A stretch of 64,000 nucleotides of DNA, taken from a phage. The notes beneath the pieces are model-generated. The model had not been told where the DNA came from and made no database searches. It worked only from the letters and a program-made list of their open reading frames with translations. The translations under genes were made by a program, and so were the position numbers. Every line of letters begins with the position of its first letter. The stretch's first letter is position 1. The stretch is taken from sequence record NC_129898.1; one strand, given 5' to 3'. This document shows, piece after piece, positions 1 to 64,000 of this stretch.

Positions 1-27
1 GTAAAAAGAGGGGCCCAAGCCCCTCTC
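1..27 (-). terminator. intrinsic terminator-like hairpin
   Basis: Stem AGAGGGG (7-13) / CCCCTCT (20-26); on the minus strand the hairpin is followed by a T-run (complement of 1-6); lies 3' of minus-strand ORF 35..340. Confidence 0.5.
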
Positions 28-34
28 TTTGTCA

Positions 35-340
35 TTATTCTACAGAGCGTTTGAACAGAATGTCTGCCTCGGACATGTGTTCAACCTCTTCTTCGATTTT
101 AGCTCGACGTTTTTCAGCCTCATAGCGAATATCGAACTCGGTAGCCACTAGAGATTTGATGAATTTAGGAGAATACAGATGATCCTGCTTCTCAACAAGA
201 ATGATATCCTTGATGGCATCTTTCAGATCTTTAATCTGAAGCTGGAGTTCCACCAGTTCTTCGATTGTTTTGCGAAGGCGATCACGTTCTGCAGTGTCAG
301 AAGGAAGAGAGGTGAACAGTTCAACTTTAGATTTAGCCAT
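35..340 (-). CDS. hypothetical protein (charged, coiled-coil-like)
   Basis: 101-aa ORF in co-oriented dense gene array; no recognisable motif. Confidence 0.5.
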   Translation of the reverse strand: MAKSKVELFTSLPSDTAERDRLRKTIEELVELQLQIKDLKDAIKDIILVEKQDHLYSPKFIKSLVATEFDIRYEAEKRRAKIEEEVEHMSEADILFKRSVE

Positions 341-368
341 AGTAAGAGTCTCCTTATGTTGTTTTAAA

Positions 369-686
369 TTAACGTTCTACAAAAATACCGTTCAGTTCAA
401 TAACCAGGAATTTCTGGTCTTCACTATCGTCACGAGCCAGCACCTCGCAGACGTAGCGGTCATCTCCGTCATCATCACAGTCAAATACAAGGCTGAGGAC
501 TTTATCATGATAAATCTTCGACACTACTGCCTCGTAAGTATTGCCGATTGTGAATCCAAGATAATCCCCGATGCATTTGACAACAACATGGTCGCCAGCA
601 TTTAAGTCAATCTTCGTCATTACTGTGCTCCTTGGGTGATAATATGGTATGTAAAACTTTAACCAGAGATGTGAATAACGCCCCAA
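369..686 (-). CDS. hypothetical protein
   Basis: 105-aa ORF, co-oriented array. Confidence 0.5.
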   Translation of the reverse strand: MGRYSHLWLKFYIPYYHPRSTVMTKIDLNAGDHVVVKCIGDYLGFTIGNTYEAVVSKIYHDKVLSLVFDCDDDGDDRYVCEVLARDDSEDQKFLVIELNGIFVER

Positions 687-775
687 AACACACAGATAGC
701 GCTAAAACGGATAAGGCCATCATTAAAGCTTCAGTAAAATCAGTCCTTCCTCACCTCTTGTTAGTAACTATACTA

Positions 776-1039
776 TCATTTATCTTCGCCGTCAAGAACT
801 TTTTTAAATCTCTCAGGAATATCTCCTGTTCTTAGATAGCTCATGACCTCCCAAGGTTTCCACTTGAACTTCTTGCACAGTAAGGCAGCCGAGATCGTCT
901 CGTTGCGAAAAGAAAGGATATTAATATCCCACTCTGAGAACCCCAATTTCCGAAGAGTGGCTATAGAAATCCTCACAGCAACCCAACAAGAGAGGCACGC
1001 AACAAACGCCACTGCCACAACCCACATCAGGATGTTCAT
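776..1039 (-). CDS. hypothetical small membrane protein
   Basis: 87-aa ORF with N-terminal hydrophobic helix ILMWVVAVAFVACLSCWVAV. Confidence 0.45.
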   Translation of the reverse strand: MNILMWVVAVAFVACLSCWVAVRISIATLRKLGFSEWDINILSFRNETISAALLCKKFKWKPWEVMSYLRTGDIPERFKKVLDGEDK

Positions 1040-1128
1040 ACAGCCCCCTTAATGAAATACAAGGCATAGTGTTAAGGTTGCTACCCAGCAAATAATTAAC
1101 AGTGCCGTTGCAACCTTGGCAAGATTTA

Positions 1129-1416
1129 TCATAGTGTCTCTAAAATTTCATACCCTTCGGGTCGGAAAACAAGCCACTCAGGTGCTCCATTTGGTCGATA
1201 CGCTTTATACAGAACAACCTGATCTCGGCACATGCACATGGCTACATAGTTTTCATCAACACCTGCCTCCTGCATTGCATCTTCTTCTCCGGCAACAGCC
1301 TTGCTTACAACTTCCTTGGTAGGCAGGTGGGCGATCAGCTCGTCACCATCGTTAATTCCAAAATGACTGAGTTCTCCATTGGTATCTTTAATCTTGATCT
1401 TAACCAAATCTTTCAT
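1129..1416 (-). CDS. hypothetical protein (MK-I/V-K... small protein family)
   Basis: 95-aa ORF; start overlaps upstream stop; acidic C-terminus EGYEILETL. Confidence 0.5.
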   Translation of the reverse strand: MKDLVKIKIKDTNGELSHFGINDGDELIAHLPTKEVVSKAVAGEEDAMQEAGVDENYVAMCMCRDQVVLYKAYRPNGAPEWLVFRPEGYEILETL

Positions 1417-1745
1417 TAGTCTTCCTCCAGGTTCAAAGGTCCTAAGATTTCATATGCTAGATTAGAAGTTACCAGAGGGTCTTCTGCATCTTTAGTATTA
1501 TACCATCCGTGAATAACCAGAGTCCCACTTTGCTTCATGTCTAACTGGAACTGTTCTGCCGTTTCCTCATCCATCTCCAAGATCTCCATGAGGTATTTGA
1601 TGTTAGGAAGGTATGCAGCTGTTACAGTCCCCTCTACCAGGCCTTCAGGCCAACCTACATCCGGATGACAAGTAGGGACCAGAGAGGTCAGCTTGATAGT
1701 GTATGCTTTTTCTGCACGAGCCTTCAGTAACGGATCAATTTTCAT
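1416..1745 (-). CDS. hypothetical protein
   Basis: 109-aa ORF; stop/start coupled to neighbours. Confidence 0.5.
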   Translation of the reverse strand: MKIDPLLKARAEKAYTIKLTSLVPTCHPDVGWPEGLVEGTVTAAYLPNIKYLMEILEMDEETAEQFQLDMKQSGTLVIHGWYNTKDAEDPLVTSNLAYEILGPLNLEED

Positions 1746-2095
1746 TATTCTTCCTCCTCTTCGGTGCCTGCTTCCAGTAGTAAGTTAAGAACATCTTCAG
1801 CAGAAGGTTCGTAGAACTCTTGGCCTTCGTTGTCGATGATGCGATAGTCATCACCCCGAATAATCAGAGGATCGTCATCAAAACCTTCAAGACCTTTAAC
1901 AACGACAACACGGTCGATTGCCATCATTGTAAGAACTTTATCGACATCTTCCTCTGCTACACCATACTGCAGCAGAATGTCTTTGGTAGGAGGGACAGCA
2001 TCCACCACAACACCGTTACCAAAACCTTCCGGAAGTTTAGCTAAAATATCTTCCGGAACCACATTCATATCAAAACCTGTGATCTCTACTTTCAT
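1745..2095 (-). CDS. hypothetical protein (MKV-family, poly-E C-terminus)
   Basis: 116-aa ORF starting MKVEITGF, ending EEEEE. Confidence 0.5.
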   Translation of the reverse strand: MKVEITGFDMNVVPEDILAKLPEGFGNGVVVDAVPPTKDILLQYGVAEEDVDKVLTMMAIDRVVVVKGLEGFDDDPLIIRGDDYRIIDNEGQEFYEPSAEDVLNLLLEAGTEEEEE

Positions 2096-2356
2096 TTACA
2101 GAACCTCTTCGTCAACTACTTCATAAAAATGGCTTGGGATTGCAATGGCGTTCTCGCCTTCACCTAAGAACACTGTCCCACTAACGATTAACATTAGAAG
2201 AACGTCTGCGATACCTTCCTCGGGGACGTTGCCAAAACCTTTAATCAGCTCGTAGGTTGGAAGATTTACCTCTAAGATGTCACCATCTTTGGAGCGGAAA
2301 TCAACACCATCCTGAATCTCTGCCGTTTCAAGGTTTTTCAATTTAATCTTCATCAA
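2096..2356 (-). CDS. hypothetical protein (MK-I/V-K family)
   Basis: 86-aa ORF, MMKIKLKNLE..., C-terminal VVDEEVL. Confidence 0.5.
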   Translation of the reverse strand: MMKIKLKNLETAEIQDGVDFRSKDGDILEVNLPTYELIKGFGNVPEEGIADVLLMLIVSGTVFLGEGENAIAIPSHFYEVVDEEVL

Positions 2357-2432
2357 TCAGTCTCCTGTCTTGTTAAGATGAAGGTATTATTGCACACAGG
2401 GTTGGTGTTGTCAACACCTGTGTGGAATAAAA

Positions 2433-2828
2433 TTACTGAAACAGTGCAGATAAATTACCTTCTGGTGGGAACTTATCTGCCAAGAACGGAGTCAGAACAG
2501 TGGCCTTCTGAAGATCTGGAGTCCACTCGTTGTTCAGAACATCCCAGTAGTACGCAATGTTGCTGTGTGGGTGCCGCATTACGAACTTTTTCCCTTCGTA
2601 GTCAGTTGAAACCTCTACAGAAGAAATAACAACAGAATCTTCAAGAGTTTCTTCATAGAAAGATCCACCCTCGAATTTCCAACGAGATGCAAGAGCTCCT
2701 GCCTTAAACGCTGCAGATAACGGACTGTCGGCAAGAACATACATTTCTTGCACTCTGTCGCTACGATCTTTGCTTCTTACGTTGTATACAGTATCTGAGC
2801 TATACTCAACACGGTATAGACTTACCAT
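2433..2828 (-). CDS. hypothetical protein, paralog of 4644..5042
   Basis: 131 aa; shares H-P-x-S-x-(6)-YW-(5)-W-T-P motif with 4644..5042. Confidence 0.55.
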   Translation of the reverse strand: MVSLYRVEYSSDTVYNVRSKDRSDRVQEMYVLADSPLSAAFKAGALASRWKFEGGSFYEETLEDSVVISSVEVSTDYEGKKFVMRHPHSNIAYYWDVLNNEWTPDLQKATVLTPFLADKFPPEGNLSALFQ

Positions 2829-3187
2829 TACCGCACCTCCTCAATAACTTCCACATCTGAACCTACCACAAATGCAAAAGGGCAGGTTTCATGAAAGACA
2901 TCCGGATCGCCGCCAAGCTTGCTAACTATTTCTCCACCACTAATAAACACAAGCTCACCGATATTCATCAGATTGCTGAAATAGTATCCATAATGATTAA
3001 AGAATGCAGCAGGGTCAGGCAGACTGGTAGCCTCAAGCTCTACATCGGTTGAGATTACTTTCTTATCATACCCTCTGGCCTTTTGAGATGCAAGATCTGC
3101 AGAATCCTCAGGCGACCGGAGATGCACAGGAATTGTTTCACCAATAAAGCGTACTTTCATATTCTCACCCAACAACCATAGCTTCAA
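2828..3187 (-). CDS. hypothetical protein (VEIVE-tail family)
   Basis: 119 aa; contains MKVRFIGE and C-terminal DVEVIEEVR. Confidence 0.5.
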   Translation of the reverse strand: MKLWLLGENMKVRFIGETIPVHLRSPEDSADLASQKARGYDKKVISTDVELEATSLPDPAAFFNHYGYYFSNLMNIGELVFISGGEIVSKLGGDPDVFHETCPFAFVVGSDVEVIEEVR

Positions 3188-3428
3188 AAGGGGTCATAAA
3201 CGAATAAACAGCATTATCATCTGCTTCAGGAAATGCCCCCAAAGACTTCATGTCTGAGCCCTTGACAAATACAAGGTTCTGATCAAAAGCTTCTTGTGGA
3301 TCAATCCGATACATATTTCGTAGGGTATCACTTACCTCCTCATCAAGAGGTGAGTATGCTGTGCACGTTTTTCCGATCAAGCTTTGAGAATCAGGATATC
3401 CACCTGAAGTTTTAAAATAAACAATCAT
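3165..3428 (-). CDS. hypothetical protein
   Basis: 87-aa ORF, co-oriented. Confidence 0.45.
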   Translation of the reverse strand: MIVYFKTSGGYPDSQSLIGKTCTAYSPLDEEVSDTLRNMYRIDPQEAFDQNLVFVKGSDMKSLGAFPEADDNAVYSFMTPFEAMVVG

Positions 3429-3523
3429 ATAGTATCACCTCTAGTAAGAGATTGGGATTCCTTTCCCACAAATAATTACAAACTTTTCTTTTTATTGAGA
3501 GAAGTATGCTAATCCAAGCAGGA

Positions 3524-3793
3524 TTACTCTTCTACAATCTCATACACATCAGGAGTTACAATCAACTCTTCTCCGTTACCCGGTGCAACAAACACCACCA
3601 AGCCTTCAGGTGTGTGCTTTTTAGCCATCTCGATAACATCTTCTCGCAGAGCTGGCTCCATCAGATCAAAGCCTTCACCCAAGGCATCACGAACTACCTT
3701 CATGTAGTCCACTGGTTGTGCTTCAACGATCATGCCTTCAACCAGTCCGCAGTTTTTGTCTTCCAGCTCAGTTTTGAATAATTTAATTTTCAT
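3524..3793 (-). CDS. hypothetical protein (MK-I/V-K family)
   Basis: 89 aa; MKIKLFKTE..., C-terminal DVYEIVEE. Confidence 0.5.
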   Translation of the reverse strand: MKIKLFKTELEDKNCGLVEGMIVEAQPVDYMKVVRDALGEGFDLMEPALREDVIEMAKKHTPEGLVVFVAPGNGEELIVTPDVYEIVEE

Positions 3794-3930
3794 TTAGAGG
3801 TCTCCTCAATTATTTGATATTAATAGCCGTAACCTAACACATTAACTACAACTGCGATTGCAAACATAATTTCAAAGCATGCAATCTCTACATTTGGGAC
3901 TAATTTCTTAATCACGCCCATTGTAGCACC

Positions 3931-4248
3931 TCATTCTCCAAAGTAAATCTTTACTTTGCCTTTCCCTTTACCTTTCTTTCCACCGCATTTAGCCAACTGA
4001 CGTGCTGCAACATCTACCATACGGTCAGTTGCCTCGTAAGCGTCACTGCCTTTAGCTTTGGCAATAACTTCTTTTCCGGAAGTGTCAAAAATGAACGCCA
4101 TGACTTCCTGGTGATCATTTTCAACTTTTACACTCACACGTGCATAGTTGGCAGAGGGGTGCAAACGCTCCAGCTTAGACATTTTGTGGGAAATGAAAGA
4201 CACCATACCTTCAGTGATTTCTACGTTGCCAGTGATTTCAATTTGCAT
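3931..4248 (-). CDS. hpf: ribosome hibernation promoting factor / YfiA-RaiA family homolog
   Basis: N-terminal MQIEITGNVEITEG matches the HPF/S30EA signature (E. coli HPF begins MQLNITGNNVEITEA); KLE, VKVE and RQLxK elements conserved; 105 aa. Confidence 0.8.
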   Translation of the reverse strand: MQIEITGNVEITEGMVSFISHKMSKLERLHPSANYARVSVKVENDHQEVMAFIFDTSGKEVIAKAKGSDAYEATDRMVDVAARQLAKCGGKKGKGKGKVKIYFGE

Positions 4249-4335
4249 AACGTGCTCCTTTTAAGGAAGAGAGAATAACAACCATCTCTCTTTGAAAACA
4301 ATAATACTATAGCTGAAGCGTTGTGTCAACAGTTT

Positions 4336-4626
4336 TTACAACTTATTATCGATAGTATCTAAAATATCTACAGCAAGATCTGCCATTTTTCGAACATACT
4401 CTGCAAACTCAACAGGATCCTTGATCAAAGAATTCACAGGGTCGTACCCTAGAGCGTTCAAAATGGCTGCAGCATCTACAACCTTCTCATCATTTGCGAA
4501 GATCTCTCCGTCAAACTTGTGGGTCCATTTTGAGTCAATCTTGGCAGAGCATGGTTGGTCAATGCTTGTTACACCATCGTCTTTAAACTCTCCTGCGTTA
4601 TCAATATTCAGAACTAAATCCATCAT
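4336..4626 (-). CDS. hypothetical protein
   Basis: 96-aa ORF. Confidence 0.5.
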   Translation of the reverse strand: MMDLVLNIDNAGEFKDDGVTSIDQPCSAKIDSKWTHKFDGEIFANDEKVVDAAAILNALGYDPVNSLIKDPVEFAEYVRKMADLAVDILDTIDNKL

Positions 4627-4643
4627 AGTGGCACCTCACTGTT

Positions 4644-5042
4644 TCAGTCTAGCTTTTCTTCAACAACCCCGTAGCTCGGGGCAGAGTCAAGAGCTTTTTG
4701 GTTTAAAAGTGGTGTAGCAGAATCTGCAAACGGTGTCCAAGTTTTTGTTCTGGCATTCCAGTAATGCTTCACTCTGGAATCTGGATGCACTATAACAAAA
4801 ACTTTTTCACTTGTCAACACATTAATTTCTTCTACACCCTTGCTGATAATTTCTCCGTCATAGCCCCCAGTCTGGTATCCTTCGTACCAGGTTCTTGCAT
4901 AGGCATAGCCAGCCTGCCAGCATGCAGCCTCCTCCGAGGTGGAGACTACGTAGAAGTCTTTCTCAAATTCTGGGATACGTCCTTGCTTTACGCTCCAAGC
5001 TCCGCGAATTTTCATTGTTACTTTGAAAAGCTTGTTCTTCAT
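4644..5042 (-). CDS. hypothetical protein, paralog of 2433..2828
   Basis: 132 aa; HPDSRVKHYWNARTKTWTP motif shared with 2433..2828. Confidence 0.55.
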   Translation of the reverse strand: MKNKLFKVTMKIRGAWSVKQGRIPEFEKDFYVVSTSEEAACWQAGYAYARTWYEGYQTGGYDGEIISKGVEEINVLTSEKVFVIVHPDSRVKHYWNARTKTWTPFADSATPLLNQKALDSAPSYGVVEEKLD

Positions 5043-5043
5043 A

Positions 5044-5298
5044 CTACCGCTCTACAATCTCTACGTCTGTTCCTACACCGAAGGCATAGTAATGTTCTTC
5101 CCCAAAGTAATACTTGGGGACACCAGCTTTGATCAGGTCTAACCCGCGAATAAATACCACACCGTGTGATACAGTGGAATGCTTCTGACGCACAGGATCG
5201 TTGTCAGGCAACCATTCAAAGTACACCGCAGGTACAACCTTCCCTTTAAGAAAGGATTGCCCCAAGTAGACGTTAGAATCAAGAATTTTGACCTTCAT
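5044..5298 (-). CDS. hypothetical protein (MKVK / VEIVE family)
   Basis: 84 aa; MKVKILDSNVYLGQ..., C-terminal DVEIVER. Confidence 0.55.
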   Translation of the reverse strand: MKVKILDSNVYLGQSFLKGKVVPAVYFEWLPDNDPVRQKHSTVSHGVVFIRGLDLIKAGVPKYYFGEEHYYAFGVGTDVEIVER

Positions 5299-5512
5299 GA
5301 TCGTCCTCCACTATCTCCACATCCTCCCCTAGGGCAAAGTTGTAGGTCCACTGACTGTCAAAGCAGTCCTGAGATGCTCCAGCGGCAATAAGATCTGCAC
5401 CCTTTATTTTTAAAAGGTCAGGATAATCTTCGTTAGGGACAGCGGTAAACACTTTACCCACTAAAGGCTCCTGACCAATATAGAAGTTTGAATCTAAAAC
5501 TTTAACTTTCAT
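5279..5512 (-). CDS. hypothetical protein (MKVK / VEIVE family)
   Basis: 77 aa; MKVKVLDSNFYIGQ..., EDVEIVEDD; clear paralog of 5044..5298. Confidence 0.55.
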   Translation of the reverse strand: MKVKVLDSNFYIGQEPLVGKVFTAVPNEDYPDLLKIKGADLIAAGASQDCFDSQWTYNFALGEDVEIVEDDHEGQNS

Positions 5513-5796
5513 CAGCGGTCTCCATCGGGCGGTTGTGGAACGTAAACACTGTTACGAATCTCGTCAGCAGTGTAGTAACAAGTTTTCCCCTCTCTGTCCC
5601 TGGCAGCAATGTATTCAGCTATACCAATAAGTGCCATAGCCTTGGTGGCGTATCTCTTAAGCTCGTTAGCTCCCCAGCAAAATCTCTGCCAAAACGGTAT
5701 GAAACCGAATAGGTACACCTTCTGTTTCACTATCCAATAAGTTCCTTTACAGATCACTTTAAACTCTGCAGCACTGTTACTGACACCATTGCTCAT
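5512..5796 (-). CDS. hypothetical protein
   Basis: 94-aa ORF. Confidence 0.5.
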   Translation of the reverse strand: MSNGVSNSAAEFKVICKGTYWIVKQKVYLFGFIPFWQRFCWGANELKRYATKAMALIGIAEYIAARDREGKTCYYTADEIRNSVYVPQPPDGDR

Positions 5797-5808
5797 TATC
5801 TTCTCCTT

Positions 5809-6093
5809 TTATTTTTCTGGGTTTGGCAGATATTGCACATTGGCAGGAGGAACACCGGATAGCTCCCAAACAACCATAGTGCTGTACCCTGGCACACTTC
5901 TAACATTTAAAAGAGTAGGAGCACCAACACATTTAAACTTCCTTTTCCCAAATCCGTTCTCCATCATAACCCAGTATCCTGTATCCTGATCACCTGGAAT
6001 TTGTGTTCCATCATCGTCCACCCAGCGGACGGTCCATTTCGATACAGCAACGGCTCGGTATTTAAACTTTTTAAACCACTCAAACAGTTTCAT
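5809..6093 (-). CDS. hypothetical protein
   Basis: 94-aa ORF. Confidence 0.5.
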   Translation of the reverse strand: MKLFEWFKKFKYRAVAVSKWTVRWVDDDGTQIPGDQDTGYWVMMENGFGKRKFKCVGAPTLLNVRSVPGYSTMVVWELSGVPPANVQYLPNPEK

Positions 6094-6096
6094 AAT

Positions 6097-6186
6097 TCAG
6101 CCTCGCATAGCCATAATAACTATAAACAGACAAATAATGAATCCGAATGCCACGCCACCCATAAACGTTAATATTGATGCGACCAT
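6097..6186 (-). CDS. small hydrophobic peptide (29 aa, single predicted TM helix)
   Basis: ATG at 6186-6184 preceded by GAGGA; translation MVASILTFMGGVAFGFIICLFIVIMAMRG; below the 60-aa ORF cutoff. Confidence 0.3.
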   Translation of the reverse strand: MVASILTFMGGVAFGFIICLFIVIMAMRG

Positions 6187-6188
6187 AA

Positions 6189-6374
6189 TCAATCATCCTC
6201 GTTTGGCAGCTCTTCCATTTTGACATACCGGAAAGTGTTGCCGTAATAGTTGATCCATGACATCAGCTCGCTTTCTTGCTCTTCCTCTGGGATTGACTCT
6301 CGTATGCTGACAAGTTTTAAGAAAATCCAATCACAATCTGCACCCATCCTACCAGACAGGCAATAGTGCTTCAT
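6189..6374 (-). CDS. hypothetical protein
   Basis: 61-aa ORF. Confidence 0.4.
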   Translation of the reverse strand: MKHYCLSGRMGADCDWIFLKLVSIRESIPEEEQESELMSWINYYGNTFRYVKMEELPNEDD

Positions 6375-6392
6375 AGAACCCTCCCGACCGGT

Positions 6393-6587
6393 TTAGAATA
6401 TTGCTTCTTCCATTGCACCTGAGAGCAATAAAGAGGTAATATGGCTAACATTCATCTCAGACTCTACTTCCTCCCCTTTGAAAGGTTCGCGGCAGAATAG
6501 GACTGTTTCAGGACTTTTACTTCGAACAATATAATACAAATCATTCAAAGTGTTGTAGTAATAAGTGTTAAAACGTAAGTTTTTCAT
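6393..6587 (-). CDS. hypothetical protein
   Basis: 64-aa ORF. Confidence 0.4.
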   Translation of the reverse strand: MKNLRFNTYYYNTLNDLYYIVRSKSPETVLFCREPFKGEEVESEMNVSHITSLLLSGAMEEAIF

Positions 6588-6871
6588 TTTCTAGTCCCCT
6601 TCTTAGATTTTTGTGAAGAAACGCTTTCTGCAATACGAGACAGGCGTTCTTCTGAAGCTTTACCTACCCCAGGTTTCTTGAGCGGGTTATCTTTATGACC
6701 GCAATCCAATTGGATGCTAGATACCTCCCCAACCTTGTAAGTCAATTCTAGCAAAAGGTTGTCGTCCTTGTCAAATGTTTTTACGATAAATTTTTTATCG
6801 TTCTCCTGAACTTCATATCTGGTACCTGCAGTATACAGCATGGTGCCATCAGCATAGGATATCCAGATCAT
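6584..6871 (-). CDS. hypothetical protein
   Basis: 95-aa ORF; overlapping stop/start with neighbours. Confidence 0.5.
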   Translation of the reverse strand: MIWISYADGTMLYTAGTRYEVQENDKKFIVKTFDKDDNLLLELTYKVGEVSSIQLDCGHKDNPLKKPGVGKASEERLSRIAESVSSQKSKKGTRK

Positions 6872-7215
6872 TGAGCCTCCTTCTGCTGCAACAGCATTAA
6901 CTCTTTGTTGGAAATCTTTACTGCTGTCTTTATTGTTCCATCTTCACGGAACCACGACCAGAATTCTACAGTGTCACCACTATCAAGCAAGGCATGACCA
7001 TGGTAAAAATCCTTGTCCTTAGACAGTTTCTCATCTATATCTGCATCGACACATTCGTGATCCATAGCATTTTGCCTGAATGCATCGGTTATGCCAATGC
7101 ATGCCTTGCTCTCAAGACTGGCATATCCGATATCTTTTAATTCAGTTTCCCAAACCCAGAACCCTATAAAAGCCACAACAGCTACCCACATTAATATCGA
7201 TTTAATCTTTGACAT
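6868..7215 (-). CDS. hypothetical signal-anchored / secreted protein
   Basis: 115 aa; N-terminal hydrophobic segment ILMWVAVVAFIGFWVW. Confidence 0.5.
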   Translation of the reverse strand: MSKIKSILMWVAVVAFIGFWVWETELKDIGYASLESKACIGITDAFRQNAMDHECVDADIDEKLSKDKDFYHGHALLDSGDTVEFWSWFREDGTIKTAVKISNKELMLLQQKEAQ

Positions 7216-7275
7216 TCTCTCTACCTCTTTCTTAATTTGTTTAATTATGGCACATCCTTTGTGCCTTGTTGCACA

Positions 7276-7746
7276 CTACTTAGACAACAGTTCAAAATAG
7301 TGCAAAATTAACAGAAGTTGAATTACGCCTAGCACAACGGCAAGTATGTTAATCTTAGAATCAAAAAACTTCTTAACTTTTACTCTAAAAGGTTCCTTAA
7401 TGTCCTTTACGATCCTATCTATAGATGACCTCATATCTCTGATTACCATCCTGAACATTAAAGACGGATGCTCCCCCATCTCTGTAACGGAATCGAAAAC
7501 ATACTCTCTTCGGTCATAAGGGCCGCCAGCTCTGCGTATTAACCTCTCCACAGAGACCTCGAACGTCACACCTGTAACGTAATCATCTATAACAAGTCGT
7601 GACGGGTCTTTACCTTTACTATCAAGAGGTATCAAAGTTATCTTTCCAGATTTTGTTAAAATTTCTCCTTTTTCAAGCAAGGTGTACCAATGCTCTCTAC
7701 CAAGATTGTTGAGGCACGTTTTTACATATTTAACAAACATCGTCAC
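7276..7746 (-). CDS. hypothetical protein with C-terminal TM anchor
   Basis: 156 aa; C-terminal ILAVVLGVIQLLLILHYF. Confidence 0.5.
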   Translation of the reverse strand: MTMFVKYVKTCLNNLGREHWYTLLEKGEILTKSGKITLIPLDSKGKDPSRLVIDDYVTGVTFEVSVERLIRRAGGPYDRREYVFDSVTEMGEHPSLMFRMVIRDMRSSIDRIVKDIKEPFRVKVKKFFDSKINILAVVLGVIQLLLILHYFELLSK

Positions 7747-7928
7747 CCCTTATCGCACGTCTGATATAACCATTCTATGAAATCTTGATACCACTCTCCC
7801 TCTGAGCGCTCCGTAGGCCAATAATCTTCCCCCTCTCTTGCATTAAAATCTGAGTATTCGACTTTCCACTCCTTTACCAGCTCGTGGAGAAGGTTTTCAG
7901 CCTGTTCTAAGGATTTATTTTTTGTCAT
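7743..7928 (-). CDS. hypothetical protein
   Basis: Track ORF 7743..7946 begins at TTG; first ATG at 7928 (MTKNKSLEQ) with AAGGGG RBS. Confidence 0.45.
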   Translation of the reverse strand: MTKNKSLEQAENLLHELVKEWKVEYSDFNAREGEDYWPTERSEGEWYQDFIEWLYQTCDKG

Positions 7929-8034
7929 TACTGTCCCCTTTTTCAAGATAATTATACATCAGTGCCGCGCCACCCAAAATGGCTACTAGCAGTAATACTC
8001 CAGAGAGCATTTCAATAAACATGGCTTGAAACAT
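7915..8034 (-). CDS. small hydrophobic peptide (39 aa)
   Basis: MFQAMFIEMLSGVLLLVAILGGAALMYNYLEKGDSNDKK; overlaps start of 7743..7928; below ORF cutoff. Confidence 0.25.
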   Translation of the reverse strand: MFQAMFIEMLSGVLLLVAILGGAALMYNYLEKGDSNDKK

Positions 8035-8148
8035 TAGAAGGCCCCCTCTAATTTCACGCACCATTTTAAATACATACTCTTTTCCCATGAAGATGCTAAA
8101 CTAAGGTCTGTATAGAATGCAATCTCCCTAAGAACAGCATAAACAGTT

Positions 8149-8385
8149 TCAGGCACTGTTACCATTCTTATCTGCCTCCTTCATTTTCCTGACGGTTTTA
8201 CAGTGATCTACCAAGCACATAACCACAATGAAGAGAACAACAGGCCAAAAAGGTGCGGCAGTGATTATAGTTATAAAGTCGTCAAACTTAATTTTTCTAC
8301 AAGATATGATGCAAAGAGTTGCTAAAACAACCATTGTCAGAAAGGTCAATGCGCAATACCAAACCAGCACAGTGTCTATAGTCAT
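8149..8385 (-). CDS. hypothetical membrane protein
   Basis: 78 aa; two hydrophobic helices. Confidence 0.45.
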   Translation of the reverse strand: MTIDTVLVWYCALTFLTMVVLATLCIISCRKIKFDDFITIITAAPFWPVVLFIVVMCLVDHCKTVRKMKEADKNGNSA

Positions 8386-8386
8386 A

Positions 8387-8914
8387 CTATATCTCCTGGT
8401 TCAAACTGTTAAGAAAGGATACCCTGTCTTCGCTATTTTTCTCTGTGATGTACCCTCCAAACATGGAAAGAATCACATGCTTCAAGTAATCTTTTTCTGG
8501 GTCGCTTAGATGATTGCGTGGCTTTATTTCCACATCATGGTAGTCATACAATCCACAATCATGATACCCCCAGTATCGACACACCTCAATACTGATCGGG
8601 AGTTTTTTGTCACACGAAACTTTCCAACGGGTTACGTTGTTACCAGGAGATAAATCCTCTCCCACCTTCACGAATGACAAATCATAATTCATAAACTTTT
8701 CGTACAGTTTAAGTACAAAACCTTCTACCTGTGGAGAAACACCAGCCACTAGCTGGGCGTATCTATATTTACTTTCAATAATTTTTCGGCGCTTTGCTGT
8801 AAGGTTTATTGCAGCAATTTGACTCTCCGAGTATCTCCAAGGCTTATATATAAATGCTTTCGGGTCTTTATCGCCATAAAAATCTTTCCAATCAACTAGC
8901 AGCATACCTGTCAC
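8387..8914 (-). CDS. hypothetical protein
   Basis: 175-aa ORF. Confidence 0.5.
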   Translation of the reverse strand: MTGMLLVDWKDFYGDKDPKAFIYKPWRYSESQIAAINLTAKRRKIIESKYRYAQLVAGVSPQVEGFVLKLYEKFMNYDLSFVKVGEDLSPGNNVTRWKVSCDKKLPISIEVCRYWGYHDCGLYDYHDVEIKPRNHLSDPEKDYLKHVILSMFGGYITEKNSEDRVSFLNSLNQEI

Positions 8915-9144
8915 TCCTCCACAACTTCAAGGCCTTTGCCGCCTCGTTCTGGTAGATTACTTAAAGACAGGTAATACGTATAGTCAGGAGAGATCCTACC
9001 AGACTCTGCACCTGCAGATAGTAAATCTTTTCCCTTAACCATGACAACATTATCGTTTGCAGATAGTCGTTTTGCTTCCACAATTTTACCAACGCAGTCA
9101 ACCAAGGAAGGGTACCCTAAATCTGTAAGAAATTTAACTTTCAT
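8911..9144 (-). CDS. hypothetical protein (MKVK family)
   Basis: 77 aa; MKVKFLTDLGYPSL..., C-terminal LEVVEE. Confidence 0.5.
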   Translation of the reverse strand: MKVKFLTDLGYPSLVDCVGKIVEAKRLSANDNVVMVKGKDLLSAGAESGRISPDYTYYLSLSNLPERGGKGLEVVEE

Positions 9145-9183
9145 GCTACCTCCTACTTCTACCGTCCCTAGTAAGATAAATTA

Positions 9184-9582
9184 TTACTGAACAAAGCGCG
9201 GAGCTGGGAAGGATAACTCTTCTAAAGAGAAGATTTCATTCCCCACAATCCATGTTGCAGGATCATCCGGGTTGACTGGATAGATGATCATCACCTCGTC
9301 AGTGTTACATACCCGCTTTTTACCTGTGGAGTCATCAGCAACCAGCATGCGCGGTTCTTCAGAAATGCACAGGTAGCCTCCTCGGCCCACTGTTCCTTCC
9401 ACAGGGTCTTGTCCTTTGATCACGATGATTATCTTCTCTCCTGAGGCGATATTACCTTGCACACTCACCGTTTGACCAACCTTGGATGTGCCAATCTTAG
9501 TGACTTCGAACATTACATCCCGAATTACCGTTGCATAATCGCCAGACACTTTCTTACCTTCTTTAGTGATCTCAATCTTCAT
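9184..9582 (-). CDS. hypothetical protein
   Basis: 132 aa, MKIEITKEG... Confidence 0.5.
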   Translation of the reverse strand: MKIEITKEGKKVSGDYATVIRDVMFEVTKIGTSKVGQTVSVQGNIASGEKIIIVIKGQDPVEGTVGRGGYLCISEEPRMLVADDSTGKKRVCNTDEVMIIYPVNPDDPATWIVGNEIFSLEELSFPAPRFVQ

Positions 9583-9818
9583 ACACTGGGCTCCTTAAAT
9601 GAATCTATGTAATCAATTAAATCCCAAGCATCCCTATGACCTGTCAGAGGGTATACTTCTTCAAGAGGGATCATAGCAGTAAGTCTATCAAAAACCCAAT
9701 CCGGACGCAACATCTTATGGTGATATTCCCACTCACCTTCTACAGACTTTTTCTGAGTGATCAGAATCTCTGTGTAGTGTTTTGCCTGTCTTGAGTAAAT
9801 TGAAAATGACTTATACAT
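9579..9818 (-). CDS. hypothetical protein
   Basis: 79-aa ORF. Confidence 0.45.
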   Translation of the reverse strand: MYKSFSIYSRQAKHYTEILITQKKSVEGEWEYHHKMLRPDWVFDRLTAMIPLEEVYPLTGHRDAWDLIDYIDSFKEPSV

Positions 9819-9855
9819 AGATGACCCTCCCTCTTGTTGAAAACAAAATACACTA

Positions 9856-10140
9856 CTACCAAGTCACTGTCAAGTAGGCAACCGTGTTATTTTTCTCCGG
9901 AGAGATGCCAACAACATCCACCTGCAGACCTCCTGCCCTCAAATCTCCAACGATGTGTGGAAAGTAGTCTGAGAGGTGTGATGGGAGATTTATCGAAAAT
10001 CCACATCCCAGAAAGCCTGCTAACGCTTTATTTTGTATATCCCCTACAATCGCATCATAAATAGAGTTAAGCTCGTCAGGAAGCGTTACAGGACGTTTTA
10101 GAGCTAACTGGTGCAACTTGTCCTTAGCACTCATTTTCAT
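9856..10140 (-). CDS. hypothetical protein
   Basis: Start moved to ATG at 10140 (MKMSAKDK) forming an ATGA overlap with the methyltransferase stop. Confidence 0.4.
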   Translation of the reverse strand: MKMSAKDKLHQLALKRPVTLPDELNSIYDAIVGDIQNKALAGFLGCGFSINLPSHLSDYFPHIVGDLRAGGLQVDVVGISPEKNNTVAYLTVTW

Positions 10141-10670
10141 TTCAAGTCTGCCTCTGGTGGTGCCAACCACATAAATGGCGGCAAGTCTAGACGGTTTTTC
10201 TTGTCCCATACAAAATATGCATATGCCTGCCCATCCGTTCTACCATTGGATTGGAATGACGGACGCTTAGATATTGTGATCACAGTGGTAGGTGCATTAT
10301 CAAGCCACCATTCAAATCTGGCCTTGCTTTCCAGAAAATTAAGACGCAAAAGCATAATAACTACATCGGCATCTTTCAACGCCTTGTCTACAAACTCACG
10401 AGCCAAGCTGTACGGTGGGTTGGTGATAATACAGTCAACATGGTTGTATTCTGTATTCAGATAGTCAACACCTTCTTGGATTTCTCCCCATGCAGATCCT
10501 AACGGCATACGGGAGTAGAACACACCTGAGGCACTATTCCTGCAAGGCTCTAAGTAAGTCCAGTCTTCTGGGAACGGAATAAGGTCATACAGCCCTTCTG
10601 CACACCACTCCGGTGTCACATACTCATCGTAAGCGTTACGTTGTTCATCAGGTTTTCTAGCACAAGTCAT
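10137..10670 (-). CDS. DNA N6-adenine methyltransferase (NPPY motif)
   Basis: DCIITNPPYSL catalytic motif; 177 aa; no adjacent restriction enzyme. Confidence 0.65.
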   Translation of the reverse strand: MTCARKPDEQRNAYDEYVTPEWCAEGLYDLIPFPEDWTYLEPCRNSASGVFYSRMPLGSAWGEIQEGVDYLNTEYNHVDCIITNPPYSLAREFVDKALKDADVVIMLLRLNFLESKARFEWWLDNAPTTVITISKRPSFQSNGRTDGQAYAYFVWDKKNRLDLPPFMWLAPPEADLK

Positions 10671-10688
10671 GCAAATCTCCAGATCATA

Positions 10689-10710
10689 AAAGCCCTCCGA
10701 AGAGGGCTTT
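10689..10710 (-). terminator. terminator-like hairpin
   Basis: AAAGCCCTC-CGAA-GAGGGCTTT perfect 9-bp stem with tetraloop 3' of 10722..11771; weak U-tract. Confidence 0.4.
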
Positions 10711-10721
10711 AGGATTAATGT

Positions 10722-11771
10722 TTAAGCTTCTTCGACAATTCCTGCGCCCAGGATTTTTTCATTGAGCTCTTTTGCTGTTTTAATAATATTGTCCACCAGA
10801 CGCTTACGAGTCTTATCTTTCACCTGAACTTCTTCTCCGCCGTTCAGGGTGGTTTTCAATTGGGACAAAATGTCCTGAAGCTCTACCACAGAGAATCGCT
10901 GCAGATCTTCCGAGGTAATCTCACCCAGTGCAATCTTAACGGTCTCACCACTCTCCATCTGCAGATTCAGGAACACAGTGTGAACATCACCTTTCATACC
11001 ATTTTCTTTTGCAGACTCAACAGCATGAACCAGCTCGTCCAAAGATGTGCATTGGTGAATCTCTGGCAGGCCTGCTTCGCCTAGCACACCTTCTTCATCA
11101 CTTTTTGCCAAAAGCTTTTTCGGTTTCTGTCCATTCTGAATGCGCTGAATGTTTTCATCGTCCAGAATAATAGCACCAGTTCGAGATGCCAGCTCTTCTC
11201 CATCTAACCACACTTCGCCGCCAGCTGTGATGGATGCGATCTCATCTTCTGTTAGCACTCCACCGTAGTATTTTTCGATCAGGCGTTCAAAACGTTTCTT
11301 CCAGTAGTTGACCTGGGTATTCATGTTCACACCGTTACCATAGGTGCCACCTTGATAATAGTGGAACATAAATTCTGTGTCCGGAGCCACAGTTCGTTCT
11401 TTGCAACCCATCCATAAGATTGTTCCTGCTGAACAGCACATCCCTTCAGCGTGTACAACAACGCTTGCCTGAGACTCGCGGAATGCCTGCAAATACGCCA
11501 TAGCAATGTGAACGCAACCACCAGGGCTGTTAATGATTACACGGATACTTTCTTCTGGCTGAGCCATACGAATCGTCTGTAGACGAGACATATGATCTTG
11601 CAGGTCGTCCAAATCGTCAATATAAAGAACGTGGTCAACAACAGGTGTTGGGTAGCTGTATGTTTCCATAATACCACCCGGCATACCAAACATTTTGTTA
11701 CTCATAGGTTCGAAACCGTTCTGTTTTTCTTTCATGCCGTGTACCATGGTGCTGCGAGGTGTTAAATTCAT
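10722..11771 (-). CDS. ClpP/S14-like serine peptidase with ~150-aa C-terminal extension
   Basis: INSPGGCVHIAMAYL and GMCCSAGT (ClpP-type oxyanion/Ser motifs); acidic, helix-rich C-terminal half. Confidence 0.5.
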   Translation of the reverse strand: MNLTPRSTMVHGMKEKQNGFEPMSNKMFGMPGGIMETYSYPTPVVDHVLYIDDLDDLQDHMSRLQTIRMAQPEESIRVIINSPGGCVHIAMAYLQAFRESQASVVVHAEGMCCSAGTILWMGCKERTVAPDTEFMFHYYQGGTYGNGVNMNTQVNYWKKRFERLIEKYYGGVLTEDEIASITAGGEVWLDGEELASRTGAIILDDENIQRIQNGQKPKKLLAKSDEEGVLGEAGLPEIHQCTSLDELVHAVESAKENGMKGDVHTVFLNLQMESGETVKIALGEITSEDLQRFSVVELQDILSQLKTTLNGGEEVQVKDKTRKRLVDNIIKTAKELNEKILGAGIVEEA

Positions 11772-11831
11772 GAGAAATCCTTAATATTGGAAGTTGAAAG
11801 CTATTTATTTAAACCTGATTCACATTTACCT

Positions 11832-12191
11832 TTATTTAGCAATCACTATAGAATACTTACGATTGTCAGAAGCATCACAGCTCAATGATTGCCAGTCTAC
11901 CACATACCACGTATCATTGTCAACAATTACTTTATCGCCTGTTCTGTAGCAGGTGCTGCTTTCAATAATCCTAGACTCGATAAAGAATCTGTGTCGGCGC
12001 TCACGTAGCAACGCTAAGTTGATTATATTACCACCACTGTCCTTGGTCCACACATTCTTGGATCCTTTATTTGCCAAAATTGTCTCGCCGTTATATACAA
12101 ACAGGCAGTATATTTTATTCAGTCTCTCTTGTATTGTAGCCATACTGTGTCCTTCTCCTTGTTTTGTCCAGTAATAATATCTAAAGCTCAC
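11832..12191 (-). CDS. hypothetical protein
   Basis: 119-aa ORF. Confidence 0.45.
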   Translation of the reverse strand: MSFRYYYWTKQGEGHSMATIQERLNKIYCLFVYNGETILANKGSKNVWTKDSGGNIINLALLRERRHRFFIESRIIESSTCYRTGDKVIVDNDTWYVVDWQSLSCDASDNRKYSIVIAK

Positions 12192-12246
12192 CTGTTTGTC
12201 AACAACTGTTTTAGATATTTAAGGGTGGAATAACCACCCTTCTGTA

Positions 12247-13035
12247 TTACTCGGAAACAGGAGTCCAAATATGATTTGCACGATCCTCAATAAGATTGAG
12301 TGCAATCTGACGGCCTAACCCGGAACGAACGACATCGTCTGGACTATCAAAGCTAATCATTCCAACCTCAGGATCTGGATGACGCGTAAAGAAATCTGTC
12401 ACCCATGCAAGGCCAGATTTACCAGGGATGTCACGTTGGCTGTTATCGCCCATAATTACAAGGGTGGCCTGATCAGAGATCCTTGTGATAATTGACAACA
12501 TTTCTTCAGGATTGGTTTGCTGTGCTTCATCAATAAGGACAAAGCATCGTTCATCAAAACTACGACCACGAATGCTTTCAACCTCACAAATCTCGATACG
12601 GCTGTTCTGACCGTCTCCAAGCATTGCTGCAAAAGCACCTTTGCCAACACGACGACAAATCGTGTCCATCATGCTTCTAAGATAGGGCCACAGTTTCTGC
12701 ATTGCATTTCCAGGTTTAAATCCTGAAGTCTTTCCTGTCTGAACGTAAGGGCGTGCAACAATGATCTTATCAATCTCGTTCTTGCGCAGAAGATCCCCTG
12801 CATATGCAGATGCCATGAATGTCTTACCGGATCCAAACACACCGTTTACAATGATAATCTTACGCGACCCTAGATAATCAAGATACTTTTGCTGCTTTTT
12901 ATTCATTGGTCGGAGAGCTGGAGCGGTGTGCTCTCGTTCGTCAGCAAATTTTTCAGCAGCCTTACGCAGGCGATCAGATTTGCGAGCCTCTCTAGCTTCA
13001 TCACGCATGCGTTTTGTTTCTTTAGCTCGACCCAT
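12247..13035 (-). CDS. phoH: PhoH-like ATPase
   Basis: Walker A GVFGSGKTF and Walker B VLIDEAQ in PhoH-like arrangement; 262 aa. Confidence 0.8.
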   Translation of the reverse strand: MGRAKETKRMRDEAREARKSDRLRKAAEKFADEREHTAPALRPMNKKQQKYLDYLGSRKIIIVNGVFGSGKTFMASAYAGDLLRKNEIDKIIVARPYVQTGKTSGFKPGNAMQKLWPYLRSMMDTICRRVGKGAFAAMLGDGQNSRIEICEVESIRGRSFDERCFVLIDEAQQTNPEEMLSIITRISDQATLVIMGDNSQRDIPGKSGLAWVTDFFTRHPDPEVGMISFDSPDDVVRSGLGRQIALNLIEDRANHIWTPVSE

Positions 13036-13073
13036 GTTGGGACTCCTTTCAGATTGAGATGTGCCAAGTACTT

Positions 13074-13424
13074 TTACTGCAATAGTTTTTCAATAGCCGC
13101 TTCCATGCTGCTTGCAACAGCCTGAACTCGGATATTCATCTCTTCTTGGTGGATCAGCTCCTTAAGCTCTTTAATGGTAAATTCTTTAGAGAAACCTTCT
13201 ACCATAATCTTGTGTAAGGCTTCTTGCGTGTCTACCTGCAAGAACTTTTCCAGTTTGTTGGCAGAGGCTTCTAAATCAGCCCGAATACGAGGGTCATCTG
13301 TGCGATTCAGCATCAGGCGTAAGCCATCAAGATTAGTAGAAATAGCGTCTGCATGTTGAGTAACTAATCGTGGCAAAATGAGATCTACAAACTTATTAGC
13401 CAAATCGATACGTTCTTGTGTCAC
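13074..13424 (-). CDS. hypothetical protein
   Basis: 116-aa ORF (GTG start). Confidence 0.5.
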   Translation of the reverse strand: MTQERIDLANKFVDLILPRLVTQHADAISTNLDGLRLMLNRTDDPRIRADLEASANKLEKFLQVDTQEALHKIMVEGFSKEFTIKELKELIHQEEMNIRVQAVASSMEAAIEKLLQ

Positions 13425-13596
13425 TGTTGCACCCCCTCTTCATCCTCATGATGTTTCTTTTCACGCTTGTGTTTTTTCTTAAGCTCAAGCGCAATCTCTT
13501 TTTTGTACGCCTTCTTCAAGGCCTTTTTAGCCATTTGGCACCTCCTCTGCTTTCATTACGCTAATTATAACCAACTTAACAAGACTTTGTCAACAA

Positions 13597-14070
13597 TTAG
13601 TCAACCTGAACCCAACCGCCTGCTACCTTTTTAAACATTCTTTGGTTATCACTGCCTCGGAATGGTTTCTTGGTTGGTAAATCTTTTACATACTTTCCAT
13701 CAATGACGATATCAGCCAGTTTAAGAACATCACTAGAGATATGCTCAAATGTGAACCCAGTATACACAAGAATAGTTTTCTTGTCACCAAACTTTTCCTT
13801 AATTCTCCTCATAAGGTTGATAATATCTGGCTCATTATAAGTAGCCAAAGGCTCTCCACCAAGTAAAGAAATACCGCATACAGATTCATTGTCTAAATCC
13901 AACAAAATTTTCTGCAAATCTTCTTCGGTGAACTCTCTTCCTTTATCTTTTGACCAAAATGCTTGATTAAAGCAACTGGGACAAGCGTGTGGGCACCCAG
14001 ATACCCACAAAGCTGTCCTAATACCTGGCCCCTCGGTGTAAGATATCTCTGTATACCCGACAATATTCAT
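13597..14070 (-). CDS. nrdG: anaerobic ribonucleotide reductase activating protein (radical SAM)
   Basis: CPHACPSC radical-SAM cysteine motif; start set to ATG at 14070 (MNIVGYTE) overlapping the upstream stop. Confidence 0.8.
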   Translation of the reverse strand: MNIVGYTEISYTEGPGIRTALWVSGCPHACPSCFNQAFWSKDKGREFTEEDLQKILLDLDNESVCGISLLGGEPLATYNEPDIINLMRRIKEKFGDKKTILVYTGFTFEHISSDVLKLADIVIDGKYVKDLPTKKPFRGSDNQRMFKKVAGGWVQVD

Positions 14071-14183
14071 ACATACTCCGCATCGCATTTAGGACAATGC
14101 CAAATAAAATCGTCCAGTGCCTTACACCAACGAAGATTGCAATGACAACCACACTTGCAAATTTTATAAATACCTGTAGACAT
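14067..14183 (-). CDS. small Cys-rich (zinc-ribbon-like) peptide, 38 aa
   Basis: GGAGG RBS 7 nt upstream of ATG 14183; MSTGIYKICKCGCHCNLRWCKALDDFIWHCPKCDAEYV; stop overlaps nrdG start (ATGA). Confidence 0.35.
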   Translation of the reverse strand: MSTGIYKICKCGCHCNLRWCKALDDFIWHCPKCDAEYV

Positions 14184-14246
14184 GCTGCACCTCCTAGTTT
14201 ACTGTGTGACAACAATATGCAACATCCTTGTGACTTTTGTCAAGTA

Positions 14247-15239
14247 TCAGCAACCACAACTTCCGTAGTGCTTAACCCGTTCTATAACCTCCGCTTGCTT
14301 ACCTTTATTGTAAGGACGGGAGTTTGGACTGGACAGATACCCGGATACACGTCTAATCACACTGATCGTTCCCTCTTCATGGTTTCCACACTCTGGGCAT
14401 ACAAAGCCTTTAGCTGTTGCACTGAACTCACCAGAGAATCCACACTTAAGACATTTATCCACAGGCTGGTTAATACCAAAATACATAATGTGTTTATATC
14501 CGAAATCAACAAGAGCTTCCAAAGCATCTAAGTTGTTTTTCAGATTTGGTGTCTCTATGTACCCAATGTTGCCACCAGAGGAGATCATAGCAAAACCTTC
14601 CTCATACTTCCACTTATCAAAAGGCGAGCTATTGATCCATACTGGCTGATGGAAACTGTTGGTGAGGTATTCATGCTCGTGCTTCAACACTTCTGGGTAT
14701 TCACGATCCAGACAGGTTGCAGCTTTATAGCATAAACTCTCAGAAGGTGTGCCGTACAAGCTAAATGCTAGTCCACTTTCCTTCTTGTATCGCTCACAAG
14801 CATCTTTCATGTGCTGAAGGATTCCAAGAGCTAAAGCCTTGTCACCCTCTCTGCCCAAAATCTGACAGGTTTCATACACACCAATATACCCAATACTGAT
14901 GGAAGCGTACCCGTCATAGAAGAGTTTATCGATACTCTCTTCAGGATCCAGGCTAGCAAGAGCTCCTTCACACCACATGATAGGGTTATGCCCTGCCTTT
15001 GTTCCTTTTAGACGGTTAACTCTTACAAGGTGAGCCTCATATGCCAAATCCAAATATTCGTCAAGAACTGCAAAGAAATCAACACCTTCCGTTTTAGCTT
15101 TTGCCGCAATCATTGGTAGGTTAAGGCTAACAACACCCAAGTTGAATCTGCCAAGGTATTTCTCCTCGCCTGTTACAGGGTCGCTATATTTCGATAAGAA
15201 ACTTCTACACATTATGTTCAAGGTGGTTCGCAAGGCCAC
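14247..15239 (-). CDS. nrdD: anaerobic ribonucleoside-triphosphate reductase, C-terminal part
   Basis: Glycyl-radical-type RVSGYL motif and C-terminal Cys cluster; reading frame remains open upstream of the GTG at 15239. Confidence 0.85.
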   Translation of the reverse strand: MALRTTLNIMCRSFLSKYSDPVTGEEKYLGRFNLGVVSLNLPMIAAKAKTEGVDFFAVLDEYLDLAYEAHLVRVNRLKGTKAGHNPIMWCEGALASLDPEESIDKLFYDGYASISIGYIGVYETCQILGREGDKALALGILQHMKDACERYKKESGLAFSLYGTPSESLCYKAATCLDREYPEVLKHEHEYLTNSFHQPVWINSSPFDKWKYEEGFAMISSGGNIGYIETPNLKNNLDALEALVDFGYKHIMYFGINQPVDKCLKCGFSGEFSATAKGFVCPECGNHEEGTISVIRRVSGYLSSPNSRPYNKGKQAEVIERVKHYGSCGC

Positions 15240-15962
15240 CCCCGCACCATTACGTGCTGCTGCATGTCCCCATGCAGATCAGACTATATCTTCACACTTA
15301 GTGTGTCTACCATTTCGAGTGTCATCAGCTTACACCCTACACCGCTACATTCATCACGGTTAGTCGTTAGGCATTTCGTAACAGAACTCGTAATCATAGT
15401 TATTAGGTGCACCACGTTTCAGGATAGCAGATATTCTTTTTCTATCTATTCCTAAAACATCAGCACAACATCTCAGACTCTTAAAGTGAATAACCACACC
15501 AGTTAATTTGTGGGTGGCTTTCACCCCGTGACATCTTGTGTAAAAAGCATAACAGTTGTTGTCGTATCCTTCTTGAGTATTGTCTGGGCAAGCTCCCCAC
15601 TCAAGGTTGTATACGCTGTTATCTTTCCTGTTGTCACCTTTGTGCTTAACATATGGTAAATTGTCTGGATTTGGTAAAAACGCTTCAGCAACAAGTCTGT
15701 GAACCCTTAGGCAAACAGTCTTTTTGTTCTTGCGTATCCTGACAAGACGGTAACCTGTGTTTATCTCTTCCCACGAATGAATAATTCTTTCATTTTCGTA
15801 TCGGGTGCAATAAACATTGCCCATCTCGTCAATTTCATAACCTTCAAAATCACGAATTTGTTTTCTCATTTCAGGACTCCTCTTAGTCAGGAGTTCTGTT
15901 ACGTTTAGCACGGGATTGTCCGTTCTGGAGTTTCCCCGTTTAGATAGATTTTACATGAGCAG
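15240..15962 (-). mobile_element. intervening sequence splitting nrdD (group I intron or free-standing homing-endonuclease insertion)
   Basis: About 720 bp between the two nrdD reading frames, containing an HNH endonuclease ORF on the same strand. Confidence 0.5.
15360..15869 (-). CDS. HNH homing endonuclease
   Basis: VHRLVAEAF...HKGDNRKDN...NLEW HNH core; ATG at 15869 preceded by AGGAG. Confidence 0.75.
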   Translation of the reverse strand: MRKQIRDFEGYEIDEMGNVYCTRYENERIIHSWEEINTGYRLVRIRKNKKTVCLRVHRLVAEAFLPNPDNLPYVKHKGDNRKDNSVYNLEWGACPDNTQEGYDNNCYAFYTRCHGVKATHKLTGVVIHFKSLRCCADVLGIDRKRISAILKRGAPNNYDYEFCYEMPND

Positions 15963-17132
15963 TTATAGTTTACCCATGCTTGTTACTTTGCCGTCTGTTG
16001 AACCTGTCACTTTACGATTTAGTGGAACAGAAACAAAGTCAGGATAAATCCGCTCTGCAGAGCATTCTAGAGCCAATCGTTTCAAATCGTAGTTAGGATC
16101 CCCAGGGTTCATGTTGACACCCTCCTCTAAGAAGAACAGCACTTTAGGAAACACAGGGGTGATCCGTTCTTCACCAAGACCCATTTTGTGGACTTTCAAG
16201 TAGTTTTTGGTAATCATTCTACCAAAGACCGAGGTATCCAGTCCTAAACTTAATGTGATGAATGGAGTTTGCCCGTTGACAGAAGTTAACGTATTGATTT
16301 GGTAGAGCAAAGTTTGCATACTATCAAACACGTCTTTATCTGTCATTTGCATTGCAACAGTCTCAGCATCTGGCAACCAATGCTCCTGACAAAATTTAAG
16401 GTTCTTCTCATAGGTTGCTTCAGCATACTGTGCCAGATAATGATCAATATGGCTCATGGTTTGACCACCATATTGAGCACTAGCTACTGCACTAGAGATT
16501 TGGCTAAGGATTGTTGTTGCAACCCCTATTGACTTCGGCTTACTGACATGGGCGTTGCCAATGTTGAATCCGTTTTCCAGCATATCCGGATAATTTACCA
16601 AACAACAGTTTGTTAACGGACTGATCAGGTAGTCAAGATCATGCACATGGATGAAGCCTTTGTTGTGCTCTTCGGAGACACGGTCTGGCAGGATCTGTGT
16701 TGATGCAAGATGTTTGCTAAGGATGCCTGCAAGCAGGTCACGATGAGTGTGTACATGATTAGTAGGCTTATTTGCGTTTTCTTTTGTAAATTCATCACAA
16801 GTACGATCCAAGAAGCCACTAATATCTGCAAGCAGTTTTCCACCTGCCTCTCTGTTATTATCTCTTGTCTGTCTATACTGGATGTATTCTCTGGCTGCAC
16901 ATTTTAAACCCATATCCATAAGAGCATCTTCAACAAGGATATGGATATTTTTTACAGAGATCGTGCACTGGTCGGTTGGCAGATTGTTGGCAACAACTTC
17001 ATTAACCGCACAGGCAATCCGGTAAGCTTCTTCTTCAGTATGTCCAGACTCAAGTAAGGCGGACTCTGCCGCCTTGATCACCTTAATTCCGTTATAAAAC
17101 TCTTCTCTACCGTCCCGTTTTACAACTTTCAC
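15963..17132 (-). CDS. nrdD: anaerobic ribonucleoside-triphosphate reductase, N-terminal part (ATP-cone)
   Basis: N-terminal VVKRDGREEFYNGIKV ATP-cone; terminates at a stop immediately 5' of the HNH region. Confidence 0.85.
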   Translation of the reverse strand: MKVVKRDGREEFYNGIKVIKAAESALLESGHTEEEAYRIACAVNEVVANNLPTDQCTISVKNIHILVEDALMDMGLKCAAREYIQYRQTRDNNREAGGKLLADISGFLDRTCDEFTKENANKPTNHVHTHRDLLAGILSKHLASTQILPDRVSEEHNKGFIHVHDLDYLISPLTNCCLVNYPDMLENGFNIGNAHVSKPKSIGVATTILSQISSAVASAQYGGQTMSHIDHYLAQYAEATYEKNLKFCQEHWLPDAETVAMQMTDKDVFDSMQTLLYQINTLTSVNGQTPFITLSLGLDTSVFGRMITKNYLKVHKMGLGEERITPVFPKVLFFLEEGVNMNPGDPNYDLKRLALECSAERIYPDFVSVPLNRKVTGSTDGKVTSMGKL

Positions 17133-17407
17133 TTTTTCTCTCCAAAACCATTCTTAACAAAAGAGATGAAATCGTCAGCACCACCTATGTGGATACTGTC
17201 AAGGTTGCTTTCCAAGAAGATCTGAGGCAACGTTCTGGGAACAAATGGGCTACACTTCTCGATAAGCTCTTCTTTTGTGTATCCCTCACCTAGCGTCTTG
17301 TATACGAAAGGTATGCCTTTGCTGACTGCAAATTCTTTTGCTCTTACACAATGTGGGCAGTTATCCTTGCCGTAAATGATGATGAAAAAAGATTTTTCGC
17401 AGCTCAT
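17129..17407 (-). CDS. nrdH: glutaredoxin-like protein (NrdH-like)
   Basis: CPHC redox motif near N-terminus; 92 aa; between nrdD and nrdB. Confidence 0.7.
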   Translation of the reverse strand: MSCEKSFFIIIYGKDNCPHCVRAKEFAVSKGIPFVYKTLGEGYTKEELIEKCSPFVPRTLPQIFLESNLDSIHIGGADDFISFVKNGFGEKK

Positions 17408-17410
17408 ATA

Positions 17411-18499
17411 TTAAAACTCCCAAATTTCTTCTTCAGCGTCGTTAACGGTTGTGTTGACGCGGTAGTCGGTGTTAGACATTTCCTGGTTAGCCGTCTGTTG
17501 CAGTGAAGGTTTCATCCACACCTGCATAAACGGTAGCGGGTCCTTTGTTGGCGGCACAAAGTCTTTGTCGATGTCGTAATAATCATAAATCGGTGAGCAG
17601 TTATAGTCAACCCATTCTTTAAGCAACGGGGAATTAAGACCTATAATCGCTCTTCCTTCGCTGAAAATATAGTCACTCCAACCGTACTCCTTGGTCCGCA
17701 CTTCGTCAAGAATTTCTTTTAACTCACCCTTAATCTCAAGAAAGCTTTGCTCCCATGCAGGATCATCAAGCAGGATATCGATGATAGCAAAATCACCTTT
17801 CGAATGCAGCATTTCATCAAGCATAATTTTTTGAACAAGTTGTGCCACTTGAACAAAAATACCTTGCTCAGCTACTGCGAACGTACATGCAAAACTTGCA
17901 ATAAACTCAATACTTTCTAGAGCTAAAAGTGCAAAAAGTGCTCTAAGGATACATTTCCGTACAACATCTTCTTCAACACTGGAAGGATCCAGTCGGTATT
18001 TTGCACCAATAACCTCAAGCTCTTGCATATATTTGACAATAACTCCAGATCTGCTCAGCACGTTCTGGTTTTCCTGAATCTCTTCTATAATCTCGCGAGC
18101 ATTAGGAAGGCATTGTCTAACAATCTCTGAGTAAGTTAGTGCATGAAGAACCTCAATCTCAGACTGCTTCATCAACAAGGTGAAAAGCTCACTGTTGGTG
18201 ATAAATGGTGAAAACAGACAAATGATAGATCTTGCTGCAACACTGTCTGCCTCCCATTGCCACATCAGTGTCTGCACCATCACATCGTAAGTTGACTTTG
18301 AGCATGTTACGAAATCAGAAATAGACTGTGACAAATCTACTTCGTCCTCTGCCCAATCTTGTTCTTTTTGTTTTTTGTATAGTTCAAACAGCTGTGGATA
18401 CTTTTTGTTAATAGAGTCGTACATCCCCATCTGCTGTCCTAGAAACAGCGGATAATCACCAGTTTTATGAGCAGTGTTCTCAGTATTAAATACGGACAT
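17411..18499 (-). CDS. nrdB: ribonucleotide reductase class I beta subunit
   Basis: 362 aa; di-iron ligand helices (E..H patterns); directly downstream of nrdA. Confidence 0.85.
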   Translation of the reverse strand: MSVFNTENTAHKTGDYPLFLGQQMGMYDSINKKYPQLFELYKKQKEQDWAEDEVDLSQSISDFVTCSKSTYDVMVQTLMWQWEADSVAARSIICLFSPFITNSELFTLLMKQSEIEVLHALTYSEIVRQCLPNAREIIEEIQENQNVLSRSGVIVKYMQELEVIGAKYRLDPSSVEEDVVRKCILRALFALLALESIEFIASFACTFAVAEQGIFVQVAQLVQKIMLDEMLHSKGDFAIIDILLDDPAWEQSFLEIKGELKEILDEVRTKEYGWSDYIFSEGRAIIGLNSPLLKEWVDYNCSPIYDYYDIDKDFVPPTKDPLPFMQVWMKPSLQQTANQEMSNTDYRVNTTVNDAEEEIWEF

Positions 18500-18516
18500 T
18501 ATTCTACCTCTAAAAT

Positions 18517-18530
18517 GGGGCCGAAGCCCC
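18517..18530 (-). terminator. intergenic hairpin between nrdA and nrdB (attenuator/terminator-like)
   Basis: GGGGC-CGAA-GCCCC flanked by A- and T-runs on both sides. Confidence 0.4.
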
Positions 18531-18537
18531 TTTTAAA

Positions 18538-20853
18538 TTACAGTGCACAACTTTCGCAATACGGATCTTCAACTGAACTATCTGCAATCAAAGGATAGTT
18601 CTTTCTGGTTTCATCTTCAGCCTGTTTCTTCGCGTGAAGCTCCTCTGTCAAAGAGTCACCAGCACCAACCCGAGAGTTTAAGTAATACCATGTCTTCATC
18701 CCGAATTTAGTAGCACGGATAAGATACCCAAGCTGCTCCTTCATTGAAATTTTACCATCTTTCAACTTGGTGTAATCAATATATAGGTCAGCACTGATTG
18801 CCTGTCCTGTGAATTTTTGAATCACAGCATACATATCAATCATGTCGTTAGTATCAACGTCCCAAGCCGAGGTATAATACTCTTTCAGTTCATCATATTC
18901 AGGAACGATAAACAGCACCTGCCCTTGTGGTGACTTTTTAAAGATAATGTGTTCACGGACAGGATAAACCCCGTTAGTGGTGTTTGTTGCCAACGAAGAG
19001 CTTTCATTAGGCATGTATGCTTCAAGAACGCTATTACGTAGTCCACCGTTTTCAATAATTTCTTTACGTAACCCTTCCCAATCCTGCTTAAGAGAAGGAT
19101 CTTTCACCACACTATCGACCTCTTTGTTATAAGTGTCGATTGGTAACCAACCATCTGGGTATTTTGTTTTATGCATCCACTCGCAGACACCACGCTCTTT
19201 TGCCAATCGTAAACTTGCCTTATGCAAGCTGTAGCTGTGGAGCTCTGCAAGATCGTGAACAAGCTGTTTACTTTCAGGAGATCCGTAAGCAACCTTGTGG
19301 CTGGCAATAAAATGTGCAACATTGGTAAGGCCAACCCCGATGGATCTGCGTTTTTTAACAGTGCTCTCCATATTTTCATACGGATATGTCATGATTTCCA
19401 TAACATTGTCAATCATAAGCACAGTGTAGTATGCAACATCCTCATACTCCTCTGGGGTAACCCTTCCCGCTACAAGAGATGACAGGAAGCACAATGCAAC
19501 TTCGCCATCATCAACATCGTACTTGAAGATATTACGCATATCTGAATAGCCTTTTGTCGGGAGGGCTATTTCTGCACACAGGTTACTTGAATAGATTACA
19601 TCTTTAAAAGGTGTATGTCTATTCATCTCATCTGTCCAGTACACATACAATCTGCCAACCTCGGTACGCTGAGTGATCAGTTCAACAGCAAGGTCTCTAG
19701 CACGGATCCATGTTTTAGGAATGCTGTCATCTTTAGCAATACGATCAACCTCTGCATCAAACTCCTCCATAGACATGGTGAAGATACCCTCGTGCAGTTG
19801 AGGCGCGTGCTTATAGGAAACAAGCATCCAATCTAAATTCTTAGCCACACGGTTGATAAATGACCTATTAATACCTATAGAGTAGTCCATGGTGTTGATT
19901 CTTTTTGAAGCAACAGTCATAGGGTTTCTCAAACGGATTAGCTCATCAATCTGTGGGTCTAGCGCAAGAAATGATACCGTTGCCGAACCTCCGCGTGATT
20001 GTTGTCTATTCTCCTTAACCCCAGCATCAATACCTCGATAATATGGAAGCTTACCCATATGTTTAATAGTGTTACCACGAACACCATCACCTGCAGATCT
20101 TGATGATAAATAGTAGCCAATACCTGCTTGGTTAACCGTCATTGTGTACGCAACTTCACGTGCCACACCAATAGATTTTGCTGTATCGTCAGCTTTTATT
20201 ACACAACAAGATGCATACCCTGTCTTACCTGTGCGTAGACCGTTTAAGTACGGTGTCGGGGCATTGATCTTTAAGTCTGACAGATAAGTGTATAATTTTA
20301 CAACATCGTCAATACGGCGTTCTTTCGGCATATTTTTCATGACAGCCATCGCTATCCCCATGAACATCATCTGTGGGGATTCGAACAGGGTGTCTTTAAG
20401 AGTATCCTTGATCCCGTATTTGTCTCGAAACTGTTTAAGGACTGCATAGCCATAACCAAGGTCTTTACTGTGATCAATAACAGTGTCTAAAGTGTTTAAC
20501 TCGGTAAAGCTATAACCCATATCCTCCCAATACCCTTTATCAACCATGGTGTTGTAAAATGATGGTAAGGAAGGGATCTTTGTAAATCCTCCAAAAGCCT
20601 CTTTATAAATCTGACCGATAAGAACACGACCAGCCATACGAGAATGTGCTTCGTCCTTACGGCTAACACAGGAGTCTATAATAGCTTGGTTAACTTCTTT
20701 GGTTGTGCATCCATCATACAGCCGTTTGTATGCATCAAGTGCAATATGTGACCAATTGCCGTTACCGTCGTCACCGAAAATAGCTGCCTTATTTAAACGT
20801 TCCGGATCGAATGCCACTTCACATCCGTTGCTTTTAATTACCTTGGTGATCAA
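18538..20853 (-). CDS. nrdA: ribonucleotide reductase class I alpha subunit
   Basis: 771 aa; N-terminal ATP-cone (VIKSNGCEVAFDPERL), catalytic NLCAEI and C-terminal CxxC tail. Confidence 0.9.
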   Translation of the reverse strand: MITKVIKSNGCEVAFDPERLNKAAIFGDDGNGNWSHIALDAYKRLYDGCTTKEVNQAIIDSCVSRKDEAHSRMAGRVLIGQIYKEAFGGFTKIPSLPSFYNTMVDKGYWEDMGYSFTELNTLDTVIDHSKDLGYGYAVLKQFRDKYGIKDTLKDTLFESPQMMFMGIAMAVMKNMPKERRIDDVVKLYTYLSDLKINAPTPYLNGLRTGKTGYASCCVIKADDTAKSIGVAREVAYTMTVNQAGIGYYLSSRSAGDGVRGNTIKHMGKLPYYRGIDAGVKENRQQSRGGSATVSFLALDPQIDELIRLRNPMTVASKRINTMDYSIGINRSFINRVAKNLDWMLVSYKHAPQLHEGIFTMSMEEFDAEVDRIAKDDSIPKTWIRARDLAVELITQRTEVGRLYVYWTDEMNRHTPFKDVIYSSNLCAEIALPTKGYSDMRNIFKYDVDDGEVALCFLSSLVAGRVTPEEYEDVAYYTVLMIDNVMEIMTYPYENMESTVKKRRSIGVGLTNVAHFIASHKVAYGSPESKQLVHDLAELHSYSLHKASLRLAKERGVCEWMHKTKYPDGWLPIDTYNKEVDSVVKDPSLKQDWEGLRKEIIENGGLRNSVLEAYMPNESSSLATNTTNGVYPVREHIIFKKSPQGQVLFIVPEYDELKEYYTSAWDVDTNDMIDMYAVIQKFTGQAISADLYIDYTKLKDGKISMKEQLGYLIRATKFGMKTWYYLNSRVGAGDSLTEELHAKKQAEDETRKNYPLIADSSVEDPYCESCAL

Positions 20854-21080
20854 TTTGCTTCCTCCACTTCATCAACGTATTTATCAAGGCAGGTATCAGT
20901 ATCTTGTTGGATAAAGGTATCCTCTTCTACGGAGATATTTATAATTTTACCTGTATACTCGTCATAATAAACATCATCATACATTTTAATATCATTTGTC
21001 AGGCCGTTGAACCAAAGCCAACCAACATACTCTGACCGACTTGCAAAACCAAGATCCTTCCACTTGGAGTTATGACTCAT
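20850..21080 (-). CDS. hypothetical protein
   Basis: Start set at ATG 21080 (MSHNSKW) with AAGGTGG RBS, after the stop of 21091..21591. Confidence 0.45.
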   Translation of the reverse strand: MSHNSKWKDLGFASRSEYVGWLWFNGLTNDIKMYDDVYYDEYTGKIINISVEEDTFIQQDTDTCLDKYVDEVEEAN

Positions 21081-21090
21081 CTTCACCACC

Positions 21091-21591
21091 TTAGCTTTCA
21101 ATACCGAATAATTTTTCCAGGCGATGCAGATCTTCAAAATTGAAAGGTTCATCAACAATATGAATATCTTCAGCCTTTTCAGATTGTTTTGTATACTTTC
21201 TTACATTAACACGATCTTCTACAGGGATATCATACGGAAGATCTTGAACAAGCATTGCCTCACCGGGTGCTTTATCTACATCTAAAATATCTACACCGTT
21301 ATACATTTGCGGGTATCTAAAGTCTGCACGCATGACACCAGCAAATACATCTGCCTTTCGATAATGGGTTGGCTTATTTTTGCATCGAACGTTTTTTCCA
21401 CGAAGAACATCAATATTTTTTAAATCAAACCCTACAGCAAAGAGTGCAGCTCGGAGACCGTTTCGTGTGCGAACGTTAAATCCGGGAACAGTAGATAGGA
21501 AATCTAAAGTAACTGAAATAAATGTCTTTTTAGGAATCATAACATTACTCATATCTGTCTCCATTTCTGGCTCACCAACAAAGTGAGCCAT
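21091..21591 (-). CDS. hypothetical protein
   Basis: 166-aa ORF. Confidence 0.5.
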   Translation of the reverse strand: MAHFVGEPEMETDMSNVMIPKKTFISVTLDFLSTVPGFNVRTRNGLRAALFAVGFDLKNIDVLRGKNVRCKNKPTHYRKADVFAGVMRADFRYPQMYNGVDILDVDKAPGEAMLVQDLPYDIPVEDRVNVRKYTKQSEKAEDIHIVDEPFNFEDLHRLEKLFGIES

Positions 21592-21650
21592 TATTATAGA
21601 TTATCTGATGCTATTAGTCAACACAAAAGTTACCTATCGCTGTGATAGGA

Positions 21651-22634
21651 TTAACCTTTCATGAAGTGGTTATTAAGCAGCTGTCTGTGCTGAACCCACC
21701 CACAAAAGTTGGCAGACCAGAATTTACCATCACGGTCTTGATGGGTTACACCTTCCTGCCAAACACAGCTGTCCTGTGTGATTTCACATGAAGACAGGTA
21801 GTAGTTTAAACGTTCCATTGCGTTATCGTGATCCATAGGTGTTGCCTGGTGCTCGTAGGGGCTTGCATGAATACGATCCCCACCAATCAATTTTTTAGCC
21901 ACACTGTCTGCCTTTTCAAACGTGCTGTCAATATTTCGATAAGATACTTGTGCACAGCAACTAGCACTAATAGACAGAGCTTCTTTAGTATCGAGAATGC
22001 AGAGCTTTCCTTCTGTGTCACGTACAGCGTAGTTAAACTCTCCGTCCAAATAAACATGCTCTACATATGGGGTGTGCCATTGACCCGGTTTAAGGATTTC
22101 AGGAGTGCTATTCATAATAGCATCCTGCATGCAATTAGCCAACATCTGAATCGTAGGATCCGCATCGTGCCAGCAACGTAGGTGGAAAAAATTATTCCAC
22201 TCGGTGCTTGTTACAACTGTTTTCATGCGCTGAAACGGCTCTACTAAGCGGTTACATACTTGCTTATGGTAACCAGCAAGGGCGAACTTCTCTGCATGCC
22301 AAGCGGCGTTTTTTGCAGCTTCTTTCCAAAACTCTTCAGGGGTCATCTCCATGTCAGTGTATTCTACACGGATCTTTTGATCGTGTTCCCCTCCATCTTC
22401 CATTCCTCGCTTATTTACACCGAAGCGAACTGGCATTGCCGGATTCTCAACAATCTGCTGCAGCATCTTGCTGACAGGCACTGCACGAGAAGACATGGCG
22501 TTTCGGCTGAACATTCGATGTGTCATAAGCTCTGAGTGAATAATTCGAGGATATTCTAGCTCAAAAGTAGTGATACGCTTACCTTTCTCGGAAATGCTGT
22601 CGGCAATAATCTTTGCAGTGCACAGTTTTAGCAT
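21651..22634 (-). CDS. thyX: ThyX-like flavin-dependent thymidylate synthase homolog (atypical length)
   Basis: TFELEYPRIIHSELMTHRMFSRNAMSSR aligns with the ThyX signature (F..P...HR..S.N..S.R) and NFFHLR second motif; 327 aa is longer than typical ThyX. Confidence 0.65.
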   Translation of the reverse strand: MLKLCTAKIIADSISEKGKRITTFELEYPRIIHSELMTHRMFSRNAMSSRAVPVSKMLQQIVENPAMPVRFGVNKRGMEDGGEHDQKIRVEYTDMEMTPEEFWKEAAKNAAWHAEKFALAGYHKQVCNRLVEPFQRMKTVVTSTEWNNFFHLRCWHDADPTIQMLANCMQDAIMNSTPEILKPGQWHTPYVEHVYLDGEFNYAVRDTEGKLCILDTKEALSISASCCAQVSYRNIDSTFEKADSVAKKLIGGDRIHASPYEHQATPMDHDNAMERLNYYLSSCEITQDSCVWQEGVTHQDRDGKFWSANFCGWVQHRQLLNNHFMKG

Positions 22635-22834
22635 TATTTAGCTCTCCTTGTTTTAATTTTGGAAATTTCGTCTGGGTTTATGTTGGCCTTAAATGCAAGG
22701 TATCTGTTAAACATATCGGAGCACATATCTTGGGTGATCCTAGAGGCATACACCAGCTTACCGCCCAGATCATACACCTCTATCCAGTCACCGTATCTGA
22801 CTACAGGATCGCCACCTTTAGAACATCTGCCCAT
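22634..22834 (-). CDS. hypothetical protein
   Basis: 66-aa ORF. Confidence 0.4.
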   Translation of the reverse strand: MGRCSKGGDPVVRYGDWIEVYDLGGKLVYASRITQDMCSDMFNRYLAFKANINPDEISKIKTRRAK

Positions 22835-22835
22835 T

Positions 22836-23429
22836 TCAAATACCTTCTAAAAACTTCCCTATTTTATACCAGCTGTTAGCGGTATAGTCAACACTAACCT
22901 TCAACTCCTCGAATTGCTCGTAAGGAGTGTCTTTTAAGATTTTAATAACTTCAGGACGTGAAGCGAATTGATTCAGGTATTCATGCCTGTCGTCAATTAT
23001 AACATCTACAGCCACATTACCTTTGAAATGTGTGGCGTAGAAGCCGTGACCCTGGGTGTGATCGTCCAGATCCATAAAATCGCTGGTCCAACGCTTTAAG
23101 AACCTTGATTTAGATGCAAGGTGACCTTTCTTACATACAGAGATAAATGCAAGCTTGTGACCACGAGCCACCAAATCTTTCATAACCTCAATAGCCCCCT
23201 CTTCAGGCTTAAGAAAGTCGTAGAGGAACGGGTCACTCCAGAAATCAAAAGGCCCTATGATGTTTTCTTTGGGGCGATCAGGCCAATACTTTGACAGATC
23301 GTAATACATCAGTCCGTTAGAAGGTTTAGCGACTGTCTTGCTGGCTGGGCCATACAAACGCTCTAGCCATTCCCACCATGCTGTTCCTGAGTCTACCAGT
23401 GTTAAATCTACATCAATTCCGATCAGCAT
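22836..23429 (-). CDS. HAD-superfamily 5'(3')-deoxyribonucleotidase-like hydrolase
   Basis: N-terminal IGIDVDLTLVDS (DxDxT) HAD motif I; DDR motif late. Confidence 0.6.
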   Translation of the reverse strand: MLIGIDVDLTLVDSGTAWWEWLERLYGPASKTVAKPSNGLMYYDLSKYWPDRPKENIIGPFDFWSDPFLYDFLKPEEGAIEVMKDLVARGHKLAFISVCKKGHLASKSRFLKRWTSDFMDLDDHTQGHGFYATHFKGNVAVDVIIDDRHEYLNQFASRPEVIKILKDTPYEQFEELKVSVDYTANSWYKIGKFLEGI

Positions 23430-23434
23430 TGTTC

Positions 23435-24037
23435 TCAGACCTCTTTAGCATCAATATACTTGCACACAATCTCAGATGCGCACTCCCAAGGAGCTCCCTC
23501 AGGGTTAACAACATCAAACTCGATACCTTTTATCCCGTTCTTCTCTAGGCTAAGGTAAGTTCTGGAATCATTTCCCCAATCATATCCTGCACGGTGGATA
23601 CGGAACAGTAGAAGATCGCCACCTGTGCTGTATGCGTACTCGCCAAGGCATGCCAGCTCCTCTTTGAAGCCACCATCGGAGTAAACAACAACCCCTTTAC
23701 CTTCAGGGAAATCTTTCTTCAAGGATGCGACTGCGGCCTTACCGAAAGCATCTTCACCAAAGATAGGTTTAATCAGATTTTCACTACAATGGATCATCCA
23801 TTCTCGCGGAGAAACATGCTTGCCGTCTATCATTAAGAACGGGCACGGTTCTTCTTTGTAGCGGCGATCATAAAGTGCATTCCACAACTGTGGTGAAATA
23901 CCAGCTGCCTTAATTGCCACACTGAATAGCATTTCCTTTACCTCGCGGTGATGCGAGTTTGGAATGGCTTCCAACAAAAGATCTGCGATATGGTCTTTTC
24001 CAGAACTTGGTGGAGCATTAAGAACAATAATATCCAT
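23435..24037 (-). CDS. deoxynucleoside monophosphate kinase-like P-loop kinase
   Basis: P-loop LNAPPSSGKDHIADLL resembles T4 gp1 dNMP kinase N-terminus. Confidence 0.55.
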   Translation of the reverse strand: MDIIVLNAPPSSGKDHIADLLLEAIPNSHHREVKEMLFSVAIKAAGISPQLWNALYDRRYKEEPCPFLMIDGKHVSPREWMIHCSENLIKPIFGEDAFGKAAVASLKKDFPEGKGVVVYSDGGFKEELACLGEYAYSTGGDLLLFRIHRAGYDWGNDSRTYLSLEKNGIKGIEFDVVNPEGAPWECASEIVCKYIDAKEV

Positions 24038-24240
24038 TAAAAACCTCCGTGGTATTCTTCAACTGCATCAATAATACTTTTACACTTATCTACCAGTTCG
24101 TTAGCTACTACGGCATCGTCTTCCCAAACAGCCTCCTCAATCTGATCAAGCAGTGATCGCATCTTATTCATCATTTCTGGAACAAAGCTTTCTGAAAAGC
24201 TGTCTGGGATTGTTAACTCTGGTGTCATTGCGGTCTCCAA
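24037..24240 (-). CDS. hypothetical acidic protein
   Basis: 67-aa ORF. Confidence 0.4.
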   Translation of the reverse strand: METAMTPELTIPDSFSESFVPEMMNKMRSLLDQIEEAVWEDDAVVANELVDKCKSIIDAVEEYHGGF

Positions 24241-24255
24241 TCATACTGTGCGTTA

Positions 24256-24714
24256 TTAGAAGTTTGTTTTTACACGTCCCTTTTCATCTACTTCGTTGTT
24301 AGCTAAAAGCGTTACAAAGTCTGTAAAACGAACATGAAGAACTCTTTTCTTATCCAGGTATCCTAAAGCCACACCTGAGAAATTTACCATCAAAGGTGCT
24401 AAAGAAGCTCTAGCACTGAAATGCTGCTGTTCCACTCTTCCAACACCCTTAGTATAAGAAGGGTTGAGATTGTAAGTTCTGAATCCAAGTTTTGTTGGAG
24501 CTTTAGAATTAAAAACAACTTTATAACGTTTCTTACTCAGCTTATGTTCCAGAATAAGCATGCCCTTTTCGCCACGGATAAGCTGAAAATCTGTAAAATG
24601 CTCTTTTAAGACAAAAGGTAGTGCCAGCCCCATAGCCTGCCCCCTTTGCACGGCTGTCTCACCAAAAGCTTTTGCATCAGTAAGCTCTTTAGTCAAGTCT
24701 ATACTTTTGATCAT
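24256..24714 (-). CDS. hypothetical protein
   Basis: 152-aa ORF. Confidence 0.5.
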   Translation of the reverse strand: MIKSIDLTKELTDAKAFGETAVQRGQAMGLALPFVLKEHFTDFQLIRGEKGMLILEHKLSKKRYKVVFNSKAPTKLGFRTYNLNPSYTKGVGRVEQQHFSARASLAPLMVNFSGVALGYLDKKRVLHVRFTDFVTLLANNEVDEKGRVKTNF

Positions 24715-25525
24715 ACCTGGTCTCCAAAATGTATTGTAGTTCTTTCTTGCCTATACTCTTCATTCCAGCAGTCTTACCTGCTTCTTCTTGAAAAGAAGAA
24801 TAGCATTCAGCAAACACTCTGTCAACACCATCAACTAAAGATTTTATGAAATATGTTGATTCTTCAGATTTTGGGTCATCCTTCCCCAATACTTTTCCAG
24901 CATTATACCCAACACGCCTTATGCAGAAGTCGTAGTCATCTGGTGTACTAAAAGAAAATAGCTTATTCTCCCCAATCTCTACAGGATCCCTATTGCACAC
25001 CTTTTTCTCCCAAATTTGGAAAACACATGGCACGTCATAAGGTTTGCCGTTGAGTAAAAACGAGTTCTTGGGGCACCTTTCGCTGTAAATAAGGTGCATC
25101 GACATGTCCAGTTTGTTTGCAAAAAATATTTTTTCAAATGTCCGTGGCAAGATGAAGGCTATAGCCCCACCAGGCTCTAGCAATGATGCACAGTGGTTAA
25201 AAAACTTGCAAGCTAAAGACGAATTTTTGCCGAATGGAGGATTACCTATGAAGACATCAGCTTTAGGGTACACCTCTAAGAAGTTTGCCTTAATACACGG
25301 TGTTGGGCCTTCAAATTCAGGATCTGGTACCAAATCGTACGACAGTATCTCTGAAAATAGTTTTGAAAAAGAACCCTTTCCAGCAGAAGGCTCAACGTAT
25401 GCACAACTCCCATACTTACCTTTTACTTTACCAACAAGATATTCTGCATACTCAGGGTCTGTGTAATATTTGTCGTTGGACTCTTTCTTGCTCAAGGTGC
25501 CTCCAAAATGAAAAGGGAGGCGCAA
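24689..25525 (-). CDS. DNA N6-adenine methyltransferase (NPPF motif)
   Basis: VFIGNPPFGKNSSLA catalytic motif; 278 aa. Confidence 0.65.
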   Translation of the reverse strand: MRLPFHFGGTLSKKESNDKYYTDPEYAEYLVGKVKGKYGSCAYVEPSAGKGSFSKLFSEILSYDLVPDPEFEGPTPCIKANFLEVYPKADVFIGNPPFGKNSSLACKFFNHCASLLEPGGAIAFILPRTFEKIFFANKLDMSMHLIYSERCPKNSFLLNGKPYDVPCVFQIWEKKVCNRDPVEIGENKLFSFSTPDDYDFCIRRVGYNAGKVLGKDDPKSEESTYFIKSLVDGVDRVFAECYSSFQEEAGKTAGMKSIGKKELQYILETRYDQKYRLD

Positions 25526-25533
25526 GCCTCCCT
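25505..25533 (-). terminator. intrinsic terminator
   Basis: AGGGAGGC-GCAA-GCCTCCCT; on the minus strand followed by TTTTCATTTT; 3' of 25541..26524. Confidence 0.6.
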
Positions 25534-25540
25534 CTACTTG

Positions 25541-26524
25541 TCAGATTATCTGAATCAGGGTGTTTTTCATCTCTTCTCGGGTACGGATGTTGTTACGATC
25601 ACGAACAACAGACCCACAACCTTCGCAGCGGTAGGTTTTAAATGCACTCAGTTGAGTATACGCCAAAGCCTCTTCCTCGTGAAGGTGTTCTCCACCACAA
25701 CGTGGGCAACGAACTTTTGACTCCTCATCTTGGTAGTACAACGACATGTTGGGGTGCTGCTTAGCAAACGGACGCGCCAGCAAATACAGTCCTTCCAGAG
25801 ACAAGATGTCCCCAACATTATACTCCCGCATCTGTTTAAACGCCTCAAGATCACCATGAACACACTTGATCCACATTTCAAATGTGTGGTCAATTAGTTT
25901 CTGTCTGGCCAGTTGGAAGTATTTACATGCATACTCTAACGTGTTTGCATTCAAACGGAATGCCTTTTTAATCATCTTGAGGGTGTCAACCTCTTTGTAT
26001 GGGCTTGTTGGCGGCAAACCGTGAAATGCAAATCGTTGGTTAGCCCACCCACAGTCAAAACCAGAGTTGTGTGCTACTGCGACATCACATTTATCCAAAT
26101 AATACCACAAATCTTGAATCAGCTCAAGATCGTTGTGGATATCCTCGCCCCACATTTTGTAATCAGGAAGAGCACAGTCAACCACGCTAGGGCTGTCTAA
26201 CCATTTACCTGCGAAAGTTAGCATATAGGGCATAATTTCAATACCGCAGGTTTGAATGTTGGTCTTATAATGCCCAAAGAACCAGCCGTTTGTTGGGGAT
26301 GTCTCTGTATCATACACCCAAACTTTAGCACCTTTGTGTTCTTCAAGGAAGCGCTCCGTTGCCTCTCCTACAATCTCTGACATATTCTCTTGTGCACGTT
26401 TAAGCTGTAGCCGGATCCAGCTCTCACGTGACTCACTACCTAAAAATTCACGAGCAATTTGTCTATTAGTGTATCCCTGTTGCTTCAGTGTTAAAATTTG
26501 CTCAAGAGTTAACTTTGTCATCAT
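25541..26524 (-). CDS. DEDD-family 3'-5' exonuclease with N-terminal HTH
   Basis: VWVYDTETS (Exo I), VAHNSGFDCGW (Exo II), H...D (Exo III); N-terminal GYTNRQIAREF HTH-like segment. Confidence 0.6.
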   Translation of the reverse strand: MMTKLTLEQILTLKQQGYTNRQIAREFLGSESRESWIRLQLKRAQENMSEIVGEATERFLEEHKGAKVWVYDTETSPTNGWFFGHYKTNIQTCGIEIMPYMLTFAGKWLDSPSVVDCALPDYKMWGEDIHNDLELIQDLWYYLDKCDVAVAHNSGFDCGWANQRFAFHGLPPTSPYKEVDTLKMIKKAFRLNANTLEYACKYFQLARQKLIDHTFEMWIKCVHGDLEAFKQMREYNVGDILSLEGLYLLARPFAKQHPNMSLYYQDEESKVRCPRCGGEHLHEEEALAYTQLSAFKTYRCEGCGSVVRDRNNIRTREEMKNTLIQII

Positions 26525-26536
26525 CGTTAAGATTCC

Positions 26537-26758
26537 TTAGTAAAACTGAAGAATGTCTTTTAAAGCGAAGTCACGATATTCGCCCTTGTCTACATCAAAT
26601 GCATGCATCAACCACTGCTCTTCTTTATGATACTCTGTAGATCCAAACCATAAACTAGGCTCAGTAACGCAGCGATCTGCAACAACACCTTTCCAGTTAC
26701 GGTATTTCATTCTGATCAGAACTGAATCGCAAGGATTGAATACCTTTTTCATCCCCAT
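26537..26758 (-). CDS. hypothetical protein
   Basis: 73-aa ORF overlapping the 3' end of 26697..27302; uncertain. Confidence 0.3.
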   Translation of the reverse strand: MGMKKVFNPCDSVLIRMKYRNWKGVVADRCVTEPSLWFGSTEYHKEEQWLMHAFDVDKGEYRDFALKDILQFY

Positions 26759-27302
26759 AGAAATCTCTCTCCTCAGTTTTCTTTATAAACTCCTGCATGT
26801 ATGCCTCAATAGCCTCATGCTTGGTGTACTCTGAATTAATGACAAGATCGAGATCCGATTCTGCCCGTGCAATAATCGTAGCCTTAGAGCATCTCCTCAA
26901 GAACTTTGTCATATCATCTCTGTAGTTTTTGTGGAGCGGGAAGTCGCTGTAGTCTTTCTCCAGATAGTCAGCCATCCGGCGCAACGCCTCTGATAAACTG
27001 CAATCTGTGTACTCGTTACAGTATTTCATCCAGTATTTAAGCACATACCCCTCGAAGGTATTAGTGCATTGGGACAAAACACCCCTGCAACGACCAGTCA
27101 GATGATCATGATCTAAACAAGGCTTACGAAGTGGTTCACACAAGATCGGATCAAGACCATCCTGCTCTTCTGACAATTCTTTTCGAAAGTTGGCTATGTC
27201 CTTAGAATCTTTTAGCCACCCGCTATGAACGGGGGCTTTGACAGCTTTCTTTCTTATTTTACGCTTTGCGATAATCCCTCCAGATGCGCCCTGCCTATCC
27301 AA
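26697..27302 (-). CDS. recombination endonuclease VII-like (His-Cys box)
   Basis: CEPLRKPCLDHDHLTGRCRGVLSQCTN matches the endonuclease VII Zn/HNH core. Confidence 0.7.
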   Translation of the reverse strand: MDRQGASGGIIAKRKIRKKAVKAPVHSGWLKDSKDIANFRKELSEEQDGLDPILCEPLRKPCLDHDHLTGRCRGVLSQCTNTFEGYVLKYWMKYCNEYTDCSLSEALRRMADYLEKDYSDFPLHKNYRDDMTKFLRRCSKATIIARAESDLDLVINSEYTKHEAIEAYMQEFIKKTEERDFYGDEKGIQSLRFSSDQNEIP

Positions 27303-27883
27303 TAAGCATCTGCAAGATCGGCCTTACCTTGTACCAAATTGATCCCATCCAGGAACCCCGGTTCAGATACTTCGCAGGCCTTAACCATCAACTTTTTATC
27401 CATCGTAACAGGTTTCTTCACAGTATGCTCTTTACCTGTCCTTTTGTCAAGCTTTTTCTTCTCCTCAAAAGCAAGTTCTTCAGGAAGATGACTACGAGCA
27501 AACTTTTTGGCAGTTGTTGGTGTCACTGTGTGGACCTTAAACAGGCCGTCATTTTCACAATCTGCTAAAGCATCCCAAAGCATAACTTCAAGACCATAAA
27601 ACAACCCAGCCAGTTCACGTGTGGCATCTCCTCGCGATCCGAAGGAGAGCCCTTCCATAACCACGGTGTCAACGCCGTGCGTGTGGATATAATATCTAAC
27701 CTGTTTGCAGATCCAGTCAATACGCTCAGCAGCTGTTGCAAAAGAAACCGTCCCTGGTTTCTTTTCTTTTGCAGACGAGCTTTGGGTTCGTAACACAACC
27801 TTATGAACAGGCCTACCATCGTCCCATACAACGCAGGCCGTGTGGGTAAGAGACTGGTCTATAGACAGCAGTCTTTCTCTCAT
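27254..27883 (-). CDS. RuvC-like Holliday junction resolvase
   Basis: N-terminal LSIDQSLTHTACVV (catalytic D), C-terminal DLADAYWIG resembling RuvC DAADA. Confidence 0.55.
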   Translation of the reverse strand: MRERLLSIDQSLTHTACVVWDDGRPVHKVVLRTQSSSAKEKKPGTVSFATAAERIDWICKQVRYYIHTHGVDTVVMEGLSFGSRGDATRELAGLFYGLEVMLWDALADCENDGLFKVHTVTPTTAKKFARSHLPEELAFEEKKKLDKRTGKEHTVKKPVTMDKKLMVKACEVSEPGFLDGINLVQGKADLADAYWIGRAHLEGLSQSVK

Positions 27884-28206
27884 GCTGTCTCCTCTTCATC
27901 TGGGGCATAAGCTTTGTCTTTGAACAACACAAGGGAGCAAAGCTTAACATCTGTTTCCACACTGGTAAACATGCATAACCGCTCGCCCTCGATCAGCTCA
28001 CAGTCCTCTTTTAAAACAGCAGACCATACACGATCATCTGCGTAATCATCAGTATACAAGATGTATGCAATAGTGTCATCTTCATACAACCGCCACATAC
28101 CTGTGGCAACAATAAATGTATTTTTTGTTTTAATGGTGCCTGTTGTATGGTCATCCTCAAAAACAGCTTCCATAATTGCATTATCTACAGAGTTTTTAGT
28201 CATCAA
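27880..28206 (-). CDS. hypothetical protein
   Basis: 108-aa ORF. Confidence 0.45.
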   Translation of the reverse strand: MMTKNSVDNAIMEAVFEDDHTTGTIKTKNTFIVATGMWRLYEDDTIAYILYTDDYADDRVWSAVLKEDCELIEGERLCMFTSVETDVKLCSLVLFKDKAYAPDEEETA

Positions 28207-29342
28207 ATTGCTCCAACATTTCTAAGAACATTAACAAGTTTTGTTTGGTCATTGAATGATCGCTTCATATACAAACAGTCGAAAATTATACTCATCCACT
28301 GACCTACGGAAATCCTACGGTCGATACCATTGAAATCAGTATACTTAACGGCACCTTTCGGAAACCATTTTTTATACTGATCAATGATTGCTAACCACAT
28401 CTCCTTCGGTGTGCTGCACTGAGACAGCAAGGAGAATGCAGATGCATCTCCAAACTTTCCTTTACCAATAAGCCCTTGGTAAGGCTTAATATTGTCAGCT
28501 GAGTCACCACATAGCATTTGATAACCGAAGAACAACATTCCATACCCACCAACATCTCCGTTTGGTTTCATGAATATGTTACCCATACCGTTATCAATAA
28601 GCATAGGAGTTTCTCTTACAAAATCACCTTTATCGTTCCTCATCGGATCGAATACAAGCCCAGGAAGTGTTCGCTGGTCCTTATCTATAGAGATAATAAA
28701 CTTGTTGAACTTACCTGTTTTCTGGTAGTGGTTCCAACCTTCAAATTGCTGGATAGCTAACCAGTCGTCAGCTTCAATACCGTTGATCACCTGAGCGTTA
28801 TACTGCTTTTGGAGATACTGTCTTGCATCTTCAAGCAACAGTGGTCGAAGAGTATTGTTACGGTTGGCTTTATATCGTTCCGGCATGGGAAGATCTAGTC
28901 TGAAATTACCTGTGCCTCCAAGCACTCCTACGCACCGATCTTCAGGAATACCAAGATAGTTAAGGACTGCGTTAGCTTTACACTTAATTGTGTGCAAGCA
29001 GTTCTCTACAGGATCAGGGGTTTGGATATCCAAGACATCGAAATCTTCACGTGTCCACGGAATAAACTCCTTGCCAGCTTTTTTACATGCAGCTTCACGG
29101 TTGGTGTTCTCAGCCTTTAACCAACCGCCAACTGCGTTCTTCTGCCTCCCCCAAAACTCTGTTCGTGTTTTGAACACCTTCTTACGTCCGGAGGCTTTAT
29201 GTGTTACCTCAATTGTCCTTTTTTCACAACTTGCTGCAGCTTGATATGCAACCTGATCGAAGTCATAATAAACTATAGCGTCAGGTTCAAGAAGATCAGC
29301 TAGACAATCTATGGACTCAATAAGTGGATATTCTCTACTCAA
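28203..29342 (-). CDS. FEN-family 5'-3' exonuclease / RNase H-like
   Basis: IVYYDFDQVAYQAA, GIEADDWLAIQQF and FIISIDKDQRTL match the three acidic motifs of Pol I 5' nuclease / T4 RNase H. Confidence 0.7.
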   Translation of the reverse strand: MSREYPLIESIDCLADLLEPDAIVYYDFDQVAYQAAASCEKRTIEVTHKASGRKKVFKTRTEFWGRQKNAVGGWLKAENTNREAACKKAGKEFIPWTREDFDVLDIQTPDPVENCLHTIKCKANAVLNYLGIPEDRCVGVLGGTGNFRLDLPMPERYKANRNNTLRPLLLEDARQYLQKQYNAQVINGIEADDWLAIQQFEGWNHYQKTGKFNKFIISIDKDQRTLPGLVFDPMRNDKGDFVRETPMLIDNGMGNIFMKPNGDVGGYGMLFFGYQMLCGDSADNIKPYQGLIGKGKFGDASAFSLLSQCSTPKEMWLAIIDQYKKWFPKGAVKYTDFNGIDRRISVGQWMSIIFDCLYMKRSFNDQTKLVNVLRNVGAI

Positions 29343-29643
29343 AGACCCTCCTGTTAGTTACTCTGCAAGATGGTTGGATGCTGTAATGGAATGCATCATC
29401 ACTCTCTGCAATAAGCGACTCAACATCCCAATATTTTTCAAAAAGGAACGGATTAGACCCCCAGTGGTGGGTTATTTTCATCAAGGAGTCTGGTATCAGA
29501 TAACCAGAGATCTTAACTACATCACCAGGTTGAATTGTGTTTTCATGAAGGTTGCTTGCCTTCTTCAGGATCATACCTTTATGATTCTCGTTTGCATACA
29601 ACTGGACAATATCTTTATCTTCAACAATAAAAATTTTAAGCAT
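29335..29643 (-). CDS. hypothetical protein
   Basis: 102-aa ORF. Confidence 0.45.
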   Translation of the reverse strand: MLKIFIVEDKDIVQLYANENHKGMILKKASNLHENTIQPGDVVKISGYLIPDSLMKITHHWGSNPFLFEKYWDVESLIAESDDAFHYSIQPSCRVTNRRVFE

Positions 29644-29702
29644 ACCTAGTTCTCCTAGTTTATAAATATCTGACTGATACTATCAGATTAATGACACTTT
29701 TG

Positions 29703-29996
29703 TCAAGACTTTTTAGTCTTCCTTGGAGAGCTTTTTGTTGATCTTTTCCGTTTGTGGTAGATTCCAAGTGCAGCGTTTTCTTGTGCGCACGTTTTAACAG
29801 TTCTCAGACAAGAACTTTCAGCTTTAGGCAGGTTTAACTCCCACCAACCAAGCCAGTAAAGTTCTGATTCAGACAACTGCTCAGATTCAGCCTTCCGATA
29901 CAATGATTGCATACCTCTAATAATGTCGTCCAGAGGCGTATCGAATACAAAAGCTGTCTTATCAAATTTCTCTTTTACAGGTTTCTTAGCCATCAA
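29703..29996 (-). CDS. hypothetical basic protein
   Basis: 97-aa ORF, Lys/Arg-rich C-terminus. Confidence 0.45.
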   Translation of the reverse strand: MMAKKPVKEKFDKTAFVFDTPLDDIIRGMQSLYRKAESEQLSESELYWLGWWELNLPKAESSCLRTVKTCAQENAALGIYHKRKRSTKSSPRKTKKS

Positions 29997-30450
29997 GGTA
30001 ACCCTCTATCCACGAAAAGTCAGTCTTCCATTCCGGAACTTTACTAAGCTCACGCCACTCTGCAAAGCAGTCTCGGTAATAGGCCTCTGCCATACCTTTA
30101 GTGATCTTATTCACCTTAGCCAACTGATTAACTGCCTGAGCATACTTCCCACGGATATTTGCTAACCCAGGGTGCACCGATGTGTGACAATCCGGGCACA
30201 GAGCTATCAGTCCGACAAGCCGGATCACCCCCTCTTCGAAGGTGTAAAGTTCATGACACTCCACAGGGTGTTTGCTACCTTTGCCGCCACACACCTCGCA
30301 AGTGTAGTTGGCCTCTCTGTAGCACTTCTTACGGATCTTATCCCACTCACTCTTCTTCACAGCGTTTCGGAGGTTATTATACCAAGCTGTTTCTGGGATC
30401 AGTTGTACAATAAGCCTGCGTTCAGACTTCATTAAACGTCCGTCTTCCAC
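29986..30450 (-). CDS. zinc-binding HNH-like nuclease candidate
   Basis: CEVCG...ECHELY...LCPDCHTSVH Cys/His pattern. Confidence 0.4.
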   Translation of the reverse strand: MEDGRLMKSERRLIVQLIPETAWYNNLRNAVKKSEWDKIRKKCYREANYTCEVCGGKGSKHPVECHELYTFEEGVIRLVGLIALCPDCHTSVHPGLANIRGKYAQAVNQLAKVNKITKGMAEAYYRDCFAEWRELSKVPEWKTDFSWIEGYLDG

Positions 30451-30459
30451 GTATCCTCC

Positions 30460-30666
30460 TCATTCAAAGAAATGGGTGCGAGGGCAGGAACCTGCCTCAC
30501 CTTGCTTCACAAGCTCATATAGCTCACCTTGGCTTGTCTCATAAAGGCAAATACGTTTACCATTGTCCCGATATACATCTACAAGGTACGCTGTCTCACC
30601 TGCAAACACGACACCACAGGCAAGGCATGCAGCCATGAACAAAATTGCCAACAGAAAATCTTTCAT
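30460..30666 (-). CDS. small secreted / lipoprotein-like protein next to endolysin
   Basis: 68 aa; signal peptide MKDFLLAILFMAACLACG with lipobox-like LAC. Confidence 0.45.
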   Translation of the reverse strand: MKDFLLAILFMAACLACGVVFAGETAYLVDVYRDNGKRICLYETSQGELYELVKQGEAGSCPRTHFFE

Positions 30667-30729
30667 AGTTAAATCCTCCTTAACATTCTATGAGGTAACA
30701 ATACCACGTCCGTGTGGTCATGTCAATGA

Positions 30730-31200
30730 TTAATCTAGGACAACACCGCCTGACTTTTTAAACACCTCGATCAACTTTTCGATCTTCTGTTCGTGCTGAC
30801 CGTACCCTGCACCTGGAAGGCTTGCCCATCGAGATCTGCAAAGATGGATGGCCTGGTGAATACGACCTTCATCAATATCATCGAGCGCCTTACACTCACG
30901 GATCAGTTGCAACGCAATCTTGTCCTGACTGGCAGGGCCAAAATCTGGTAATCCTAACTGTTTCATATAGTGTTTAGCAAACTTCTCCAGAATCTGGTAA
31001 CGCCCAGCAGCAGAGGAGGTAAGTTTAGCATTTAGCTTAACGTAAACACCTGGATGCTTACTGTAATCGCTAAACAGCTTGCCCCCGACTATGACATCGT
31101 AGCCCCGATCCTTGGTAGGTTGTCTACCATTATCTGTACCTTCTGAATATGCGATCATATCCAAGAAAGCTTTTCGTTGAACATTTTTATCAAGTTTCAT
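30730..31200 (-). CDS. endolysin, lambda R-like lytic transglycosylase family
   Basis: AYSEGTD...YDVIVGG...SAAGRYQIL motifs typical of lambda-lysozyme-like enzymes. Confidence 0.75.
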   Translation of the reverse strand: MKLDKNVQRKAFLDMIAYSEGTDNGRQPTKDRGYDVIVGGKLFSDYSKHPGVYVKLNAKLTSSAAGRYQILEKFAKHYMKQLGLPDFGPASQDKIALQLIRECKALDDIDEGRIHQAIHLCRSRWASLPGAGYGQHEQKIEKLIEVFKKSGGVVLD

Positions 31201-31341
31201 TTTTCATACTCTCCAGTTCACTCATAACGAGCCCTGATCAGCACGTGGCTAGGTTGCACAGTGCATACATCAGGGCATATGTAGGTGCCAATTGAAAACA
31301 CTCATTCAATTGGCTACCGTTATCTACTAAACATACCTACA

Positions 31342-32625
31342 CTATTCCAGAACATCCCAAGTGTCTGGATTAACATTTCGGACGCAGATACCGACAGGGA
31401 ATTGGTAGTTGTTGTCTTCTGTCCTTGCTTGATATTTAAAGGTGACAAACTTGCCGATCATTTCCTGCATCCTGCTATAGCTACGCTCCTCGTGCGTGCC
31501 TTTCATCTTCATTTTAACAACGATGCCTTCCTTGTCAACGCAGATAAGAACACCCTCATCATTCTTATCTTTCTCAACGTCAATAACTTTCACCTCTGCG
31601 TCGTTGAACTTTTTCCATTTCAATGCTTCAGATGTTCGCTGACCGTATTCGTATTTACCACAGAAGTTACGCATGATAGTACCTTCATACCCTTCGGACA
31701 TGAATACACCAACAGATTCTTCGCAATGATCAACTGTGTACGCAATCTCTGCGTCAACAACCTTGATATGGTCAAGCATCAGAGTGGTAATGGTATCTTC
31801 TGCATCCATAAGATCCTTGCAGCGTCCAGACTCTGTTTCTGGATCCCACCACACCTTGTCACTAGGGATATCAAAAATGTGATACTCTAAGTCATAGCTA
31901 CAGTACCCTCCGTAACGCAAATCATCACGAACAGGCTCAACATCAACAGGAATATCTACCTTATTGAAGTTTTTGTATGTTGATAAGCCTGCCTTAATTG
32001 CGGCATGACGGCGTTTTTTATCTGCCTCGTAGTCTTTATCGATCTCGGCCTGAATCTCTTCCTGTGTGCGCCACCGTTTAGCAAGAGACACTATTTTCTG
32101 CAGAGGCAGACCATGAATATAGATCTCTCCGTCGAGCTGTTTAATCCCGGTGGTGAAGTGGAAAGAACGAAGTTGCTCCAGAAGCTTTCCTTGAATAGGG
32201 TAGGACTTATTACCACGGGAAATAAATTTAGGCTCCCCATTTTGGAAAACAACAAGTAGACGAAGGCCATCTAACTTACGCAAGATCCAGCAAGGTAATT
32301 TAAGTGCCTTTCCACGCTTCAGGTAGTCATGCACCAGCATGGGTAAAAGGTCAACGCCCTGCTCGCAATCTTCCATATTTTCAACATACCCCAGACGGAC
32401 TTGTTTTTCCCACTTACTGATCGCTTCCAGCTCAGCCTGTTGCTCAGCTGTAGTTTCATTGGCACGACCAACGTTCTTAGGTGTGCAGATCGTCTCTTTG
32501 TATTGCAGTTTACCGTCAAGCTTGCCAAACTCTACGATAACCTTATCACCATCCGTGAATACTTTCCACTGTTGGTAGCTGCCATCTTTGTTCAGTGCGT
32601 ACAGTGTTGTTTTGATCTGATGCAT
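31342..32625 (-). CDS. ATP-dependent DNA ligase
   Basis: Motif I RKLDGLR (KxDGxR), motif IV EGTIMRN, motif V ALKWKKF; 427 aa. Confidence 0.7.
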   Translation of the reverse strand: MHQIKTTLYALNKDGSYQQWKVFTDGDKVIVEFGKLDGKLQYKETICTPKNVGRANETTAEQQAELEAISKWEKQVRLGYVENMEDCEQGVDLLPMLVHDYLKRGKALKLPCWILRKLDGLRLLVVFQNGEPKFISRGNKSYPIQGKLLEQLRSFHFTTGIKQLDGEIYIHGLPLQKIVSLAKRWRTQEEIQAEIDKDYEADKKRRHAAIKAGLSTYKNFNKVDIPVDVEPVRDDLRYGGYCSYDLEYHIFDIPSDKVWWDPETESGRCKDLMDAEDTITTLMLDHIKVVDAEIAYTVDHCEESVGVFMSEGYEGTIMRNFCGKYEYGQRTSEALKWKKFNDAEVKVIDVEKDKNDEGVLICVDKEGIVVKMKMKGTHEERSYSRMQEMIGKFVTFKYQARTEDNNYQFPVGICVRNVNPDTWDVLE

Positions 32626-32894
32626 TACTCAGCCTCTTCCTTAAAAATTTTAAACATCTCTTCTTTGCTCATTACCAACCAGTCTCCCATAAAGTCAACT
32701 AACCAATCCCCTTGGTACAAGACAAGGTTACCAAACGGCTCGACAAGCTCGCACATGCGAAGAATATCTCTGGTTCGAACAGGTGACGATGTAAACACAC
32801 CTGTATCAATCCACCGTTGCAGATCAGATACTGATGAAGAGCTTCCGTCAAACTGGTGTGCCTCTACAGGTTTAGCAAGATTAAATAACGGCAT
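32625..32894 (-). CDS. hypothetical protein
   Basis: 89-aa ORF. Confidence 0.45.
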   Translation of the reverse strand: MPLFNLAKPVEAHQFDGSSSSVSDLQRWIDTGVFTSSPVRTRDILRMCELVEPFGNLVLYQGDWLVDFMGDWLVMSKEEMFKIFKEEAE

Positions 32895-33189
32895 TGCAGT
32901 CCTCCTTCTCTAATAGGTCTTTTATCGGGTAAACAAGCAGGTGCGGATCGTAATAACTTATAGTCTTATTCTGCCACACTATGAACTTAATTACAACTAA
33001 ATTTACCACATCTTTATCCCCATGTAGTCCAACACACAAATTTGTCCATATTTTGTGGTTGAATACTTTGCTGTCGATGTAGATCTTAGTGTCAAACTTA
33101 TCCTCTATCCTACCTATAAGTTTAACCAATTCTTTCATCTGATCACCAAACACAGCATCGTTTTCAAGATCTCTGGAGTGCTTGTACAT
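32881..33189 (-). CDS. hypothetical protein
   Basis: 102-aa ORF. Confidence 0.45.
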   Translation of the reverse strand: MYKHSRDLENDAVFGDQMKELVKLIGRIEDKFDTKIYIDSKVFNHKIWTNLCVGLHGDKDVVNLVVIKFIVWQNKTISYYDPHLLVYPIKDLLEKEDCNAVI

Positions 33190-33228
33190 AACTTTCTACC
33201 TCACTTGCATACTTTCCGAAACAAGTAA

Positions 33229-33247
33229 AGCCGGGATCGCCCCGGCT
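33229..33247 (-). terminator. terminator-like hairpin
   Basis: AGCCGGG-ATCGC-CCCGGCT 3' of 33254..33967; weak U-tract. Confidence 0.35.
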
Positions 33248-33253
33248 ATGTTA

Positions 33254-33967
33254 TTAAATATATTCTGTTACATCCTTGAAGCTCGAAGGCTTCATAATCT
33301 TACCTTTACTGTCGAGGAATATGATAACTTTATTTCCGTTGTAGAATTCTTCTTTAGCAACAAAACCTTCATAGCGACCATCAAAGCGTCGCTCAAGATC
33401 TTTAATCTCCAACTCGATGAGTTGTTCAGCAGGCATATCTGCACTGGCACCGTGTGAATACCGCAGATGGTTGACGCGTGCAAACTTGCTGTCATTAGAT
33501 TTTAGAACCTTCCGCATCATCCCGCACACATCACCGCGAAGCTGGAACAGCAAAGCTGTTGACAACTCTGCTAAGCGGTAAGCAGACGCTCTTTGCTTAG
33601 AGGTATTTTTCGCAGCGATCAGTGTATCATAAAATTCACCGATCTTAAACTTAAGACCTCGCGGATTATCAAACAGGTTTGACCACTTTTCATGGTTATC
33701 GTTAACAAGATAAGCGGCATAACTTGTGACAACGTGAAGATCGCAGGCCTCTTTTAGGAGATGATCCCCACCATCACCTTTCTCCAACTCTTCCAAAACT
33801 TCATTGAACTCTTCCTCAATGAAACTCAGCTGAAGTTCGAATGGTGTGTATGATTTTTTCACTTTAGCTGCTACACGGTTCCAATTTTCCACCCAGTTGG
33901 CAGACCAAAGGTAGTTTTCAGGCTGAGACAGTTTTTCCAGGTTGTCGATCAGTTTAGTATTCAGCAT
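33254..33967 (-). CDS. MazG-like nucleotide pyrophosphohydrolase candidate
   Basis: IEEEFNEVLEELEK...KEACDL resembles the MazG/HisE EExxE helix; 237 aa; assignment tentative. Confidence 0.4.
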   Translation of the reverse strand: MLNTKLIDNLEKLSQPENYLWSANWVENWNRVAAKVKKSYTPFELQLSFIEEEFNEVLEELEKGDGGDHLLKEACDLHVVTSYAAYLVNDNHEKWSNLFDNPRGLKFKIGEFYDTLIAAKNTSKQRASAYRLAELSTALLFQLRGDVCGMMRKVLKSNDSKFARVNHLRYSHGASADMPAEQLIELEIKDLERRFDGRYEGFVAKEEFYNGNKVIIFLDSKGKIMKPSSFKDVTEYI

Positions 33968-33981
33968 TAAAAGGCCTCCGC

Positions 33982-34743
33982 TTACAGTTCCATAAAGTTT
34001 TCTACGATGTCAATGAATGTTTTATCAGAGAAAGCGTCAACCGCCCCGTTAAACCAAACTGGGATGCCGCGATCCTCATACTGGTAAATGTCACTACGTG
34101 AAATGCCATTCTCCCCTAAATGCTGTGAGTCGTATTTGTTAACGATCAGTAGTTTAGTCCCCTTATTACAGGCAGGGAATAGCTCCCAGTTAAAATTGAT
34201 AACTGTGTTGGAGCACCCTACAAGGATAACCATATCATTGCTCGTCAGAGAAGTCAACAGGTCATACATGTCTACATACTTTGGAGCTACTTCTCCGAAG
34301 AACACTACATTAGGCTTGACCCAAGTATACTCGCTTGCATCTACCTCAGAGTATCCAATGTCTTTAATGACGTCATTCCCTTCATCATCCTCGTAGACTA
34401 TTTCTGGCAAATATCCGTGGACATGTAAAATATCTTCATGTTTTACACCAGCACGCTCCAGCAAATCATCTACATTGGTGGTCAGGTTGATCACACGACC
34501 AGACCAGCGGGAATACCATTCAGCTATCCGGAGATGTGCAAGGTTAGGATCAACACTGCCCAGAGCTACACGCCGTGCATTATAAAAGTCATGCACCTTA
34601 TAGTAGTTCTTGGCAAAGGTGTGGATGTTACACACCTCATCGATGCTGAAATTCTCCCACATTGCAGTGCCACCAGATCGGAAAGTTGGGATACCAGATT
34701 CAGCGCTCAAACCAGCACCGGAGATAATGATCAGTCGTCGCAT
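33982..34743 (-). CDS. Sir2-family (sirtuin-like) NAD-binding protein lacking zinc-ribbon cysteines
   Basis: GAGLSAESGIPTFR, PNLAHxxIA, TTNVDDL and HG motifs in canonical order; no CxxC...CxxC after the HG. Confidence 0.7.
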   Translation of the reverse strand: MRRLIIISGAGLSAESGIPTFRSGGTAMWENFSIDEVCNIHTFAKNYYKVHDFYNARRVALGSVDPNLAHLRIAEWYSRWSGRVINLTTNVDDLLERAGVKHEDILHVHGYLPEIVYEDDEGNDVIKDIGYSEVDASEYTWVKPNVVFFGEVAPKYVDMYDLLTSLTSNDMVILVGCSNTVINFNWELFPACNKGTKLLIVNKYDSQHLGENGISRSDIYQYEDRGIPVWFNGAVDAFSDKTFIDIVENFMEL

Positions 34744-34751
34744 AAGTGTCC

Positions 34752-35102
34752 TCAGTAGATGTTTTGTTTAATTTCTATTCCAAACTTTTTAAACGAGTCA
34801 GCAGCAAGCATGAATTTACGAGCCGCTGATGGGTTAGAAGTATGCACGAAAATCTTCACGTTGTCAACTACAGGAGGCTTACCAAATACAAATTTTTCCT
34901 CCAGTATGCAGAAGCAATCGTATCCTTCAAAAATTTCTCCCAAGTCGCTGTCAAAATGCCACTCAGAAACGCGTCTATATAGCTTTCCCTTGTCATTAAT
35001 GAAATCCATGAACTCAGAAGAACTCTTTAGCCAAAGAGCGTCTGGGAGCCCATAATTTGACGGATCTCTCAAATCATCTAGCCACACAATCAGCTTCTTC
35101 AT
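34752..35102 (-). CDS. hypothetical protein
   Basis: 116-aa ORF. Confidence 0.45.
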   Translation of the reverse strand: MKKLIVWLDDLRDPSNYGLPDALWLKSSSEFMDFINDKGKLYRRVSEWHFDSDLGEIFEGYDCFCILEEKFVFGKPPVVDNVKIFVHTSNPSAARKFMLAADSFKKFGIEIKQNIY

Positions 35103-36034
35103 TGCATATAGTCCTCGTTGTGGAAATAGCAGTCAAGTATCTCACGGCGTTCCTGCTCCAGGAGGCAATTCCACACATCTTCTGTGTAGTTTCTACGAAT
35201 GAAGTTTACCATGCCGTAAAACTCTTCGTCAACACGTTTAAAGATATCATCATCCCAAATCTTCCAAGCTCTACCCCTCATTACGACCTTCCGTGCCAGA
35301 TAGTAGGGAGACTTGATCTTTAGTTGCAGGTCATAAGGGTAGTAAGGCTTACGGATCATATACCCTTCGCCCCTTGTTTCTGCAGCCAACTCTTTTGCAT
35401 AGCTGAACGGAATTTCACGCACAGTGTGAGGACGTTTTGCACCAAGGTATTTGGCAATACCGTCTAAAGCTGCTTCTGGTAGCATTATTCCAGAATCATT
35501 GTATCGGCAACCGATCAAATAGGCACCATGATCTTCCTGAACAATATGCGGGTCTGAAGGGTGACAAATTTCAAACATGAATGTCATGTTTTCATGGCCC
35601 ATAACCTTCTTGATAAGATCTAAATTACCACATTGCTCCTGGATTGTTTCCTTTGCGAGGTTACAATATGGAGAATCAAGAGACCCTGTTGTTGAGAACA
35701 ACAGTTCACCTTTGTGAGATGATACCACACCAAGGAATCCGTTCTTTTTCTCTACCGCCGTCACAAGTTTATTGTCAGGCAGGTTGGTGGAATTTTCTCC
35801 CAAGTTAAACACTTTTGTGAAGGGCCATGCCACAACATTTCCTTCATTACCGACAACAATTCCTCGGCACTCTAGTAAACGCGGAGACAAATGCCATAGA
35901 TTGTTGTAAAATACTTTTCTGGCATATTTATAGATCTTTAACCCAAGATCTGGATAATACCGACTGGTTACAAGACCTTTATTCACTAAATCATCTGCAT
36001 TAAAATACTTCATCATACATTCCTCGTTTGTCAT
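35099..36034 (-). CDS. ligase-family nucleotidyltransferase, probable RNA ligase
   Basis: Motif I VEKKNGF (KxNG, no Arg at +5), motif IV EGYMIRK, motif V LKIKSP; 311 aa; a separate DNA ligase exists at 31342..32625. Confidence 0.55.
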   Translation of the reverse strand: MTNEECMMKYFNADDLVNKGLVTSRYYPDLGLKIYKYARKVFYNNLWHLSPRLLECRGIVVGNEGNVVAWPFTKVFNLGENSTNLPDNKLVTAVEKKNGFLGVVSSHKGELLFSTTGSLDSPYCNLAKETIQEQCGNLDLIKKVMGHENMTFMFEICHPSDPHIVQEDHGAYLIGCRYNDSGIMLPEAALDGIAKYLGAKRPHTVREIPFSYAKELAAETRGEGYMIRKPYYPYDLQLKIKSPYYLARKVVMRGRAWKIWDDDIFKRVDEEFYGMVNFIRRNYTEDVWNCLLEQERREILDCYFHNEDYMQ

Positions 36035-36077
36035 TTTGTCACTCTATCTTGCCACACAAATAAACTAGTGTCAACAC

Positions 36078-36106
36078 TTGAAATGAACAAAAGAGTTATG
36101 TATACT
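36078..36106 (+). promoter_or_regulatory. sigma70-like promoter for the plus-strand kinase operon
   Basis: TTGAAA (36078-36083), 17-nt spacer, TATACT (36101-36106); RBS GGAGG before ATG 36135. Confidence 0.55.
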
Positions 36107-36134
36107 ACCATTAAAATTAAAACGGAGGATTACT

Positions 36135-36545
36135 ATGTCTAAAATGCTATATATCGTGCGTGGTCTACCAGGTTCTGGCAAATCAACACTGGCAAATGCA
36201 CTATCTTTAGAGGGGCTGTACCCACATTTTGAGAACGACATGTTCTGGTACGACGACGATGGAAATTACAACTGGGATGCAAGTAAAGTAACACTTGCAG
36301 CAAAATGGTGCAAAGATAACGTAGAAGATATGATGCGTATGGGATACGACCGTGTCGTGGTAAGTAATACGTTTACAAAAGAAAAACATGTGCAAGAATA
36401 TGTTGACATGGCAATCAGTCATGGGTATAGTTATACTGTGATCGTGGTTGAAAACCGCCACGGTAATAAGAGCATTCATGATGTTCCAGATAGGGTTGTG
36501 GACCGTATGGAGCGTGAGCTTAAAAACTGCATTAAACTAAAATGA
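36135..36545 (+). CDS. P-loop kinase (polynucleotide-kinase-like)
   Basis: Walker A GLPGSGKST near the N-terminus; 136 aa; operonic with a metallophosphoesterase. Confidence 0.6.
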   Translation: MSKMLYIVRGLPGSGKSTLANALSLEGLYPHFENDMFWYDDDGNYNWDASKVTLAAKWCKDNVEDMMRMGYDRVVVSNTFTKEKHVQEYVDMAISHGYSYTVIVVENRHGNKSIHDVPDRVVDRMERELKNCIKLK

Positions 36546-36552
36546 GGGATGT

Positions 36553-37107
36553 ATGAAATATTTTGTAACAAGCGATACACACTTTCTCCACCAGCGAGTC
36601 ATGGAGTTTGATTCATGTCAAAAACACAGATCTCAGTATGATCACAATCTTGACAGTATGAACGAAGGAATCATTGCAGAGTGGAACTCTGTTGTATCAC
36701 CAGAAGACACTGTGTTTCACTTGGGCGATATTGCATGCACTAAGGATAAGAATATCAACAACTTATTTCCAGATATTCTAAATATGTTGAACGGACATAT
36801 TATTCTTGTTCGTGGTAACCATGACACAAGGACGACTGTCAGAATTATGAAAGAGTTCGGTAATGAGGTTGTAGATTATTACGAGCTTCGCCACAACAAG
36901 AATTTGATCTGTATGAGCCATTACCAGTTTGCAAAGTGGAACAGAAAGCCTCACGGATCAGTCCAACTGTTCGGTCATGCTCACGGAACCACACAGCAGT
37001 TGTTTGGCAGGCAGTTTGATGTCGGTTGGGATGTGTGGGGGAGACTCTTACCATTAGAAGAGGCATACCGTATTGCAATGAGTCTTGCTATTGACAGCGG
37101 GGAGTAA
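36553..37107 (+). CDS. calcineurin-like metallophosphoesterase
   Basis: SDTHF (DxH), LGDI (GD), GNHD, GHAHG motifs in order. Confidence 0.75.
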   Translation: MKYFVTSDTHFLHQRVMEFDSCQKHRSQYDHNLDSMNEGIIAEWNSVVSPEDTVFHLGDIACTKDKNINNLFPDILNMLNGHIILVRGNHDTRTTVRIMKEFGNEVVDYYELRHNKNLICMSHYQFAKWNRKPHGSVQLFGHAHGTTQQLFGRQFDVGWDVWGRLLPLEEAYRIAMSLAIDSGE

Positions 37108-37154
37108 TCCCTGCTATTTTAAAGAAAATTGCCACACAAGGAGAATCAGGAGAT

Positions 37155-37505
37155 ATGAAAGAGGAGGATAAGCTGCCATACCTTAAAGTCCCATTTGGAA
37201 TACTGTCTATGTCAAAAGTTTTGAATGATACAACTGGAGAGGTTGTTGTTCTTGACTTGTATGACAAGATCGTATACTGCTACCTGCACAACTGGTATAA
37301 GCTTGGAGGAAATTCACGCTTCACACCCAGCACAAGGAAAATTGCAGCAGATGTTGGGATAAAGAAAACAAAAGCAGCAGCGTGCGTTAAAACTTTAGAA
37401 TGTGCAGGAGTGGTTGAAATATCCACACAAGGGAGAGGTAAAAGATGCACATTTTCCAAAGTTTTGCCACCAGAAGAGGTTATTCGAATGTCAACAACTG
37501 GTTAG
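37155..37505 (+). CDS. helix-turn-helix DNA-binding protein candidate
   Basis: STRKIAADVGIKKTKAAACVKTLECAGVVE HTH-like segment; 116 aa; immediately upstream of the palindrome array. Confidence 0.45.
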   Translation: MKEEDKLPYLKVPFGILSMSKVLNDTTGEVVVLDLYDKIVYCYLHNWYKLGGNSRFTPSTRKIAADVGIKKTKAAACVKTLECAGVVEISTQGRGKRCTFSKVLPPEEVIRMSTTG

Positions 37506-37580
37506 ACCAGTAAAAACTTAAATATCTGTACTATAAGGATTCGTATGTTTTATGTCCATCCAAGAGCAGAGGGTAGTAAC

Positions 37581-37661
37581 TGTCCGTGATACGGACACTA
37601 CTGTCCGTCACGCGGACACATCTGCCCGTAATACGGACACTAACTGTCCGCAATACGGACA
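37581..37661. repeat. array of four 17-bp palindromic operator-like sites at ~21-bp pitch
   Basis: TGTCCGTGATACGGACA (37581-37597), TGTCCGTCACGCGGACA (37602-37618), TGCCCGTAATACGGACA (37623-37639), TGTCCGCAATACGGACA (37645-37661); half-sites TGTCCGT/ACGGACA. Confidence 0.7.
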
Positions 37662-37800
37662 CATAAAGAATATAACTAAAATAACTAAATAATAAAAAAA
37701 AATAAAAGATCTAGTAATTATGGTACTAAAGTACATATACTTAACTTATGTAGAATATACTAGATCCTAAGTACCATGTTTTAAATTTATTACTTACTAT

Positions 37801-38160
37801 TGGTAGTGTCGGCCCTTCATTGGCACTCGCCTACGAGGGGCGAGATGCCGGGCCTCCATAGTGCACACAATGACAGGAGTGCATACATGCAGGACTGTTA
37901 ACATGTGTGGGAGCGAAGCTATAGCGCAGGCCAAAGGCCGAGCACTAATGTGGACCACCGACGAAAGCTTGCCAGCGCCGTAAGGAGTCGGTTGAGAGCC
38001 TCCCGCGCGAGTTTAGTTAAAGTTTATGTGTGGAAACGGACAGGAAGGCCCCTAAATCGCCACACAGCTGCGTAAACTATACCAAGTAAGGCAATCGCAC
38101 CAGTTTGATAGAAAAGCTCGTTACAAAGCGATACAGTGAGTTTTTCTATAACTTGAAGAG
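37801..38160 (+). ncRNA. GC-rich ORF-free structured block (candidate non-coding RNA or leader)
   Basis: No ORF >=60 aa on either strand; nested helix GGCCC/GGGCC, GGCA/TGCC, CTCGCC/GGCGAG at 37811-37854. Confidence 0.25.
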
Positions 38161-38169
38161 GAGGCAGTT

Positions 38170-38748
38170 ATGAGTTCACGCAAAGATGACCGCGAAAAGA
38201 TTGCAAAACGTTATCAGAATGAAGAACAGATGGAGAAAACTTTCAAGTGGAAGCCAGGTTTCCAGCGTAATCATTCTAACGCTCGTGATCGTAAGCATCC
38301 GGATAAGTGGCTAACACCGCCAAATGATGGCATGCAGGTTGGTGATGAGAAGGAGCTATCGCCTGGAAAAGATGGCAACTACATTCGCACTAAGGACGCT
38401 GGTCCAAAGGATGACAGCTATCTTGTAGATAAGGTTCTTGATGGTATTGATGTAGATGTTGACACCACACGGAACTTTTTTCTTGGGTGGTATCGCACAG
38501 GTTTTTTCGACATCAAGGCCATTCGTCGTGTTTGTGATATTAAAAAGTCTGCATATGATGACGACTCGTTACATCGCACCCTGAGGCAATATTCAGAAAG
38601 ATATGGTCATCCGGTTATCACTCTTGACGATGTTGACGAAGTGATGTATCATGCAGAGGTTGTTGCAGGCAGATTTGGTGATGCATATCTTGATATCCTT
38701 TCTGCAAACGATGAGGTAATGTTGAATAAGATTTACTACGAACGTTGA
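38170..38748 (+). CDS. hypothetical protein
   Basis: 192 aa; GAGGAGG RBS upstream. Confidence 0.55.
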   Translation: MSSRKDDREKIAKRYQNEEQMEKTFKWKPGFQRNHSNARDRKHPDKWLTPPNDGMQVGDEKELSPGKDGNYIRTKDAGPKDDSYLVDKVLDGIDVDVDTTRNFFLGWYRTGFFDIKAIRRVCDIKKSAYDDDSLHRTLRQYSERYGHPVITLDDVDEVMYHAEVVAGRFGDAYLDILSANDEVMLNKIYYER

Positions 38749-38758
38749 GGAGAGCTTA

Positions 38759-38947
38759 ATGAACAATCCGGTAGCAAAGAACTGTAATAAGTTCAACAAG
38801 TCTGCAATTCACACTGACAGGAAAAAGAGCTGGTCACCGGACATTGACGAGGAGCTTGAGAATTACTTTGAAGATCTGGTTACCAATGCAGGTGAGGTTG
38901 CGATTAAAGAATACGCAGACAGGAGGGATAAGGCCGGAATCTGTTGA
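38759..38947 (+). CDS. hypothetical protein
   Basis: 62-aa ORF. Confidence 0.4.
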   Translation: MNNPVAKNCNKFNKSAIHTDRKKSWSPDIDEELENYFEDLVTNAGEVAIKEYADRRDKAGIC

Positions 38948-39023
38948 CAAAAATAATGTTACCTGATAAGATCTGCAATATGATGTGATACAATTTTAAC
39001 TTACGAGGTCTACAGGTAATGCT

Positions 39024-39266
39024 ATGTTTAAGGTTAAGCTCGTTTTCCGTTCCATGAATGAGGATTATTTAGAAGATGAAGGTGAATTTCGTGCACTAGA
39101 TGATGCAATAGATTTTGCCAACGACTTAGCTTGTATGAACACGGGTTATGGGTTGTGTTGTTGGGACGGTGGTATTCAGATCGGTGATAGCAAAATCTTC
39201 TACTTCTACCCTGAGCCGGATAACAAACAAATTAAGTATGTTTTATTTATTTGTGCTTTACAATGA
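39024..39266 (+). CDS. hypothetical protein
   Basis: 80-aa ORF. Confidence 0.45.
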   Translation: MFKVKLVFRSMNEDYLEDEGEFRALDDAIDFANDLACMNTGYGLCCWDGGIQIGDSKIFYFYPEPDNKQIKYVLFICALQ

Positions 39267-39553
39267 GGTTGTTTTCGTGTATCATGATGAATATCCAATT
39301 TAAAGATGAATTTGATGGCTTTATCTCCGGATGCTTTGAAACAGGGTTCGGAGAATGCTGAGTTCCCATTAGAGGGCTTGATAGTGCACCACACTTAAAA
39401 TGGTAGGGGCAGCCAGCACATGACGATGTGACCCCAGCCAACCTGTAATAAGGTCGAGCCAAAGCGCGGTAATGGGTCTCTGGTAACCCACTTGTTGGGT
39501 CTTGTGGTCCAGGACGCTGGGCAAGTCGCAGGGAATACCACCCTGCGGCGAAC

Positions 39554-39599
39554 TTGACAATCAGTATTTGCCGTGATAAAATCCACCTATCACGTGATA
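39554..39599 (+). promoter_or_regulatory. sigma70-like promoter with overlapping 12-bp palindrome
   Basis: TTGACA (39554-39559), 17-nt spacer, TG-n-TAAAAT (39574-39582); perfect palindrome TATCACGTGATA (39588-39599). Confidence 0.55.
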
Positions 39600-39610
39600 A
39601 TGGAGGAAAC

Positions 39611-39949
39611 ATGGCGGATACAACTAAAAAGCGTCGCCGTAGAGGCAGACCTCTGAAAGAGGAGTCCAACGCCATTCAGCTAGAGAAGAACATTCTTGAT
39701 ATGAAGGAATCTTTTATAGCGATGGTTCCAGAAGCTCACAAAGTTTTAAGAGAGCTGATGTTGGATCCGAAAACCAAGCAAAATATTCGTCAAAGCATTG
39801 CAGAGTATGTTCTTGATAAGGCAGACCGAATGCAGGAAGAATATGATGAGATGTTTGGTGAAGAGGAAGAGGTGGTAGTAGAAGAGGCTGAAAAACCAGC
39901 ACCTTTTATGCCATTTACCACAGAAATACAGCCTGTTAGCAATAGCTAA
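39611..39949 (+). CDS. hypothetical protein with Arg-rich DNA-binding N-terminus
   Basis: ATG 39611 with GGAGG RBS; MADTTKKRRRRGRPLK then acidic C-terminus; possible small terminase or regulator. Confidence 0.5.
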   Translation: MADTTKKRRRRGRPLKEESNAIQLEKNILDMKESFIAMVPEAHKVLRELMLDPKTKQNIRQSIAEYVLDKADRMQEEYDEMFGEEEEVVVEEAEKPAPFMPFTTEIQPVSNS

Positions 39950-40045
39950 AATATTTTCTTGACAAACTTTGCTTAACAGTGTAATATTGTAAACATGGTC
40001 TCCCACCTTTTCTGGCGGCTAAGGTGTAAAAGAAAGCCACCCAGT

Positions 40046-40117
40046 GCCCTGTTAGCTTAGTGGATAAAGCAGCGGCCTTCTAAGCCGTTGACACTGGTTC
40101 GAGTCCAGTACGGGGTG
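40046..40117 (+). tRNA. tRNA-Arg (anticodon TCT)
   Basis: Acceptor GCCCTGT/ACGGGGT, D-stem GCTT/AAGC, anticodon loop CTTCTAA, T-loop TTCGAGT, CCA encoded. Confidence 0.8.
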
Positions 40118-40250
40118 CCAAGTTCTTTTTAATGTAGCTTACTTTAGCAGAGTAAATCTTCGGCAAGTGGCGGTAACCACTTTACCGATACCTCATAGTT
40201 AGTGGTGAGAACACTAGCTATTTTAAAAAGAATTTAAATATTAGTATTTA

Positions 40251-40335
40251 GGTGAGTTAATTCCGTAGGGGTAGCGGGGCAGACTGTAAATCTGTTATCA
40301 TTGCGATTCGGGTGGTTCGACTCCATCACTCACCA
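40251..40335 (+). tRNA. tRNA-Tyr (anticodon GTA), long variable arm
   Basis: Acceptor GGTGAGT/ACTCACC, anticodon loop CTGTAAA, T-loop TTCGACT, discriminator A, CCA encoded. Confidence 0.75.
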
Positions 40336-40452
40336 CCAAATTTATATTTTTAAATGCATAAATCATACAGATAATGGCATTGATATTTATCGTCGTTTAT
40401 ACTAGTCACTAACTGCTCGAAAATCAGTGTCATTATCAGTATTGTTTATAAA

Positions 40453-40540
40453 AGAGGGTAGGGAGCAATGGTGCTCAAGCGGTCTTGAAAACCGTCCCGT
40501 TGAGGATGACTCGATGATGGTTCGATTCCATTATCCTCTG
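40453..40540 (+). tRNA. tRNA-Ser (anticodon TGA), long variable arm
   Basis: Acceptor AGAGGGT/ATCCTCT, anticodon stem GCGGT/ACCGT with loop CTTGAAA, T-loop TTCGATT, discriminator G. Confidence 0.7.
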
Positions 40541-40640
40541 CCATATTGTTGACCTTGTAATTAAGCGAAAGCCGGAAGCAGAACCGGATTATCAAATGTT
40601 ACAGTCGTCATCGCCGACTAGCCACATGGTCAACATATTG

Positions 40641-40737
40641 CGCTAGGTAAGCCCTTTGGCAAGGGCGAGGATTTTTAATCCTGAAAATAGACGAGGTAGT
40701 CGTTGAATACATAGATGGTTCGATTCCATCACCTAGC
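40641..40737 (+). tRNA. atypical 97-nt tRNA-like element (anticodon loop TTTTTAA, possibly UUU)
   Basis: Perfect acceptor GCTAGGT/ACCTAGC, D-stem GCCC/GGGC, canonical T-arm GATGG-TTCGATT-CCATC, but ~30-nt variable region with ACGA-GGTAG-TCGT hairpin. Confidence 0.35.
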
Positions 40738-40743
40738 ACCTTT

Positions 40744-40816
40744 TGCTGATGTAGCACAATTGGCAGTGCAATTGATTTGTAATCAATAGGTTGCAGGTTC
40801 AAGTCCTGCCATCAGC
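40744..40816 (+). tRNA. tRNA-Thr (anticodon TGT)
   Basis: Acceptor GCTGATG/CATCAGC, D-stem GCAC/GTGC, anticodon stem ATTGA/TCAAT with loop TTTGTAA, T-loop TTCAAGT. Confidence 0.8.
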
Positions 40817-40820
40817 ACCA

Positions 40821-40892
40821 TGGCCCTGTAGCTGGAAGGTTCAAGCAAGCGACTCATAATCGCCAGACGGTGGTTCAATTCCACCCAGGGCC
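40821..40892 (+). tRNA. tRNA-Met or Ile2 (anticodon CAT), elongator-type
   Basis: Acceptor GGCCCTG/CAGGGCC with paired 1:72, anticodon loop CTCATAA, T-loop TTCAATT. Confidence 0.7.
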
Positions 40893-40907
40893 ACCAAATT
40901 ATAAATA

Positions 40908-40981
40908 CTCCGCGTAGCTCAGCTTGGTAGAGCGCCTGATTTGGGATCAGGAGGTCGAGTGTTCGAATCACTCCGTGGAGA
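40908..40981 (+). tRNA. tRNA-Pro (anticodon TGG)
   Basis: Acceptor CTCCGCG/CGTGGAG (C1:G72), D-arm GCTCAGCTTGGTAGAGC, anticodon stem CCTGA/TCAGG with loop TTTGGGA, T-loop TTCGAAT. Confidence 0.8.
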
Positions 40982-41030
40982 CCACCTTTAGTTATACTTT
41001 AAACATATACACACAAAAGGAACCTTTAAA

Positions 41031-41300
41031 ATGTATACACTTAAAATTGTAGAGCGTGTAAATCCAACCCATACTGTAGATTTTCGTGACGATTTCAATC
41101 CTCTGGCTGTAAATCTTCGAGAGTCATATCATGAACTCAGCTGCGATGCAGTGGTGGTCTTTTTTGAAGACAACTCTGAAGGGGCGGTAGCTTGTGTTGT
41201 TGATAGTGAGCAGAAGTTTTATATTTACAGAGATGTAGATGCATACTTGATGAATGAAAATGCAGTTACTGTTAGAATCATCCACCGAGTGCCTCGATAA
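41031..41300 (+). CDS. hypothetical protein
   Basis: 89-aa ORF with AAAGGAAC RBS-like upstream. Confidence 0.45.
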   Translation: MYTLKIVERVNPTHTVDFRDDFNPLAVNLRESYHELSCDAVVVFFEDNSEGAVACVVDSEQKFYIYRDVDAYLMNENAVTVRIIHRVPR

Positions 41301-41356
41301 GTATTAGTCTCCTTTTAGTTAGTTTCGATCTATTTAGGTTACTCAATTTTAACCCG

Positions 41357-41392
41357 CCCCGTTAGCTGTATAGCTGCGGGGTTTTTTCGTTT
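41357..41392 (+). terminator. intrinsic terminator
   Basis: CCCCG-TT-AGCT-GTAT-AGCT-G-CGGGG hairpin followed by TTTTTTCGTTT. Confidence 0.7.
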
Positions 41393-41405
41393 CTGGAGCC
41401 TTAAA

Positions 41406-41804
41406 ATGATTTCAGTTTTAACATGGCTAGGTAGGTATAGAGGGATCATAAAAGGTTTAGTTTTTGCAGCTGCTCTAGGCACAGCATACCTTGGGGCCGT
41501 GTATTGGTTTAACTCTAAGCTTAACGCTGCTTATCAGGAAGGTGTAACAGCAACAGAGTTGAAGTGGGAGCAGATCCTTGACCAGCAACAAAAGCGAGCC
41601 GACAGGATTAAAATGGGACATGCCGAGGAGGTGAAAAACCTTGAAAAATCCCTTTCTGACTTACAGGATAAGCTGGAGGCAGCTAAGATGGCAGGTAAAG
41701 AAAAGCAGATTATTTACCTCCAGTCACCTGAGGGTAAGAAGTCAACACTCCCTGACCAGCTTATAGATATCTATAACGAGAGCATCAATCAGGAGGGTAG
41801 ATGA
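41406..41804 (+). CDS. i-spanin (Rz-like) candidate
   Basis: N-terminal TM helix GLVFAAALGTAYLGAVYWF followed by a charged coiled-coil periplasmic domain; overlaps the next ORF by 4 nt. Confidence 0.55.
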   Translation: MISVLTWLGRYRGIIKGLVFAAALGTAYLGAVYWFNSKLNAAYQEGVTATELKWEQILDQQQKRADRIKMGHAEEVKNLEKSLSDLQDKLEAAKMAGKEKQIIYLQSPEGKKSTLPDQLIDIYNESINQEGR

Positions 41805-42088
41805 GAGCCACCGTATTATTAGTTGCTTGCTTGCTTCTGTGCGGATGCGCGACAAGTGTCGAAAAAGAATATAAGATTGATCCTCCGGATGTGGGAAGAT
41901 TGATTGTTAAACCGCCCGAAGGTGCTATGAAGCCTCCTGCTAAAGCTATACCTTTAAAGAAAGGTGCGCCTGATGCGGTGAATTCTGGCATTATGAGGGA
42001 TAATAACCTGTCTTGCAGTAATGATAGGGCTAAATTGATCATTTTGCAAGACTATATTAGAACACTGTTTCCAAAGGAGAGAGGTTAA
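41801..42088 (+). CDS. o-spanin (Rz1-like) lipoprotein candidate
   Basis: Signal peptide with Cys-containing lipobox-like LLLCGCAT, proline-rich mature region (DPPDVG, KPPEG, KPPAK). Confidence 0.55.
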   Translation: MRATVLLVACLLLCGCATSVEKEYKIDPPDVGRLIVKPPEGAMKPPAKAIPLKKGAPDAVNSGIMRDNNLSCSNDRAKLIILQDYIRTLFPKERG

Positions 42089-43635
42089 TGTCTAAGATTT
42101 ACGGACCGTGTTCTGAAAAGCAGAAGATGATCCTTGAAAACGATGCAGACATTCTTGTCATTGGTGGTGCGGCTGGTTCAGGTAAGTCGTTCCTCCTGCA
42201 GTTGATGCCGCTTAAAATTATTGATGATCCGCACAGCTCTGTGGTTATGTTCCGAAGAACAACTCCACAGTTGGAAGGTGAGGGTGGGCTATGGCCTAAA
42301 GCAGTAGCTATTTACAGTGATCTGCCTGAAAACATTAAACCAAAGTTCAGAGAGAAGGATCATAAGTTTATTTTTCCACGGTTTGATCCGAGCACTGGCA
42401 AGTGGGACAGGAGCAAAAAAGGGGCCGTTGTAAAATACTGCCACATGGAGTATGTCCAAGATAAGCTTAACCATCAAGGCCTTGAGTACACCATGGTTTG
42501 CTTCGATGAAGGCACGCAATTCGAATGGGAGCAGATAGACTATTTGATGTCTCGTCTGCGATCTCAGTCAAAGTATCCATCAAGAATGGTTATCAGTTGT
42601 AACCCCGACTCAGAACACATGCTTGCCAAACTGGTTAGGTGGTGGTTGGACGATGAAGGGTATCCAGATCCGGAGAAATGTGGTAAGAAAAGATATTTTA
42701 TCCGACGCGACGGTGAGTTTATCTGGGGAGACTCTAAAGAGGAGTTAATAGAGAAATACACCACGGTTAACGGACTGGGTGTGGAGATCAAGCCAAGACC
42801 GTTGTCATTCTCGTTTATAGGTGCAACAATTTTCGATAATCCTGTCTGCTTGAGAGACAACCCAGAATACCTTGCTTTCCTTGAAGGTCTACCAGAGCTT
42901 GAAAAAGCCCAGCTTCTTCATGGCAACTGGTTTGCCAAACCTGAGGGTGCAAACTATTTCCAAAGATCTTTCCTTCGTGATGCCGATAGAGTACCTCTTG
43001 GATCAGTATCTTGCAGGGCATGGGATAAGGCAGGAACCGAGAGAACTTCCGGTAATAAATTTCCTGACTTTACTGCCAGTGTTAAGGTAAGTAAAGATAG
43101 CGACGGTTTTTATTACCTGTCCGGGGATTATTGTCCTGAGAACGTGGATGACGGTAGGTATTCCACAGGTCTGGAAGGTAAGTTCTGTAAAAAGGCTGGG
43201 GAACGAGATGTGATCATCAGGAAACAGGCGCAGTTTGATGGAGATGATTGCATAATCGTATTTTCTGTGGACCCCGGTCAGGCAGGTAAGAGTGAGTTCT
43301 TAACCTCGTCCAGATCCTTGCTCGCCGAAGGGTTCAGGGTTGAAGAAGATCCGATGCCTTCCAACAAATCTAAACTGACAAGGTTCTCACCTTTTGCCAA
43401 TCTTGCCCAACAAGGAATGGTGAGGATTGTAAAATCCAGTTTCCATCCTGACACTCTGGAAGCATTTTTGACTGAACTTGAAAAGTTCAACGGGGAAAGA
43501 TCAACATTTAACAGAAAAGACGACTGGGCCGACTGTGTAGCTTCTGCGATTAATTTCCTGGAGAAAGAGGAGGTAGCGCTGCCTTGTGTTATTCCATCAA
43601 TCTCATCACCTTCTATGTTCAAGCGTTTTATCTAA
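42088..43635 (+). CDS. terL: terminase large subunit
   Basis: Walker A VIGGAAGSGKS and Walker B MVCFDEGTQ in the N-terminal ATPase; 515 aa; heads the structural module. Confidence 0.85.
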   Translation: MSKIYGPCSEKQKMILENDADILVIGGAAGSGKSFLLQLMPLKIIDDPHSSVVMFRRTTPQLEGEGGLWPKAVAIYSDLPENIKPKFREKDHKFIFPRFDPSTGKWDRSKKGAVVKYCHMEYVQDKLNHQGLEYTMVCFDEGTQFEWEQIDYLMSRLRSQSKYPSRMVISCNPDSEHMLAKLVRWWLDDEGYPDPEKCGKKRYFIRRDGEFIWGDSKEELIEKYTTVNGLGVEIKPRPLSFSFIGATIFDNPVCLRDNPEYLAFLEGLPELEKAQLLHGNWFAKPEGANYFQRSFLRDADRVPLGSVSCRAWDKAGTERTSGNKFPDFTASVKVSKDSDGFYYLSGDYCPENVDDGRYSTGLEGKFCKKAGERDVIIRKQAQFDGDDCIIVFSVDPGQAGKSEFLTSSRSLLAEGFRVEEDPMPSNKSKLTRFSPFANLAQQGMVRIVKSSFHPDTLEAFLTELEKFNGERSTFNRKDDWADCVASAINFLEKEEVALPCVIPSISSPSMFKRFI

Positions 43636-43685
43636 GTGTTGCCAATCTTAATTAGATGTGGTAGAATAGAGTAATCGGAGATACT

Positions 43686-43713
43686 AGCCCTCTGACACGA
43701 GGGCTATTTTGTT
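43686..43713 (+). terminator. intrinsic terminator
   Basis: AGCCCTC-TGACAC-GAGGGCT followed by ATTTTGTT. Confidence 0.6.
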
Positions 43714-43737
43714 ATACTGTTTTGAGGGGTAAAGCTT

Positions 43738-45294
43738 GTGTCCAAAAAGAACCGCAGGAAACACAACGCCACAGCCAAAACTGTGAATAAATCTGGGAAC
43801 GCAGGCGCACCAACTCATAATGTTCGTATGAGTGAGATCGGTTCTGGCGCACTTTCCCAAATTATGGCAGAATCACAATCTATGATGGTTGAGGAATTGC
43901 GTTGGCCTCAGCTGATTGCCACAGTGGAGACTATGAAATGTGATTCCACAGTTGCTACTGCCTTAGATACAAAATATGTTTTCATCACGAAAGCATTTAA
44001 TGATTTTAAGATCCTTTATAATGTTAAAAGTGAAGACTCTAAGAAAGCTGCCGAGCTTATAGAGTATTCTTTGCGTAATTTGGCAAACCAGCAAACTCTT
44101 CGAGATATTGCAAGAAGCGCAGCTACCTTTAACGAGTATGGTTTTTCACTGTTTGAGAAAGTATACCGCAGAGAGAAAGAAGGTAAATATGCCGGGATGC
44201 TTCTTATTGATAAAATTGCATTCCGACCTCAGGCCAGTTTGTCCAGATCAGAGCCGTTTGTCTTTGACAAGAATAGTAGAACACTGACAGGTATTTATCA
44301 ATCACCTAATGCATTTCTAAACACGCAGAATGCACGCTGGGCTGGTCCTCTTGCTGCAATGCCTTCAAAAGGCTTTAACGAGCCTGAAATTTTCATCCCT
44401 GCCAAGAAGCTTATGCTCATGACCTTGTCAGGAACAGAGTCTAATCCTGCAGGTGTGTCACCGATGATAGGTTGCTACAGATCTTTCCGTGAGAAAGTTC
44501 TGATTGAAAACCTTGAGGTTGTTGGCTGCTCCAAAGACCTTGGTGGTGTGCTTGAGCTGAAAATTCCTTCCAATATTCTGAACAAGGCCAGCATTGACCC
44601 GAATTCAATGGAAGGGAGAATGGTTGCAGATCTTATGCTTGACGCAGCAAATGCCCACAGTGGGGAGCAAAGTTTCTTTATACTTCCGTCTGATAGAGAT
44701 AAGTCTGGTAAAGAGCTTTACTCCATGACCCTGAAGGGTGTTGACGGCATGGGTAAGCAGTATTCAACTAAAGATTTGATTGATGCCCGTAAGAAGGCGA
44801 TTCTTGACCGTTTCGGTGCTGGATTTATTAACCTCGGTAACGATAACGTTGGATCCTTCTCCCTGTCTGAGTCAAAACAGTCTATCCATGGGCATTTTGT
44901 TCAGCGTGATATAGATATTATCACTGAGGCCTTCAATAAAGATCTTATTCCACAGCTTCTGGCATTGAATGGTATCATCCTTGAAGATGATGATATGCCT
45001 AAACTGAAACCTGGTCTGATTGAAGAAGTGGACATGGAGAGCTTCTCCAAGTTTGTCCAGAGGATCGGTGCTGTAGGTTATTTGCCAAAAACTCCTGCAG
45101 TAATTAATAAGATTCTTGAAGTAGGCGGGTTTGATGAAAGATTTGACGAGGACATGGATCAGGAAGAGCTAATGAAACTCTTGGGCCAGGACATCAGTAG
45201 AGCTGGTGATGGAATGGCTGCAGGATCCACTGGCAACGGCACTTCTAAGATGTCATCAACCAGAGATAACTCCATATCTAACATGGAAAATTAA
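43738..45294 (+). CDS. portal protein candidate
   Basis: 518-aa ORF immediately after the large terminase; size and position typical of portal. Confidence 0.6.
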   Translation: MSKKNRRKHNATAKTVNKSGNAGAPTHNVRMSEIGSGALSQIMAESQSMMVEELRWPQLIATVETMKCDSTVATALDTKYVFITKAFNDFKILYNVKSEDSKKAAELIEYSLRNLANQQTLRDIARSAATFNEYGFSLFEKVYRREKEGKYAGMLLIDKIAFRPQASLSRSEPFVFDKNSRTLTGIYQSPNAFLNTQNARWAGPLAAMPSKGFNEPEIFIPAKKLMLMTLSGTESNPAGVSPMIGCYRSFREKVLIENLEVVGCSKDLGGVLELKIPSNILNKASIDPNSMEGRMVADLMLDAANAHSGEQSFFILPSDRDKSGKELYSMTLKGVDGMGKQYSTKDLIDARKKAILDRFGAGFINLGNDNVGSFSLSESKQSIHGHFVQRDIDIITEAFNKDLIPQLLALNGIILEDDDMPKLKPGLIEEVDMESFSKFVQRIGAVGYLPKTPAVINKILEVGGFDERFDEDMDQEELMKLLGQDISRAGDGMAAGSTGNGTSKMSSTRDNSISNMEN

Positions 45295-45349
45295 AAATTA
45301 TCAACACAGGGGGTTGCAAAACCTCCTTTGGCGTGATAAAATAATCCAC

Positions 45350-45781
45350 ATGGGGAATAAGATGCCACAGGAAGAAATGATTTCCTACGAAATCATCTAC
45401 GAACCTGACACTAAAGATGCTCACGGTGAGTGGATGAGTAAAGACACCATCAAAAAGGCTAAAGATAACTGGGACGCAGCATACGCCGCAGGACTAGTTT
45501 CTGAAAACCTTTTTCACTTGACCTCTACAGATGCTTTCACTATTGAAAAGACGTGGATTCAAGAAGAGTTTGATGTTGTAGTAATTGGCACTGAGCAGGT
45601 CATCAAGGCTGGCTCTTGGGTTGCTAAAGTTAAATACAATAATCCTGAATTATGGGAAGCTAAGAAGGCTGGCATTGTTGGTGGCCTAAGCATTCAGGCA
45701 ACAGGTAATGTTGATGAAGAGACTGGTGAAATTACCAACGTAAACTTCGGGATCAGTGTTGTAGAAGAGGGCAATGAATAA
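45350..45781 (+). CDS. hypothetical head-module protein
   Basis: Track ORF 45206..45781 trimmed to the first ATG after the portal stop. Confidence 0.4.
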   Translation: MGNKMPQEEMISYEIIYEPDTKDAHGEWMSKDTIKKAKDNWDAAYAAGLVSENLFHLTSTDAFTIEKTWIQEEFDVVVIGTEQVIKAGSWVAKVKYNNPELWEAKKAGIVGGLSIQATGNVDEETGEITNVNFGISVVEEGNE

Positions 45782-46758
45782 TGTCTGAAAAAACGATTAC
45801 TATTAAAGAGAAGGGGATTGCCCTGTGCCATAAGGCGCAAGGCTATAGCGCTAACAACAGACCTGTATCTCTTTTGATGAAGAGTGATCTTCAGCCTGAG
45901 CAGTTAACAGACGATATTGTTAAGGCACTTCGCCAAGTTACTGTGGAGCTTAGTTTTGAAGAATACCTGCGTCGTTTCTTCGATATGTGGTATGATGATG
46001 CCAAAGCACTTGCACACATGCTTGGTTTTGAGATTGAAGAGGAAGCTTGGGCTAAAGAGCATCCTGATTGGGAATGGGCGCAAGCTGACGCAGAGTCTTG
46101 TATTGCATGGCTGGAAGAGCGTTGTGATAACGTGACCATTCATAAAGCTGCAAAAGAAGGCAAGCAGCTTAGTGTGGTAGATCAGTACAGCCTGCTAAAA
46201 ACACAACAGATTTTTGAACAAGTAACCGCTGATCTCTTCGATAAAGAAGGGAACCTGATCAAGGCGGTACAGGAACCTACTGAGGTAGATAAAACTACCG
46301 AGGTGGATGATGTTGCAAAATCCGCAAATACCGAGGAGAATCCGGTGGACGTAACCAAAACTAAAGAGTATCTGGATCTGCTGAAGCAAGTAGAAGAGCT
46401 GAAAGCAACCCAGAGTAAAGCTGAAGAAATCATCAAGGCTCAGGTTGAAGTTGAAAAAGCTAAAATGCTGACTAAAGCTCAAGCTTTAAGCTTTGTTGGT
46501 GAAGAAGATCATGCAACCCTGGTTGACTTCATGCTGGAAAAAGCTAACGAACCTATTGTAGCTATGCTGGAGAAAGCTCAAGCCAAAATTGAAGAGCTGG
46601 AAGCAGAGGTGCATAAAACCAAAGAAGAGTTTGCCACCACTGAACATGGTAATGATGGCGAACCTGTTGTGGATGATATTGCAAAATCCGCAGAAGAAAT
46701 TCTTGCTGAAAACGTTGCAAAAGCACTTGCTCGTGCACGTGCAGAATCTACTAAATAA
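45781..46758 (+). CDS. scaffolding protein candidate
   Basis: 325 aa, acidic, long predicted coiled-coil (KTKEYLDLLKQVEELKATQSKAEEIIKAQVEVEKAK); between portal and capsid. Confidence 0.5.
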   Translation: MSEKTITIKEKGIALCHKAQGYSANNRPVSLLMKSDLQPEQLTDDIVKALRQVTVELSFEEYLRRFFDMWYDDAKALAHMLGFEIEEEAWAKEHPDWEWAQADAESCIAWLEERCDNVTIHKAAKEGKQLSVVDQYSLLKTQQIFEQVTADLFDKEGNLIKAVQEPTEVDKTTEVDDVAKSANTEENPVDVTKTKEYLDLLKQVEELKATQSKAEEIIKAQVEVEKAKMLTKAQALSFVGEEDHATLVDFMLEKANEPIVAMLEKAQAKIEELEAEVHKTKEEFATTEHGNDGEPVVDDIAKSAEEILAENVAKALARARAESTK

Positions 46759-46778
46759 GACATTAACGGGGGAAATAA

Positions 46779-47168
46779 ATGATTACCGCTCAATATTCTG
46801 ATATCGTGCTCGGCAAAGTTGATTCTAGCGATGCTGGCTACAATTTTAAAGAGATGGAAATTACACTGACAGAGCACCATCATGCTGGTACTGTTGTAAC
46901 AAAAACTGGCACTATCGCTAACGATGATGGCTCAGATGTTTATGGTGTTATTGTAGACCGAGCTCTGGTAAAAGATGCAGGAAAAGTTCATCTCGCTGAG
47001 CCTCTGCAAACAGGCCAGAAATATAAACTGGTTGTTGCAGTTCACGGTGTTACCTTTGCAAAAGATAAGCTGCTGGGGTCTAACGGTGAAGCAGCTAAGC
47101 AGGCTGTTCTTGAAAAGCTTGAAGCTCTGGGTAACAAAGTTCACGTCCAGACTCTTGGTGAAGAGTAA
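46779..47168 (+). CDS. small head protein (decoration protein candidate)
   Basis: 129 aa directly upstream of the major capsid gene; biased codon usage. Confidence 0.35.
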   Translation: MITAQYSDIVLGKVDSSDAGYNFKEMEITLTEHHHAGTVVTKTGTIANDDGSDVYGVIVDRALVKDAGKVHLAEPLQTGQKYKLVVAVHGVTFAKDKLLGSNGEAAKQAVLEKLEALGNKVHVQTLGEE

Positions 47169-47216
47169 GCCCTAAATTGTTCGGGAAAATATTTAAGTTT
47201 TACTTTGGAGAAATAA

Positions 47217-48227
47217 ATGATTACTCGTAAAGATGAATTTGGCATTGTTGATTTAGGTGCTACTCTGGACCTTGTTCCGCGTCAATTTCGCCTGATCACC
47301 GGTATGGATCTGTTCGAAACTCGTCTTGGCACCTCAACAATTGCTCAGATCGAGCGTGTTGATGAAGTTGTAACCGACATTCCGGCACGCCGTCGTGGCG
47401 GTGAGCGTAACTACGTTGGTAGTGAACGTGCTCAGGTTAAAAACCTGAACATCCCGTTCTTCCCTCTGGACAAAGGCATCACTGCCGCAGATGTTCAGAA
47501 CTTCCGTCGTTACTTCACCCCTGACGCTCCGAAAACTGTTCAGGATGTAGTAACCCGCGTTGTTCGCCGTATCCGTGTTTCTCATGAAGCACTGCGTGAG
47601 AAAGCGCTGTTCCAGGCTATTCTGGGTAAATCCTATGCACCTGGTGACACCACCTGTCAGTATGATTACTACACTCTGTGGGGCGTGTCTCAGAAGTCTG
47701 TTGAGATTGACCCTGCAAAAGCAGATCAGGATCCTATGGAGGTTCTGGAAGAAGCTCGTCTGCACATCGCACTGCAAGCTGGTGATAACGCAGCTGGCTA
47801 CCGTATTGTAGCTCTGTGCTCACCAGAGTTCTTCAGTGCTATTACCCATCACCCGCTGGTAGAACTGGCATACACCTATTACGGCTCTGCTCAGGAACCT
47901 CTGCGTCGCCGTCTGGGTGCTGGCGGTCAGGACAGCGTATACCGTGTGTTTGAACATAAAGGTATCACCTTTATCGAAGATATCTCTGGCAATATTCCTA
48001 AGAAAGAAGCTCGCATTCTGCCGATGGGTATTGATCAGATGTTCCAGCTGCACTTTGCTCCGGCAGATGATGTTAACGAAGCAAACACTCCAGCACAGGA
48101 ACTGTACATGTGGTACAAACACTCTGCATACCTGCGTGAAGAGAAGATTGAATCTGAAACTTCTATGCTGGCAGTTAACACCCGTCCAGAGTTGGTTGTT
48201 AAAGTAACTCTGAAAAACGGTGGCTAA
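47217..48227 (+). CDS. major capsid protein candidate
   Basis: 336 aa; strongly biased codon usage (CTG, CGT, GGT); followed by the strongest terminator in the window. Confidence 0.6.
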   Translation: MITRKDEFGIVDLGATLDLVPRQFRLITGMDLFETRLGTSTIAQIERVDEVVTDIPARRRGGERNYVGSERAQVKNLNIPFFPLDKGITAADVQNFRRYFTPDAPKTVQDVVTRVVRRIRVSHEALREKALFQAILGKSYAPGDTTCQYDYYTLWGVSQKSVEIDPAKADQDPMEVLEEARLHIALQAGDNAAGYRIVALCSPEFFSAITHHPLVELAYTYYGSAQEPLRRRLGAGGQDSVYRVFEHKGITFIEDISGNIPKKEARILPMGIDQMFQLHFAPADDVNEANTPAQELYMWYKHSAYLREEKIESETSMLAVNTRPELVVKVTLKNGG

Positions 48228-48251
48228 TCACTAAGGTGATTCATCCCATAT

Positions 48252-48285
48252 GGGGAGGGGGTTCTCCCCTCCCCTTTTTATTTAT
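48252..48285 (+). terminator. intrinsic terminator
   Basis: GGGGAGGGG-GTTCT-CCCCTCCCC followed by TTTTTATTTATT. Confidence 0.8.
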
Positions 48286-48307
48286 TAGGGTTTAACAGGA
48301 GTGTCCC

Positions 48308-49123
48308 GTGAAGAGAGCCGTATATCCAGTTGAGTATGATCCTCTATTAAGAGTTTTCAACAATCAGTTAAGTTTCTATCAATTTTTAGCACAATATAAC
48401 CCAGAAATCAATGTTGGTTTATCAGCCCTGCTGCCACCAACAGAATTCGTTATTGGCAGTGTTCACTATCCGTGCAGAACGATTGTAGACTTCTTCGAGA
48501 AGATTGCAAAACACACAGGCCTGCCAATTGATACTGGTATTTCAACTATCCGTATGGGTGTTATTCTTCTGTTCTTCACAGAGAACCTTGATGAAAGCAC
48601 TTTAACACTGCAAAGCGGTGATGTCAATATCACACTCACCCCGTCAGTGTTTAAAGAGGTAGATGCCGCTTTCAAAGTTTCCGTGGCAGAGGGCCATCTG
48701 TGGGATCCTGCAGGGATGCCTAAAAAAGTGACCATAAACGATGAGCAATGCAGCATTGTTTATGAAGAAGATACCCAAACTTTCACCATCGAATGGCCTA
48801 AGAAACGCTCTCAGGTTGTAAATCTTGGACTGACCTCTACAGTGGCCCCAGAGCCTGAACCTGAAGTTCCGGAACCACCTCTTGAGGGTGACGGTGAAGG
48901 TCCTGTAGCAGATCCACAAGATGTGGCTGTAGCCTCTTTCGCATCTGCAGCTGTTGAGAATAAGGATGAAATCCTTAAACAGGCCGCAGCTCTTAACAAC
49001 GAAGATGACAAAAGTGGTTCAAAAGATGCACTCCAAACCTTTGCTAAAGAGTATGGTGTTACCTTAAGTAAGGCAAAAACTTTCCAAAATATGATGAAAG
49101 ATTTTGAGGCTGCACTGGCATAA
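48308..49123 (+). CDS. hypothetical structural protein with Pro/Glu-rich linker
   Basis: 271 aa; PEPEPEVPEPPLEGDGEGP linker. Confidence 0.5.
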   Translation: MKRAVYPVEYDPLLRVFNNQLSFYQFLAQYNPEINVGLSALLPPTEFVIGSVHYPCRTIVDFFEKIAKHTGLPIDTGISTIRMGVILLFFTENLDESTLTLQSGDVNITLTPSVFKEVDAAFKVSVAEGHLWDPAGMPKKVTINDEQCSIVYEEDTQTFTIEWPKKRSQVVNLGLTSTVAPEPEPEVPEPPLEGDGEGPVADPQDVAVASFASAAVENKDEILKQAAALNNEDDKSGSKDALQTFAKEYGVTLSKAKTFQNMMKDFEAALA

Positions 49124-49132
49124 TTTTGTTAA

Positions 49133-49170
49133 GGCCCCTTCCAAGTCAGGAATGGGGCTTTATTTTTACG
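49133..49170 (+). terminator. intrinsic terminator
   Basis: GCCCC...GGGGC hairpin with inner TTCC/GGAA pairing followed by TTTATTTTT. Confidence 0.6.
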
Positions 49171-49182
49171 AGGTATTTTCAA

Positions 49183-49803
49183 ATGGCATGGTATGAAGAT
49201 GAAGAGATTATCCCGTCCCCTCCTGACCATGATGGCGTAGTCGATACCCCAGAAGAACCACCAAAAGAAGATCCTGCACCTTCTGAACCTGATCCAGACC
49301 AACCTCTTATTGATATTATGAGGTTATTGCTTGGCAATGTTGATGAGGAAACACTTCCTGATGAGGTAATTAAAACATTCCTCGACATGGAGAAGCTGAA
49401 ACTAAATTACCCGGCAAATCCTGATAAGCTACCCCTGCTTAAGTACAATGTGCTTGTGCAGCTTGTGCGGTGGCTGATGATGCAGGAAGTGTCTAGCGGT
49501 AATGCAAGTATAACTTCCCGTCTGGAAAAAATAGGTGATGAGACCATAGAGATTCGTGGTGGATCTTCCTACGCCCAGTGGAAAGATTTCCTTGATTGGC
49601 TGCTGGCACACCCAGACTATGTAGACTCAGAGCTAGATGCTTATAGCAGAATGATTATCATTGGCGGTGTTCGTGTAGACGAGGGAATTCGGGTTAAATT
49701 CAATGAAAACAGTAACGGCCCGTTCGATGTTCAGGGGATTACACCTATCAGTGGTCTAAATAATCAACCTCCTCGCCACCCAAGACGCAAACGCAGTTTT
49801 TAA
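49183..49803 (+). CDS. hypothetical head-tail joining protein candidate
   Basis: ATG 49183 (MAWYEDEE); Pro/Glu/Asp-rich N-terminus. Confidence 0.45.
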   Translation: MAWYEDEEIIPSPPDHDGVVDTPEEPPKEDPAPSEPDPDQPLIDIMRLLLGNVDEETLPDEVIKTFLDMEKLKLNYPANPDKLPLLKYNVLVQLVRWLMMQEVSSGNASITSRLEKIGDETIEIRGGSSYAQWKDFLDWLLAHPDYVDSELDAYSRMIIIGGVRVDEGIRVKFNENSNGPFDVQGITPISGLNNQPPRHPRRKRSF

Positions 49804-49856
49804 AAATTGTTGCTTTTGATGTATCTTTGTGGTAAAATACATTAGTGAGGAATATA

Positions 49857-50321
49857 ATGCTAAAGGTTAAATGTCAAACTAGGTTCAACCTAAAGCGTTT
49901 AGATCGCTTTTACAAAGACCTTGTGAAACTAGAAAGCAAAACAATAACCTACGGCTTTTATGATGAACCTCACCCGTCAGGCTTAAATATGGCAACATTG
50001 GCAGCTATTCACAACTTCGGTTGGAACGGGCTGCCTGTTCGCAATTTCATGGAGACGGCCTTTGCATTTCACAGCACGCAACTGCAGACCTTGACAGAAA
50101 AATTGTTGAGAGCTATGGCTAGAGGATCAAGTGCAGAGGCTGTTCTTAAGCAGATGGGGGACACAGGGGCCAAAGCTATCCAGTTTGTTATTGAGGCTGG
50201 GCAGTTTAGTAACCCTACTGTTAGTGAGAAGTGGGCACAAGAGAAGGGCTTCAACGAGGCTATGCGGCATTACGATGTGCTGCTGGAATCTGCAACCTTT
50301 AAAATTGGACAGCAAAAATAA
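49857..50321 (+). CDS. hypothetical structural protein
   Basis: ATG 49857 with GAGG RBS. Confidence 0.5.
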   Translation: MLKVKCQTRFNLKRLDRFYKDLVKLESKTITYGFYDEPHPSGLNMATLAAIHNFGWNGLPVRNFMETAFAFHSTQLQTLTEKLLRAMARGSSAEAVLKQMGDTGAKAIQFVIEAGQFSNPTVSEKWAQEKGFNEAMRHYDVLLESATFKIGQQK

Positions 50322-50330
50322 GGGGGTTGA

Positions 50331-50756
50331 GTGGCAGCAGGTTATAAGCTGATAGGAAAGAACAGGCTAATACCCCGTAAAACATTCAAAGGTCGCCACA
50401 GAGTGTATAACAAAACAGTTGGTGGTCCTTTTGCTAACGAGGGGTTAGAACTTGAGTATGAAGAGTTTGATGTCTTAGAGTGTGTTGTGCAGCCGTTGAC
50501 AGGAAGGGCAGCTAAAGATTACTCCTCTCAAATAAATCCTGAAGGTGACAGACAGTACGAGGCTTTTACAGTTTACTCCTCAACCAAGTTGTACAGTCCA
50601 GATGAAGGAACATATGCAATGGCTGATCAAATTCAGCTGCCTGACATCCGTGGTGACTTGAAATGGTTTACCGTTTTAAAATGCGATGCATATGTAACGT
50701 CTGGTGGTGGAAGATATAGATTTTTTGTGGTAGAAGAGCCTGAAGGAGAAGATTGA
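50331..50756 (+). CDS. hypothetical structural protein
   Basis: GTG start with AGGGGG RBS. Confidence 0.5.
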   Translation: MAAGYKLIGKNRLIPRKTFKGRHRVYNKTVGGPFANEGLELEYEEFDVLECVVQPLTGRAAKDYSSQINPEGDRQYEAFTVYSSTKLYSPDEGTYAMADQIQLPDIRGDLKWFTVLKCDAYVTSGGGRYRFFVVEEPEGED

Positions 50757-51307
50757 TGGAAGCTTTCGAAAAAGTTTTTTCTGATCTTGAAACAACCATT
50801 GCTAAGCTTGTCAAGGTTGCCACAGGAAGAACTGTAGTTCTGGCAGAAAGCTCTACCATACCGAAGCCGGAAGGTGAGTTTGTACTTTTACAAACCTTGG
50901 CGATCAATCCAACCACTTGGGAAGATAACGAGTTTCAAGATGCGGAGGGTAATGCTTACGTAACACACAGTTACACTGTTACTTATCTGTTAACAGCTTA
51001 TCGTGGCAGGGCATATGCTGCACTTAGCAGAGTATTGCAAGCAATAAATCTTCCAATGTTTTATGACAAGTATTTCCCTCTGGGATCGTGCTTTGCTTAC
51101 TCTAACAATTCAACAATCTCCCCTCAAAGGGTGCCGTTGAATAAGCAGACGTATGAAAATAGAGCCACGGTAATGCTGACATTTAACGTAAGGTTTGTTG
51201 AGACAGACATTGGGGCTTTTGAGGATCTTCAGGGAATTAAGGCTGAAATAACCACACACTTCCCTTCACCCAATTCTGATAAATCGGTTACAGACAGTGG
51301 TCAGTAA
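50753..51307 (+). CDS. hypothetical structural protein
   Basis: 184 aa, start overlaps upstream stop. Confidence 0.5.
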   Translation: MMEAFEKVFSDLETTIAKLVKVATGRTVVLAESSTIPKPEGEFVLLQTLAINPTTWEDNEFQDAEGNAYVTHSYTVTYLLTAYRGRAYAALSRVLQAINLPMFYDKYFPLGSCFAYSNNSTISPQRVPLNKQTYENRATVMLTFNVRFVETDIGAFEDLQGIKAEITTHFPSPNSDKSVTDSGQ

Positions 51308-51379
51308 TCGTTATAATTGTGTAGTGTAATGATTACACTGCGTGTTTGATATCCGTGCACAGATATTAAGAGGAAACAA

Positions 51380-52756
51380 ATGCCATATTTAGATAAAGTG
51401 GTAGATGTTACAGTTAACCTCGGAACCCAGCCTATTGACACTGTAGGTTTCGAAACTCCGCTGTTCATCGCTATCCACAACAACTTCACTGAGCGAGCTC
51501 GCGTATATGCGGAGCTGGATCAGATGGTGGAAGACGGTTTCGCACAAGGCTCTGCAGCTTATGAGTTTGCAGCAAAAGCTTTCGGCGGTGTATTCCCTCC
51601 GCAGTATGTTATGATCGGCAGACAGGCAAAAGAAAAAACCACTGTAGATTTTAAAGGTATTGCTGCCGCAGCTGATACTGATGTCGTAATGACTATTGCA
51701 AAAGGTAGCTACAATACTTCTCTGATAGTGCCTATCTCTGGTGGAACAGGTGCAACTCAGATTGCAGAGTCAATGAAGACTAAAATTGAAGCAGATGATA
51801 GCTTGAACGATATCACTGTAGCGGCTGAAGACGGTGTTCTCACCATCACGGGTGACTGTACTGTTGGTTATCATACTGGTAACTATACAATCAAAAATAT
51901 CGCCAATGCTGAAAAACCTTCTACAGTAGTTGATAAGATCAATGCTGAGCGTGACAATTGGTACTTCCTGTGCCATGAAGACCACACCGACATTGAAGCA
52001 TGTGCTAAGTGGGCTCAGGCTAACTACAAGCTGCATGTCTACTCTACTGCAGAAGATGTGACTGGTAAAGATAATAACATCGCCACCAAACTAATGGCTG
52101 CACAATATGACAGTGTTGGCATGTACGATCCTCGTGCAGATAAGGACTTCCCGGAGGGTGGTATCATAGGTGCTATGGCATCCAACGATCCGTCCTATGG
52201 TGACAGTTTGCACTTAAAACAGATGCCGGGTGTGATTGCACCATCTTTGACTTTAACTCAGCGTATGGCGATTTGGGAAAACCACGTTAACTTCTATAGA
52301 ATGATTAACGGTGTCGGCGCTTTCTGGGAAGGTAAGTGTGCTTCAGGTCAGTATGCAGACGCTATTCGTTTTGCACACTGGATCAAGTTCAGATCTGAAG
52401 AATCCATGTTCGGGTACATGCATCGCCGCTCCAATATGGGTTTAAGCATGAAGATGTCTGATGATGATCTTCCGGTTATCAAGTCTGTTCTGATGAACAA
52501 CCCGATCAATACTGGCATTAAGAATGGTGCGATCCTGACAGGTTTTGACGAAGACAACAATGTGTTCTACGACCCGATCATCACAGTTCCTAAACGTGCA
52601 GAAATCCCAACCAATCAGTTGGCTGCTCGTGTTCTGGAAGGTGTGAAAGTAGAACTGGTGTATAACAACGCCCTGCACTTCGTTCGTATCCGGATCAACG
52701 TCCTCCTGGACAAAGTTGGTTCTAAATCCACCAATGCTGTTGCAATGACTGAATAA
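51380..52756 (+). CDS. tail sheath protein candidate
   Basis: 458-aa ORF directly upstream of a ~157-aa tube-sized ORF, chaperone and tape measure; biased codon usage. Confidence 0.55.
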   Translation: MPYLDKVVDVTVNLGTQPIDTVGFETPLFIAIHNNFTERARVYAELDQMVEDGFAQGSAAYEFAAKAFGGVFPPQYVMIGRQAKEKTTVDFKGIAAAADTDVVMTIAKGSYNTSLIVPISGGTGATQIAESMKTKIEADDSLNDITVAAEDGVLTITGDCTVGYHTGNYTIKNIANAEKPSTVVDKINAERDNWYFLCHEDHTDIEACAKWAQANYKLHVYSTAEDVTGKDNNIATKLMAAQYDSVGMYDPRADKDFPEGGIIGAMASNDPSYGDSLHLKQMPGVIAPSLTLTQRMAIWENHVNFYRMINGVGAFWEGKCASGQYADAIRFAHWIKFRSEESMFGYMHRRSNMGLSMKMSDDDLPVIKSVLMNNPINTGIKNGAILTGFDEDNNVFYDPIITVPKRAEIPTNQLAARVLEGVKVELVYNNALHFVRIRINVLLDKVGSKSTNAVAMTE

Positions 52757-52766
52757 GGAAGACTAG

Positions 52767-53240
52767 ATGGAAACTCAAATTTTAACTCCTTATGCATATG
52801 ACCCTAAAAAGGTCAAACTGTATCTGATGCAGCAGCGTGTCACTGGCTTCGCTGCTGACACCAAGATCGTTGTTTCAAGAAACGAAGACAACATCTACCC
52901 TCACGTCGGTGTGGATGGTGAAATGTCTGCAGCTCTGTCTCGTAACCAATCTGGTGTTATGACTGTGTCCTTGCAGAACACTTCTGTATGGAACGCTTAC
53001 CTTTCTGACTGGCAGAAACAGGCATCTATTACTGGTCTGGTATTCTTCCCGGTTCTGCTGGAAGGTAGCCAAGGTCCTGGTATTTCTACAATCGGTTGGA
53101 TCCAGAAACAGCCTGACCTGACTTATGGAACCGAAGTAGGTCAACTGGACTGGGATATCGGTATTCTGGATGCATGGCTCAACCGTGACAACATCACTGG
53201 TGCTCTCACTGGCCTCGCAGGTCTTGCAGGTATTATCTAA
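52767..53240 (+). CDS. tail tube protein candidate
   Basis: 157 aa between sheath-sized and chaperone ORFs; followed by a strong terminator. Confidence 0.55.
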   Translation: METQILTPYAYDPKKVKLYLMQQRVTGFAADTKIVVSRNEDNIYPHVGVDGEMSAALSRNQSGVMTVSLQNTSVWNAYLSDWQKQASITGLVFFPVLLEGSQGPGISTIGWIQKQPDLTYGTEVGQLDWDIGILDAWLNRDNITGALTGLAGLAGII

Positions 53241-53258
53241 GGGCACACTTTAGCATAG

Positions 53259-53290
53259 GCCTCACCTTCGGGTGGGGCTTTTTGCTTTTA
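53259..53290 (+). terminator. intrinsic terminator
   Basis: GCCTCACC-TTCG-GGTGGGGC followed by TTTTTGCTTTTA. Confidence 0.8.
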
Positions 53291-53402
53291 TGGTTTTGAC
53301 ACACGCTCTTGAATTGCTTGAAAGGTTAAATTGACAATGCACCGTAATCATGGTAAAATACACAAATATGGTGCACAACATGACTAATAAGGATGCTATA
53401 AA

Positions 53403-53876
53403 ATGGCTATAAACTTTAGACCTACAACAGAGATTGATTTAGCAGGGCACAACTTTGTGATCACCCACTGGGGTCCGATGAAAGCAATGAAAAACATGCC
53501 TAAAATCGGTAAGATTGTGGCTGTCCCGCTAGGTGCTATCGGTGGATCTATTCTCTCAGGCGGTCAGAATATGGCAGAGGTCCTTCCTACAGCCCTGGCT
53601 TACCTGTTCCAAGAACTTGATGATAACTCTATTGAAGAGTTATTTAAAATCTTGTTCGAAGATATTACCGTGGATGGTGTGGATAAGCTTAACCCTGATG
53701 TTGTGTTTGCAGGGCATCTGCTGGAGATGATTAAGCTGGCAGGTAAGGTTCTGGAGGTTAACTACGGCTGTTTTTTCACACAAGACGGTTTAGGAAGCCT
53801 TCTGGAGATGTTACAGCAGATGGGTATGATTCAGCAGGTGAACAATCTGGATCAGACTCCGGAAGAGCAGGAATAA
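53403..53876 (+). CDS. tail assembly chaperone (gpG-like)
   Basis: 157 aa upstream of tape measure; contains in-frame slippery heptamer T TTT TTC at 53771-53777. Confidence 0.55.
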   Translation: MAINFRPTTEIDLAGHNFVITHWGPMKAMKNMPKIGKIVAVPLGAIGGSILSGGQNMAEVLPTALAYLFQELDDNSIEELFKILFEDITVDGVDKLNPDVVFAGHLLEMIKLAGKVLEVNYGCFFTQDGLGSLLEMLQQMGMIQQVNNLDQTPEEQE

Positions 53877-54136
53877 GCAAGGTTGTTGTGAGGGCCAGTG
53901 AGTGGGCAGCCAAGAACAGTTCACTCAACTGGTTCGACTTTCTTTGGTGCAGGGTGCTCAAGAATTTCAAAGGGGAAAATTTTGAATCGCTAAATCTTGC
54001 AGATATGGCGTATTTCCTGAAGCTCTGTGAGTATCTTGATATCGAAGAATTCCTAGATACCGTCCAAAACAGGGAAATGGAGCGGGAGCAGAAGGCTGCC
54101 GCAGCTGCTGCGAAAGCTAAACGCAGGAGAGGATAA
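53777..54136 (+). CDS. tail assembly chaperone -1 frameshift extension (gpGT-like)
   Basis: The -1 frame is open from the slippery site through 54136. Confidence 0.5.
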   Translation, partial: HTRRFRKPSGDVTADGYDSAGEQSGSDSGRAGISKVVVRASEWAAKNSSLNWFDFLWCRVLKNFKGENFESLNLADMAYFLKLCEYLDIEEFLDTVQNREMEREQKAAAAAAKAKRRRG

Positions 54137-54141
54137 TCTAA

Positions 54142-54180
54142 GGGCCGGATTCCTTTTCTGGGATCTGGCCCTTTTTATTA
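54142..54180 (+). terminator. intrinsic terminator
   Basis: GGGCCGGAT...ATCTGGCCC hairpin followed by TTTTTATTA. Confidence 0.7.
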
Positions 54181-54190
54181 TGAGGAAAGC

Positions 54191-56530
54191 ATGGCTACAA
54201 ACAAAATAGTTGCCACAACAGTCAACAAGATTGGCTTTGAGATAGAGAACTCCTCCTACAAAAAAGCTGTAGAGAAAATTCGCAGTATTGGGAGGGAGTT
54301 CAGGAAACTGGGCGAGGATTTTAACTCAGCCAACCCAATGAGTAGATGGCAGGCAGTGGCTGTTAAAACCCAGCAAACAATGCAGCGGGTTGCCAGACAG
54401 CAATCTCAGGCAAATGCTAAACTTCACAGGGAGAGCGTAGCACAAGCCAAGAAAGAGGCTGCAGTAAGGGCTGCAATAGAACGTAGGGAAAACGCAAGAC
54501 GTAAACAGGCTGTAGGTAATCTTACCGCTAAAAATCCAGAAATGGCCAGGATGCGTAAGTTCTACCAGCAGCAAGCTAAAGAGGCCAAAAAGGCTGCCAA
54601 ATCTACACCAGTGTCTTACGGCGGTTATAAGGCACCAAAGGCAAGAGTTTTGGCTAATGCCAAATCTTTCAAGTATATCCCAGGTAACCCTAATATGGGT
54701 GGTGTGGCTTCCGACCCTAACCTTGTGAAAGCTCAGACAGCCGCTATGAATCGTTATCATAGACAGCTAAGAAGAGACAGTAAAGCTGGTATGGATAATA
54801 AGCTTATGTCTGATCGTGAGGCAAGGAGAACCCACCTCTACAACTCTGCGATAAGACTTTCTGCCAAGTATGGGGCCGGATTCCGTGGAAGCTTGGCAGG
54901 ATACTCAGAGTTAGAGTCCAGGTTTGCTCGCGGGGAGATGAAAAAGTCAACCTTTAACGCCCACCTGTCAGCTCTGCAGTCTGGATTTAAAAGCGCCACC
55001 AGCCAAACGCTTACACTAGGTGATGCCATGAGGGACTTACGTAGGTCTGTTATTAATGCAACAGCTGCGTATACTGCTTTCTCTGGATTTACTGCTGTGA
55101 ACAGATCTGGTCACATGATGGAGGGGGCAAGTGCTGCTCTTACTGCTGTTACTGGAGATCCAAACAAAGCCAACAGTGAGGTTGCGTTTGTCCAGCAAGA
55201 GGCTATGCGTCTTGGTTTTGATCTCAAATCTGGTCTTCAAGGTTACGCCCAGATGGCGGTAAACGCCAAAAACCAGATGACAAATCAAGAGGTGCATGAG
55301 CTATTCTCTGCATACTCACAGTATGCTGCTGCTTACGGTGCCGATGAGGTAAAATACCAGCGTGGCATCATGGCAATCCAGCAAATGCTCGGTAAAGGAC
55401 AGGTAATGTCCGAAGAACTGAAGCAACAACTTGCTGAAGCATTGCCTGGTGCATACGAACCTTTTATCAAAGCCACCAAAGAGGCTTTTGGTCTTTCTGA
55501 ACTATCCATGGATCAGTTCATGGACATGATGAAGAAAGGTGAGGTTAAAACAGCCAAGATCATGAAGTATGTGGCTAAGTACATGAACGAGGCATCTGCA
55601 GCTGGTTATGAAAGAATGCAGAAGTCTAACGTACTGGCAGAAAACAGGCTGAAAACCTTCATCGAACTATCTCGTCAGAAGCTGTTCACCCGTTGGGCTG
55701 ATGAATTAACAGAGTTCTATTATACACTGATTCGCACAGGTGAGACTTTGCAATTTGTGTGGGATGCCTCTGGTGATTTTGTTAGCGGGTTTGTGAGAGG
55801 CCTCAACTGGGTAGTTGGTGAACTAAACAATACCATAGTCAAGATCCGCATGTTTTTCCTTGAATGGGGGATTAAATGGGGATTCATAACAGCTAAGACG
55901 AAGGAATATTCTGAAGAGCTTAATGACACCTTTAGCTATGCTAAATGGGCAGGGTTTGCTGCTGCCATCATGCTGGTAGTGAACGCCCTGACAAAAGGTT
56001 TTGTCATGGCATCTATGCTTGTAAAAACCTTCAAATTCCTTAGTTCTATAAGAGGCGCAGCTGGAGCAGCAGGTGCAGGTGCAGCTACCACAGAAGGATC
56101 TGGTGGTGGTGCGGCAGGAAAAGGGGGAGGTGGCCTCAAGACACCTGGCGGTAAAGTTGGCCTGCTTGGGAAGCTTGGTATTATCGGTACAATATTAAGT
56201 GCCGGGGAGTTATTTAATGACCGTTTCAACCCGCTGAGTGAGAGAAATCAGCAACTGGATACTATCAGCGATATGATTCGCAAAGATATCATATCGGGAG
56301 GTAACGGGTTTGTTGATCCTTTGGACACCTTACCGGGAGGGACTCTTCCGTTGCCGGGTGGTCCTGGTTTTGCTTCTCAATTAAGAACTATGGAAATGCT
56401 ACCTTTAGAGATCAGTGATGGCAAAATCACGATTTCAATAGATGAGGGGGAGTTTAGCAAAATACTTGATGCAAAACTTGAGTGGGAGAATAACAAAGAT
56501 ATTAACTTTATGTCAACAGATCTTTGGTAA
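54191..56530 (+). CDS. tail tape measure protein
   Basis: 779 aa, Ala/Gln/Lys-rich helical N-terminal half, hydrophobic segment and Gly-rich tract (GAAGAAGAGAATTEGSGGGAAGKGGGG); follows the chaperone pair. Confidence 0.75.
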   Translation: MATNKIVATTVNKIGFEIENSSYKKAVEKIRSIGREFRKLGEDFNSANPMSRWQAVAVKTQQTMQRVARQQSQANAKLHRESVAQAKKEAAVRAAIERRENARRKQAVGNLTAKNPEMARMRKFYQQQAKEAKKAAKSTPVSYGGYKAPKARVLANAKSFKYIPGNPNMGGVASDPNLVKAQTAAMNRYHRQLRRDSKAGMDNKLMSDREARRTHLYNSAIRLSAKYGAGFRGSLAGYSELESRFARGEMKKSTFNAHLSALQSGFKSATSQTLTLGDAMRDLRRSVINATAAYTAFSGFTAVNRSGHMMEGASAALTAVTGDPNKANSEVAFVQQEAMRLGFDLKSGLQGYAQMAVNAKNQMTNQEVHELFSAYSQYAAAYGADEVKYQRGIMAIQQMLGKGQVMSEELKQQLAEALPGAYEPFIKATKEAFGLSELSMDQFMDMMKKGEVKTAKIMKYVAKYMNEASAAGYERMQKSNVLAENRLKTFIELSRQKLFTRWADELTEFYYTLIRTGETLQFVWDASGDFVSGFVRGLNWVVGELNNTIVKIRMFFLEWGIKWGFITAKTKEYSEELNDTFSYAKWAGFAAAIMLVVNALTKGFVMASMLVKTFKFLSSIRGAAGAAGAGAATTEGSGGGAAGKGGGGLKTPGGKVGLLGKLGIIGTILSAGELFNDRFNPLSERNQQLDTISDMIRKDIISGGNGFVDPLDTLPGGTLPLPGGPGFASQLRTMEMLPLEISDGKITISIDEGEFSKILDAKLEWENNKDINFMSTDLW

Positions 56531-56543
56531 TAAACAGCACACA

Positions 56544-56569
56544 GGGGGCTCCGGCCCCCTTTATTTTAT
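56544..56569 (+). terminator. intrinsic terminator
   Basis: GGGGGC-TCCG-GCCCCC followed by TTTATTTTA. Confidence 0.8.
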
Positions 56570-56636
56570 CGGTGTTGTAAAAACGGCTATTTTATGATAC
56601 AATATTTAGATGGTATCGGAGTGTCCTGGAGAGGTT

Positions 56637-57521
56637 ATGCCAAGCAATATAGTTGATGAAAAAGACCTGTACAAGCCTCAAGAGGTTAAATCTCCAAAGG
56701 CTGAAAAGGCAGAACAGCAAACTGAAAGCGATGTAAAGTACACTATGTTTGTCAGCGGTCTTAACTATGGTGGTCGCAATACGGAGATGAAGGGTAAAAA
56801 CTTTACTAACGATCTTGCCATCATCTTCGATCAGATTGAGAACTACTCTTTCAAACATACTGTTGATAAGACTGATTTTGCGGTGGAAGATAAATCTACC
56901 CTGTCAGACCACGCTGTAATTAAAGATGGTGTATTTTCTTTTACTGGTAGGGTAAATACATCACCACATATAATCTATGAGCAAAACTACATTGACAGGA
57001 ATACTGACTCTAAAAACCCTGCAGCATCTATGCGACCGGGCGCTGCACTGGAGGCTTTGACTGAGATCATTAATAAGCGCCAGTTGGTTTCTTTGGTTAC
57101 CGAGGAAAGACTCCTTGAGAACTACATCATAACCAGCCTTTCTGCCAACAAGTCTGTTGGTGAAGGTGCTGCGATGGTGTTTGATGTAGAACTTACAGAG
57201 TTCCGCACATTCTACTTGAACAAGGTTGTTAATGCAACTGTATACAGCAACCCTAAGAAAGTAGGCAAGACCCAGCAAAAAGGTGCTGTCAACGACTGTA
57301 AGAATGGCAGTAACGTAGGTAACAAGAGGGACACAGGGGCATTTGCAGACACTGCCTCCACAAATGCCGCAGAAGAGTGGCAGCCATACAAATCTATGAT
57401 GTGGACGGATGAAAACGGTGTTACCCAATCCGCAGCAGATTGGTATTATCAGGAATATGGAAGACCTTCTACCATAGTCCCATCTGAGCAGGGAAACTAC
57501 AACAAAGTTAACGGAAAATAA
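56637..57521 (+). CDS. tail/baseplate protein candidate
   Basis: ATG 56637 with GGAGAGG RBS; first gene after tape measure. Confidence 0.5.
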   Translation: MPSNIVDEKDLYKPQEVKSPKAEKAEQQTESDVKYTMFVSGLNYGGRNTEMKGKNFTNDLAIIFDQIENYSFKHTVDKTDFAVEDKSTLSDHAVIKDGVFSFTGRVNTSPHIIYEQNYIDRNTDSKNPAASMRPGAALEALTEIINKRQLVSLVTEERLLENYIITSLSANKSVGEGAAMVFDVELTEFRTFYLNKVVNATVYSNPKKVGKTQQKGAVNDCKNGSNVGNKRDTGAFADTASTNAAEEWQPYKSMMWTDENGVTQSAADWYYQEYGRPSTIVPSEQGNYNKVNGK

Positions 57522-57533
57522 GGGGAGCGTGTA

Positions 57534-57914
57534 ATGGAACTTAAAGATTGGTGCATAATCACCTTTGTGTGGGACATTGACGGCTTTCCTGATCAAACCA
57601 TGCGTGTTGTTTTAGACAATGAGACGTATGAAATGCGTATGCAATGGAATGAGAGGGATGAGTCCTGGTGGTTATCTCTTGGTCCGGTAGGTGACAGCCC
57701 TTTAGTAACTAGAAAAGTAACAGCTTGTCAAGATATTCTAGACGGACTGCATTACAGAGACGATTTACCGAAAGGTAGATTGATGGTGCTGTCGTTTAAA
57801 GACGATCAATATTGGGGAAGGGTTGGAAGATACAACCTTGGAGCAAGGTCTGAGCTGCAACTTGTATACGGTACCCCAGTTGATCTTTACAAGGAACAGC
57901 AAGGGTTAGAATAA
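57534..57914 (+). CDS. tail/baseplate protein candidate
   Basis: 126-aa ORF. Confidence 0.5.
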   Translation: MELKDWCIITFVWDIDGFPDQTMRVVLDNETYEMRMQWNERDESWWLSLGPVGDSPLVTRKVTACQDILDGLHYRDDLPKGRLMVLSFKDDQYWGRVGRYNLGARSELQLVYGTPVDLYKEQQGLE

Positions 57915-58912
57915 TGGCAGAGTACAGACGTAGAACATGGCGACTGTTGTTTGGTCGTCCTGTAGAGCATGGCGGTAAATCAAAAACCAATATCCCAAAA
58001 TCTGTTGAAAAGAAAGGAGAGAGTGATTCCGGAGTTTATGAGATTAGTTCGGACACTGGTGCTGCCAATATAGAGTTTGACATACAAAAGGACAATACCA
58101 AAGAGCCAAACAAAGGCTATGTGACAGTTTACAACCTGTCTGACGATACAGTTAACTATCTAGATATGCATCAAGCTGATGCTCTTGCAGTTATGTTTGA
58201 GGCTGGCTATGATAATGAGAACCAGTTGATATTCTCTGGAACTGTAGAGTTTGTTGAGGACAGATGGGAAGGCCCGACCAGAAAAACTAAGTTCATCTTT
58301 GGGGATGGCACTGAGAACATCATTAAGTGCCAAAGCACAAGATCTTATCAGAAAGGTACACCTCTGAACTCTGTGCTTAATGACCTACTGAAGGATATGA
58401 ACTTGCCAAAAGGTAGGGTTGTTGGTTTTGGAAACCAGACTTTGCAATACTCTATGGCTTTCTCTGGAAACACTGCAGAGAACCTCCGCAGGTTTGCAAG
58501 GCTGACCAACTCGACGTTTAGCGTTCAGGATGGGGCTTTGTATTGGACCAAGGTTGGAAAAAGGTTCAAGGATTCTGTGTTTGAAATAAGTGCAGAATCT
58601 GGGATGCACGGATCACCTACTCCTAAAAACCCAGAACCTGCTAAAAAACGAAAAGCTAAAGCTGCTGCGAAAGGTGGCACAAGTAAGAAAAAGAAAAACC
58701 CGAGAGAGGATGTTGGTCTTACTGTAACCACATGTCTCAACGGAGCTATCCTCCCAGAGTCCACCATTTATCTTAAAAGCAGGCAGTACACAGGCTTCTA
58801 TAAGGTGATCACAGTGCATCATAAGGGCACCATAGAAGGTGGTGATTACACTACAGAGCTTGGCCTTGGGGAAACAGTGGGTGGAGTTGTTGACAAAACT
58901 GAGGAGGTATAA
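57914..58912 (+). CDS. baseplate protein candidate
   Basis: 332 aa; overlapping stop/start with neighbours. Confidence 0.45.
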   Translation: MAEYRRRTWRLLFGRPVEHGGKSKTNIPKSVEKKGESDSGVYEISSDTGAANIEFDIQKDNTKEPNKGYVTVYNLSDDTVNYLDMHQADALAVMFEAGYDNENQLIFSGTVEFVEDRWEGPTRKTKFIFGDGTENIIKCQSTRSYQKGTPLNSVLNDLLKDMNLPKGRVVGFGNQTLQYSMAFSGNTAENLRRFARLTNSTFSVQDGALYWTKVGKRFKDSVFEISAESGMHGSPTPKNPEPAKKRKAKAAAKGGTSKKKKNPREDVGLTVTTCLNGAILPESTIYLKSRQYTGFYKVITVHHKGTIEGGDYTTELGLGETVGGVVDKTEEV

Positions 58913-59589
58913 TGGCAATAAATAGGAAAGATGCTGCTGTAAGATCCTTTATAGAAAAAATAATGAGGGACTACCACACCAGTATCAGGGCCAGAGTTGT
59001 CAGTGTAGATTACAGTATCCCCTCCGCAGCAGTGCAGCCAATAGCTGAAACCACGTTTGATGACGGAGATGTTGAGAGATACCCTCTTATCTATGATGTG
59101 CCAATCCAGGTGATGTCTGCAAACAGTGGGAAGGCAAGGTTAACACTTCCTATTAAGGCTGGAGATGTTGTAGGATTGCAGTTTTCAGAGAGAAATGAAA
59201 ACAATAATGATGATCAACAAACTCACGGCCTGTTTCCAGGGTGGGCAATAACCTCTGTTCATTCAGACTCTAACGCTCTGCAGATCGATCCTGATAATGT
59301 AGAGTTATGGAATGATAGGGTTTATTTTAAGCTTACACCTTCTGGTGATTTTGAGCTTCAAACACCCGGTGGGACATTACGGTGCGACAGCAGCGGGGAG
59401 TTTTCTTTCACCAACGGAGCTGCCAATTTACGAGCTGCTGTGGACGGAAATATTAGAATGAATGGTGCCACAATAGACCCATCGGGCAGAATCATAACTG
59501 CTGCTGGTGTGGATTTGGACTCATTCTATGCAGAATATAAAGGTCATACCCACTCTTGCCCTGATGGTGAGACAAGTGGACCGCACTAA
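58912..59589 (+). CDS. baseplate protein candidate
   Basis: 225-aa ORF. Confidence 0.45.
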   Translation: MAINRKDAAVRSFIEKIMRDYHTSIRARVVSVDYSIPSAAVQPIAETTFDDGDVERYPLIYDVPIQVMSANSGKARLTLPIKAGDVVGLQFSERNENNNDDQQTHGLFPGWAITSVHSDSNALQIDPDNVELWNDRVYFKLTPSGDFELQTPGGTLRCDSSGEFSFTNGAANLRAAVDGNIRMNGATIDPSGRIITAAGVDLDSFYAEYKGHTHSCPDGETSGPH

Positions 59590-59601
59590 TAGAGGGCTTG
59601 C

Positions 59602-60318
59602 ATGGCTACGCTTTATAGTGATATATTGATGGACCCACAGACAGGCGATTTGGCGATAGACAAAGGTCTTAAGTTGATAGACTCGAACCAAGTAAGTCTG
59701 CGCCAGCGCCTGTGGATGAGGTTTAATACCTGGAAAGGGAGCTGGTACTTTGACGAATTGTTTGGCTTCCCTTATATGGACTTTCTTAGCAAGAAAGTCA
59801 TGAAGACTGTTCTTGATAACAAGATTATGGAAGTGGCAAGACAAGAGCCGGATGTGCTAAACATCATAAACTTCCAATCTACCATGGATCGAAGATCGAG
59901 AACATATCAAGCGTTCTTTGAGGTTGTTACCAAGGAGAACGAGATTGTAAGACTTGCTTTCGTAGGTCTTGATCAGTTTACCTATCCACAACCTGATTCT
60001 GGGACAACCTCTCTATGTGATGATGAAGGTTGGATTAAGTGGGCTAATAAACTGTATTACCTGATCAACTTCAGGTTGCCTAGAACCGGGGATGCCACAT
60101 GGTGGAACCAGTATGCTGGTCCTGAGATGGAAAACCCGATCCCTGTAGGATCTCTGTTGACTCAGGATAAAGATCTGCTGATGACCGAGGCAGAACAAAC
60201 CATTAACCGCAATACCTGGACGCTTGCTCCAGATGAGCGCGAATACTCTGGTGTTATTGCTACCTCTAATGATGAGGCTATTGCCAACCAGTCTGGTCGT
60301 GCTATTGATGTTAACTAA
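59602..60318 (+). CDS. baseplate protein candidate
   Basis: 238-aa ORF. Confidence 0.45.
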   Translation: MATLYSDILMDPQTGDLAIDKGLKLIDSNQVSLRQRLWMRFNTWKGSWYFDELFGFPYMDFLSKKVMKTVLDNKIMEVARQEPDVLNIINFQSTMDRRSRTYQAFFEVVTKENEIVRLAFVGLDQFTYPQPDSGTTSLCDDEGWIKWANKLYYLINFRLPRTGDATWWNQYAGPEMENPIPVGSLLTQDKDLLMTEAEQTINRNTWTLAPDEREYSGVIATSNDEAIANQSGRAIDVN

Positions 60319-60327
60319 GGAGAAATC

Positions 60328-60996
60328 ATGGCTGTAGCTTATCCTACAATACCAATTCCAGATCTTGAAGATGCAGAAACAGTCCTGAGTGATGACTTCT
60401 TGGTTGTCAATCAGACTGATGGGACAAGAAAGGCTAAGATTGACGATGTTGTCAACGATCTCAGCATTACCAAAATAGTCTATTTCACAGAGGGTGGTTA
60501 TCTTAAGAGCAAGAAGGACTTTGCTTATGACCCAGAGACCAAGCGCTACTACACGTGGAACGGGGATTATCCTAAAATAATCCTTCCAGACTCTACTGTA
60601 GAGGGTGCTGGAGGTGTGTCTGCAAAAGCCTGGTCTGTTTTTGGGGAGCTTGCTGCAACTTCTTCTGGCAGAATAGTTGATTACGGATCTATTGGTGGTC
60701 AGCTTGATATGGATCTTGAAGTTGCGGACACTTTTAAAGTTCGACTAACTTCAAATACCACAATCTCTTTTGAAAATCAAACAGAAGGCCTTGAAGGGGT
60801 GGCGAGAACTATAACCGTATGCATTACTCAGACCTCTGGAGGCAACAAAGTCTATTGGCCTGATAATGTTAAATGGGCATACGGAAGAGATCCTATCCTA
60901 ACATTTACAGCTGGTGCAACAGATATTTTCAAGTTAGAAACCTACGACAACGGGCTAACTTGGTACGGGGCACTGATTATAGCAGGAGCTATCTAA
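60328..60996 (+). CDS. fibre/adaptor protein sharing an N-terminal domain with the ORF at 63631
   Basis: N-terminal DDFLVVNQTDGTRKAKIDDVV ... FTEGGYL ... DFAY ... WNGDYP recurs in the ORF starting at 63631. Confidence 0.45.
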   Translation: MAVAYPTIPIPDLEDAETVLSDDFLVVNQTDGTRKAKIDDVVNDLSITKIVYFTEGGYLKSKKDFAYDPETKRYYTWNGDYPKIILPDSTVEGAGGVSAKAWSVFGELAATSSGRIVDYGSIGGQLDMDLEVADTFKVRLTSNTTISFENQTEGLEGVARTITVCITQTSGGNKVYWPDNVKWAYGRDPILTFTAGATDIFKLETYDNGLTWYGALIIAGAI

Positions 60997-60997
60997 G

Positions 60998-63595
60998 ATG
61001 CGTATTCAACACAACATTGATAACGTATTTCAGATGATTGAGGGGCACAGGAAGTGCCTCGATAACAACACAGGCATTACCAATCTCCCCACGCAGAACA
61101 AACTGGTAAACCAGGATGGACTTATAGCGTCAGGTTGGTCAGGGAGTAAGATAAATAATGATTGGGCAATGCATGAAGCTCAGGCTGTGTTGATTCTGGG
61201 GTACATTGAGGCATACAGGGCATCAAAAAGCGATTTTTACCTAGATAGGGCCAAAGAAGCTTGGGAAGCCTACAACAGTCATCTTCTGGGTGCCTATGCA
61301 GTAGAAAGTAAAATGCAAAGATTGTCCCACTACCCATTATCCACAGATGGGGTTCCATCACATGGTGGATTTAAAGATGTAGTGGTGTCTTTTACCAATG
61401 GTAGAGGAAAAATCCCAGCTGGATCTCCGACATGGGGGGAATACTTAGACAAGGCATTCCAAGCGTATAACGGTGTGCTAGGAAGAAACACTGTAGACTC
61501 TGATGTTTACGGCGGCACAGATGCTAACCCAAATTGGACAACATCTGGATTAAGTTGGTGGGTTGAGTGGTATATAGCATGGGATGGTAACCGCTATTGG
61601 GCCAACGGTAGCATAGCCGACAGTGGTCATACGTCTGTAGAGTTCGGCACAATCCAACTGCAGGATAAGGGTGTTACAGGCAGCCACAAGGTAACCTACT
61701 GTGTAAGATTGCCACAAGAGCAGGGTGGATCGGTGATACCTGCTGGATCCCCTGTAATTGTAAATCCTATAAATGTGGTTGCAGACAATCAAGCCCCAGA
61801 GTTGGATGGGGAAGAAATGTGGTGTGACGCTTGTTATCAACTCTACACCTTGACAGGTGAGGAAAAGTATTACACAGCGTTTAAGCAGTCTTACAACAAG
61901 CTGCTTAATTTCAGCGATATAAATGCCTACGACAAACTGTTTAGAAAGACCACGTTAATTAAGGCACCGTTCACAGATGGTACTTGTCTAGTCGCAGGAA
62001 CAGTTCCTGTCATGAGCAGGGACAGCGACGGGTATATCAATTTTAGAATGAACGCACGTCAGCCTTGCGAAATAATTCAAAAAGGGACTACATACAAGAT
62101 AGGCAGAGATGCTGAAATTGTTATGAATTTCGGAGGAGAAGGGGTTCTGTTCCAGCCACACTTCATCCTTAACGATGGCAACAATAACAAAAAACAGTAT
62201 AGGATAGGTGTCCCTTTTGGAGGGGCAGAGGTAACAGAGACAGTTGCCAAGGTTACTGATTTCGTAGAGGTGGTTGGTAAAGATGGTAACCCGTATCTCT
62301 TACCAAAAGAGGAAAACATTGTCGTAAGCGGTGGCGCTAGTGTTAGTATGCAGTATGATACCGACATTTATAACCACTCCGACAACTTCACCCGTTGCAA
62401 CATAGCAAGAGGCAAGGTAACTTTCAATTTTGGAAGAGAGATTTCTTTAAACTCAGTAACTTATCGATCAGATGATGAGATGATAAGGGTCAAATTTCTT
62501 GACAAAGACCGTTGGTTATGGTATGCTGATCTATATGCCACTAATGGACAATGGATAACAGAAACTCTTACCCTAGGTGATTTTAAACTAGACCCAACAC
62601 AACCTCATCACACAGAAGATGAGATTAAACCTTTCTTTGCTAACCCTAAAGGAATTACCTCTGTAGATTTCAGTCTGAGCGACAGGCAGATAGGCAATGG
62701 CTTGTTCGATCTGTATTGCGTCAACACGCTGCCACAATTTTATGTTGCAGATAGGGATGCTTATCTGATCTGGTTTAGTGTATGGATGGCAAGCAAGACA
62801 GAATCAACAGCCAAGGTTGGTGATTGCTATGTCAGAAACTACAAGCAAGGTGCCTACAGGCACACCCCAGGTGTGTTCCCTGCCGGAAAGGTGATAGACA
62901 AGGAAAATTATCTCTTAGAGGAAAGGCCAAATTGGCCCTATCCTGGAATGCAATATCCGGTAGTCTACTGTATGGGTGCGGAAAACATAGATCGCCAAAG
63001 ATTGGCAAATACCATTGGATTTATGTACGACTCCCAAGTTTGGTATAACAACACATTTAAAACAGAAGGGCCAGTTGCATCTCGCTATGTATGGCAGAGG
63101 GGTAATGAGGGGTTGACTGGTTGGTGGGAGATGGTAGATAACTCTAAACTCCAATCAAGAGCCTTTGTTGCTGCGTGTCGCACACTATATGAGCTTAAGA
63201 AACATAAAGAACCTGTTGATGAAAGACTGTTCCTGTTCTGCCAGAAATGGGCATGGTTCCTCAACAGATTCCAGTCATCTCATTCCGGAAATCTTCCTAC
63301 AGACTTCAACACCTCAGGAGGATATTCTTATCAAGACAGAGGTGACAGGATGTGGGTGGTAGGTGAATGGCTTGCAGGTTGCTGCTGGCTAGGCCTTTGT
63401 GGGTATTCAGAGACAATACCTCAAATAGATATTGTTGTAGAAGCCTGTGTGAAGTTACTGCAAAAGCACCACTTCATTAACGGGGATAATGTTTTAAACG
63501 GCTGCTGGGCAGTTTCTGATCCGGTAGGCTATCACTCTGGCGAAATCCTTCGCGGTCTGGGACTTTATGCTCAATACCGTGGATTGTACCTTTAA
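60998..63595 (+). CDS. large Trp/Gly/Tyr-rich tail protein (possible receptor-binding or depolymerase-like protein)
   Basis: 865-aa ORF between two paralogous fibre-like ORFs; no catalytic motif recognised. Confidence 0.45.
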   Translation: MRIQHNIDNVFQMIEGHRKCLDNNTGITNLPTQNKLVNQDGLIASGWSGSKINNDWAMHEAQAVLILGYIEAYRASKSDFYLDRAKEAWEAYNSHLLGAYAVESKMQRLSHYPLSTDGVPSHGGFKDVVVSFTNGRGKIPAGSPTWGEYLDKAFQAYNGVLGRNTVDSDVYGGTDANPNWTTSGLSWWVEWYIAWDGNRYWANGSIADSGHTSVEFGTIQLQDKGVTGSHKVTYCVRLPQEQGGSVIPAGSPVIVNPINVVADNQAPELDGEEMWCDACYQLYTLTGEEKYYTAFKQSYNKLLNFSDINAYDKLFRKTTLIKAPFTDGTCLVAGTVPVMSRDSDGYINFRMNARQPCEIIQKGTTYKIGRDAEIVMNFGGEGVLFQPHFILNDGNNNKKQYRIGVPFGGAEVTETVAKVTDFVEVVGKDGNPYLLPKEENIVVSGGASVSMQYDTDIYNHSDNFTRCNIARGKVTFNFGREISLNSVTYRSDDEMIRVKFLDKDRWLWYADLYATNGQWITETLTLGDFKLDPTQPHHTEDEIKPFFANPKGITSVDFSLSDRQIGNGLFDLYCVNTLPQFYVADRDAYLIWFSVWMASKTESTAKVGDCYVRNYKQGAYRHTPGVFPAGKVIDKENYLLEERPNWPYPGMQYPVVYCMGAENIDRQRLANTIGFMYDSQVWYNNTFKTEGPVASRYVWQRGNEGLTGWWEMVDNSKLQSRAFVAACRTLYELKKHKEPVDERLFLFCQKWAWFLNRFQSSHSGNLPTDFNTSGGYSYQDRGDRMWVVGEWLAGCCWLGLCGYSETIPQIDIVVEACVKLLQKHHFINGDNVLNGCWAVSDPVGYHSGEILRGLGLYAQYRGLYL

Positions 63596-63599
63596 CATA

Positions 63600-63620
63600 G
63601 GGGGCTGTTTGCCCCCTTTC
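63600..63620 (+). terminator. terminator-like hairpin
   Basis: GGGGGC-TGTTT-GCCCCC followed by TTTC (short U-tract). Confidence 0.4.
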
Positions 63621-63630
63621 AGGAGAAAGA

Positions 63631-64000
63631 ATGGCTGATATTAAAGTTGTCAGAATTGAATCTCTTCCTGCCACTACCGCAGTGGCAGAGGATGATTACC
63701 TGGTTGTTCAACAACCAGACCTGACCCGTCGTGTAAAAATTGGCGATGTTGTCCATATAGATGGGACTGTTTCTCATGTAATCTCCTTTAAGGAAGGTGG
63801 TAAGTTAAACGGCCCAATGGATTTTGCCTACTTCGAAGAGGAAGACCTCTACCTGCGTTGGAAAGGCGAATTTCCGCACACTGTTCCTGCACTGTCTTCA
63901 CCGTACGCCGATGGTGGGATTACCGATGCTGCATGGATGGTATATACAGACCCGTCCTTAAGAGAGGAGCTGGAGTCTACCATTGGCGCATCTATGATCA
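63631..64000 (+). CDS. fibre-like protein (5' part; runs off the window)
   Basis: ATG 63631 with GGAGA RBS; N-terminus EDDYLVVQQPDLTRRVKIGDVV ... FKEGGKL ... DFAY paralogous to 60328..60996. Confidence 0.5.
   Translation, partial: MADIKVVRIESLPATTAVAEDDYLVVQQPDLTRRVKIGDVVHIDGTVSHVISFKEGGKLNGPMDFAYFEEEDLYLRWKGEFPHTVPALSSPYADGGITDAAWMVYTDPSLREELESTIGASMI

What the first reader, a model, noticed from the sequence alone, without database searches (positions are those of the whole stretch)
10137..25525. Two orphan N6-adenine DNA methyltransferases
10137..10670 (NPPY) and 24689..25525 (NPPF) have no adjacent restriction endonuclease. Orphan methyltransferases in lytic phages usually provide self-protection from host restriction systems; two different enzymes suggest two target specificities.
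Basis: partly seen in the sequence, partly recalled or inferred. Interest (0 to 1): 0.4.

Follow-up and report, generated by a model that had tools for sequence, protein, structure and literature searches.

The report
Two phage DNA adenine methyltransferases
Both genes are real stand-alone DNA adenine methyltransferases of an rV5-like E. coli phage: one is identical to a published enzyme that methylates GATC, the other most likely makes the GTAC methylation also seen in that phage, so the finding is correct but largely already known.

Summary
The window comes from a Vequintavirus (rV5/FV3-like lytic E. coli myophage, 98% identical to EPFV3-03/2025). Both ORFs are real and under strong purifying selection, and neither has a restriction enzyme beside it.

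ORF1 (10137..10670, minus strand, 177 aa, NPPY) is 177/177 identical to BASEL phage Bas51 gene bas51_0176. A 2025 PLoS Biology paper showed that this protein methylates GATC in phage DNA. Its T83P mutant loses that methylation, the enzyme triggers two retrons, and it is toxic when overexpressed.

ORF2 really starts at a TTG at 25495, not 25525, and encodes 268 aa with NPPF. It is a two-domain, M.TaqI-like type II DNA methyltransferase. In 23 of 80 sampled bacterial loci its relatives sit directly upstream of a type II restriction enzyme gene. No such gene is in the window.

The paper's supplementary counts, set against my site counts for Bas51, show about 99-100% m6A at both GATC and GTAC. GTAC methylation does not depend on ORF1. 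By elimination ORF2 is the probable GTAC enzyme, at about 65%. The rival is a type III Mod-like methyltransferase encoded outside the window.

GTAC is the most under-represented of all 256 tetranucleotides. "Two specificities" is supported. "Self-protection" is plausible but untested. Interest is low.

The parts
10137..10670 (-). ORF1: 177-aa minimal gamma-type N6-adenine DNA methyltransferase with no separate target-recognition domain. Identical to Bas51 bas51_0176, the published GATC m6A methyltransferase and retron trigger.
10410..10421 (-). ORF1 catalytic motif IV, NPPY (residues 84-87). T83 lies immediately before it.
   Evidence: T83, N84, P85 and P86 are invariant in 30 homologues. T83P abolishes GATC methylation in Bas51.
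10518..10550 (-). ORF1 motif I (SAM loop), EPCRNSASGVF. It is degenerate: the first Gly is replaced and there is a 2-residue insertion relative to the family consensus EPCxGxG.
   Evidence: Alignment A1. Coordinates. The identical protein is active in Bas51, so the deviation is tolerated.
10677..10709 (-). Hairpin AAGCCCTC-TTCG-GAGGGCTT (10690..10709) after the clpP-like gene, followed by the GGAG ribosome-binding site (10677..10680) of ORF1.
   Evidence: The hairpin falls below the terminator scanner's T-run threshold.
24689..25495 (-). ORF2 with corrected start: 268-aa two-domain gamma-type type II DNA N6-adenine methyltransferase. Probable GTAC (GTm6AC) enzyme.
25367..25393 (-). ORF2 motif I, EPSAGKGSF (residues 35-43).
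   Evidence: E, P and both G positions are invariant in 33 homologues.
25232..25243 (-). ORF2 motif IV, NPPF (residues 85-88).
   Evidence: GNPPFG is invariant in 33 homologues.
24692..25108 (-). ORF2 C-terminal domain (about residues 130-268), the putative target-recognition domain. Conserved DVPCVFQIW, RRVG..AG and TAG..S motifs.
25500..25535 (-). Terminator-like hairpin (25512..25535) after the dnaQ-like gene, then the GGAGG ribosome-binding site (25500..25504) of ORF2.

Best explanation
Both genes encode SAM-dependent N6-adenine DNA methyltransferases that the lytic phage expresses to methylate its own replicating DNA.

ORF1
- It is a 177-aa enzyme consisting only of the catalytic Rossmann domain.
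- It methylates the adenine of GATC. This was shown experimentally for the identical Bas51 protein.

ORF2
- It is an M.TaqI-like two-domain type II methyltransferase.
- It descends from a family that in bacteria is often paired with a restriction enzyme, and here it has lost that partner.
- It most likely methylates GTAC to GTm6AC. This is inferred by elimination and from its architecture.

Consequences
- Virion DNA is essentially fully methylated at both tetranucleotides.
- The likely benefit, which is inferred, is immunity to GATC cutters (MboI/DpnII type) and to GTAC-containing-site cutters (RsaI, HpyAXII, PabI and KpnI type) across a broad enterobacterial host range.
- The cost is that some retrons sense the GATC enzyme.
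For: Identity of the phage
- The window is a Vequintavirus.

ORF1
- It is 177/177 identical to bas51_0176. Of the three Bas51 genes annotated as N6-adenine methyltransferases, only this one has D69, D79 and T83.
- PMC12548924 reports escape mutations D69G, D79G and T83P, a GATC m6A logo, and loss of that methylation in T83P.

Methylation counts
- Supplementary counts are: wild type GATC 1405, GTAC 509, other 576; T83P 35, 511, 349.
- The Bas51 genome holds 703 GATC sites (1406 adenines) and 258 GTAC sites (516 adenines). Both motifs are therefore about 99-100% methylated, and GTAC methylation does not depend on ORF1.
- E. coli K-12 has no known GTAC methyltransferase (my own knowledge).

ORF2
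- Motifs I and IV are invariant.
- It gives a full-length PADLOC type II MTase match.
- Its two-domain structure matches M.BseCI, MmeI, CamA and M.TaqI.
- In 23 of 80 bacterial loci a conserved ~215-aa gene lies directly downstream, and this gene matches PADLOC REase_II at E 2.5e-14.

The alternative GTAC candidate
- bas51_0070 most resembles type III Mod subunits (EcoP15I Mod, E 2e-24). As far as I know these recognise asymmetric sites.

Other support
- GTAC ranks 1 of 256 tetranucleotides for under-representation (z -13.7 in the window, -15.8 in Bas51). GATC is neutral.
- Both genes are under purifying selection.
Against: - No experiment links ORF2 or its orthologue to GTAC. The Mod-like bas51_0070 (DPPF motif) remains a candidate.
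- The GTAC signal comes from nanopore 6mA calling. An adjacent m4C (GTAm4C, as made by M.RsaI) miscalled as 6mA has not been excluded.
- Pfam and NCBIfam scores for both proteins fall below the curated cut-offs.
- Protection from restriction has never been tested. These phages are highly sensitive to six tested RM systems.
- The T83P phage plates normally on a retron-free host.
- E. coli hosts already have Dam.
Confidence: 0.7

Rival explanations
1. GTAC methylation is made by the third, type III Mod-like methyltransferase (the bas51_0070 orthologue, outside this window). ORF2 has a different specificity, possibly contributing to the 'other' m6A sites, or is weakly active or inactive on phage DNA.
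For: bas51_0070 has a strong PF01555 match (E 4e-42) and a DPPF motif. After loss of GATC methylation, 349 'other' m6A sites remain unassigned. No direct data link ORF2 to GTAC.
Against: The closest solved relatives of bas51_0070 are type III Mod subunits. To my knowledge these methylate one strand of asymmetric sites, whereas GTAC is about 99% methylated on both strands. ORF2 is a compact TaqI-like enzyme of the kind that reads 4-bp palindromes, and it is under purifying selection.
Confidence: 0.2
2. ORF2 is not a DNA methyltransferase. It is a METTL5/Erm-like RNA (rRNA or tRNA) N6-adenine methyltransferase that the phage uses to modify host or phage RNA.
Against: Those matches cover only about 150 residues of the Rossmann core. 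The C-terminal ~130 residues align only with two-domain DNA methyltransferases (226-250 residues aligned). There is a full-length match to PADLOC type II MTase models. Bacterial homologues are followed by a type II restriction enzyme gene in 23 of 80 loci. Bas51 DNA carries a second m6A motif that needs a second enzyme.
Confidence: 0.05
3. The methyltransferases, ORF1 in particular, are not primarily anti-restriction. They keep rapidly replicating phage DNA fully Dam-methylated for another purpose. Possible purposes are escaping MutH nicking and mismatch repair at hemimethylated GATC, or controlling packaging, replication or transcription, as Dam methylation does for phage P1 and for host oriC.
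For: The host already has Dam, yet host Dam clearly cannot keep up: GATC m6A falls from 1405 to 35 sites in T83P. GATC is not avoided in the genome (o/e 0.98-0.99), so there is no sign of past selection by GATC cutters. The protein is extremely conserved (88 records at >=99% identity; dN/dS about 0).
Against: The T83P, D69G and D79G phages plate like wild type on a retron-free laboratory host, so no essential role is evident. No packaging or regulatory GATC clusters were examined here. This idea does not explain GTAC methylation combined with strong GTAC avoidance.
Confidence: 0.25

Closest known systems
Bas51 (Escherichia phage WalterGehring, MZ501111) N6-adenine methyltransferase bas51_0176, characterised in PLoS Biol 2025 (PMC12548924)
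   Same: Identical protein sequence (177/177) and the same genomic position directly downstream of the ClpP-like protease gene. GATC m6A activity, retron Asa1/Squ1 triggering and toxicity on overexpression can be transferred to ORF1 directly.
   Different: Nothing at the protein level. There are 8 synonymous nucleotide differences.
M.TaqI and other gamma-class type II N6-adenine DNA methyltransferases (M.BseCI, CamA, the MmeI methyltransferase module)
   Same: Motif I precedes motif IV (NPPY/NPPF). Both have the Rossmann catalytic domain. ORF2 also has a C-terminal domain that superposes on their recognition domains.
   Different: Sequence identity is only 14-20%. ORF2 (268 aa) is much smaller than these 380-750-aa enzymes. 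ORF1 has no recognition domain at all. The target sequences differ.
M.HpyAXII of Helicobacter pylori (GTAC-specific gamma-class m6A methyltransferase, PMC2588503)
   Same: Same proposed target and product (GTm6AC). Same class. Modelled on M.TaqI. The catalytic Asn sits at nearly the same position (N87 against N85 in ORF2).
   Different: M.HpyAXII is 331 aa and is partnered with a PabI-type restriction enzyme. It was not retrieved among ORF2 relatives.
E. coli Dam / T4 Dam (alpha-class, Pfam PF02086)
   Same: Same target and product as ORF1 (Gm6ATC). T4 Dam is likewise a phage orphan enzyme.
   Different: Different class and motif order, and they have a dedicated recognition domain. ORF1 gave no PF02086 match, even at E <= 1.
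Small phage 'Dam' family, Pfam PF05869 / TIGR01712 (phage N-6-adenine-methyltransferase, about 165 aa)
   Same: Similar size, no separate recognition domain, phage-borne, and weak similarity around motif IV.
   Different: Scores are below the curated thresholds (19.2 against 28.1 bits; 16.1 against 97 bits), so ORF1 is not a member by those models. It belongs to PHROG 799 instead.
METTL5 / Ta1320 / PH1948 RNA m6A methyltransferases
   Different: They have a single domain, act on RNA, and METTL5 needs TRMT112. ORF2's C-terminal domain and its restriction-enzyme-linked bacterial relatives point to DNA.

Membership tests
Gamma-class N6-adenine DNA methyltransferase (M.TaqI type) | Class I SAM-methyltransferase Rossmann fold | tested here: met
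Gamma-class N6-adenine DNA methyltransferase (M.TaqI type) | Motif I (SAM loop) lies N-terminal to motif IV (D/N/S)PP(Y/F) | tested here: met
   ORF1: EPCRNSASGVF at 41-51, NPPY at 84-87. ORF2: EPSAGKGSF at 35-43, NPPF at 85-88. ORF1's motif I is degenerate but the identical protein is active.
Gamma-class N6-adenine DNA methyltransferase (M.TaqI type) | C-terminal target-recognition domain | tested here: inconclusive
   Met for ORF2: 226-250 residues align with two-domain DNA methyltransferases. Not met for ORF1: the 177-aa protein is all catalytic domain, with 144 residues aligned to M.TaqI. ORF1 works like a gamma-class enzyme but is an atypical minimal member.
Gamma-class N6-adenine DNA methyltransferase (M.TaqI type) | Produces m6A in a defined DNA sequence | not testable with these tools
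   ORF1: shown in the literature for the identical protein (GATC). ORF2: only inferred (GTAC).
Orphan (solitary) methyltransferase | No cognate restriction endonuclease gene adjacent | tested here: met
   The neighbours have no restriction-enzyme domains in Pfam, PHROGs or PADLOC. The HMM of the partner restriction enzyme of bacterial ORF2 homologues has no hit in the window (all E > 1). Caveat: two small neighbours (152 aa and 94 aa) have unknown function.
Pfam PF05869 Dam / TIGR01712 phage N-6-adenine-methyltransferase | Score at or above the curated cut-off | tested here: not met
   ORF1 scores 19.2 bits against 28.1 and 16.1 against 97.05.
Pfam PF07669 Eco57I-type methyltransferase domain | Score at or above the gathering cut-off | tested here: not met
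   ORF2 scores 17.5 against 25.3 bits. ORF1 scores 13.3 against 25.3 bits.
Alpha-class Dam (E. coli Dam / T4 Dam, PF02086) | Sequence match to the family model and alpha-type motif order | tested here: not met
   ORF1 gave no PF02086 hit at E <= 1. Its motif order is gamma-type. It shares only the GATC specificity.
PADLOC/REBASE-derived type II methyltransferase family PDLC03255 | Full-length profile match | tested here: met
   ORF2: E 2.4e-32, residues 8-253 against profile positions 2-249 of 269.
METTL5-like RNA m6A methyltransferase | Single-domain enzyme acting on RNA | tested here: not met
   ORF2 has an extra ~130-residue C-terminal domain that aligns with DNA-methyltransferase recognition domains. 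Its bacterial relatives sit in RM gene pairs. The RNA substrate itself cannot be tested here.

The most novel reading that the evidence does not exclude
ORF2 and its large, functionally unannotated family (PHROG 5172; more than 800 homologues, common in Sphingomonas and other Alphaproteobacteria) would be a previously uncharacterised lineage of GTAC-specific m6A methyltransferases. Its bacterial members would pair with an equally uncharacterised ~215-aa type II restriction enzyme family (Q.HGK.FE ... PTSIK ... LNPKIDS..QRRLQCS). The phage would have captured the methyltransferase alone, to neutralise the single most strongly counter-selected tetranucleotide in its genome. Separately, ORF1 would read GATC with no recognition domain at all, by a mechanism not yet described.
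Probability: 0.45. Interest if true: 0.35.

Novelty: already known. Interest (0 to 1): 0.22.

Why it matters
ORF1's activity, target and a defence-related consequence are already published for an identical protein. Both genes have been annotated as putative N6-adenine methyltransferases since rV5. The finding therefore adds little.

Three modest additions come from this work.
1. The published but unassigned GTAC methylation in Bas51 is quantitatively complete, and ORF2's orthologue is the best candidate for it.
2. GTAC is the most avoided tetranucleotide in these genomes. Avoidance and methylation therefore converge on the same site. This is the only sequence-level hint that restriction pressure shaped these phages.
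3. ORF2's bacterial relatives define an RM gene pair with an unannotated restriction enzyme family.

These points matter for choosing or engineering rV5-like therapeutic phages, because of host range across restricting strains and sensitivity to retrons. They also matter for interpreting nanopore or SMRT data from them.

Tried and rejected
Searches that were uninformative or below threshold
- Pfam and NCBIfam: all matches for both proteins fall below the curated thresholds, so no curated family membership can be claimed.
- The precomputed label PF26055 on ORF2 homologues could not be reproduced or named with the local Pfam copy.
- A Foldseek search of ORF2 against viral structures (BFVD) returned only unnamed or generic methyltransferases. 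No GTAC enzyme such as M.CviQI could be recognised.
- Literature searches for rV5 + RsaI and for phage nanopore GTAC motifs found nothing beyond the Bas51 paper.
- Rfam found no family in 9000..27500, so the nrdD insertion could not be called a group I intron.

Ideas considered and dropped
- I recalled that small phage methyltransferases might be the non-specific Hia5/Hin1523 type. That paper shows those are 281-aa alpha-class DPPY enzymes with a recognition region, so the idea was dropped. Sensitivity of these phages to EcoRI and EcoRV also argues against non-specific adenine methylation.
- I tested whether the 152-aa ORF overlapping the end of ORF2 is a remnant of the bacterial partner restriction enzyme. 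The HMM gave no similarity and there is no PADLOC hit.
- GTAC depletion in the bacterial loci that carry ORF2 homologues is lowest among the 16 palindromic tetranucleotides (o/e 0.71 with the restriction gene, 0.79 without). This is weak and not specific enough to assign specificity.
- The profile of the partner restriction enzyme matched no solved structure.


Full report
**What the window is.** Megablast of 9000..27000 finds 352 phage records. The best (98.3% over 100%) is Escherichia phage EPFV3-03/2025, followed by FV3, rV5 relatives and BASEL Vequintavirus isolates. The region is the minus-strand nucleotide-metabolism and replication block. It contains ClpP-like protease, PhoH, NrdG/NrdD, glutaredoxin, NrdB/NrdA, ThyX, DnaQ-like exonuclease and endonuclease VII genes. 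In the BASEL phage Bas59 both ORFs of the finding are already annotated 'putative N6 adenine methyltransferase'. The larger one has carried that label since rV5.

**Checking the observation.**
- Both ORFs exist as listed, with TNPPY and GNPPFG motifs.
- ORF1 starts at the ATG at 10670, behind a GGAG site and a hairpin that follows the clpP-like stop codon.
That TTG lies in the loop of a 10-bp, 6-GC terminator-like hairpin (25512..25535).
- The real start is the TTG at 25495, four bases after GGAGG. Homologues begin MSKKES... and relatives annotate 807 nt. ORF2 is therefore 24689..25495 and encodes 268 aa.
- A regex scan of all stop-to-stop ORFs finds no other credible motif-IV protein in the window.
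- Both genes are under purifying selection against Bas51 and Bas59: dN/dS is 0.00-0.01 for ORF1 and 0.05-0.09 for ORF2.

**No restriction partner.**
- The immediate neighbours are the ClpP-like protease and a 94-aa protein of unknown function (ORF1). For ORF2 they are the DnaQ-like exonuclease and a 152-aa protein of unknown function. None has a restriction-enzyme signature in Pfam, PHROGs or PADLOC.
- A scan of one genome per bacterial species found ORF2 relatives in 277 places; the best 80 loci were kept, many of them in Sphingomonas and other Alphaproteobacteria.
- In 23 of those 80 loci a conserved ~215-aa gene starts at the end of the methyltransferase gene. It has no Pfam, NCBIfam or PDB match. 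It does match PADLOC 'REase_II' PDLC03460 at E 2.5e-14.
- An HMM of this partner finds nothing in the six-frame translation of the window.
- ORF2 is thus an orphan copy of a family that is often part of a type II RM pair.

**ORF1 is an already characterised enzyme.**
- PHROG 799 ('DNA methyltransferase') matches at 5e-67. Pfam Dam (PF05869), EcoRI_methylase and TIGR01712 match only below their cut-offs.
- The AF2 model (pLDDT 87.8) is a bare Rossmann domain. [quoted passage not shown] There is no recognition domain.
- The SAM loop is unusual: EPCRNSASGVF against the family consensus EPCxGxG.
- A 2025 PLoS Biology paper (PMC12548924) selected Bas51 mutants that escape the retrons Asa1 and Squ1. 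All carried changes in 'the N6 adenine methyltransferase'. D69G, D79G and T83P were rebuilt and abolished defence. Native nanopore sequencing gave a GATC m6A logo that nearly disappeared in T83P. The gene was toxic when expressed in E. coli.
- Bas51 is Escherichia phage WalterGehring, MZ501111. It has three genes with that annotation. Only bas51_0176 has D69, D79 and T83, and it is 177/177 identical to ORF1.
- ORF1's activity is therefore established by identity, not by inference.

**Two motifs, quantitatively.**
- The paper's source data for Fig 4f give m6A calls as follows:

| Phage | GATC | GTAC | other |
|---|---|---|---|
| Bas51 wild type | 1405 | 509 | 576 |
| Bas51 T83P | 35 | 511 | 349 |

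- I assembled the full Bas51 genome from three fetches. It contains 703 GATC sites (1406 adenines) and 258 GTAC sites (516 adenines).
- Virion DNA is thus about 100% methylated at GATC and about 99% at GTAC. GTAC methylation is untouched by loss of ORF1.
- The paper does not assign the GTAC motif to a gene.
- To my knowledge E. coli K-12 has no GTAC methyltransferase, so the enzyme must be phage-encoded.

**What ORF2 is.**
- PHROG 5172 ('unknown function') matches at 5e-125, with a weaker match to PHROG 799. The two proteins are therefore distant paralogues in the catalytic half.
- Thirty-three homologues keep EPSAGxGxF and GNPPFG invariant. They also keep C-terminal motifs DVPCVFQIW, RRVG..AG and TAG..S.
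- The longest alignments are to two-domain DNA adenine methyltransferases: M.BseCI 229 residues, MmeI 250, CamA 238 and M.TaqI 226 (model pLDDT 90.2).
- PADLOC type II MTase model PDLC03255 matches the full length at 2.4e-32.
- Together with the restriction-enzyme pairing of bacterial relatives, this makes a DNA substrate far more likely than RNA.

**Which enzyme makes GTm6AC?**
- There are two candidates: ORF2's orthologue bas51_0200 (95.5% identical) and bas51_0070.
- bas51_0070 is a 441-aa PF01555 protein with a DPPF motif, encoded between the helicase and primase genes, outside this window.
- Its nearest solved relatives are type III Mod subunits: H. pylori Mod at 1e-28 and EcoP15I Mod at 2e-24. 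As far as I know these methylate one strand of asymmetric sites. That fits the unassigned 'other' calls better than a fully double-strand-methylated palindrome.
- A compact TaqI-like enzyme is the classic architecture for 4-bp palindromes.
- The characterised GTAC m6A enzyme M.HpyAXII is also gamma-class, TaqI-like, with its catalytic Asn at position 87. ORF2's is at position 85.
- I therefore put ORF2 = GTAC at about 65%, the Mod-like enzyme at about 20%, and the rest on other specificities or artefacts. One possible artefact is GTAm4C miscalled as 6mA. M.RsaI and M.MjaV make m4C at this site.

**Biological role.**
- GTAC is the most under-represented of all 256 tetranucleotides: o/e 0.46, z -13.7 in the window, and o/e 0.59, z -15.8 in Bas51. 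GATC is neutral (o/e 0.98-0.99).
- Avoidance and methylation of the same site suggest long-standing pressure from GTAC-recognising nucleases. GTm6AC would also mask GGTACC (KpnI-type) sites; that is my inference.
[quoted passage not shown] The six systems tested were EcoKI, EcoCFT_I, EcoRI, EcoRV, EcoCFT_II and EcoP1_I. None of them targets GATC or GTAC.
- For ORF1, the host already has Dam, GATC is not avoided, and the T83P phage plates normally without a retron. A role other than anti-restriction therefore remains a live rival. Possibilities are keeping fast-replicating DNA fully methylated to avoid MutH, or for packaging or regulation.
- The 227 'other' calls lost in T83P, and the toxicity in a Dam+ host, hint at relaxed specificity of this domain-less enzyme. 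That is inference.

**Verdict.** The identification as orphan DNA N6-adenine methyltransferases with two specificities is right. The purpose is unproven. One enzyme is already characterised in the literature and both were already annotated, so novelty is low. The useful residue is a specific, cheap-to-test assignment (ORF2 to GTAC) and an unannotated restriction enzyme family next to its bacterial relatives.

Noticed in passing
window 14247..17132 (minus strand): The anaerobic ribonucleotide reductase gene nrdD is split into two ORFs (15963..17132 N-terminal part, 14247..15239 C-terminal part). Between them lies an insertion carrying a 183-aa winged-helix / homing-endonuclease-like ORF (15360..15911). 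The gene is uninterrupted in Bas59, and it is annotated as a joined CDS with an internal homing endonuclease in Bas51. No Rfam intron family reached threshold.
   Followed up: partly
whole window; Bas51 genome (L008-L010): CGATCG (the PvuI site) is absent from the 64-kb window. An order-4 Markov model expects about 14 counts over both strands. It occurs once in the 140.7-kb Bas51 genome, although GATC itself is not avoided and TGATCA and AGATCT are slightly over-represented. This suggests selection by a GATC-containing 6-cutter that Dam-type methylation does not block.
   Followed up: partly
window 8387..8914 (minus strand): This is the orthologue of the Bas51 'putative glycosidase' (bas51_0171). 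A premature stop (R87*) in that gene was the second mutation found in retron escapees and relieved Retron-Asa1 defence. It lies only 1.2 kb downstream of ORF1.
   Followed up: no
Bas51 L009 14456..15781 and 17042..17806 (outside the window): Vequintavirus genomes carry two further methyltransferase genes between the helicase and primase genes. One is a 441-aa PF01555 type III Mod-like N6-adenine enzyme (DPPF). The other is a 254-aa protein annotated 'Dcm-like C5 cytosine methyltransferase', which has no Pfam hit. The 349 unassigned m6A calls in the Bas51 T83P mutant may belong to the former.
   Followed up: partly
bacterial loci L014, L026, L041, L043, L044 and others; e.g. L043 4803..5459: A conserved ~215-aa protein family sits directly downstream of ORF2 homologues in 23 of 80 bacterial loci. 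Its invariant features include H10, G11, F14, E15 (HG..FE), D41, P53, K57 and N161.K.DS..QRR.QCS. It has no Pfam, NCBIfam or PDB match and only a PADLOC REase_II hit (E 2.5e-14). It is probably an uncharacterised type II restriction endonuclease.
   Followed up: partly
GenBank records MG0656xx found: More than 20 records named 'Campylobacter phage' with host Campylobacter jejuni are 93-95% identical over the whole 18-kb query to E. coli Vequintavirus genomes and are unannotated. The host labels look doubtful, perhaps because of contaminating coliphages.
   Followed up: no
homologues of ORF2 against the local Pfam copy: Many ORF2 homologues carry a precomputed Pfam label PF26055.1. The local Pfam-A copy gives no hit for the same proteins, so the family's name and scope could not be checked.
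   Followed up: partly
window 24256..24714 (minus strand): A 152-aa ORF overlaps the 3' end of ORF2 by 26 nt and is conserved (PHROG 9938, function unknown). This tight coupling suggests co-translation with the methyltransferase. It has no similarity to the bacterial partner restriction enzyme and no PADLOC hit.
   Followed up: partly

What the first reader, a model, noticed from the sequence alone, without database searches (positions are those of the whole stretch)
10722..11771. ClpP-like peptidase with long C-terminal extension, encoded about 30 kb from the head genes
Motifs SPGG and CCSAGT indicate a ClpP/S14 fold. The C-terminal ~150 residues are acidic and helix-rich, resembling protease-scaffold fusions of some phages. 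The head module at 43.7-48.2 kb contains no recognisable protease, so this distant gene may be the prohead protease, or alternatively a phage ClpP analogue that hijacks host ClpX/ClpA.
Basis: partly seen in the sequence, partly recalled or inferred. Interest (0 to 1): 0.45.

Follow-up and report, generated by a model that had tools for sequence, protein, structure and literature searches.

The report
Non-structural phage ClpP-like peptidase gene
This rV5-like E. coli phage gene does encode a ClpP-fold protease with an unusual private tail domain, but it is not the capsid-maturation protease (the head module has its own) and is instead an uncharacterised middle-phase enzyme linked to the phage's PhoH/nucleotide-metabolism genes.

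Summary
Window 10722-11771 (minus strand) encodes a 349-aa protein with a ClpP-fold core (residues 45-215), invariant Ser114/His137 and a conserved C-terminal domain of about 105 aa. It is rV5 gp122 (99.7% identical to phage FV3), long annotated as "ClpP protease subunit".

The premise that the head module lacks a protease is wrong. ORF 45206-45781, between portal and scaffold, is a Peptidase_S78_2 prohead protease with invariant His and Ser.

The ClpP-like gene sits in a sigma70-promoted, terminator-bounded two-gene unit inside the Nrd-PhoH block. In all 12 sampled phage lineages its homologs lie among replication or nucleotide-metabolism genes, never head genes. The ICP1 homolog lies at the end of the gene range whose expression peaks mid-infection. 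Two virion proteomes lack the protein.

Hijacking host ClpX/ClpA is unlikely. The IGF-loop docking pocket is replaced by invariant polar residues, and the catalytic Asp position is Glu or Gln.

The C-domain has no relatives outside the family. In the sister subfamily (Phapecoctavirus, Justusliebigvirus) the same PhoH-adjacent slot holds an HslV-like peptidase instead.

Best reading: a cytoplasmic, self-compartmentalised peptidase of unknown substrate. Interest is moderate.

The parts
10722..11771 (-). ClpP-like peptidase CDS (349 aa plus stop); ortholog of rV5 gp122
   Evidence: ORF. 99.7% identical to the FV3 'ClpP ATP-dependent protease subunit'. PHROG 5410 full length, E=1e-154. Pfam CLP_protease above its cutoff.
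11640..11771 (-). N-terminal region, residues 1-44: predicted disordered, but with a conserved motif (N25, F28, G29, Y40, P41)
   Evidence: pLDDT below 50 for residues 1-43. Invariant columns in the family alignment.
11127..11639 (-). ClpP-fold core, residues 45-215. Ser114 is codon 11430-11432, His137 is codon 11361-11363, and Glu186 (the ClpP Asp171 position) is codon 11214-11216.
   Evidence: AF2 pLDDT 85-93. Foldseek hits to ClpP. Ser and His are invariant and the third position is D/E/Q.
11043..11126 (-). Variable, low-confidence linker (residues 216-243)
   Evidence: pLDDT below 50 for residues 222-240. Length-variable in the alignment.
10725..11042 (-). Family-private C-terminal domain (residues 244-349): helix, beta-hairpin, short helix and two long helices. 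F293, E297 and R322 are invariant.
10686..10707 (-). Intrinsic terminator GCCCTC-TTCG-GAGGGC followed by TTTTAT, 14 nt after the stop codon (equals rV5 t122)
   Evidence: Exact match with zero chance expectation. Sequence read. rV5 Table S4.
12174..12202 (-). Sigma70-type promoter TTGACA-17-TATTAT (11 of 12 positions), equal to rV5 P121. It drives the small ORF and the ClpP-like gene.
   Evidence: Promoter scan. Sequence. rV5 Table S4.
11832..12143 (-). 103-aa ORF of unknown function, the proximal cistron of the same unit (rV5 gp121)
   Evidence: Annotated in relatives. No Pfam hit. SD plus ATG.
12247..13035 (-). PhoH-like P-loop ATPase, a recurrent neighbour of the peptidase gene
   Evidence: Annotation. 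Recurrent PhoH-peptidase linkage.
10137..10670 (-). N6-adenine DNA methyltransferase, the conserved downstream neighbour (orthologous flank in ESCO5, 48% identity)
45206..45781 (+). Head-module Peptidase_S78_2 (XkdF-type) protease, the probable true prohead protease. The alternative start is at 45362.
   Evidence: Pfam 64.6 bits against a cutoff of 24. Invariant D71/H73 and S162. Homolog of the ICP1 'capsid protease'. The CB7 ortholog was detected in virions.
45781..46758 (+). 325-aa scaffold homolog (rV5 gp62; ICP1 gp124 is an experimentally shown scaffold)
   Evidence: rV5 Table S3 homology to the ICP1 protein. ICP1 scaffold experiments. ESCO5 'putative scaffold', 25% identity.
47217..48227 (+). 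Major capsid protein (Phage_cap_E), 336 aa, with no delta domain
   Evidence: Pfam 136.5 bits. Solved homologs include phi92 gp124.

Best explanation
The gene encodes a non-structural ClpP-fold serine peptidase of the rV5 gp122 family (PHROG 5410). This family is the long-tailed branch of a wide class of stand-alone phage 'ATP-dependent protease' genes (PHROG 1827).

Inferred expression: host RNA polymerase transcribes it in the early or middle phase from its own sigma70 promoter, as the second gene of a terminator-bounded two-gene unit inside the RNR-PhoH nucleotide-metabolism block.

Shown: the protein has a ClpP core with an invariant Ser114-His137 pair. Glu or Gln occupies the third triad position.

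Inferred mechanism: it assembles into a ClpP-like chambered ring and cleaves peptides or unfolded proteins in the infected cytoplasm. Its targets are unknown host or phage proteins, not capsid proteins. It does so without docking host ClpX/ClpA, because the hydrophobic IGF/IGL pocket is replaced by invariant charged residues. The private C-terminal domain starts at the very position where that pocket ends (the Leu189 equivalent). It is therefore inferred to sit on the apical face and act as the enzyme's own gating, substrate-recruiting or partner-recruiting module.

Capsid maturation is left to the head-module S78_2 protease and its scaffold. The role appears generic for a 'chambered peptidase', because sister phages carry an HslV-like peptidase in exactly the same PhoH-adjacent slot.
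For: Fold and active site:
- establish the ClpP fold.
- Searches show Ser and His invariant across Vequintavirinae, ICP1 and the T4-, T5-, N4- and Pakpuna-like homologs.

Not head-related:
- The head module has its own S78_2 protease with invariant His and Ser, placed between portal and scaffold. ICP1 gp124 is an experimentally shown scaffold.
- None of 12 sampled lineages has the gene in a head module.
- KVP40-like phages carry it between frd and uvsX. T4-type phages have their own gp21 prohead protease (established knowledge).
- In ICP1 RNA-seq, the nucleotide-metabolism genes that peak at 12 min lie in the range gp176-gp211. The capsid operon gp122-126, including protease gp125, is late.
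- The protein is absent from the rV5 and CB7 virion MS lists. The CB7 head protease and scaffold homolog were detected.

Transcription unit: sigma70 promoter, SD sequences and terminator.

No ClpX/A docking: E. coli ClpP Y60, Y62, F82, I90, M92, F112 and L114 correspond to R77, I, E99, H107, E109, T and A/S, and L48/F49 are deleted. The reference sequence was validated and the pocket residue list was taken from the literature.

Private C-domain.

Displacement by another peptidase:
- ESCO5 has no ClpP-like ORF anywhere in its genome but has an HslV homolog in the same slot, with orthologous flanks.
- The same arrangement occurs in Justusliebigvirus, Shewanella phage 1/4 and Aeromonas 4L372D.
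Against: - No biochemical or genetic data exist for any member; none turned up in the searchable literature.
- The oligomeric state was not modelled.
- The third triad residue is not a conserved acid in this subfamily (E or Q), so activity could be reduced or differently regulated.
- Pocket loss is inferred from alignment, not from a complex model.
- The conserved N-terminal motif could still contact an unfoldase in a non-canonical way.
- Absence from virion proteomes does not exclude a transient role in procapsids, since proteases usually leave.
- The expression timing is borrowed from ICP1 and from promoter type, not measured in this phage.
Confidence: 0.6

Rival explanations
1. It is the prohead (capsid maturation) protease, or a second one. 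The C-terminal domain would act as a scaffold-like targeting module that carries it into procapsids.
For: NCBIfam's best hit is 'head maturation protease, ClpP-related' (65.6 bits). Several 'head maturation protease' PHROGs match the core. Many prohead proteases carry C-terminal targeting segments (established knowledge). Proteases often escape virion MS.
Against: The NCBIfam score is below the family cutoff of 120, and the best PHROGs are the non-head families 5410 and 1827. The head module already has an S78_2 protease plus scaffold. The gene lies in a sigma70-promoted unit 32 kb away on the opposite strand. None of 12 lineages has it in a head module, and T4-like carriers have their own gp21 prohead protease. 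ICP1's homolog lies in the mid-infection gene range rather than the late capsid operon. ESCO5 builds a homologous head (MCP 42% identical) with no ClpP-like gene at all. The C-domain matches no scaffold.
Confidence: 0.05
2. It is a phage ClpP analogue that docks onto host ClpX and/or ClpA, or forms mixed rings with host ClpP, to redirect ATP-dependent degradation.
For: True ClpP fold with handle helix. Ser and His are retained. Expression is cytoplasmic and non-structural. The subfamily has a conserved N-terminal motif. Databases traditionally annotate it as an 'ATP-dependent protease subunit'.
Against: Most of the ADEP/IGF pocket positions checked are polar, charged or deleted, and several are invariant as such: R77, E99, H107, E109. 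The short homologs lack N-terminal axial loops altogether. The C-terminal domain emerges at the pocket and would crowd the docking face (inference). Cellular ClpP models score 21-41 bits against cutoffs of 228-361. The same slot can be filled by HslV, whose partner would be a different unfoldase.
Confidence: 0.12
3. It is the proteolytic half of a phage-specific module whose partner is encoded nearby: the PhoH-like ATPase and/or the small upstream ORF. The C-terminal domain would mediate that interaction.
For: PhoH lies within 0-5 ORFs of the peptidase in the Vequintavirus window, Certrevirus, ICP1, Vibrio eugene 12A10, Pseudoalteromonas PH357 and Pseudomonas UAVern (ClpP-like). It also does so in Phapecoctavirus, Justusliebigvirus, Shewanella 1/4 and Aeromonas 4L372D (HslV-like). 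The gene forms a two-gene unit with a small ORF. A similar C-terminal helix motif occurs in both peptidase types (hhalign P=0.012; 99 of 100 shuffles score lower).
Against: PhoH is a helicase-like P-loop ATPase, not a known unfoldase (established knowledge; the PADLOC hits are helicase-like). T4-, T5-, N4- and Pakpuna-like carriers lack an adjacent PhoH. The linkage may be inherited synteny within one supergroup that shares head genes. The small ORFs are not conserved between lineages. The motif was found post hoc, and HHsuite gives it a probability of only 3.6%.
Confidence: 0.12
4. It is a catalytically dead or weak ClpP-fold protein that acts as a structural or regulatory factor rather than as a protease.
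For: The Asp171 equivalent is Glu or Gln in this subfamily, and the neighbouring Arg170 position is Gly.
Against: Ser114, His137 and the surrounding motifs (INSPGG, CSAGT, MFH) are invariant over 40-96% identity, and in distant lineages that keep Asp. Such conservation is typical of active enzymes.
Confidence: 0.05

Closest known systems
Cellular ClpP (MEROPS S14; E. coli ClpP, PDB 1TYF)
   Same: Same fold, including the handle helix (Foldseek target-normalised TM 0.65-0.76). The catalytic Ser and His are in register, with INSPGG and (C/A)S(A/M)G motifs.
   Different: About 20% identity, and far below the ClpP model cutoffs. Asp171 is replaced by Glu or Gln. The IGF/ADEP hydrophobic pocket is not conserved and helix B has a 5-residue deletion. 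The N-terminus differs. An extra 135-aa linker plus domain follows the core. The gene is phage-encoded and has no cognate Clp ATPase gene beside it.
Stand-alone phage ClpP-like 'ATP-dependent protease' genes (PHROG 1827: ICP1 gp211, KVP40-like, T5-like, N4-like and Pakpunavirus homologs)
   Same: Homologous core (E=2e-38 to the PHROG; 35% identity to ICP1 gp211). Same non-structural placement among replication and nucleotide-metabolism genes, and the same loss of the ClpX pocket.
   Different: Most are 180-240 aa without the C-domain. The extensions in ICP1, eugene, PH357 and ValKK3 are unrelated in sequence. Most keep Asp at the third triad position. None has been characterised experimentally, as far as the searchable literature shows.
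ClpP-related phage head maturation proteases and protease-scaffold or protease-MCP fusions (NCBIfam NF045542 and NF045540; PHROGs 1684, 94, 133)
   Same: ClpP-fold core with comparable HMM similarity (65.6 and 58.7 bits). Like them it has a C-terminal extension and lacks ClpX-docking features.
   Different: Below the family cutoffs of 120 and 475. Not in a head module, and not late by promoter type or by the ICP1 homolog. The head module has a different protease (S78_2). The C-domain is unrelated to any scaffold or capsid family.
Phage HslV-like peptidases (ESCO5 gp077, phAPEC8, Justusliebigvirus, Shewanella 1/4)
   Same: They occupy the same syntenic slot (PhoH - x - peptidase - x - N6-MTase) in sister phages with orthologous flanks and head genes. 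They are also chambered-peptidase folds with an acidic C-terminal extension, and may share a helix motif.
   Different: Unrelated fold and chemistry: an Ntn hydrolase with a Thr1 nucleophile. This is analogy, not homology.
Lambda gpC / SppA (MEROPS S49)
   Same: Distant ClpP/crotonase-superfamily relationship.
   Different: SppA models score only 13-16 bits against cutoffs of 155-746. It is not an S49 member.

Membership tests
ClpP / MEROPS S14 (ATP-dependent Clp protease proteolytic subunit) | ClpP fold / Pfam CLP_protease domain | tested here: met
   PF00574 scores 51.1 bits against a cutoff of 20.2. The Foldseek top 50 are all ClpP, with target-normalised TM 0.57-0.76.
ClpP / MEROPS S14 (ATP-dependent Clp protease proteolytic subunit) | Catalytic Ser and His in register | tested here: met
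   Ser114 and His137 align to Ser97 and His122 and are invariant in 31 family members and 7 distant phage homologs.
ClpP / MEROPS S14 (ATP-dependent Clp protease proteolytic subunit) | Catalytic Asp (Asp171) completing the triad | tested here: not met
   The position is Glu in this phage and Glu or Gln across Vequintavirinae. Asp is retained in the ICP1, T4-, T5- and N4-like homologs and in UAVern; PAK_P2 has Glu.
ClpP / MEROPS S14 (ATP-dependent Clp protease proteolytic subunit) | Hydrophobic apical pocket that binds the IGF/IGL loops of ClpX/ClpA (L48, F49, Y60, Y62, F82, I90, M92, L114, L189) | tested here: not met
   Y60->R77, Y62->I, F82->E99, I90->H107, M92->E109, L114->A/S, and L48/F49 deleted. 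Only L189 is kept. The residue list comes and the reference sequence was validated.
ClpP / MEROPS S14 (ATP-dependent Clp protease proteolytic subunit) | N-terminal axial gating loops | tested here: inconclusive
   Residues 1-43 are predicted disordered and align only loosely to the ClpP N-terminus. The short homologs lack the segment.
ClpP / MEROPS S14 (ATP-dependent Clp protease proteolytic subunit) | Curated ClpP model thresholds (TIGR00493, PRK00277 and others) | tested here: not met
   21-41 bits against cutoffs of 228-361.
ClpP / MEROPS S14 (ATP-dependent Clp protease proteolytic subunit) | Heptameric or tetradecameric chamber | not testable with these tools
   No multimer prediction or coordinates were available.
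ClpP-related phage head maturation protease (NF045542) / protease-scaffold fusion | Family HMM threshold | tested here: not met
   65.6 bits against a cutoff of 120. The fusion model NF045540 scores 58.7 against 475.
ClpP-related phage head maturation protease (NF045542) / protease-scaffold fusion | Gene located in the head module next to portal, scaffold or MCP | tested here: not met
   The gene is 32 kb away on the other strand, in the Nrd-PhoH block. None of 12 sampled lineages has it in a head module.
ClpP-related phage head maturation protease (NF045542) / protease-scaffold fusion | It is the only or needed protease of the head module | tested here: not met
   An S78_2 protease is present in the head module. 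ESCO5 has homologous head genes and no ClpP-like gene.
ClpP-related phage head maturation protease (NF045542) / protease-scaffold fusion | Late expression with the structural genes | tested here: inconclusive
   Sigma70 consensus promoter and own terminator. ICP1 gp211 lies in the range whose nucleotide-metabolism genes peak at 12 min, whereas the capsid operon is late. No transcriptome exists for this phage.
ClpP-related phage head maturation protease (NF045542) / protease-scaffold fusion | Scaffold-like or capsid-binding C-terminal segment | tested here: not met
ClpP-related phage head maturation protease (NF045542) / protease-scaffold fusion | Presence in proheads | not testable with these tools
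   Only mature-virion MS is available in the literature (rV5, CB7), and the protein is not listed there.
SppA / lambda gpC (MEROPS S49) | Family HMM thresholds | tested here: not met
   TIGR00706 scores 15.6 against 155, and PRK10949 scores 12.9 against 746.
PHROG 5410 / 1827 non-structural phage 'ATP-dependent protease' | Full-length profile match | tested here: met
   phrog_5410 E=1.1e-154 over residues 24-345; phrog_1827 E=2.2e-38 over the core.

The most novel reading that the evidence does not exclude
Large virulent phages of the rV5/ICP1/phAPEC8 supergroup may carry a conserved 'PhoH plus chambered peptidase' module. In it a ClpP-fold or an HslV-fold peptidase is interchangeable. Each carries a C-terminal helix (D-L-x-x-F-S-x-x-E-L-x-x-[IL]-L) that would recruit it to a common partner, either the PhoH-like ATPase or another shared factor. 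That would make a previously unrecognised phage-encoded regulated protease and give phage phoH a concrete function.
Probability: 0.1. Interest if true: 0.75.

Novelty: new variant of a known kind. Interest (0 to 1): 0.42.

Why it matters
The gene itself is not new. It has been annotated as "ClpP protease subunit" in rV5-like phages for over a decade.

What matters is the correction and the context:
- It should not be taken for the prohead protease. The real candidate, an S78_2 protease, is mislabelled "DNA methyltransferase" in several reference records.
- It should not be assumed to work with host ClpX/ClpA.
- It belongs to a large, uncharacterised class of non-structural chambered peptidases that virulent phages place among their nucleotide-metabolism genes.
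- An unrelated HslV-type peptidase can replace it in the very same PhoH-adjacent slot.

That recurrent pairing offers a testable handle on two open questions: what phage-encoded ClpP/HslV homologs do during infection, and what phage phoH, a widely used marker gene of unknown function, is for.

Tried and rejected
- **Prohead protease or protease-scaffold fusion.** Rejected on head-module content, gene context, timing, proteomes and the ESCO5 'natural knockout'.
- **S49 / SppA.** Rejected on HMM scores.
- **Anti-phage-defence relatives.** PADLOC gave nothing meaningful.
- **Shared C-terminal extensions.** BLAST comparison of the extensions of ICP1, eugene, PH357, ValKK3 and PcCB7V found no significant similarity.
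- **A conserved small partner ORF between PhoH and the peptidase.** Matches occur only within close lineages (ICP1 gp210 with eugene_182; PAK_P2 with UAVern), never across to this window.
- **PDB search with the S78_2 ORF.** Nothing found.
- **Literature searches for functional work on phage ClpP-like proteins.** Nothing relevant.
- **Artefact in the shuffle controls.** One hhalign column-shuffle control gave a spurious score of 130 from a 10-column end-gap alignment. It was treated as an artefact.
Full report
**Identity of the window and the ORF.** The region is 98% identical at the DNA level to Escherichia phage FV3 and 95% to rV5-like phages of the genus Vequintavirus. A minus-strand ORF at 10722..11771 encodes 349 aa. 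A TAAGGA Shine-Dalgarno sequence lies 7 nt before its ATG. The protein is 99.7% identical to the FV3 "ClpP ATP-dependent protease subunit". It corresponds to rV5 gp122 (349 aa; Table S3 of PMC3606486).

**Fold and family.** Pfam CLP_protease matches residues 59-168 at 51.1 bits, against a gathering score of 20.2.
- S49/SppA models score only 13-16 bits, far below their cutoffs.
- Cellular ClpP models score 21-41 bits against cutoffs of 228-361.
- The ClpP-related head-maturation model NF045542 scores 65.6 bits against 120.
- The best PHROGs are 5410 (full length, E=1e-154) and 1827 (core, E=2e-38), both labelled "ATP-dependent protease". Head-maturation-protease PHROGs follow at E=1e-24 or weaker.

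An AlphaFold2 model built on 31 family sequences gives four segments:
- a confident ClpP core (residues 45-215, pLDDT 85-93);
- a disordered N-terminus (residues 1-43);
- a disordered linker (residues 222-240);
- a moderately confident C-terminal domain.

Foldseek against the PDB returns only ClpP structures, with target-normalised TM 0.57-0.76 over 160-174 columns for nearly all.

**Active site and docking features.** I validated an E. coli ClpP reference as 100% identical to 1TYF. I then aligned it with the family and with seven distant phage homologs.
- Ser97 and His122 correspond to Ser114 and His137 and are invariant everywhere.
- The Asp171 position is Glu in this phage and Glu or Gln across Vequintavirinae. 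It is Asp in ICP1, UAVern and the T4-, T5- and N4-like homologs, and Glu in PAK_P2.
- The residues that form the ADEP/IGF-loop pocket are listed in bioRxiv 10.1101/2023.03.01.530711. They are not conserved: Y60->R77, Y62->I, F82->E99, I90->H107, M92->E109, L114->A/S, and L48/F49 fall in a deletion. Only L189 is kept. F112 (from memory, not in that list) corresponds to Thr. R77, E99, H107 and E109 are invariant in the family.
- The short homologs have almost no N-terminal segment before strand 1.

Together these features argue against canonical docking of host ClpX/ClpA.

**The C-terminal extension.** Residues 200-349 are acidic (net -10, pI 4.8), but so is the core. The domain (residues 244-349) is predicted as helix, beta-hairpin, short helix and two long helices. 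F293, E297 and R322 are invariant. Four independent searches found no relative outside the family:
- A profile of the domain, searched against 1.84 billion representative proteins, found only the same family. The other hits are long repeat proteins.
- PHROGs gave only phrog_5410 above noise.
- Foldseek against BFVD returned one significant match, a 303-aa unnamed protein that I take to be a family member.

The domain is therefore family-private and shows no relationship to known scaffolds. ICP1, Vibrio eugene 12A10, Pseudoalteromonas PH357 and ValKK3 homologs also carry C-terminal extensions, but these are unrelated in sequence.

**The head module does contain a protease.** The plus-strand module reads as follows:

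| Coordinates | Product |
|---|---|
| 42088-43635 | TerL |
| 43738-45294 | portal |
| 45206(45362)-45781 | S78_2 protease ORF |
| 45781-46758 | 325-aa scaffold homolog |
| 46779-47168 | decoration protein |
| 47217-48227 | MCP (Phage_cap_E) |

- The protease ORF hits Pfam Peptidase_S78_2 at 64.6 bits against a cutoff of 24. Its family has an invariant D-x-H (D71/H73) and an invariant GGLS (S162). That is the His/Ser pair expected of HK97-type prohead proteases (established knowledge).
- It is 40% identical to the ICP1 "capsid protease".
- Its Certrevirus ortholog CB7_5 was detected in virions (PMC7344957).
- The 325-aa ORF is the homolog of ICP1 gp124 (rV5 Table S3). ICP1 gp124 has been shown experimentally to be a scaffold and is itself cleaved (PMC10002752).
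- The MCP is 336 aa and has no delta domain.

The module is therefore self-sufficient.

**Gene context and timing.** The ClpP-like gene lies on the opposite strand, 32 kb away. The local gene order is NrdAB-Grx-NrdD-NrdG-x-PhoH-x-ClpP-N6 MTase. It forms a compact transcription unit:
- a sigma70-type promoter TTGACA-17-TATTAT at 12202-12174;
- a 103-aa ORF (11832-12143);
- the ClpP-like gene;
- a perfect hairpin terminator GCCCTC-TTCG-GAGGGC-TTTTAT at 10707-10686.

The promoter and terminator match rV5's published P121 and t122. They differ from rV5's proposed late-promoter motif.

I sampled homolog contexts in annotated genomes:

| Phage (lineage) | Context of the ClpP-like gene |
|---|---|
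| ICP1 | NrdAB ... PhoH - 2 ORFs - gp211 ... ligase |
| PcCB7V (Certrevirus) | PhoH - 4 ORFs - ClpP - MTase |
| Vibrio eugene 12A10 | NrdB ... PhoH - x - ClpP ... ligase |
| Pseudoalteromonas PH357 | NrdAB ... PhoH - ClpP |
| Pseudomonas UAVern | PhoH overlapping ClpP |
| Alteromonas AD45-P3 | DNA pol - RNR alpha/beta - x - ClpP |
| ValKK3 (KVP40-like) | frd - ClpP - uvsX |
| T5-like (Kpn2-P1, Erwinia KEY) | dNMP kinase - ClpP - holin |
| PAK_P2 | small early ORFs |
| pVa5 (N4-like) | small early ORFs |

None is in a head module.

In ICP1 RNA-seq, the nucleotide-metabolism genes that peak at 12 min lie within the range gp176-gp211. The capsid operon gp122-126, including the predicted protease gp125, is late (PMC7567579).

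rV5 virion MS found MCP, decoration protein, gp62 and portal, but not gp122. CB7 virion MS lists 26 proteins. All but CB7_55 are encoded in the structural gene region (region 1), and CB7_55 is a 26.5-kDa protein not conserved within the genus.

**Displacement by an unrelated peptidase.** Escherichia phage ESCO5 (Phapecoctavirus) has a homologous head module: S78_2 40%, scaffold 25% and MCP 42% identical. Its flanks are orthologous too (N6 MTase 48%, PhoH 24%). Its whole genome nevertheless has no ClpP-like ORF; the best profile E-value is about 1. The slot PhoH-x--x-MTase instead holds gp077.
- gp077 is an HslV homolog: Pfam Proteasome 25.6 bits against 22.4, and PDB HslV hits down to 5e-9.
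- Its N-terminus reads TTII, so the catalytic Thr1 is retained.
- The same arrangement is seen in Justusliebigvirus, Shewanella phage 1/4 (PhoH-HslV ... ligase) and Aeromonas 4L372D.
- In all, 234 phage records carry such a gene.

This non-orthologous replacement in situ implies that the selected function is a cytoplasmic chambered peptidase associated with the PhoH/nucleotide-metabolism block. It is not a capsid-related function.

**A possible shared motif.** The HslV-like proteins also have an acidic C-terminal extension. Its conserved element, ELTDDDLENFSKEELINLL, has T163 nearly invariant and E173 and L175 invariant. It resembles the invariant core of the ClpP-like C-domain, EITSEDLQRFSVVELQDIL.
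- Profile-profile alignment picks exactly this 19-column stretch: score 20.4, P=0.012, HHsuite probability 3.6%.
- 99 of 100 column-shuffled controls scored lower, mostly 5-10. The one exception is an evident end-gap artefact.
- The short regex occurs about once per 8,000-10,000 residues of six-frame ORFs in both genomes.

Because the motif was defined post hoc, I treat it as suggestive only.

**Conclusion.**
- The prohead-protease reading is very unlikely.
- The ClpX/ClpA-hijack reading is disfavoured by the loss of the docking pocket.
- The best-supported explanation is a non-structural, early- or middle-phase, self-compartmentalised ClpP-fold peptidase. Its private C-terminal domain probably provides its own gating or recruitment function. 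Substrates are unknown.
- The gene is already annotated, and no experimental work was found.
- The new elements are the exclusion of the two proposed roles, the family-private domain, and the recurrent PhoH-peptidase pairing with ClpP/HslV interchange.

Noticed in passing
window 45206-45781 (+): The head-module Peptidase_S78_2 protease ORF is labelled 'DNA methyltransferase' in several RefSeq and PHROG-derived annotations (phrog_1530; FV3, rV5, CR3 and ESCO5 records). Pfam, its position between portal and scaffold, and its invariant His and Ser indicate a prohead protease. Two starts are in use: GTG 45206 (190-191 aa, overlapping the portal gene) and 45362 (139 aa). Most homologs are about 208 aa, which favours the long form.
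   Followed up: partly
L015 (ESCO5) 27546-28238; L018 3001-3654; L019 3001-3723; L020 2432-3885: HslV-like (proteasome-fold) peptidase genes occupy the PhoH-adjacent slot in Phapecoctavirus, Justusliebigvirus, Shewanella phage 1/4 and Aeromonas 4L372D (a tandem pair in the last). They take the place held by the ClpP-like gene in Vequintavirinae and ICP1. Among Escherichia phage records the counts are 218 with the S78_2 protease, 107 with ClpP-like and 107 with HslV-like.
   Followed up: yes
window 10887-10943 (residues 277-295 region of the C-domain) and L015 27546-28238, residues 161-179: A similar helix motif (D-L-x-x-F-S-x-x-E-L-x-x-[IL]-L) occurs in the C-terminal extensions of the unrelated ClpP-like and HslV-like peptidases. 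hhalign gives P=0.012, and 99 of 100 shuffles score lower. The motif was found post hoc.
   Followed up: partly
protein P0233 (Escherichia phage VEcB, vecB_055): A 267-aa ORF joins the N-terminal Walker-A part of PhoH to the C-terminal half of the HslV-like peptidase. This looks like a deletion that removed the PhoH C-terminus, the intervening ORF and the HslV catalytic Thr1. If the sequence is correct, both genes are dispensable for propagation.
   Followed up: no
window 11832-12143 (-): A 103-aa ORF with no Pfam match is co-transcribed with the ClpP-like gene (shared sigma70 promoter and terminator). A differently sized, unrelated ORF sits at the same place before the HslV-like gene in ESCO5 and JohannJBalmer, where it abuts or overlaps the peptidase gene's start.
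   Followed up: partly
window 13564-13593 (-): A perfect 12/12 sigma70 consensus promoter (TTGACA-18-TATAAT) lies just downstream of nrdG and upstream of the ORFs preceding phoH. It corresponds to rV5 P118.
   Followed up: no
window 12210-12240 (-): A hairpin GGGTGG-TTATT-CCACCC lies directly after the phoH stop codon and before the P121-type promoter. It may be a weak terminator that separates phoH from the peptidase unit.
   Followed up: no
window ~36000 (strand switch): GC skew changes sign near 36 kb. This coincides with the divergence between the minus-strand early/middle genes and the plus-strand tRNA and structural genes.
   Followed up: no
phage records labelled 'Campylobacter phage' (e.g. 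MG065646, MG065666, MG065656): About 18-23 GenBank records named Campylobacter phages are 95-96% identical to rV5-like or Phapecoctavirus E. coli phages. The host labels are probably wrong or reflect contaminating coliphages.
   Followed up: no

What the first reader, a model, noticed from the sequence alone, without database searches (positions are those of the whole stretch)
14067..14183. Unannotated 38-aa Cys-rich peptide translationally coupled to nrdG
A strong RBS (GGAGG) precedes ATG 14183. The peptide MSTGIYKICKCGCHCNLRWCKALDDFIWHCPKCDAEYV has seven Cys and two His in zinc-ribbon-like spacing, and its stop overlaps the nrdG start (ATGA). The 60-aa ORF track reports a different, hydrophobic frame (14018..14215) on the same strand instead. 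The peptide could be a small metal-binding partner of the anaerobic RNR system.
Basis: seen in the sequence. Interest (0 to 1): 0.4.

Follow-up and report, generated by a model that had tools for sequence, protein, structure and literature searches.

The report
Portable Cys-rich mini-gene upstream of nrdG
The 38-codon cysteine-rich reading frame in front of the phage's nrdG gene is a real, conserved protein-coding gene that databases already list as a hypothetical protein, but it behaves like a portable accessory cassette, not a dedicated part of the anaerobic ribonucleotide reductase.

Summary
The ORF at 14067..14183 (-) is exactly as described: AGGAGG 6 nt upstream, 38 aa, 7 Cys and 2 His, and an ATGA overlap with nrdG. 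The window is a Vequintavirus (rV5/FV3-like). The ORF is a real gene. Against a sister clade whose NrdG is only 50-55% identical, the peptide core has pN 0.057 at saturated pS 0.78. All core Cys use both TGC and TGT, and the rival hydrophobic frame is broken in four relatives. It is not new: it matches phrog_20137 full-length (E 6e-30) and is annotated in many GenBank records, though not in FV3. The two His are not conserved; the seven Cys are. No known family matches significantly. A low-confidence model and sub-threshold hits suggest a zinc-ribbon-like fold. The link to the RNR is positional, not obligate. The peptide stays nearly unchanged next to three nrdG alleles and remains intact where extra ORFs separate it from nrdG (rV5, L022). 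In podophage ACG-C91, which shows no NrdG or NrdD at that locus, it is ATGA-coupled to a DNA ligase, where it replaces ORF-for-ORF a different mini zinc ribbon. Two phages carry a nonsense or frameshift mutation. Most likely it is a portable metal-binding accessory mini-protein whose partner is unknown.

The parts
14214..14243 (-). sigma-70-type promoter-like site (TTGACA, 18 nt, CATATT), just after the nrdD stop codon and upstream of the mini-gene
   Evidence: One search gives 10 of 12 consensus matches. The element is conserved in position and sequence in the Vequintavirus relatives. It is a consensus match only; function was not tested.
14190..14195 (-). Shine-Dalgarno AGGAGG, 6 nt upstream of the mini-gene's ATG
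   Evidence: Read directly. It is conserved in most relatives, while L014 has ATGAGG.
14067..14183 (-). 38-aa Cys7 mini-protein gene (phrog_20137), stop codon included
   Evidence: for the ORF. PHROG match, E 6.3e-30, 38 of 38 positions; pN 0.057 against pS 0.78 versus the sister clade; variable sites by codon position 10/4/20, and every core Cys uses both TGC and TGT.
14076..14079 (-). GGAG inside codons Ala35-Glu36 of the mini-gene, 5 nt before the nrdG ATG; likely the nrdG ribosome-binding site
   Evidence: Read directly. The same GCG/ACG-GAG-TAY codons precede the coupled downstream gene in all relatives, including the ligase in ACG-C91.
14067..14070 (-). ATGA overlap: the mini-gene's TGA stop and the nrdG ATG start
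   Evidence: It is conserved in 12 of the 16 relatives examined and in ACG-C91, where it overlaps the ligase start.
13597..14070 (-). nrdG (class III RNR activase, 157 aa), starting at MNIVGY and not at the upstream ATG at 14088
   Evidence: Fer4_12 E 7.7e-42, Radical_SAM E 3.3e-8. The upstream extension MRCGVC used in the FV3 annotation reads ATG-TGA in the JES2013-type sequences.
14247..15201 (-). 3' part of nrdD (Zn ribbon CLKC...CPEC and glycyl-radical motif RVSGY); upstream neighbour of the mini-gene
   Evidence: for the translation. for the alignment to the uninterrupted nrdD of JES2013.

Best explanation
This is a genuine gene for a 38-residue mini-protein with seven cysteines. It most likely folds around a metal ion, in a zinc-ribbon-like way, using invariant Cys only. 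In this phage it is the first cistron of a short unit that runs promoter-like site, AGGAGG, mini-gene, nrdG. Its last codons carry nrdG's GGAG and its stop overlaps nrdG's start, so ribosomes finishing the peptide probably reinitiate on nrdG. The gene is a self-contained, portable accessory cassette and not a subunit of the anaerobic ribonucleotide reductase. It keeps its sequence whatever lies downstream, and it has been swapped ORF-for-ORF into a small-gene slot of an unrelated podophage. It probably acts as a small metal-stabilised binding module on a phage or host partner that is still unknown, and it is dispensable for propagation. Shown here: coding status, purifying selection, invariant Cys, the coupling anatomy, the mosaic context, the transfer to another context, and the narrow distribution. 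Inferred: metal binding, the fold, actual translational coupling, and action by binding a partner.
For: Coding and selection. Window versus L008/L009 over the 28-codon core gives pN 0.057 and pS 0.78, while the adjacent nrdG gives pN 0.32-0.36 at 50-55% aa identity. Sixteen distinct core DNA sequences have 10/4/20 variable sites at codon positions 1/2/3, and all six core Cys use both TGC and TGT. The peptide frame is open in 16 of 17 loci, whereas the +1 hydrophobic frame has stops in L004, L005, L012 and L019. Catalogued family: phrog_20137, E 6.3e-30. Independence from nrdG. rV5-type phages keep NrdD-C at 97% and PhoH at 97-99% identity, but their NrdG is 52% identical and about 390 bp of extra ORFs separate it from the peptide, which ends in TAA and stays intact. 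L022 shows the same kind of uncoupling. Portability. In ACG-C91 the gene sits between a nucleotide kinase and a DNA ligase and is ATGA-coupled to the ligase. Other Vectreviruses have, between the same junctions, either a different 38-aa CxxC...CxxC ORF or an unrelated 57-aa ORF. Homing-endonuclease traffic around the slot: an HNH gene inside nrdD and a T5orf172/GIY-YIG-type gene between nrdD and the peptide in L005 and L023. Dispensability: a TGC-to-TGA change at Cys9 in phage nimi and a 1-nt frameshift in phage Alma. Fold hints: three predicted beta-strands, and sub-threshold sequence and structure neighbours that are almost all zinc ribbons.
Against: There is no direct evidence of expression, metal binding or a partner. 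The AF2 model is of low confidence (mean pLDDT 61.7), and no fold or sequence match to a zinc ribbon is significant (best E 0.33, 1.8). In the window's variant the first knuckle is CxC, not the canonical CxxC. Apart from the single ACG-C91 genome, every copy found (about 120 Vequintavirus records and a sister clade) lies between nrdD and nrdG. An RNR-related role therefore remains compatible with the data, and the ACG-C91 copy could act on the host's NrdD/NrdG. The nimi and Alma lesions could be sequencing errors.
Confidence: 0.6

Rival explanations
1. One reading: a dedicated small metal-binding partner of the class III RNR. It could, for example, donate an electron or a metal to the radical-SAM activase NrdG, or act as a free-standing counterpart of NrdD's C-terminal zinc ribbon.
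For: It is conserved between nrdD and nrdG in about 120 Vequintavirus records and in a sister clade (L008, L009, L022-L027). It is ATGA-coupled to nrdG in most of them. It has seven invariant Cys. PHROGs and RefSeq label it 'ribonucleotide reductase', but that label is by association only.
Against: The copy in ACG-C91 is coupled to a DNA ligase, with no RNR gene nearby. The peptide does not co-vary with three nrdG alleles that are 50-55% identical. It stays intact when uncoupled. It is absent from other phages with nrdD-nrdG, such as phiTE, PD06, tuntematon and the T4-like phages. It shows no relation to NrdD's zinc ribbon (hhalign probability 10%). Natural nonsense and frameshift variants exist.
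Confidence: 0.2
2. A Mu Com-like regulator: a small zinc-finger protein encoded just upstream of, and overlapping, its target gene, which binds the mRNA or DNA to control expression of the downstream gene.
For: The architecture is the same: a mini zinc-finger-like ORF overlapping the next gene's start, in both contexts (nrdG and ligase). The Vectrevirus slot also holds another mini zinc ribbon in front of the ligase.
Against: There is no Pfam match to any family, including zinc-ribbon and Com families, at E <= 1. The downstream mRNAs (nrdG alleles, ligase) share only ATGAATAT. The RNA around the junction is not unusually structured (z = -0.39). The peptide is not markedly basic (4 K and 1 R against 3 D and 1 E, read from the sequence). 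It is retained where another ORF follows it.
Confidence: 0.08
3. A purely cis-acting leader ORF. Only the act of translating it matters, by delivering ribosomes to nrdG, and the peptide itself has no function.
For: The ATGA overlap, and the nrdG GGAG embedded in its last codons. Natural nonsense and frameshift variants are viable.
Against: Strong amino-acid-level purifying selection with saturated synonymous sites. Invariant Cys, Trp and Asp residues. The ORF is intact where it is uncoupled from nrdG.
Confidence: 0.04
4. A RiPP-like arrangement: a Cys-rich precursor peptide encoded next to a radical-SAM enzyme that modifies it, as with SCIFF/ranthipeptide or sactipeptide precursors.
For: A small Cys-rich ORF lies directly upstream of, and coupled to, a radical-SAM gene.
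Against: The radical-SAM protein is a 157-aa activase (Fer4_12 plus the Radical_SAM core only) with its substrate NrdD next door, and no other Pfam domain matched at E <= 1. No NCBIfam hit to a RiPP precursor family at E <= 10. The peptide occurs with no radical-SAM neighbour in ACG-C91. It has no leader/core organisation, because conservation spans the whole peptide.
Confidence: 0.02
5. A chance ORF with no function.
For: Cys-rich chance ORFs of this size do occur in the window.
Against: All the conservation evidence.
Confidence: 0.01

Closest known systems
phrog_20137 (PHROGs v4), equivalent to RefSeq YP_008530353.1 (JES2013 gp108, 'ribonucleotide reductase') and UniProt A0A9E7SGM6 ('Uncharacterized protein')
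   Same: It is the same protein family. The match is full-length (38 of 38 profile positions, E 6.3e-30), and identity to annotated CDSs in many Vequintavirus records is 87-100%.
   Different: Nothing differs. The family's functional label was copied from its neighbours and has no experimental or homology basis (no Pfam or NCBIfam hit).
Stand-alone mini zinc ribbons (Rpb9/TFIIS-type ribbon, ribosomal L37ae/eL43, LysW, ZifS, archaeal HVO_0758-type small zinc-finger proteins)
   Same: The size is similar. There is a CPxC knuckle near the C-terminus and a Cys knuckle near the N-terminus (CxxC in the 53-54 aa variants). Three short beta-strands are predicted. These proteins are the best, though sub-threshold, sequence and structure neighbours.
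   Different: No match is significant. The peptide has seven conserved Cys, not four. The first knuckle is CxC in this window's variant. The CGCxCNLRWC block has no counterpart in these families.
Phage Mu Com (from my own knowledge: a small zinc-finger translational activator encoded just upstream of and overlapping mom)
   Same: A mini Cys-rich ORF that overlaps the start of the next gene.
   Different: There is no sequence match, no conserved RNA target downstream, and the peptide is kept in front of unrelated genes.
The alternative 38-aa CxxC...CxxC ORF in the kinase|ligase slot of K1E-type Vectreviruses (L020 799..915)
   Same: It has the same length and occupies the same slot between identical junctions. 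It has the same ATGA coupling to the ligase and is also Cys-rich.
   Different: It is not detectably homologous: hhalign aligns only one 8-column knuckle. It has four Cys, not seven.

Membership tests
phrog_20137 | Significant full-length match to the family profile | tested here: met
   E 6.3e-30, residues 1-38 on profile positions 1-38 of 38.
Zinc ribbon fold | Two Cys knuckles (CxxC or CPxC) separated by roughly 10-20 residues | tested here: inconclusive
   The C-terminal CPKC is invariant as CPxC. The N-terminal knuckle is CKDC or CKHC in the 41-54 aa variants but CKC (CxC) in the window's 38-aa form. Three further invariant Cys are unaccounted for.
Zinc ribbon fold | Three-stranded antiparallel sheet with the knuckles at the turns, and a significant structural match | tested here: inconclusive
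   AF2 predicts strands 16-20, 25-30 and 35-37, but mean pLDDT is 61.7. Foldseek against the PDB gives a best E of 1.8; the top hits are zinc ribbons but none is significant.
Zinc ribbon fold | Significant sequence match to a curated zinc-ribbon family | tested here: not met
   Pfam: no hit at E <= 1. NCBIfam: best E 0.14 (L37ae), far below the cut-off. PDB profile search: best E 0.33.
Zinc ribbon fold | Binds one Zn(II) through four Cys | not testable with these tools
   This needs metal analysis of the purified peptide.
Class III (anaerobic) RNR system component | Obligate co-occurrence with nrdD/nrdG | tested here: not met
   It is present in ACG-C91 next to a kinase and a ligase, with no RNR gene in the 8-kb locus. 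It is absent from most phages with nrdD-nrdG.
Class III (anaerobic) RNR system component | Homology to a known RNR protein or domain | tested here: not met
   No Pfam or NCBIfam hit. hhalign against the NrdD C-terminal zinc ribbon gives probability 10%.
Class III (anaerobic) RNR system component | Physical or functional interaction with NrdD or NrdG | not testable with these tools
   No multimer prediction or experiment was available. The indirect evidence is that the peptide does not co-vary with three nrdG alleles.
RiPP precursor with radical-SAM maturase (e.g. SCIFF) | The neighbouring radical-SAM enzyme carries maturase domains, and the peptide matches a precursor family | tested here: not met
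   NrdG is 157 aa and matched only Fer4_12 and Radical_SAM. No NCBIfam precursor match at E <= 10.
Mu Com-type zinc-finger translational activator | Sequence membership in the family | tested here: not met
   Pfam scan of the peptide: 0 families at E <= 1.
Mu Com-type zinc-finger translational activator | Binds a structured site in the downstream gene's mRNA | tested here: inconclusive
   No exceptional structure at the junction (z = -0.39), and the downstream genes differ. Binding itself cannot be tested here.

The most novel reading that the evidence does not exclude
The mini-protein is a portable, metal-loaded plug-in. Phages place it, translationally coupled, in front of nucleotide- and DNA-metabolism enzymes (NrdG, DNA ligase). 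It would then act on a shared process. It might be a minimal rubredoxin- or desulforedoxin-like redox or metal donor used by the radical-SAM activase, including the host's own activase in ACG-C91. Alternatively it might inhibit a host factor that senses or blocks phage nucleotide metabolism. The interchangeable mini zinc ribbons in the Vectrevirus slot would be functional analogues of it.
Probability: 0.1. Interest if true: 0.6.

Novelty: new member of a known kind. Interest (0 to 1): 0.3.

Why it matters
The practical value lies mostly in annotation. The ORF should be called in FV3-type genomes. nrdG should start at MNIVGY, not at the upstream ATG. The inherited product name 'ribonucleotide reductase' for phrog_20137 is unfounded. 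Biologically, this is a clean example of an extremely narrow orphan family: only two cluster representatives among 1.84 billion proteins. It is under strong purifying selection and moves as an ORF-precise cassette between a myophage RNR operon and a podophage ligase slot. That makes it a reasonable candidate for a small accessory or host-interaction factor. Nothing here makes a long-standing question testable.

Tried and rejected
1. L015, a metagenome hit at 44% identity over 25 residues, was rejected. It is high-GC bacterial DNA, and the match lies in a frame overlapped by long ORFs on both strands.
2. The genome-contig scan found no bacterial or prophage copy.
3. Pfam, NCBIfam, PADLOC and PDB sequence searches gave nothing significant.
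4. The exhaustive HMMER profile search found no remote relatives, only P0006 and P0010 of the same family.
5. The AF2 model was of low confidence, and fold searches of the PDB and BFVD returned only non-significant generic zinc fingers plus the orthologue itself.
6. Descent from NrdD's own zinc ribbon was tested and rejected (hhalign probability 10%).
7. Homology with the alternative Vectrevirus mini zinc ribbon was rejected, because only an 8-column knuckle aligned.
8. An RNA structure gating the nrdG start was tested, and the fold is unremarkable (z = -0.39).
9. A resemblance to the Cys pattern of the bacterial metallothionein SmtA, recalled from memory, has no support from the Pfam scan and was dropped.
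10. Literature searches found no study of this ORF. The rV5 genome paper lists gp109-112 and gp117 collectively as RNR subunits without further comment (PMC3606486).
11. The first attempt at search for homologous proteins failed because the query was under 40 aa. It was repeated with 5 in-frame upstream codons added.

Full report
**Observation.**
On the - strand, an ATG at 14183 opens a 38-codon frame that ends with TGA at 14069..14067. The translation is MSTGIYKICKCGCHCNLRWCKALDDFIWHCPKCDAEYV. AGGAGG lies at 14195..14190, 6 nt before the ATG. A promoter-like TTGACA-18-CATATT (10 of 12 matches) sits at 14243..14214, just after the nrdD stop.

The stop overlaps the ATG of the next gene (ATGA at 14070..14067). 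That gene's product, MNIVGYTEISY..., is a class III RNR activase (Fer4_12 E 7.7e-42, Radical_SAM E 3.3e-8). So the description is accurate.

Cys-richness alone is not beyond chance. Among 407 ORFs of 30-60 aa in the window, two evident chance frames have 9 and 7 Cys.

**Where the window comes from, and whether the ORF is new.**
The region is 98.8% identical to Escherichia phage EPFV3-03/2025 and 97.8% identical to FV3 and YP-6. It matches 120 phage records, nearly all of them Vequintavirus.

The peptide matches phrog_20137 over its whole length (E 6.3e-30). It is a called CDS in JES2013 (gp108, 'ribonucleotide reductase') and in EPFV3 (ORF150, hypothetical), and in many other records. It is also in UniProt and BFVD as an uncharacterised protein. 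In FV3 it is not called, and nrdG is instead extended to an upstream ATG.

That extension (MRCGVC) is not conserved. In JES2013-type sequences the same frame reads ATG-TGA. nrdG therefore starts at MNIVGY, and the mini-gene is a separate ORF.

**Is it coding?**
Copies were extracted from 23 loci. The most informative comparison is with a sister clade of uncultured 133-140 kb myophages (L008, L009, L022-L027). Their closest cultured relatives are Vequintaviruses at about 73% DNA identity.

- Against L008/L009, NrdG is 50-55% identical in amino acids (pN 0.32-0.36, pS 0.72-0.76).
- Over the same comparison, the 28-codon peptide core has pN 0.057 at pS 0.78.
- Across 16 distinct core DNA sequences, variable sites fall 10/4/20 on codon positions 1/2/3, and each of the six core Cys uses both TGC and TGT.
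- The peptide frame is open in 16 of 17 loci.
- The +1 hydrophobic frame carries stop codons in L004, L005, L012 and L019.

This is a protein-coding gene under purifying selection.

**What the protein looks like.**
These residues are invariant in the initial 10-sequence alignment: K7, C9, K10, C11, G12, C13, C15, N16, L17, R18, W19, C20, K21, L23, D24, D25, I27, W28, C30, P31, C33, E36 and Y37. K21 is replaced by Ala in the 41-aa variant P0010, found later.

The two His are not conserved. His14 becomes R, S, K or E, and His29 becomes Y. Any metal site must therefore be built from Cys alone.

The sister clade has 53-54 aa forms with a Lys/Glu-rich N-terminal tail and a canonical CxxC first knuckle (VCKDCGCEC). 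A 41-aa intermediate also exists.

No curated family matches:
- Pfam gives no hit at E <= 1.
- NCBIfam's best hit is E 0.14.
- PADLOC gives no hit.
- The PDB profile search's best hit is E 0.33.

A full HMMER profile scan of 1.84 billion cluster representatives returns only two proteins, both from this same family.

The sub-threshold neighbours are all zinc ribbons: the PolD DP2 zinc finger, L37ae/eL43, LysW and HVO_0758. AF2 gives a low-confidence model (mean pLDDT 61.7) with three short strands. Its non-significant Foldseek neighbours are again mostly zinc ribbons, such as Rpb9, a NUDIX N-terminal ribbon and ZifS.

I read this as a probable zinc-ribbon-like metal-binding mini-domain with three extra conserved Cys. 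The fold and the metal are inferred, not shown.

**Context: is it tied to nrdG?**
Four observations say the tie is positional and not obligate.

1. The peptide sits beside three nrdG alleles. In rV5-type phages (L016, L012, L013), NrdD-C is 97% and PhoH 97-99% identical to the window, but NrdG is only 52% identical. About 390 bp with two small ORFs lie between the peptide and nrdG. The peptide there ends in TAA and is intact. L022 in the sister clade shows a similar uncoupling by a 34-aa ORF. The peptide core barely changes among these backgrounds.

2. The slot is surrounded by homing-endonuclease traffic. There is an HNH gene inside nrdD (window, L009, L022, L024). A T5orf172/MUG113 (GIY-YIG-type) gene lies between nrdD and the peptide in L005, and a DUF723-type relative does so in L023. 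In L005 the peptide's 5' end is of the sister-clade type.

3. The SP6-like podophage ACG-C91 (Vectrevirus, 43.7 kb) carries an unannotated 36-aa copy, MSVFKICKCGCRCNLRWCKALDDVIWYCPKCNTEYL. It lies between a DUF3310 nucleotide kinase and an ATP-dependent DNA ligase, and is ATGA-coupled to the ligase. No RNR gene lies in that 8-kb locus.
   - Its core is at most 73 of 84 nt identical to any sampled Vequintavirus copy, and all Cys are kept (pN 0.087, pS 0.59 against the window).
   - Other Vectreviruses have different ORFs between exactly the same junctions (GAGGATATTTRATATG ... ATGAATATMTTCC). One is a different 38-aa CxxC...CxxC ORF, also ATGA-coupled. The other is an unrelated 57-aa ORF without Cys.
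   - The slot therefore holds interchangeable small-gene cassettes. The shared ATGAATAT at the nrdG and ligase starts gives an 8-nt microhomology at the 3' junction.

4. Other phages with nrdD-nrdG have no copy detectable by tblastn at E <= 10. These include phiTE, PD06, tuntematon, the T4-like phages and ICP1. In several of them nrdD and nrdG abut.

In addition, phage nimi has TGC-to-TGA at Cys9 and phage Alma has a 1-nt insertion that rewrites the C-terminus. If these lesions are genuine, the gene is dispensable for propagation.

**Coupling.**
The GGAG that serves the downstream gene lies in codons 35-36 (GCG GAG), 5 nt before the nrdG ATG. The same arrangement precedes the ligase in ACG-C91. 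Part of the conservation of Glu36 and Tyr37 may therefore reflect this signal.

Termination-reinitiation coupling is plausible but untested. The local RNA is not unusually structured (z = -0.39), so coupling by unmasking a hairpin is not supported.

**Explanations weighed.**
- Preferred (about 0.6): a real, portable, metal-binding accessory mini-protein. It happens to be the leading cistron of nrdG in this phage lineage, and it acts by binding a partner that is still unknown.
Apart from one genome, every copy lies between nrdD and nrdG, and the ACG-C91 copy could in principle act on the host enzyme. No homology, co-variation or obligate linkage supports it, and hhalign against NrdD's own zinc ribbon gives probability 10%.
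- A Mu Com-like regulator of the downstream gene gets about 0.08.
- A purely cis-acting leader ORF gets about 0.04. The amino-acid-level selection contradicts it.
- A RiPP-like pairing of precursor and radical-SAM enzyme gets about 0.02. NrdG is a minimal activase, the peptide matches no precursor family, and it occurs with no radical-SAM neighbour.
- A chance ORF gets about 0.01.

**Novelty and verdict.**
The ORF is already catalogued, so the 'unannotated' aspect is only a local gap in FV3-type records. No function has been reported for the family. Its product name 'ribonucleotide reductase' rests on neighbourhood alone.

As a kind, a mini Cys-rich zinc-ribbon-like phage accessory protein in a variable small-gene slot, it is familiar. 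The sequence family itself is an orphan with a very narrow distribution.

Interest is modest (0.3). The useful outputs are corrected annotation, evidence of strong purifying selection, and evidence that the gene is a mobile cassette and not an RNR component.

Noticed in passing
window 15202..15971 (-), ORF 15360..15911 (-): nrdD is split. Compared with the uninterrupted nrdD of JES2013, the window has an insertion of about 770 bp. The insertion carries an HNH_3/NUMOD-like ORF and a sub-threshold Rfam group I intron match at 15260..15494 (-): 32.9 bits against a gathering score of 50, E 1.8e-6 for that stretch. It is probably an HNH-carrying group I intron, like the T4 nrdD intron. Relatives carry different insertions at other points in nrdD (L009, L022, L024).
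   Followed up: partly
window 13421..13534 (-), promoter 13564..13593 (-): A second mini-gene has the same architecture. It encodes 37 aa, is Lys/Glu-rich (MAKKALKKAYKKEIALELKKKHKREKKHHEDEEGVQQ) and matches phrog_7670 (E 2e-20). It follows a perfect 12-of-12 sigma-70 consensus promoter and a GAGGAGG site. Its TGA overlaps the GTG start of the next 116-aa ORF, 13074..13424, as GTGA.
   Followed up: partly
L020 799..915 and L021 799..972 (Vectrevirus kinase|ligase slot): The slot between the nucleotide kinase and the DNA ligase in SP6-like phages holds at least three unrelated small ORFs between identical junctions. All three start at the same ATG and end in an ATGA overlap with the ligase. One of them is a different 38-aa CxxC...CxxC peptide, MTCPNCGSEETEHVVMSDTYHFYFCHSCDTTIEEEEAV.
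   Followed up: partly
L001 2113..2604 (FV3 nrdG); window 14070 vs 14088: FV3's nrdG is annotated from an upstream ATG (163 aa) that overlaps the mini-gene. The extension is not conserved, because it reads ATG-TGA in JES2013-type phages. The start is probably mis-called.
   Followed up: yes
L019 (phage nimi) about 1501..1614; L018 (phage Alma) 1501..1686: Natural lesions in the mini-gene. nimi has TGC-to-TGA at Cys9. Alma has a 1-nt insertion (GCGAGAGTAC) that turns the C-terminus into a 61-aa product. These may be real loss-of-function variants or sequencing errors.
   Followed up: no
L005 279..1439; L023 45..1259: A 386-404 aa gene with DUF723 and DUF4379 treble-clef zinc fingers is inserted between nrdD and the mini-gene in O157 typing phage 14 and in one metagenomic contig. 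In L005 it also carries T5orf172/MUG113 (GIY-YIG-type) domains. SophiaRose has a gene annotated as a GIY-YIG nuclease in the matching region. In L005 the mini-gene's 5' end is of the sister-clade type, which suggests co-conversion.
   Followed up: partly
GenBank MG0656xx records (one search hits H20-H25 and others): About 19 records named 'Campylobacter phage' (host C. jejuni) are about 92% identical to this E. coli Vequintavirus region. They are unannotated. They are probably mislabelled or contaminant assemblies.
   Followed up: no
window 40046..40984 (+): A tRNA cluster. ARAGORN and Rfam disagree on two members: Rfam alone calls 40251..40335, and ARAGORN alone calls tRNA-Ser at 40453..40543. 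ARAGORN reports an odd 99-nt tRNA with a 4-base anticodon at 40642..40740.
   Followed up: no
L019 1614..2087 (nimi_28); L016 1769..2005 (rv5_gp111): The product name 'putative minor capsid protein' is attached to nrdG in phage nimi. In rV5 it is attached to a 78-aa ORF with no Pfam hit that lies between the mini-gene and nrdG. This looks like a propagated annotation error.
   Followed up: no
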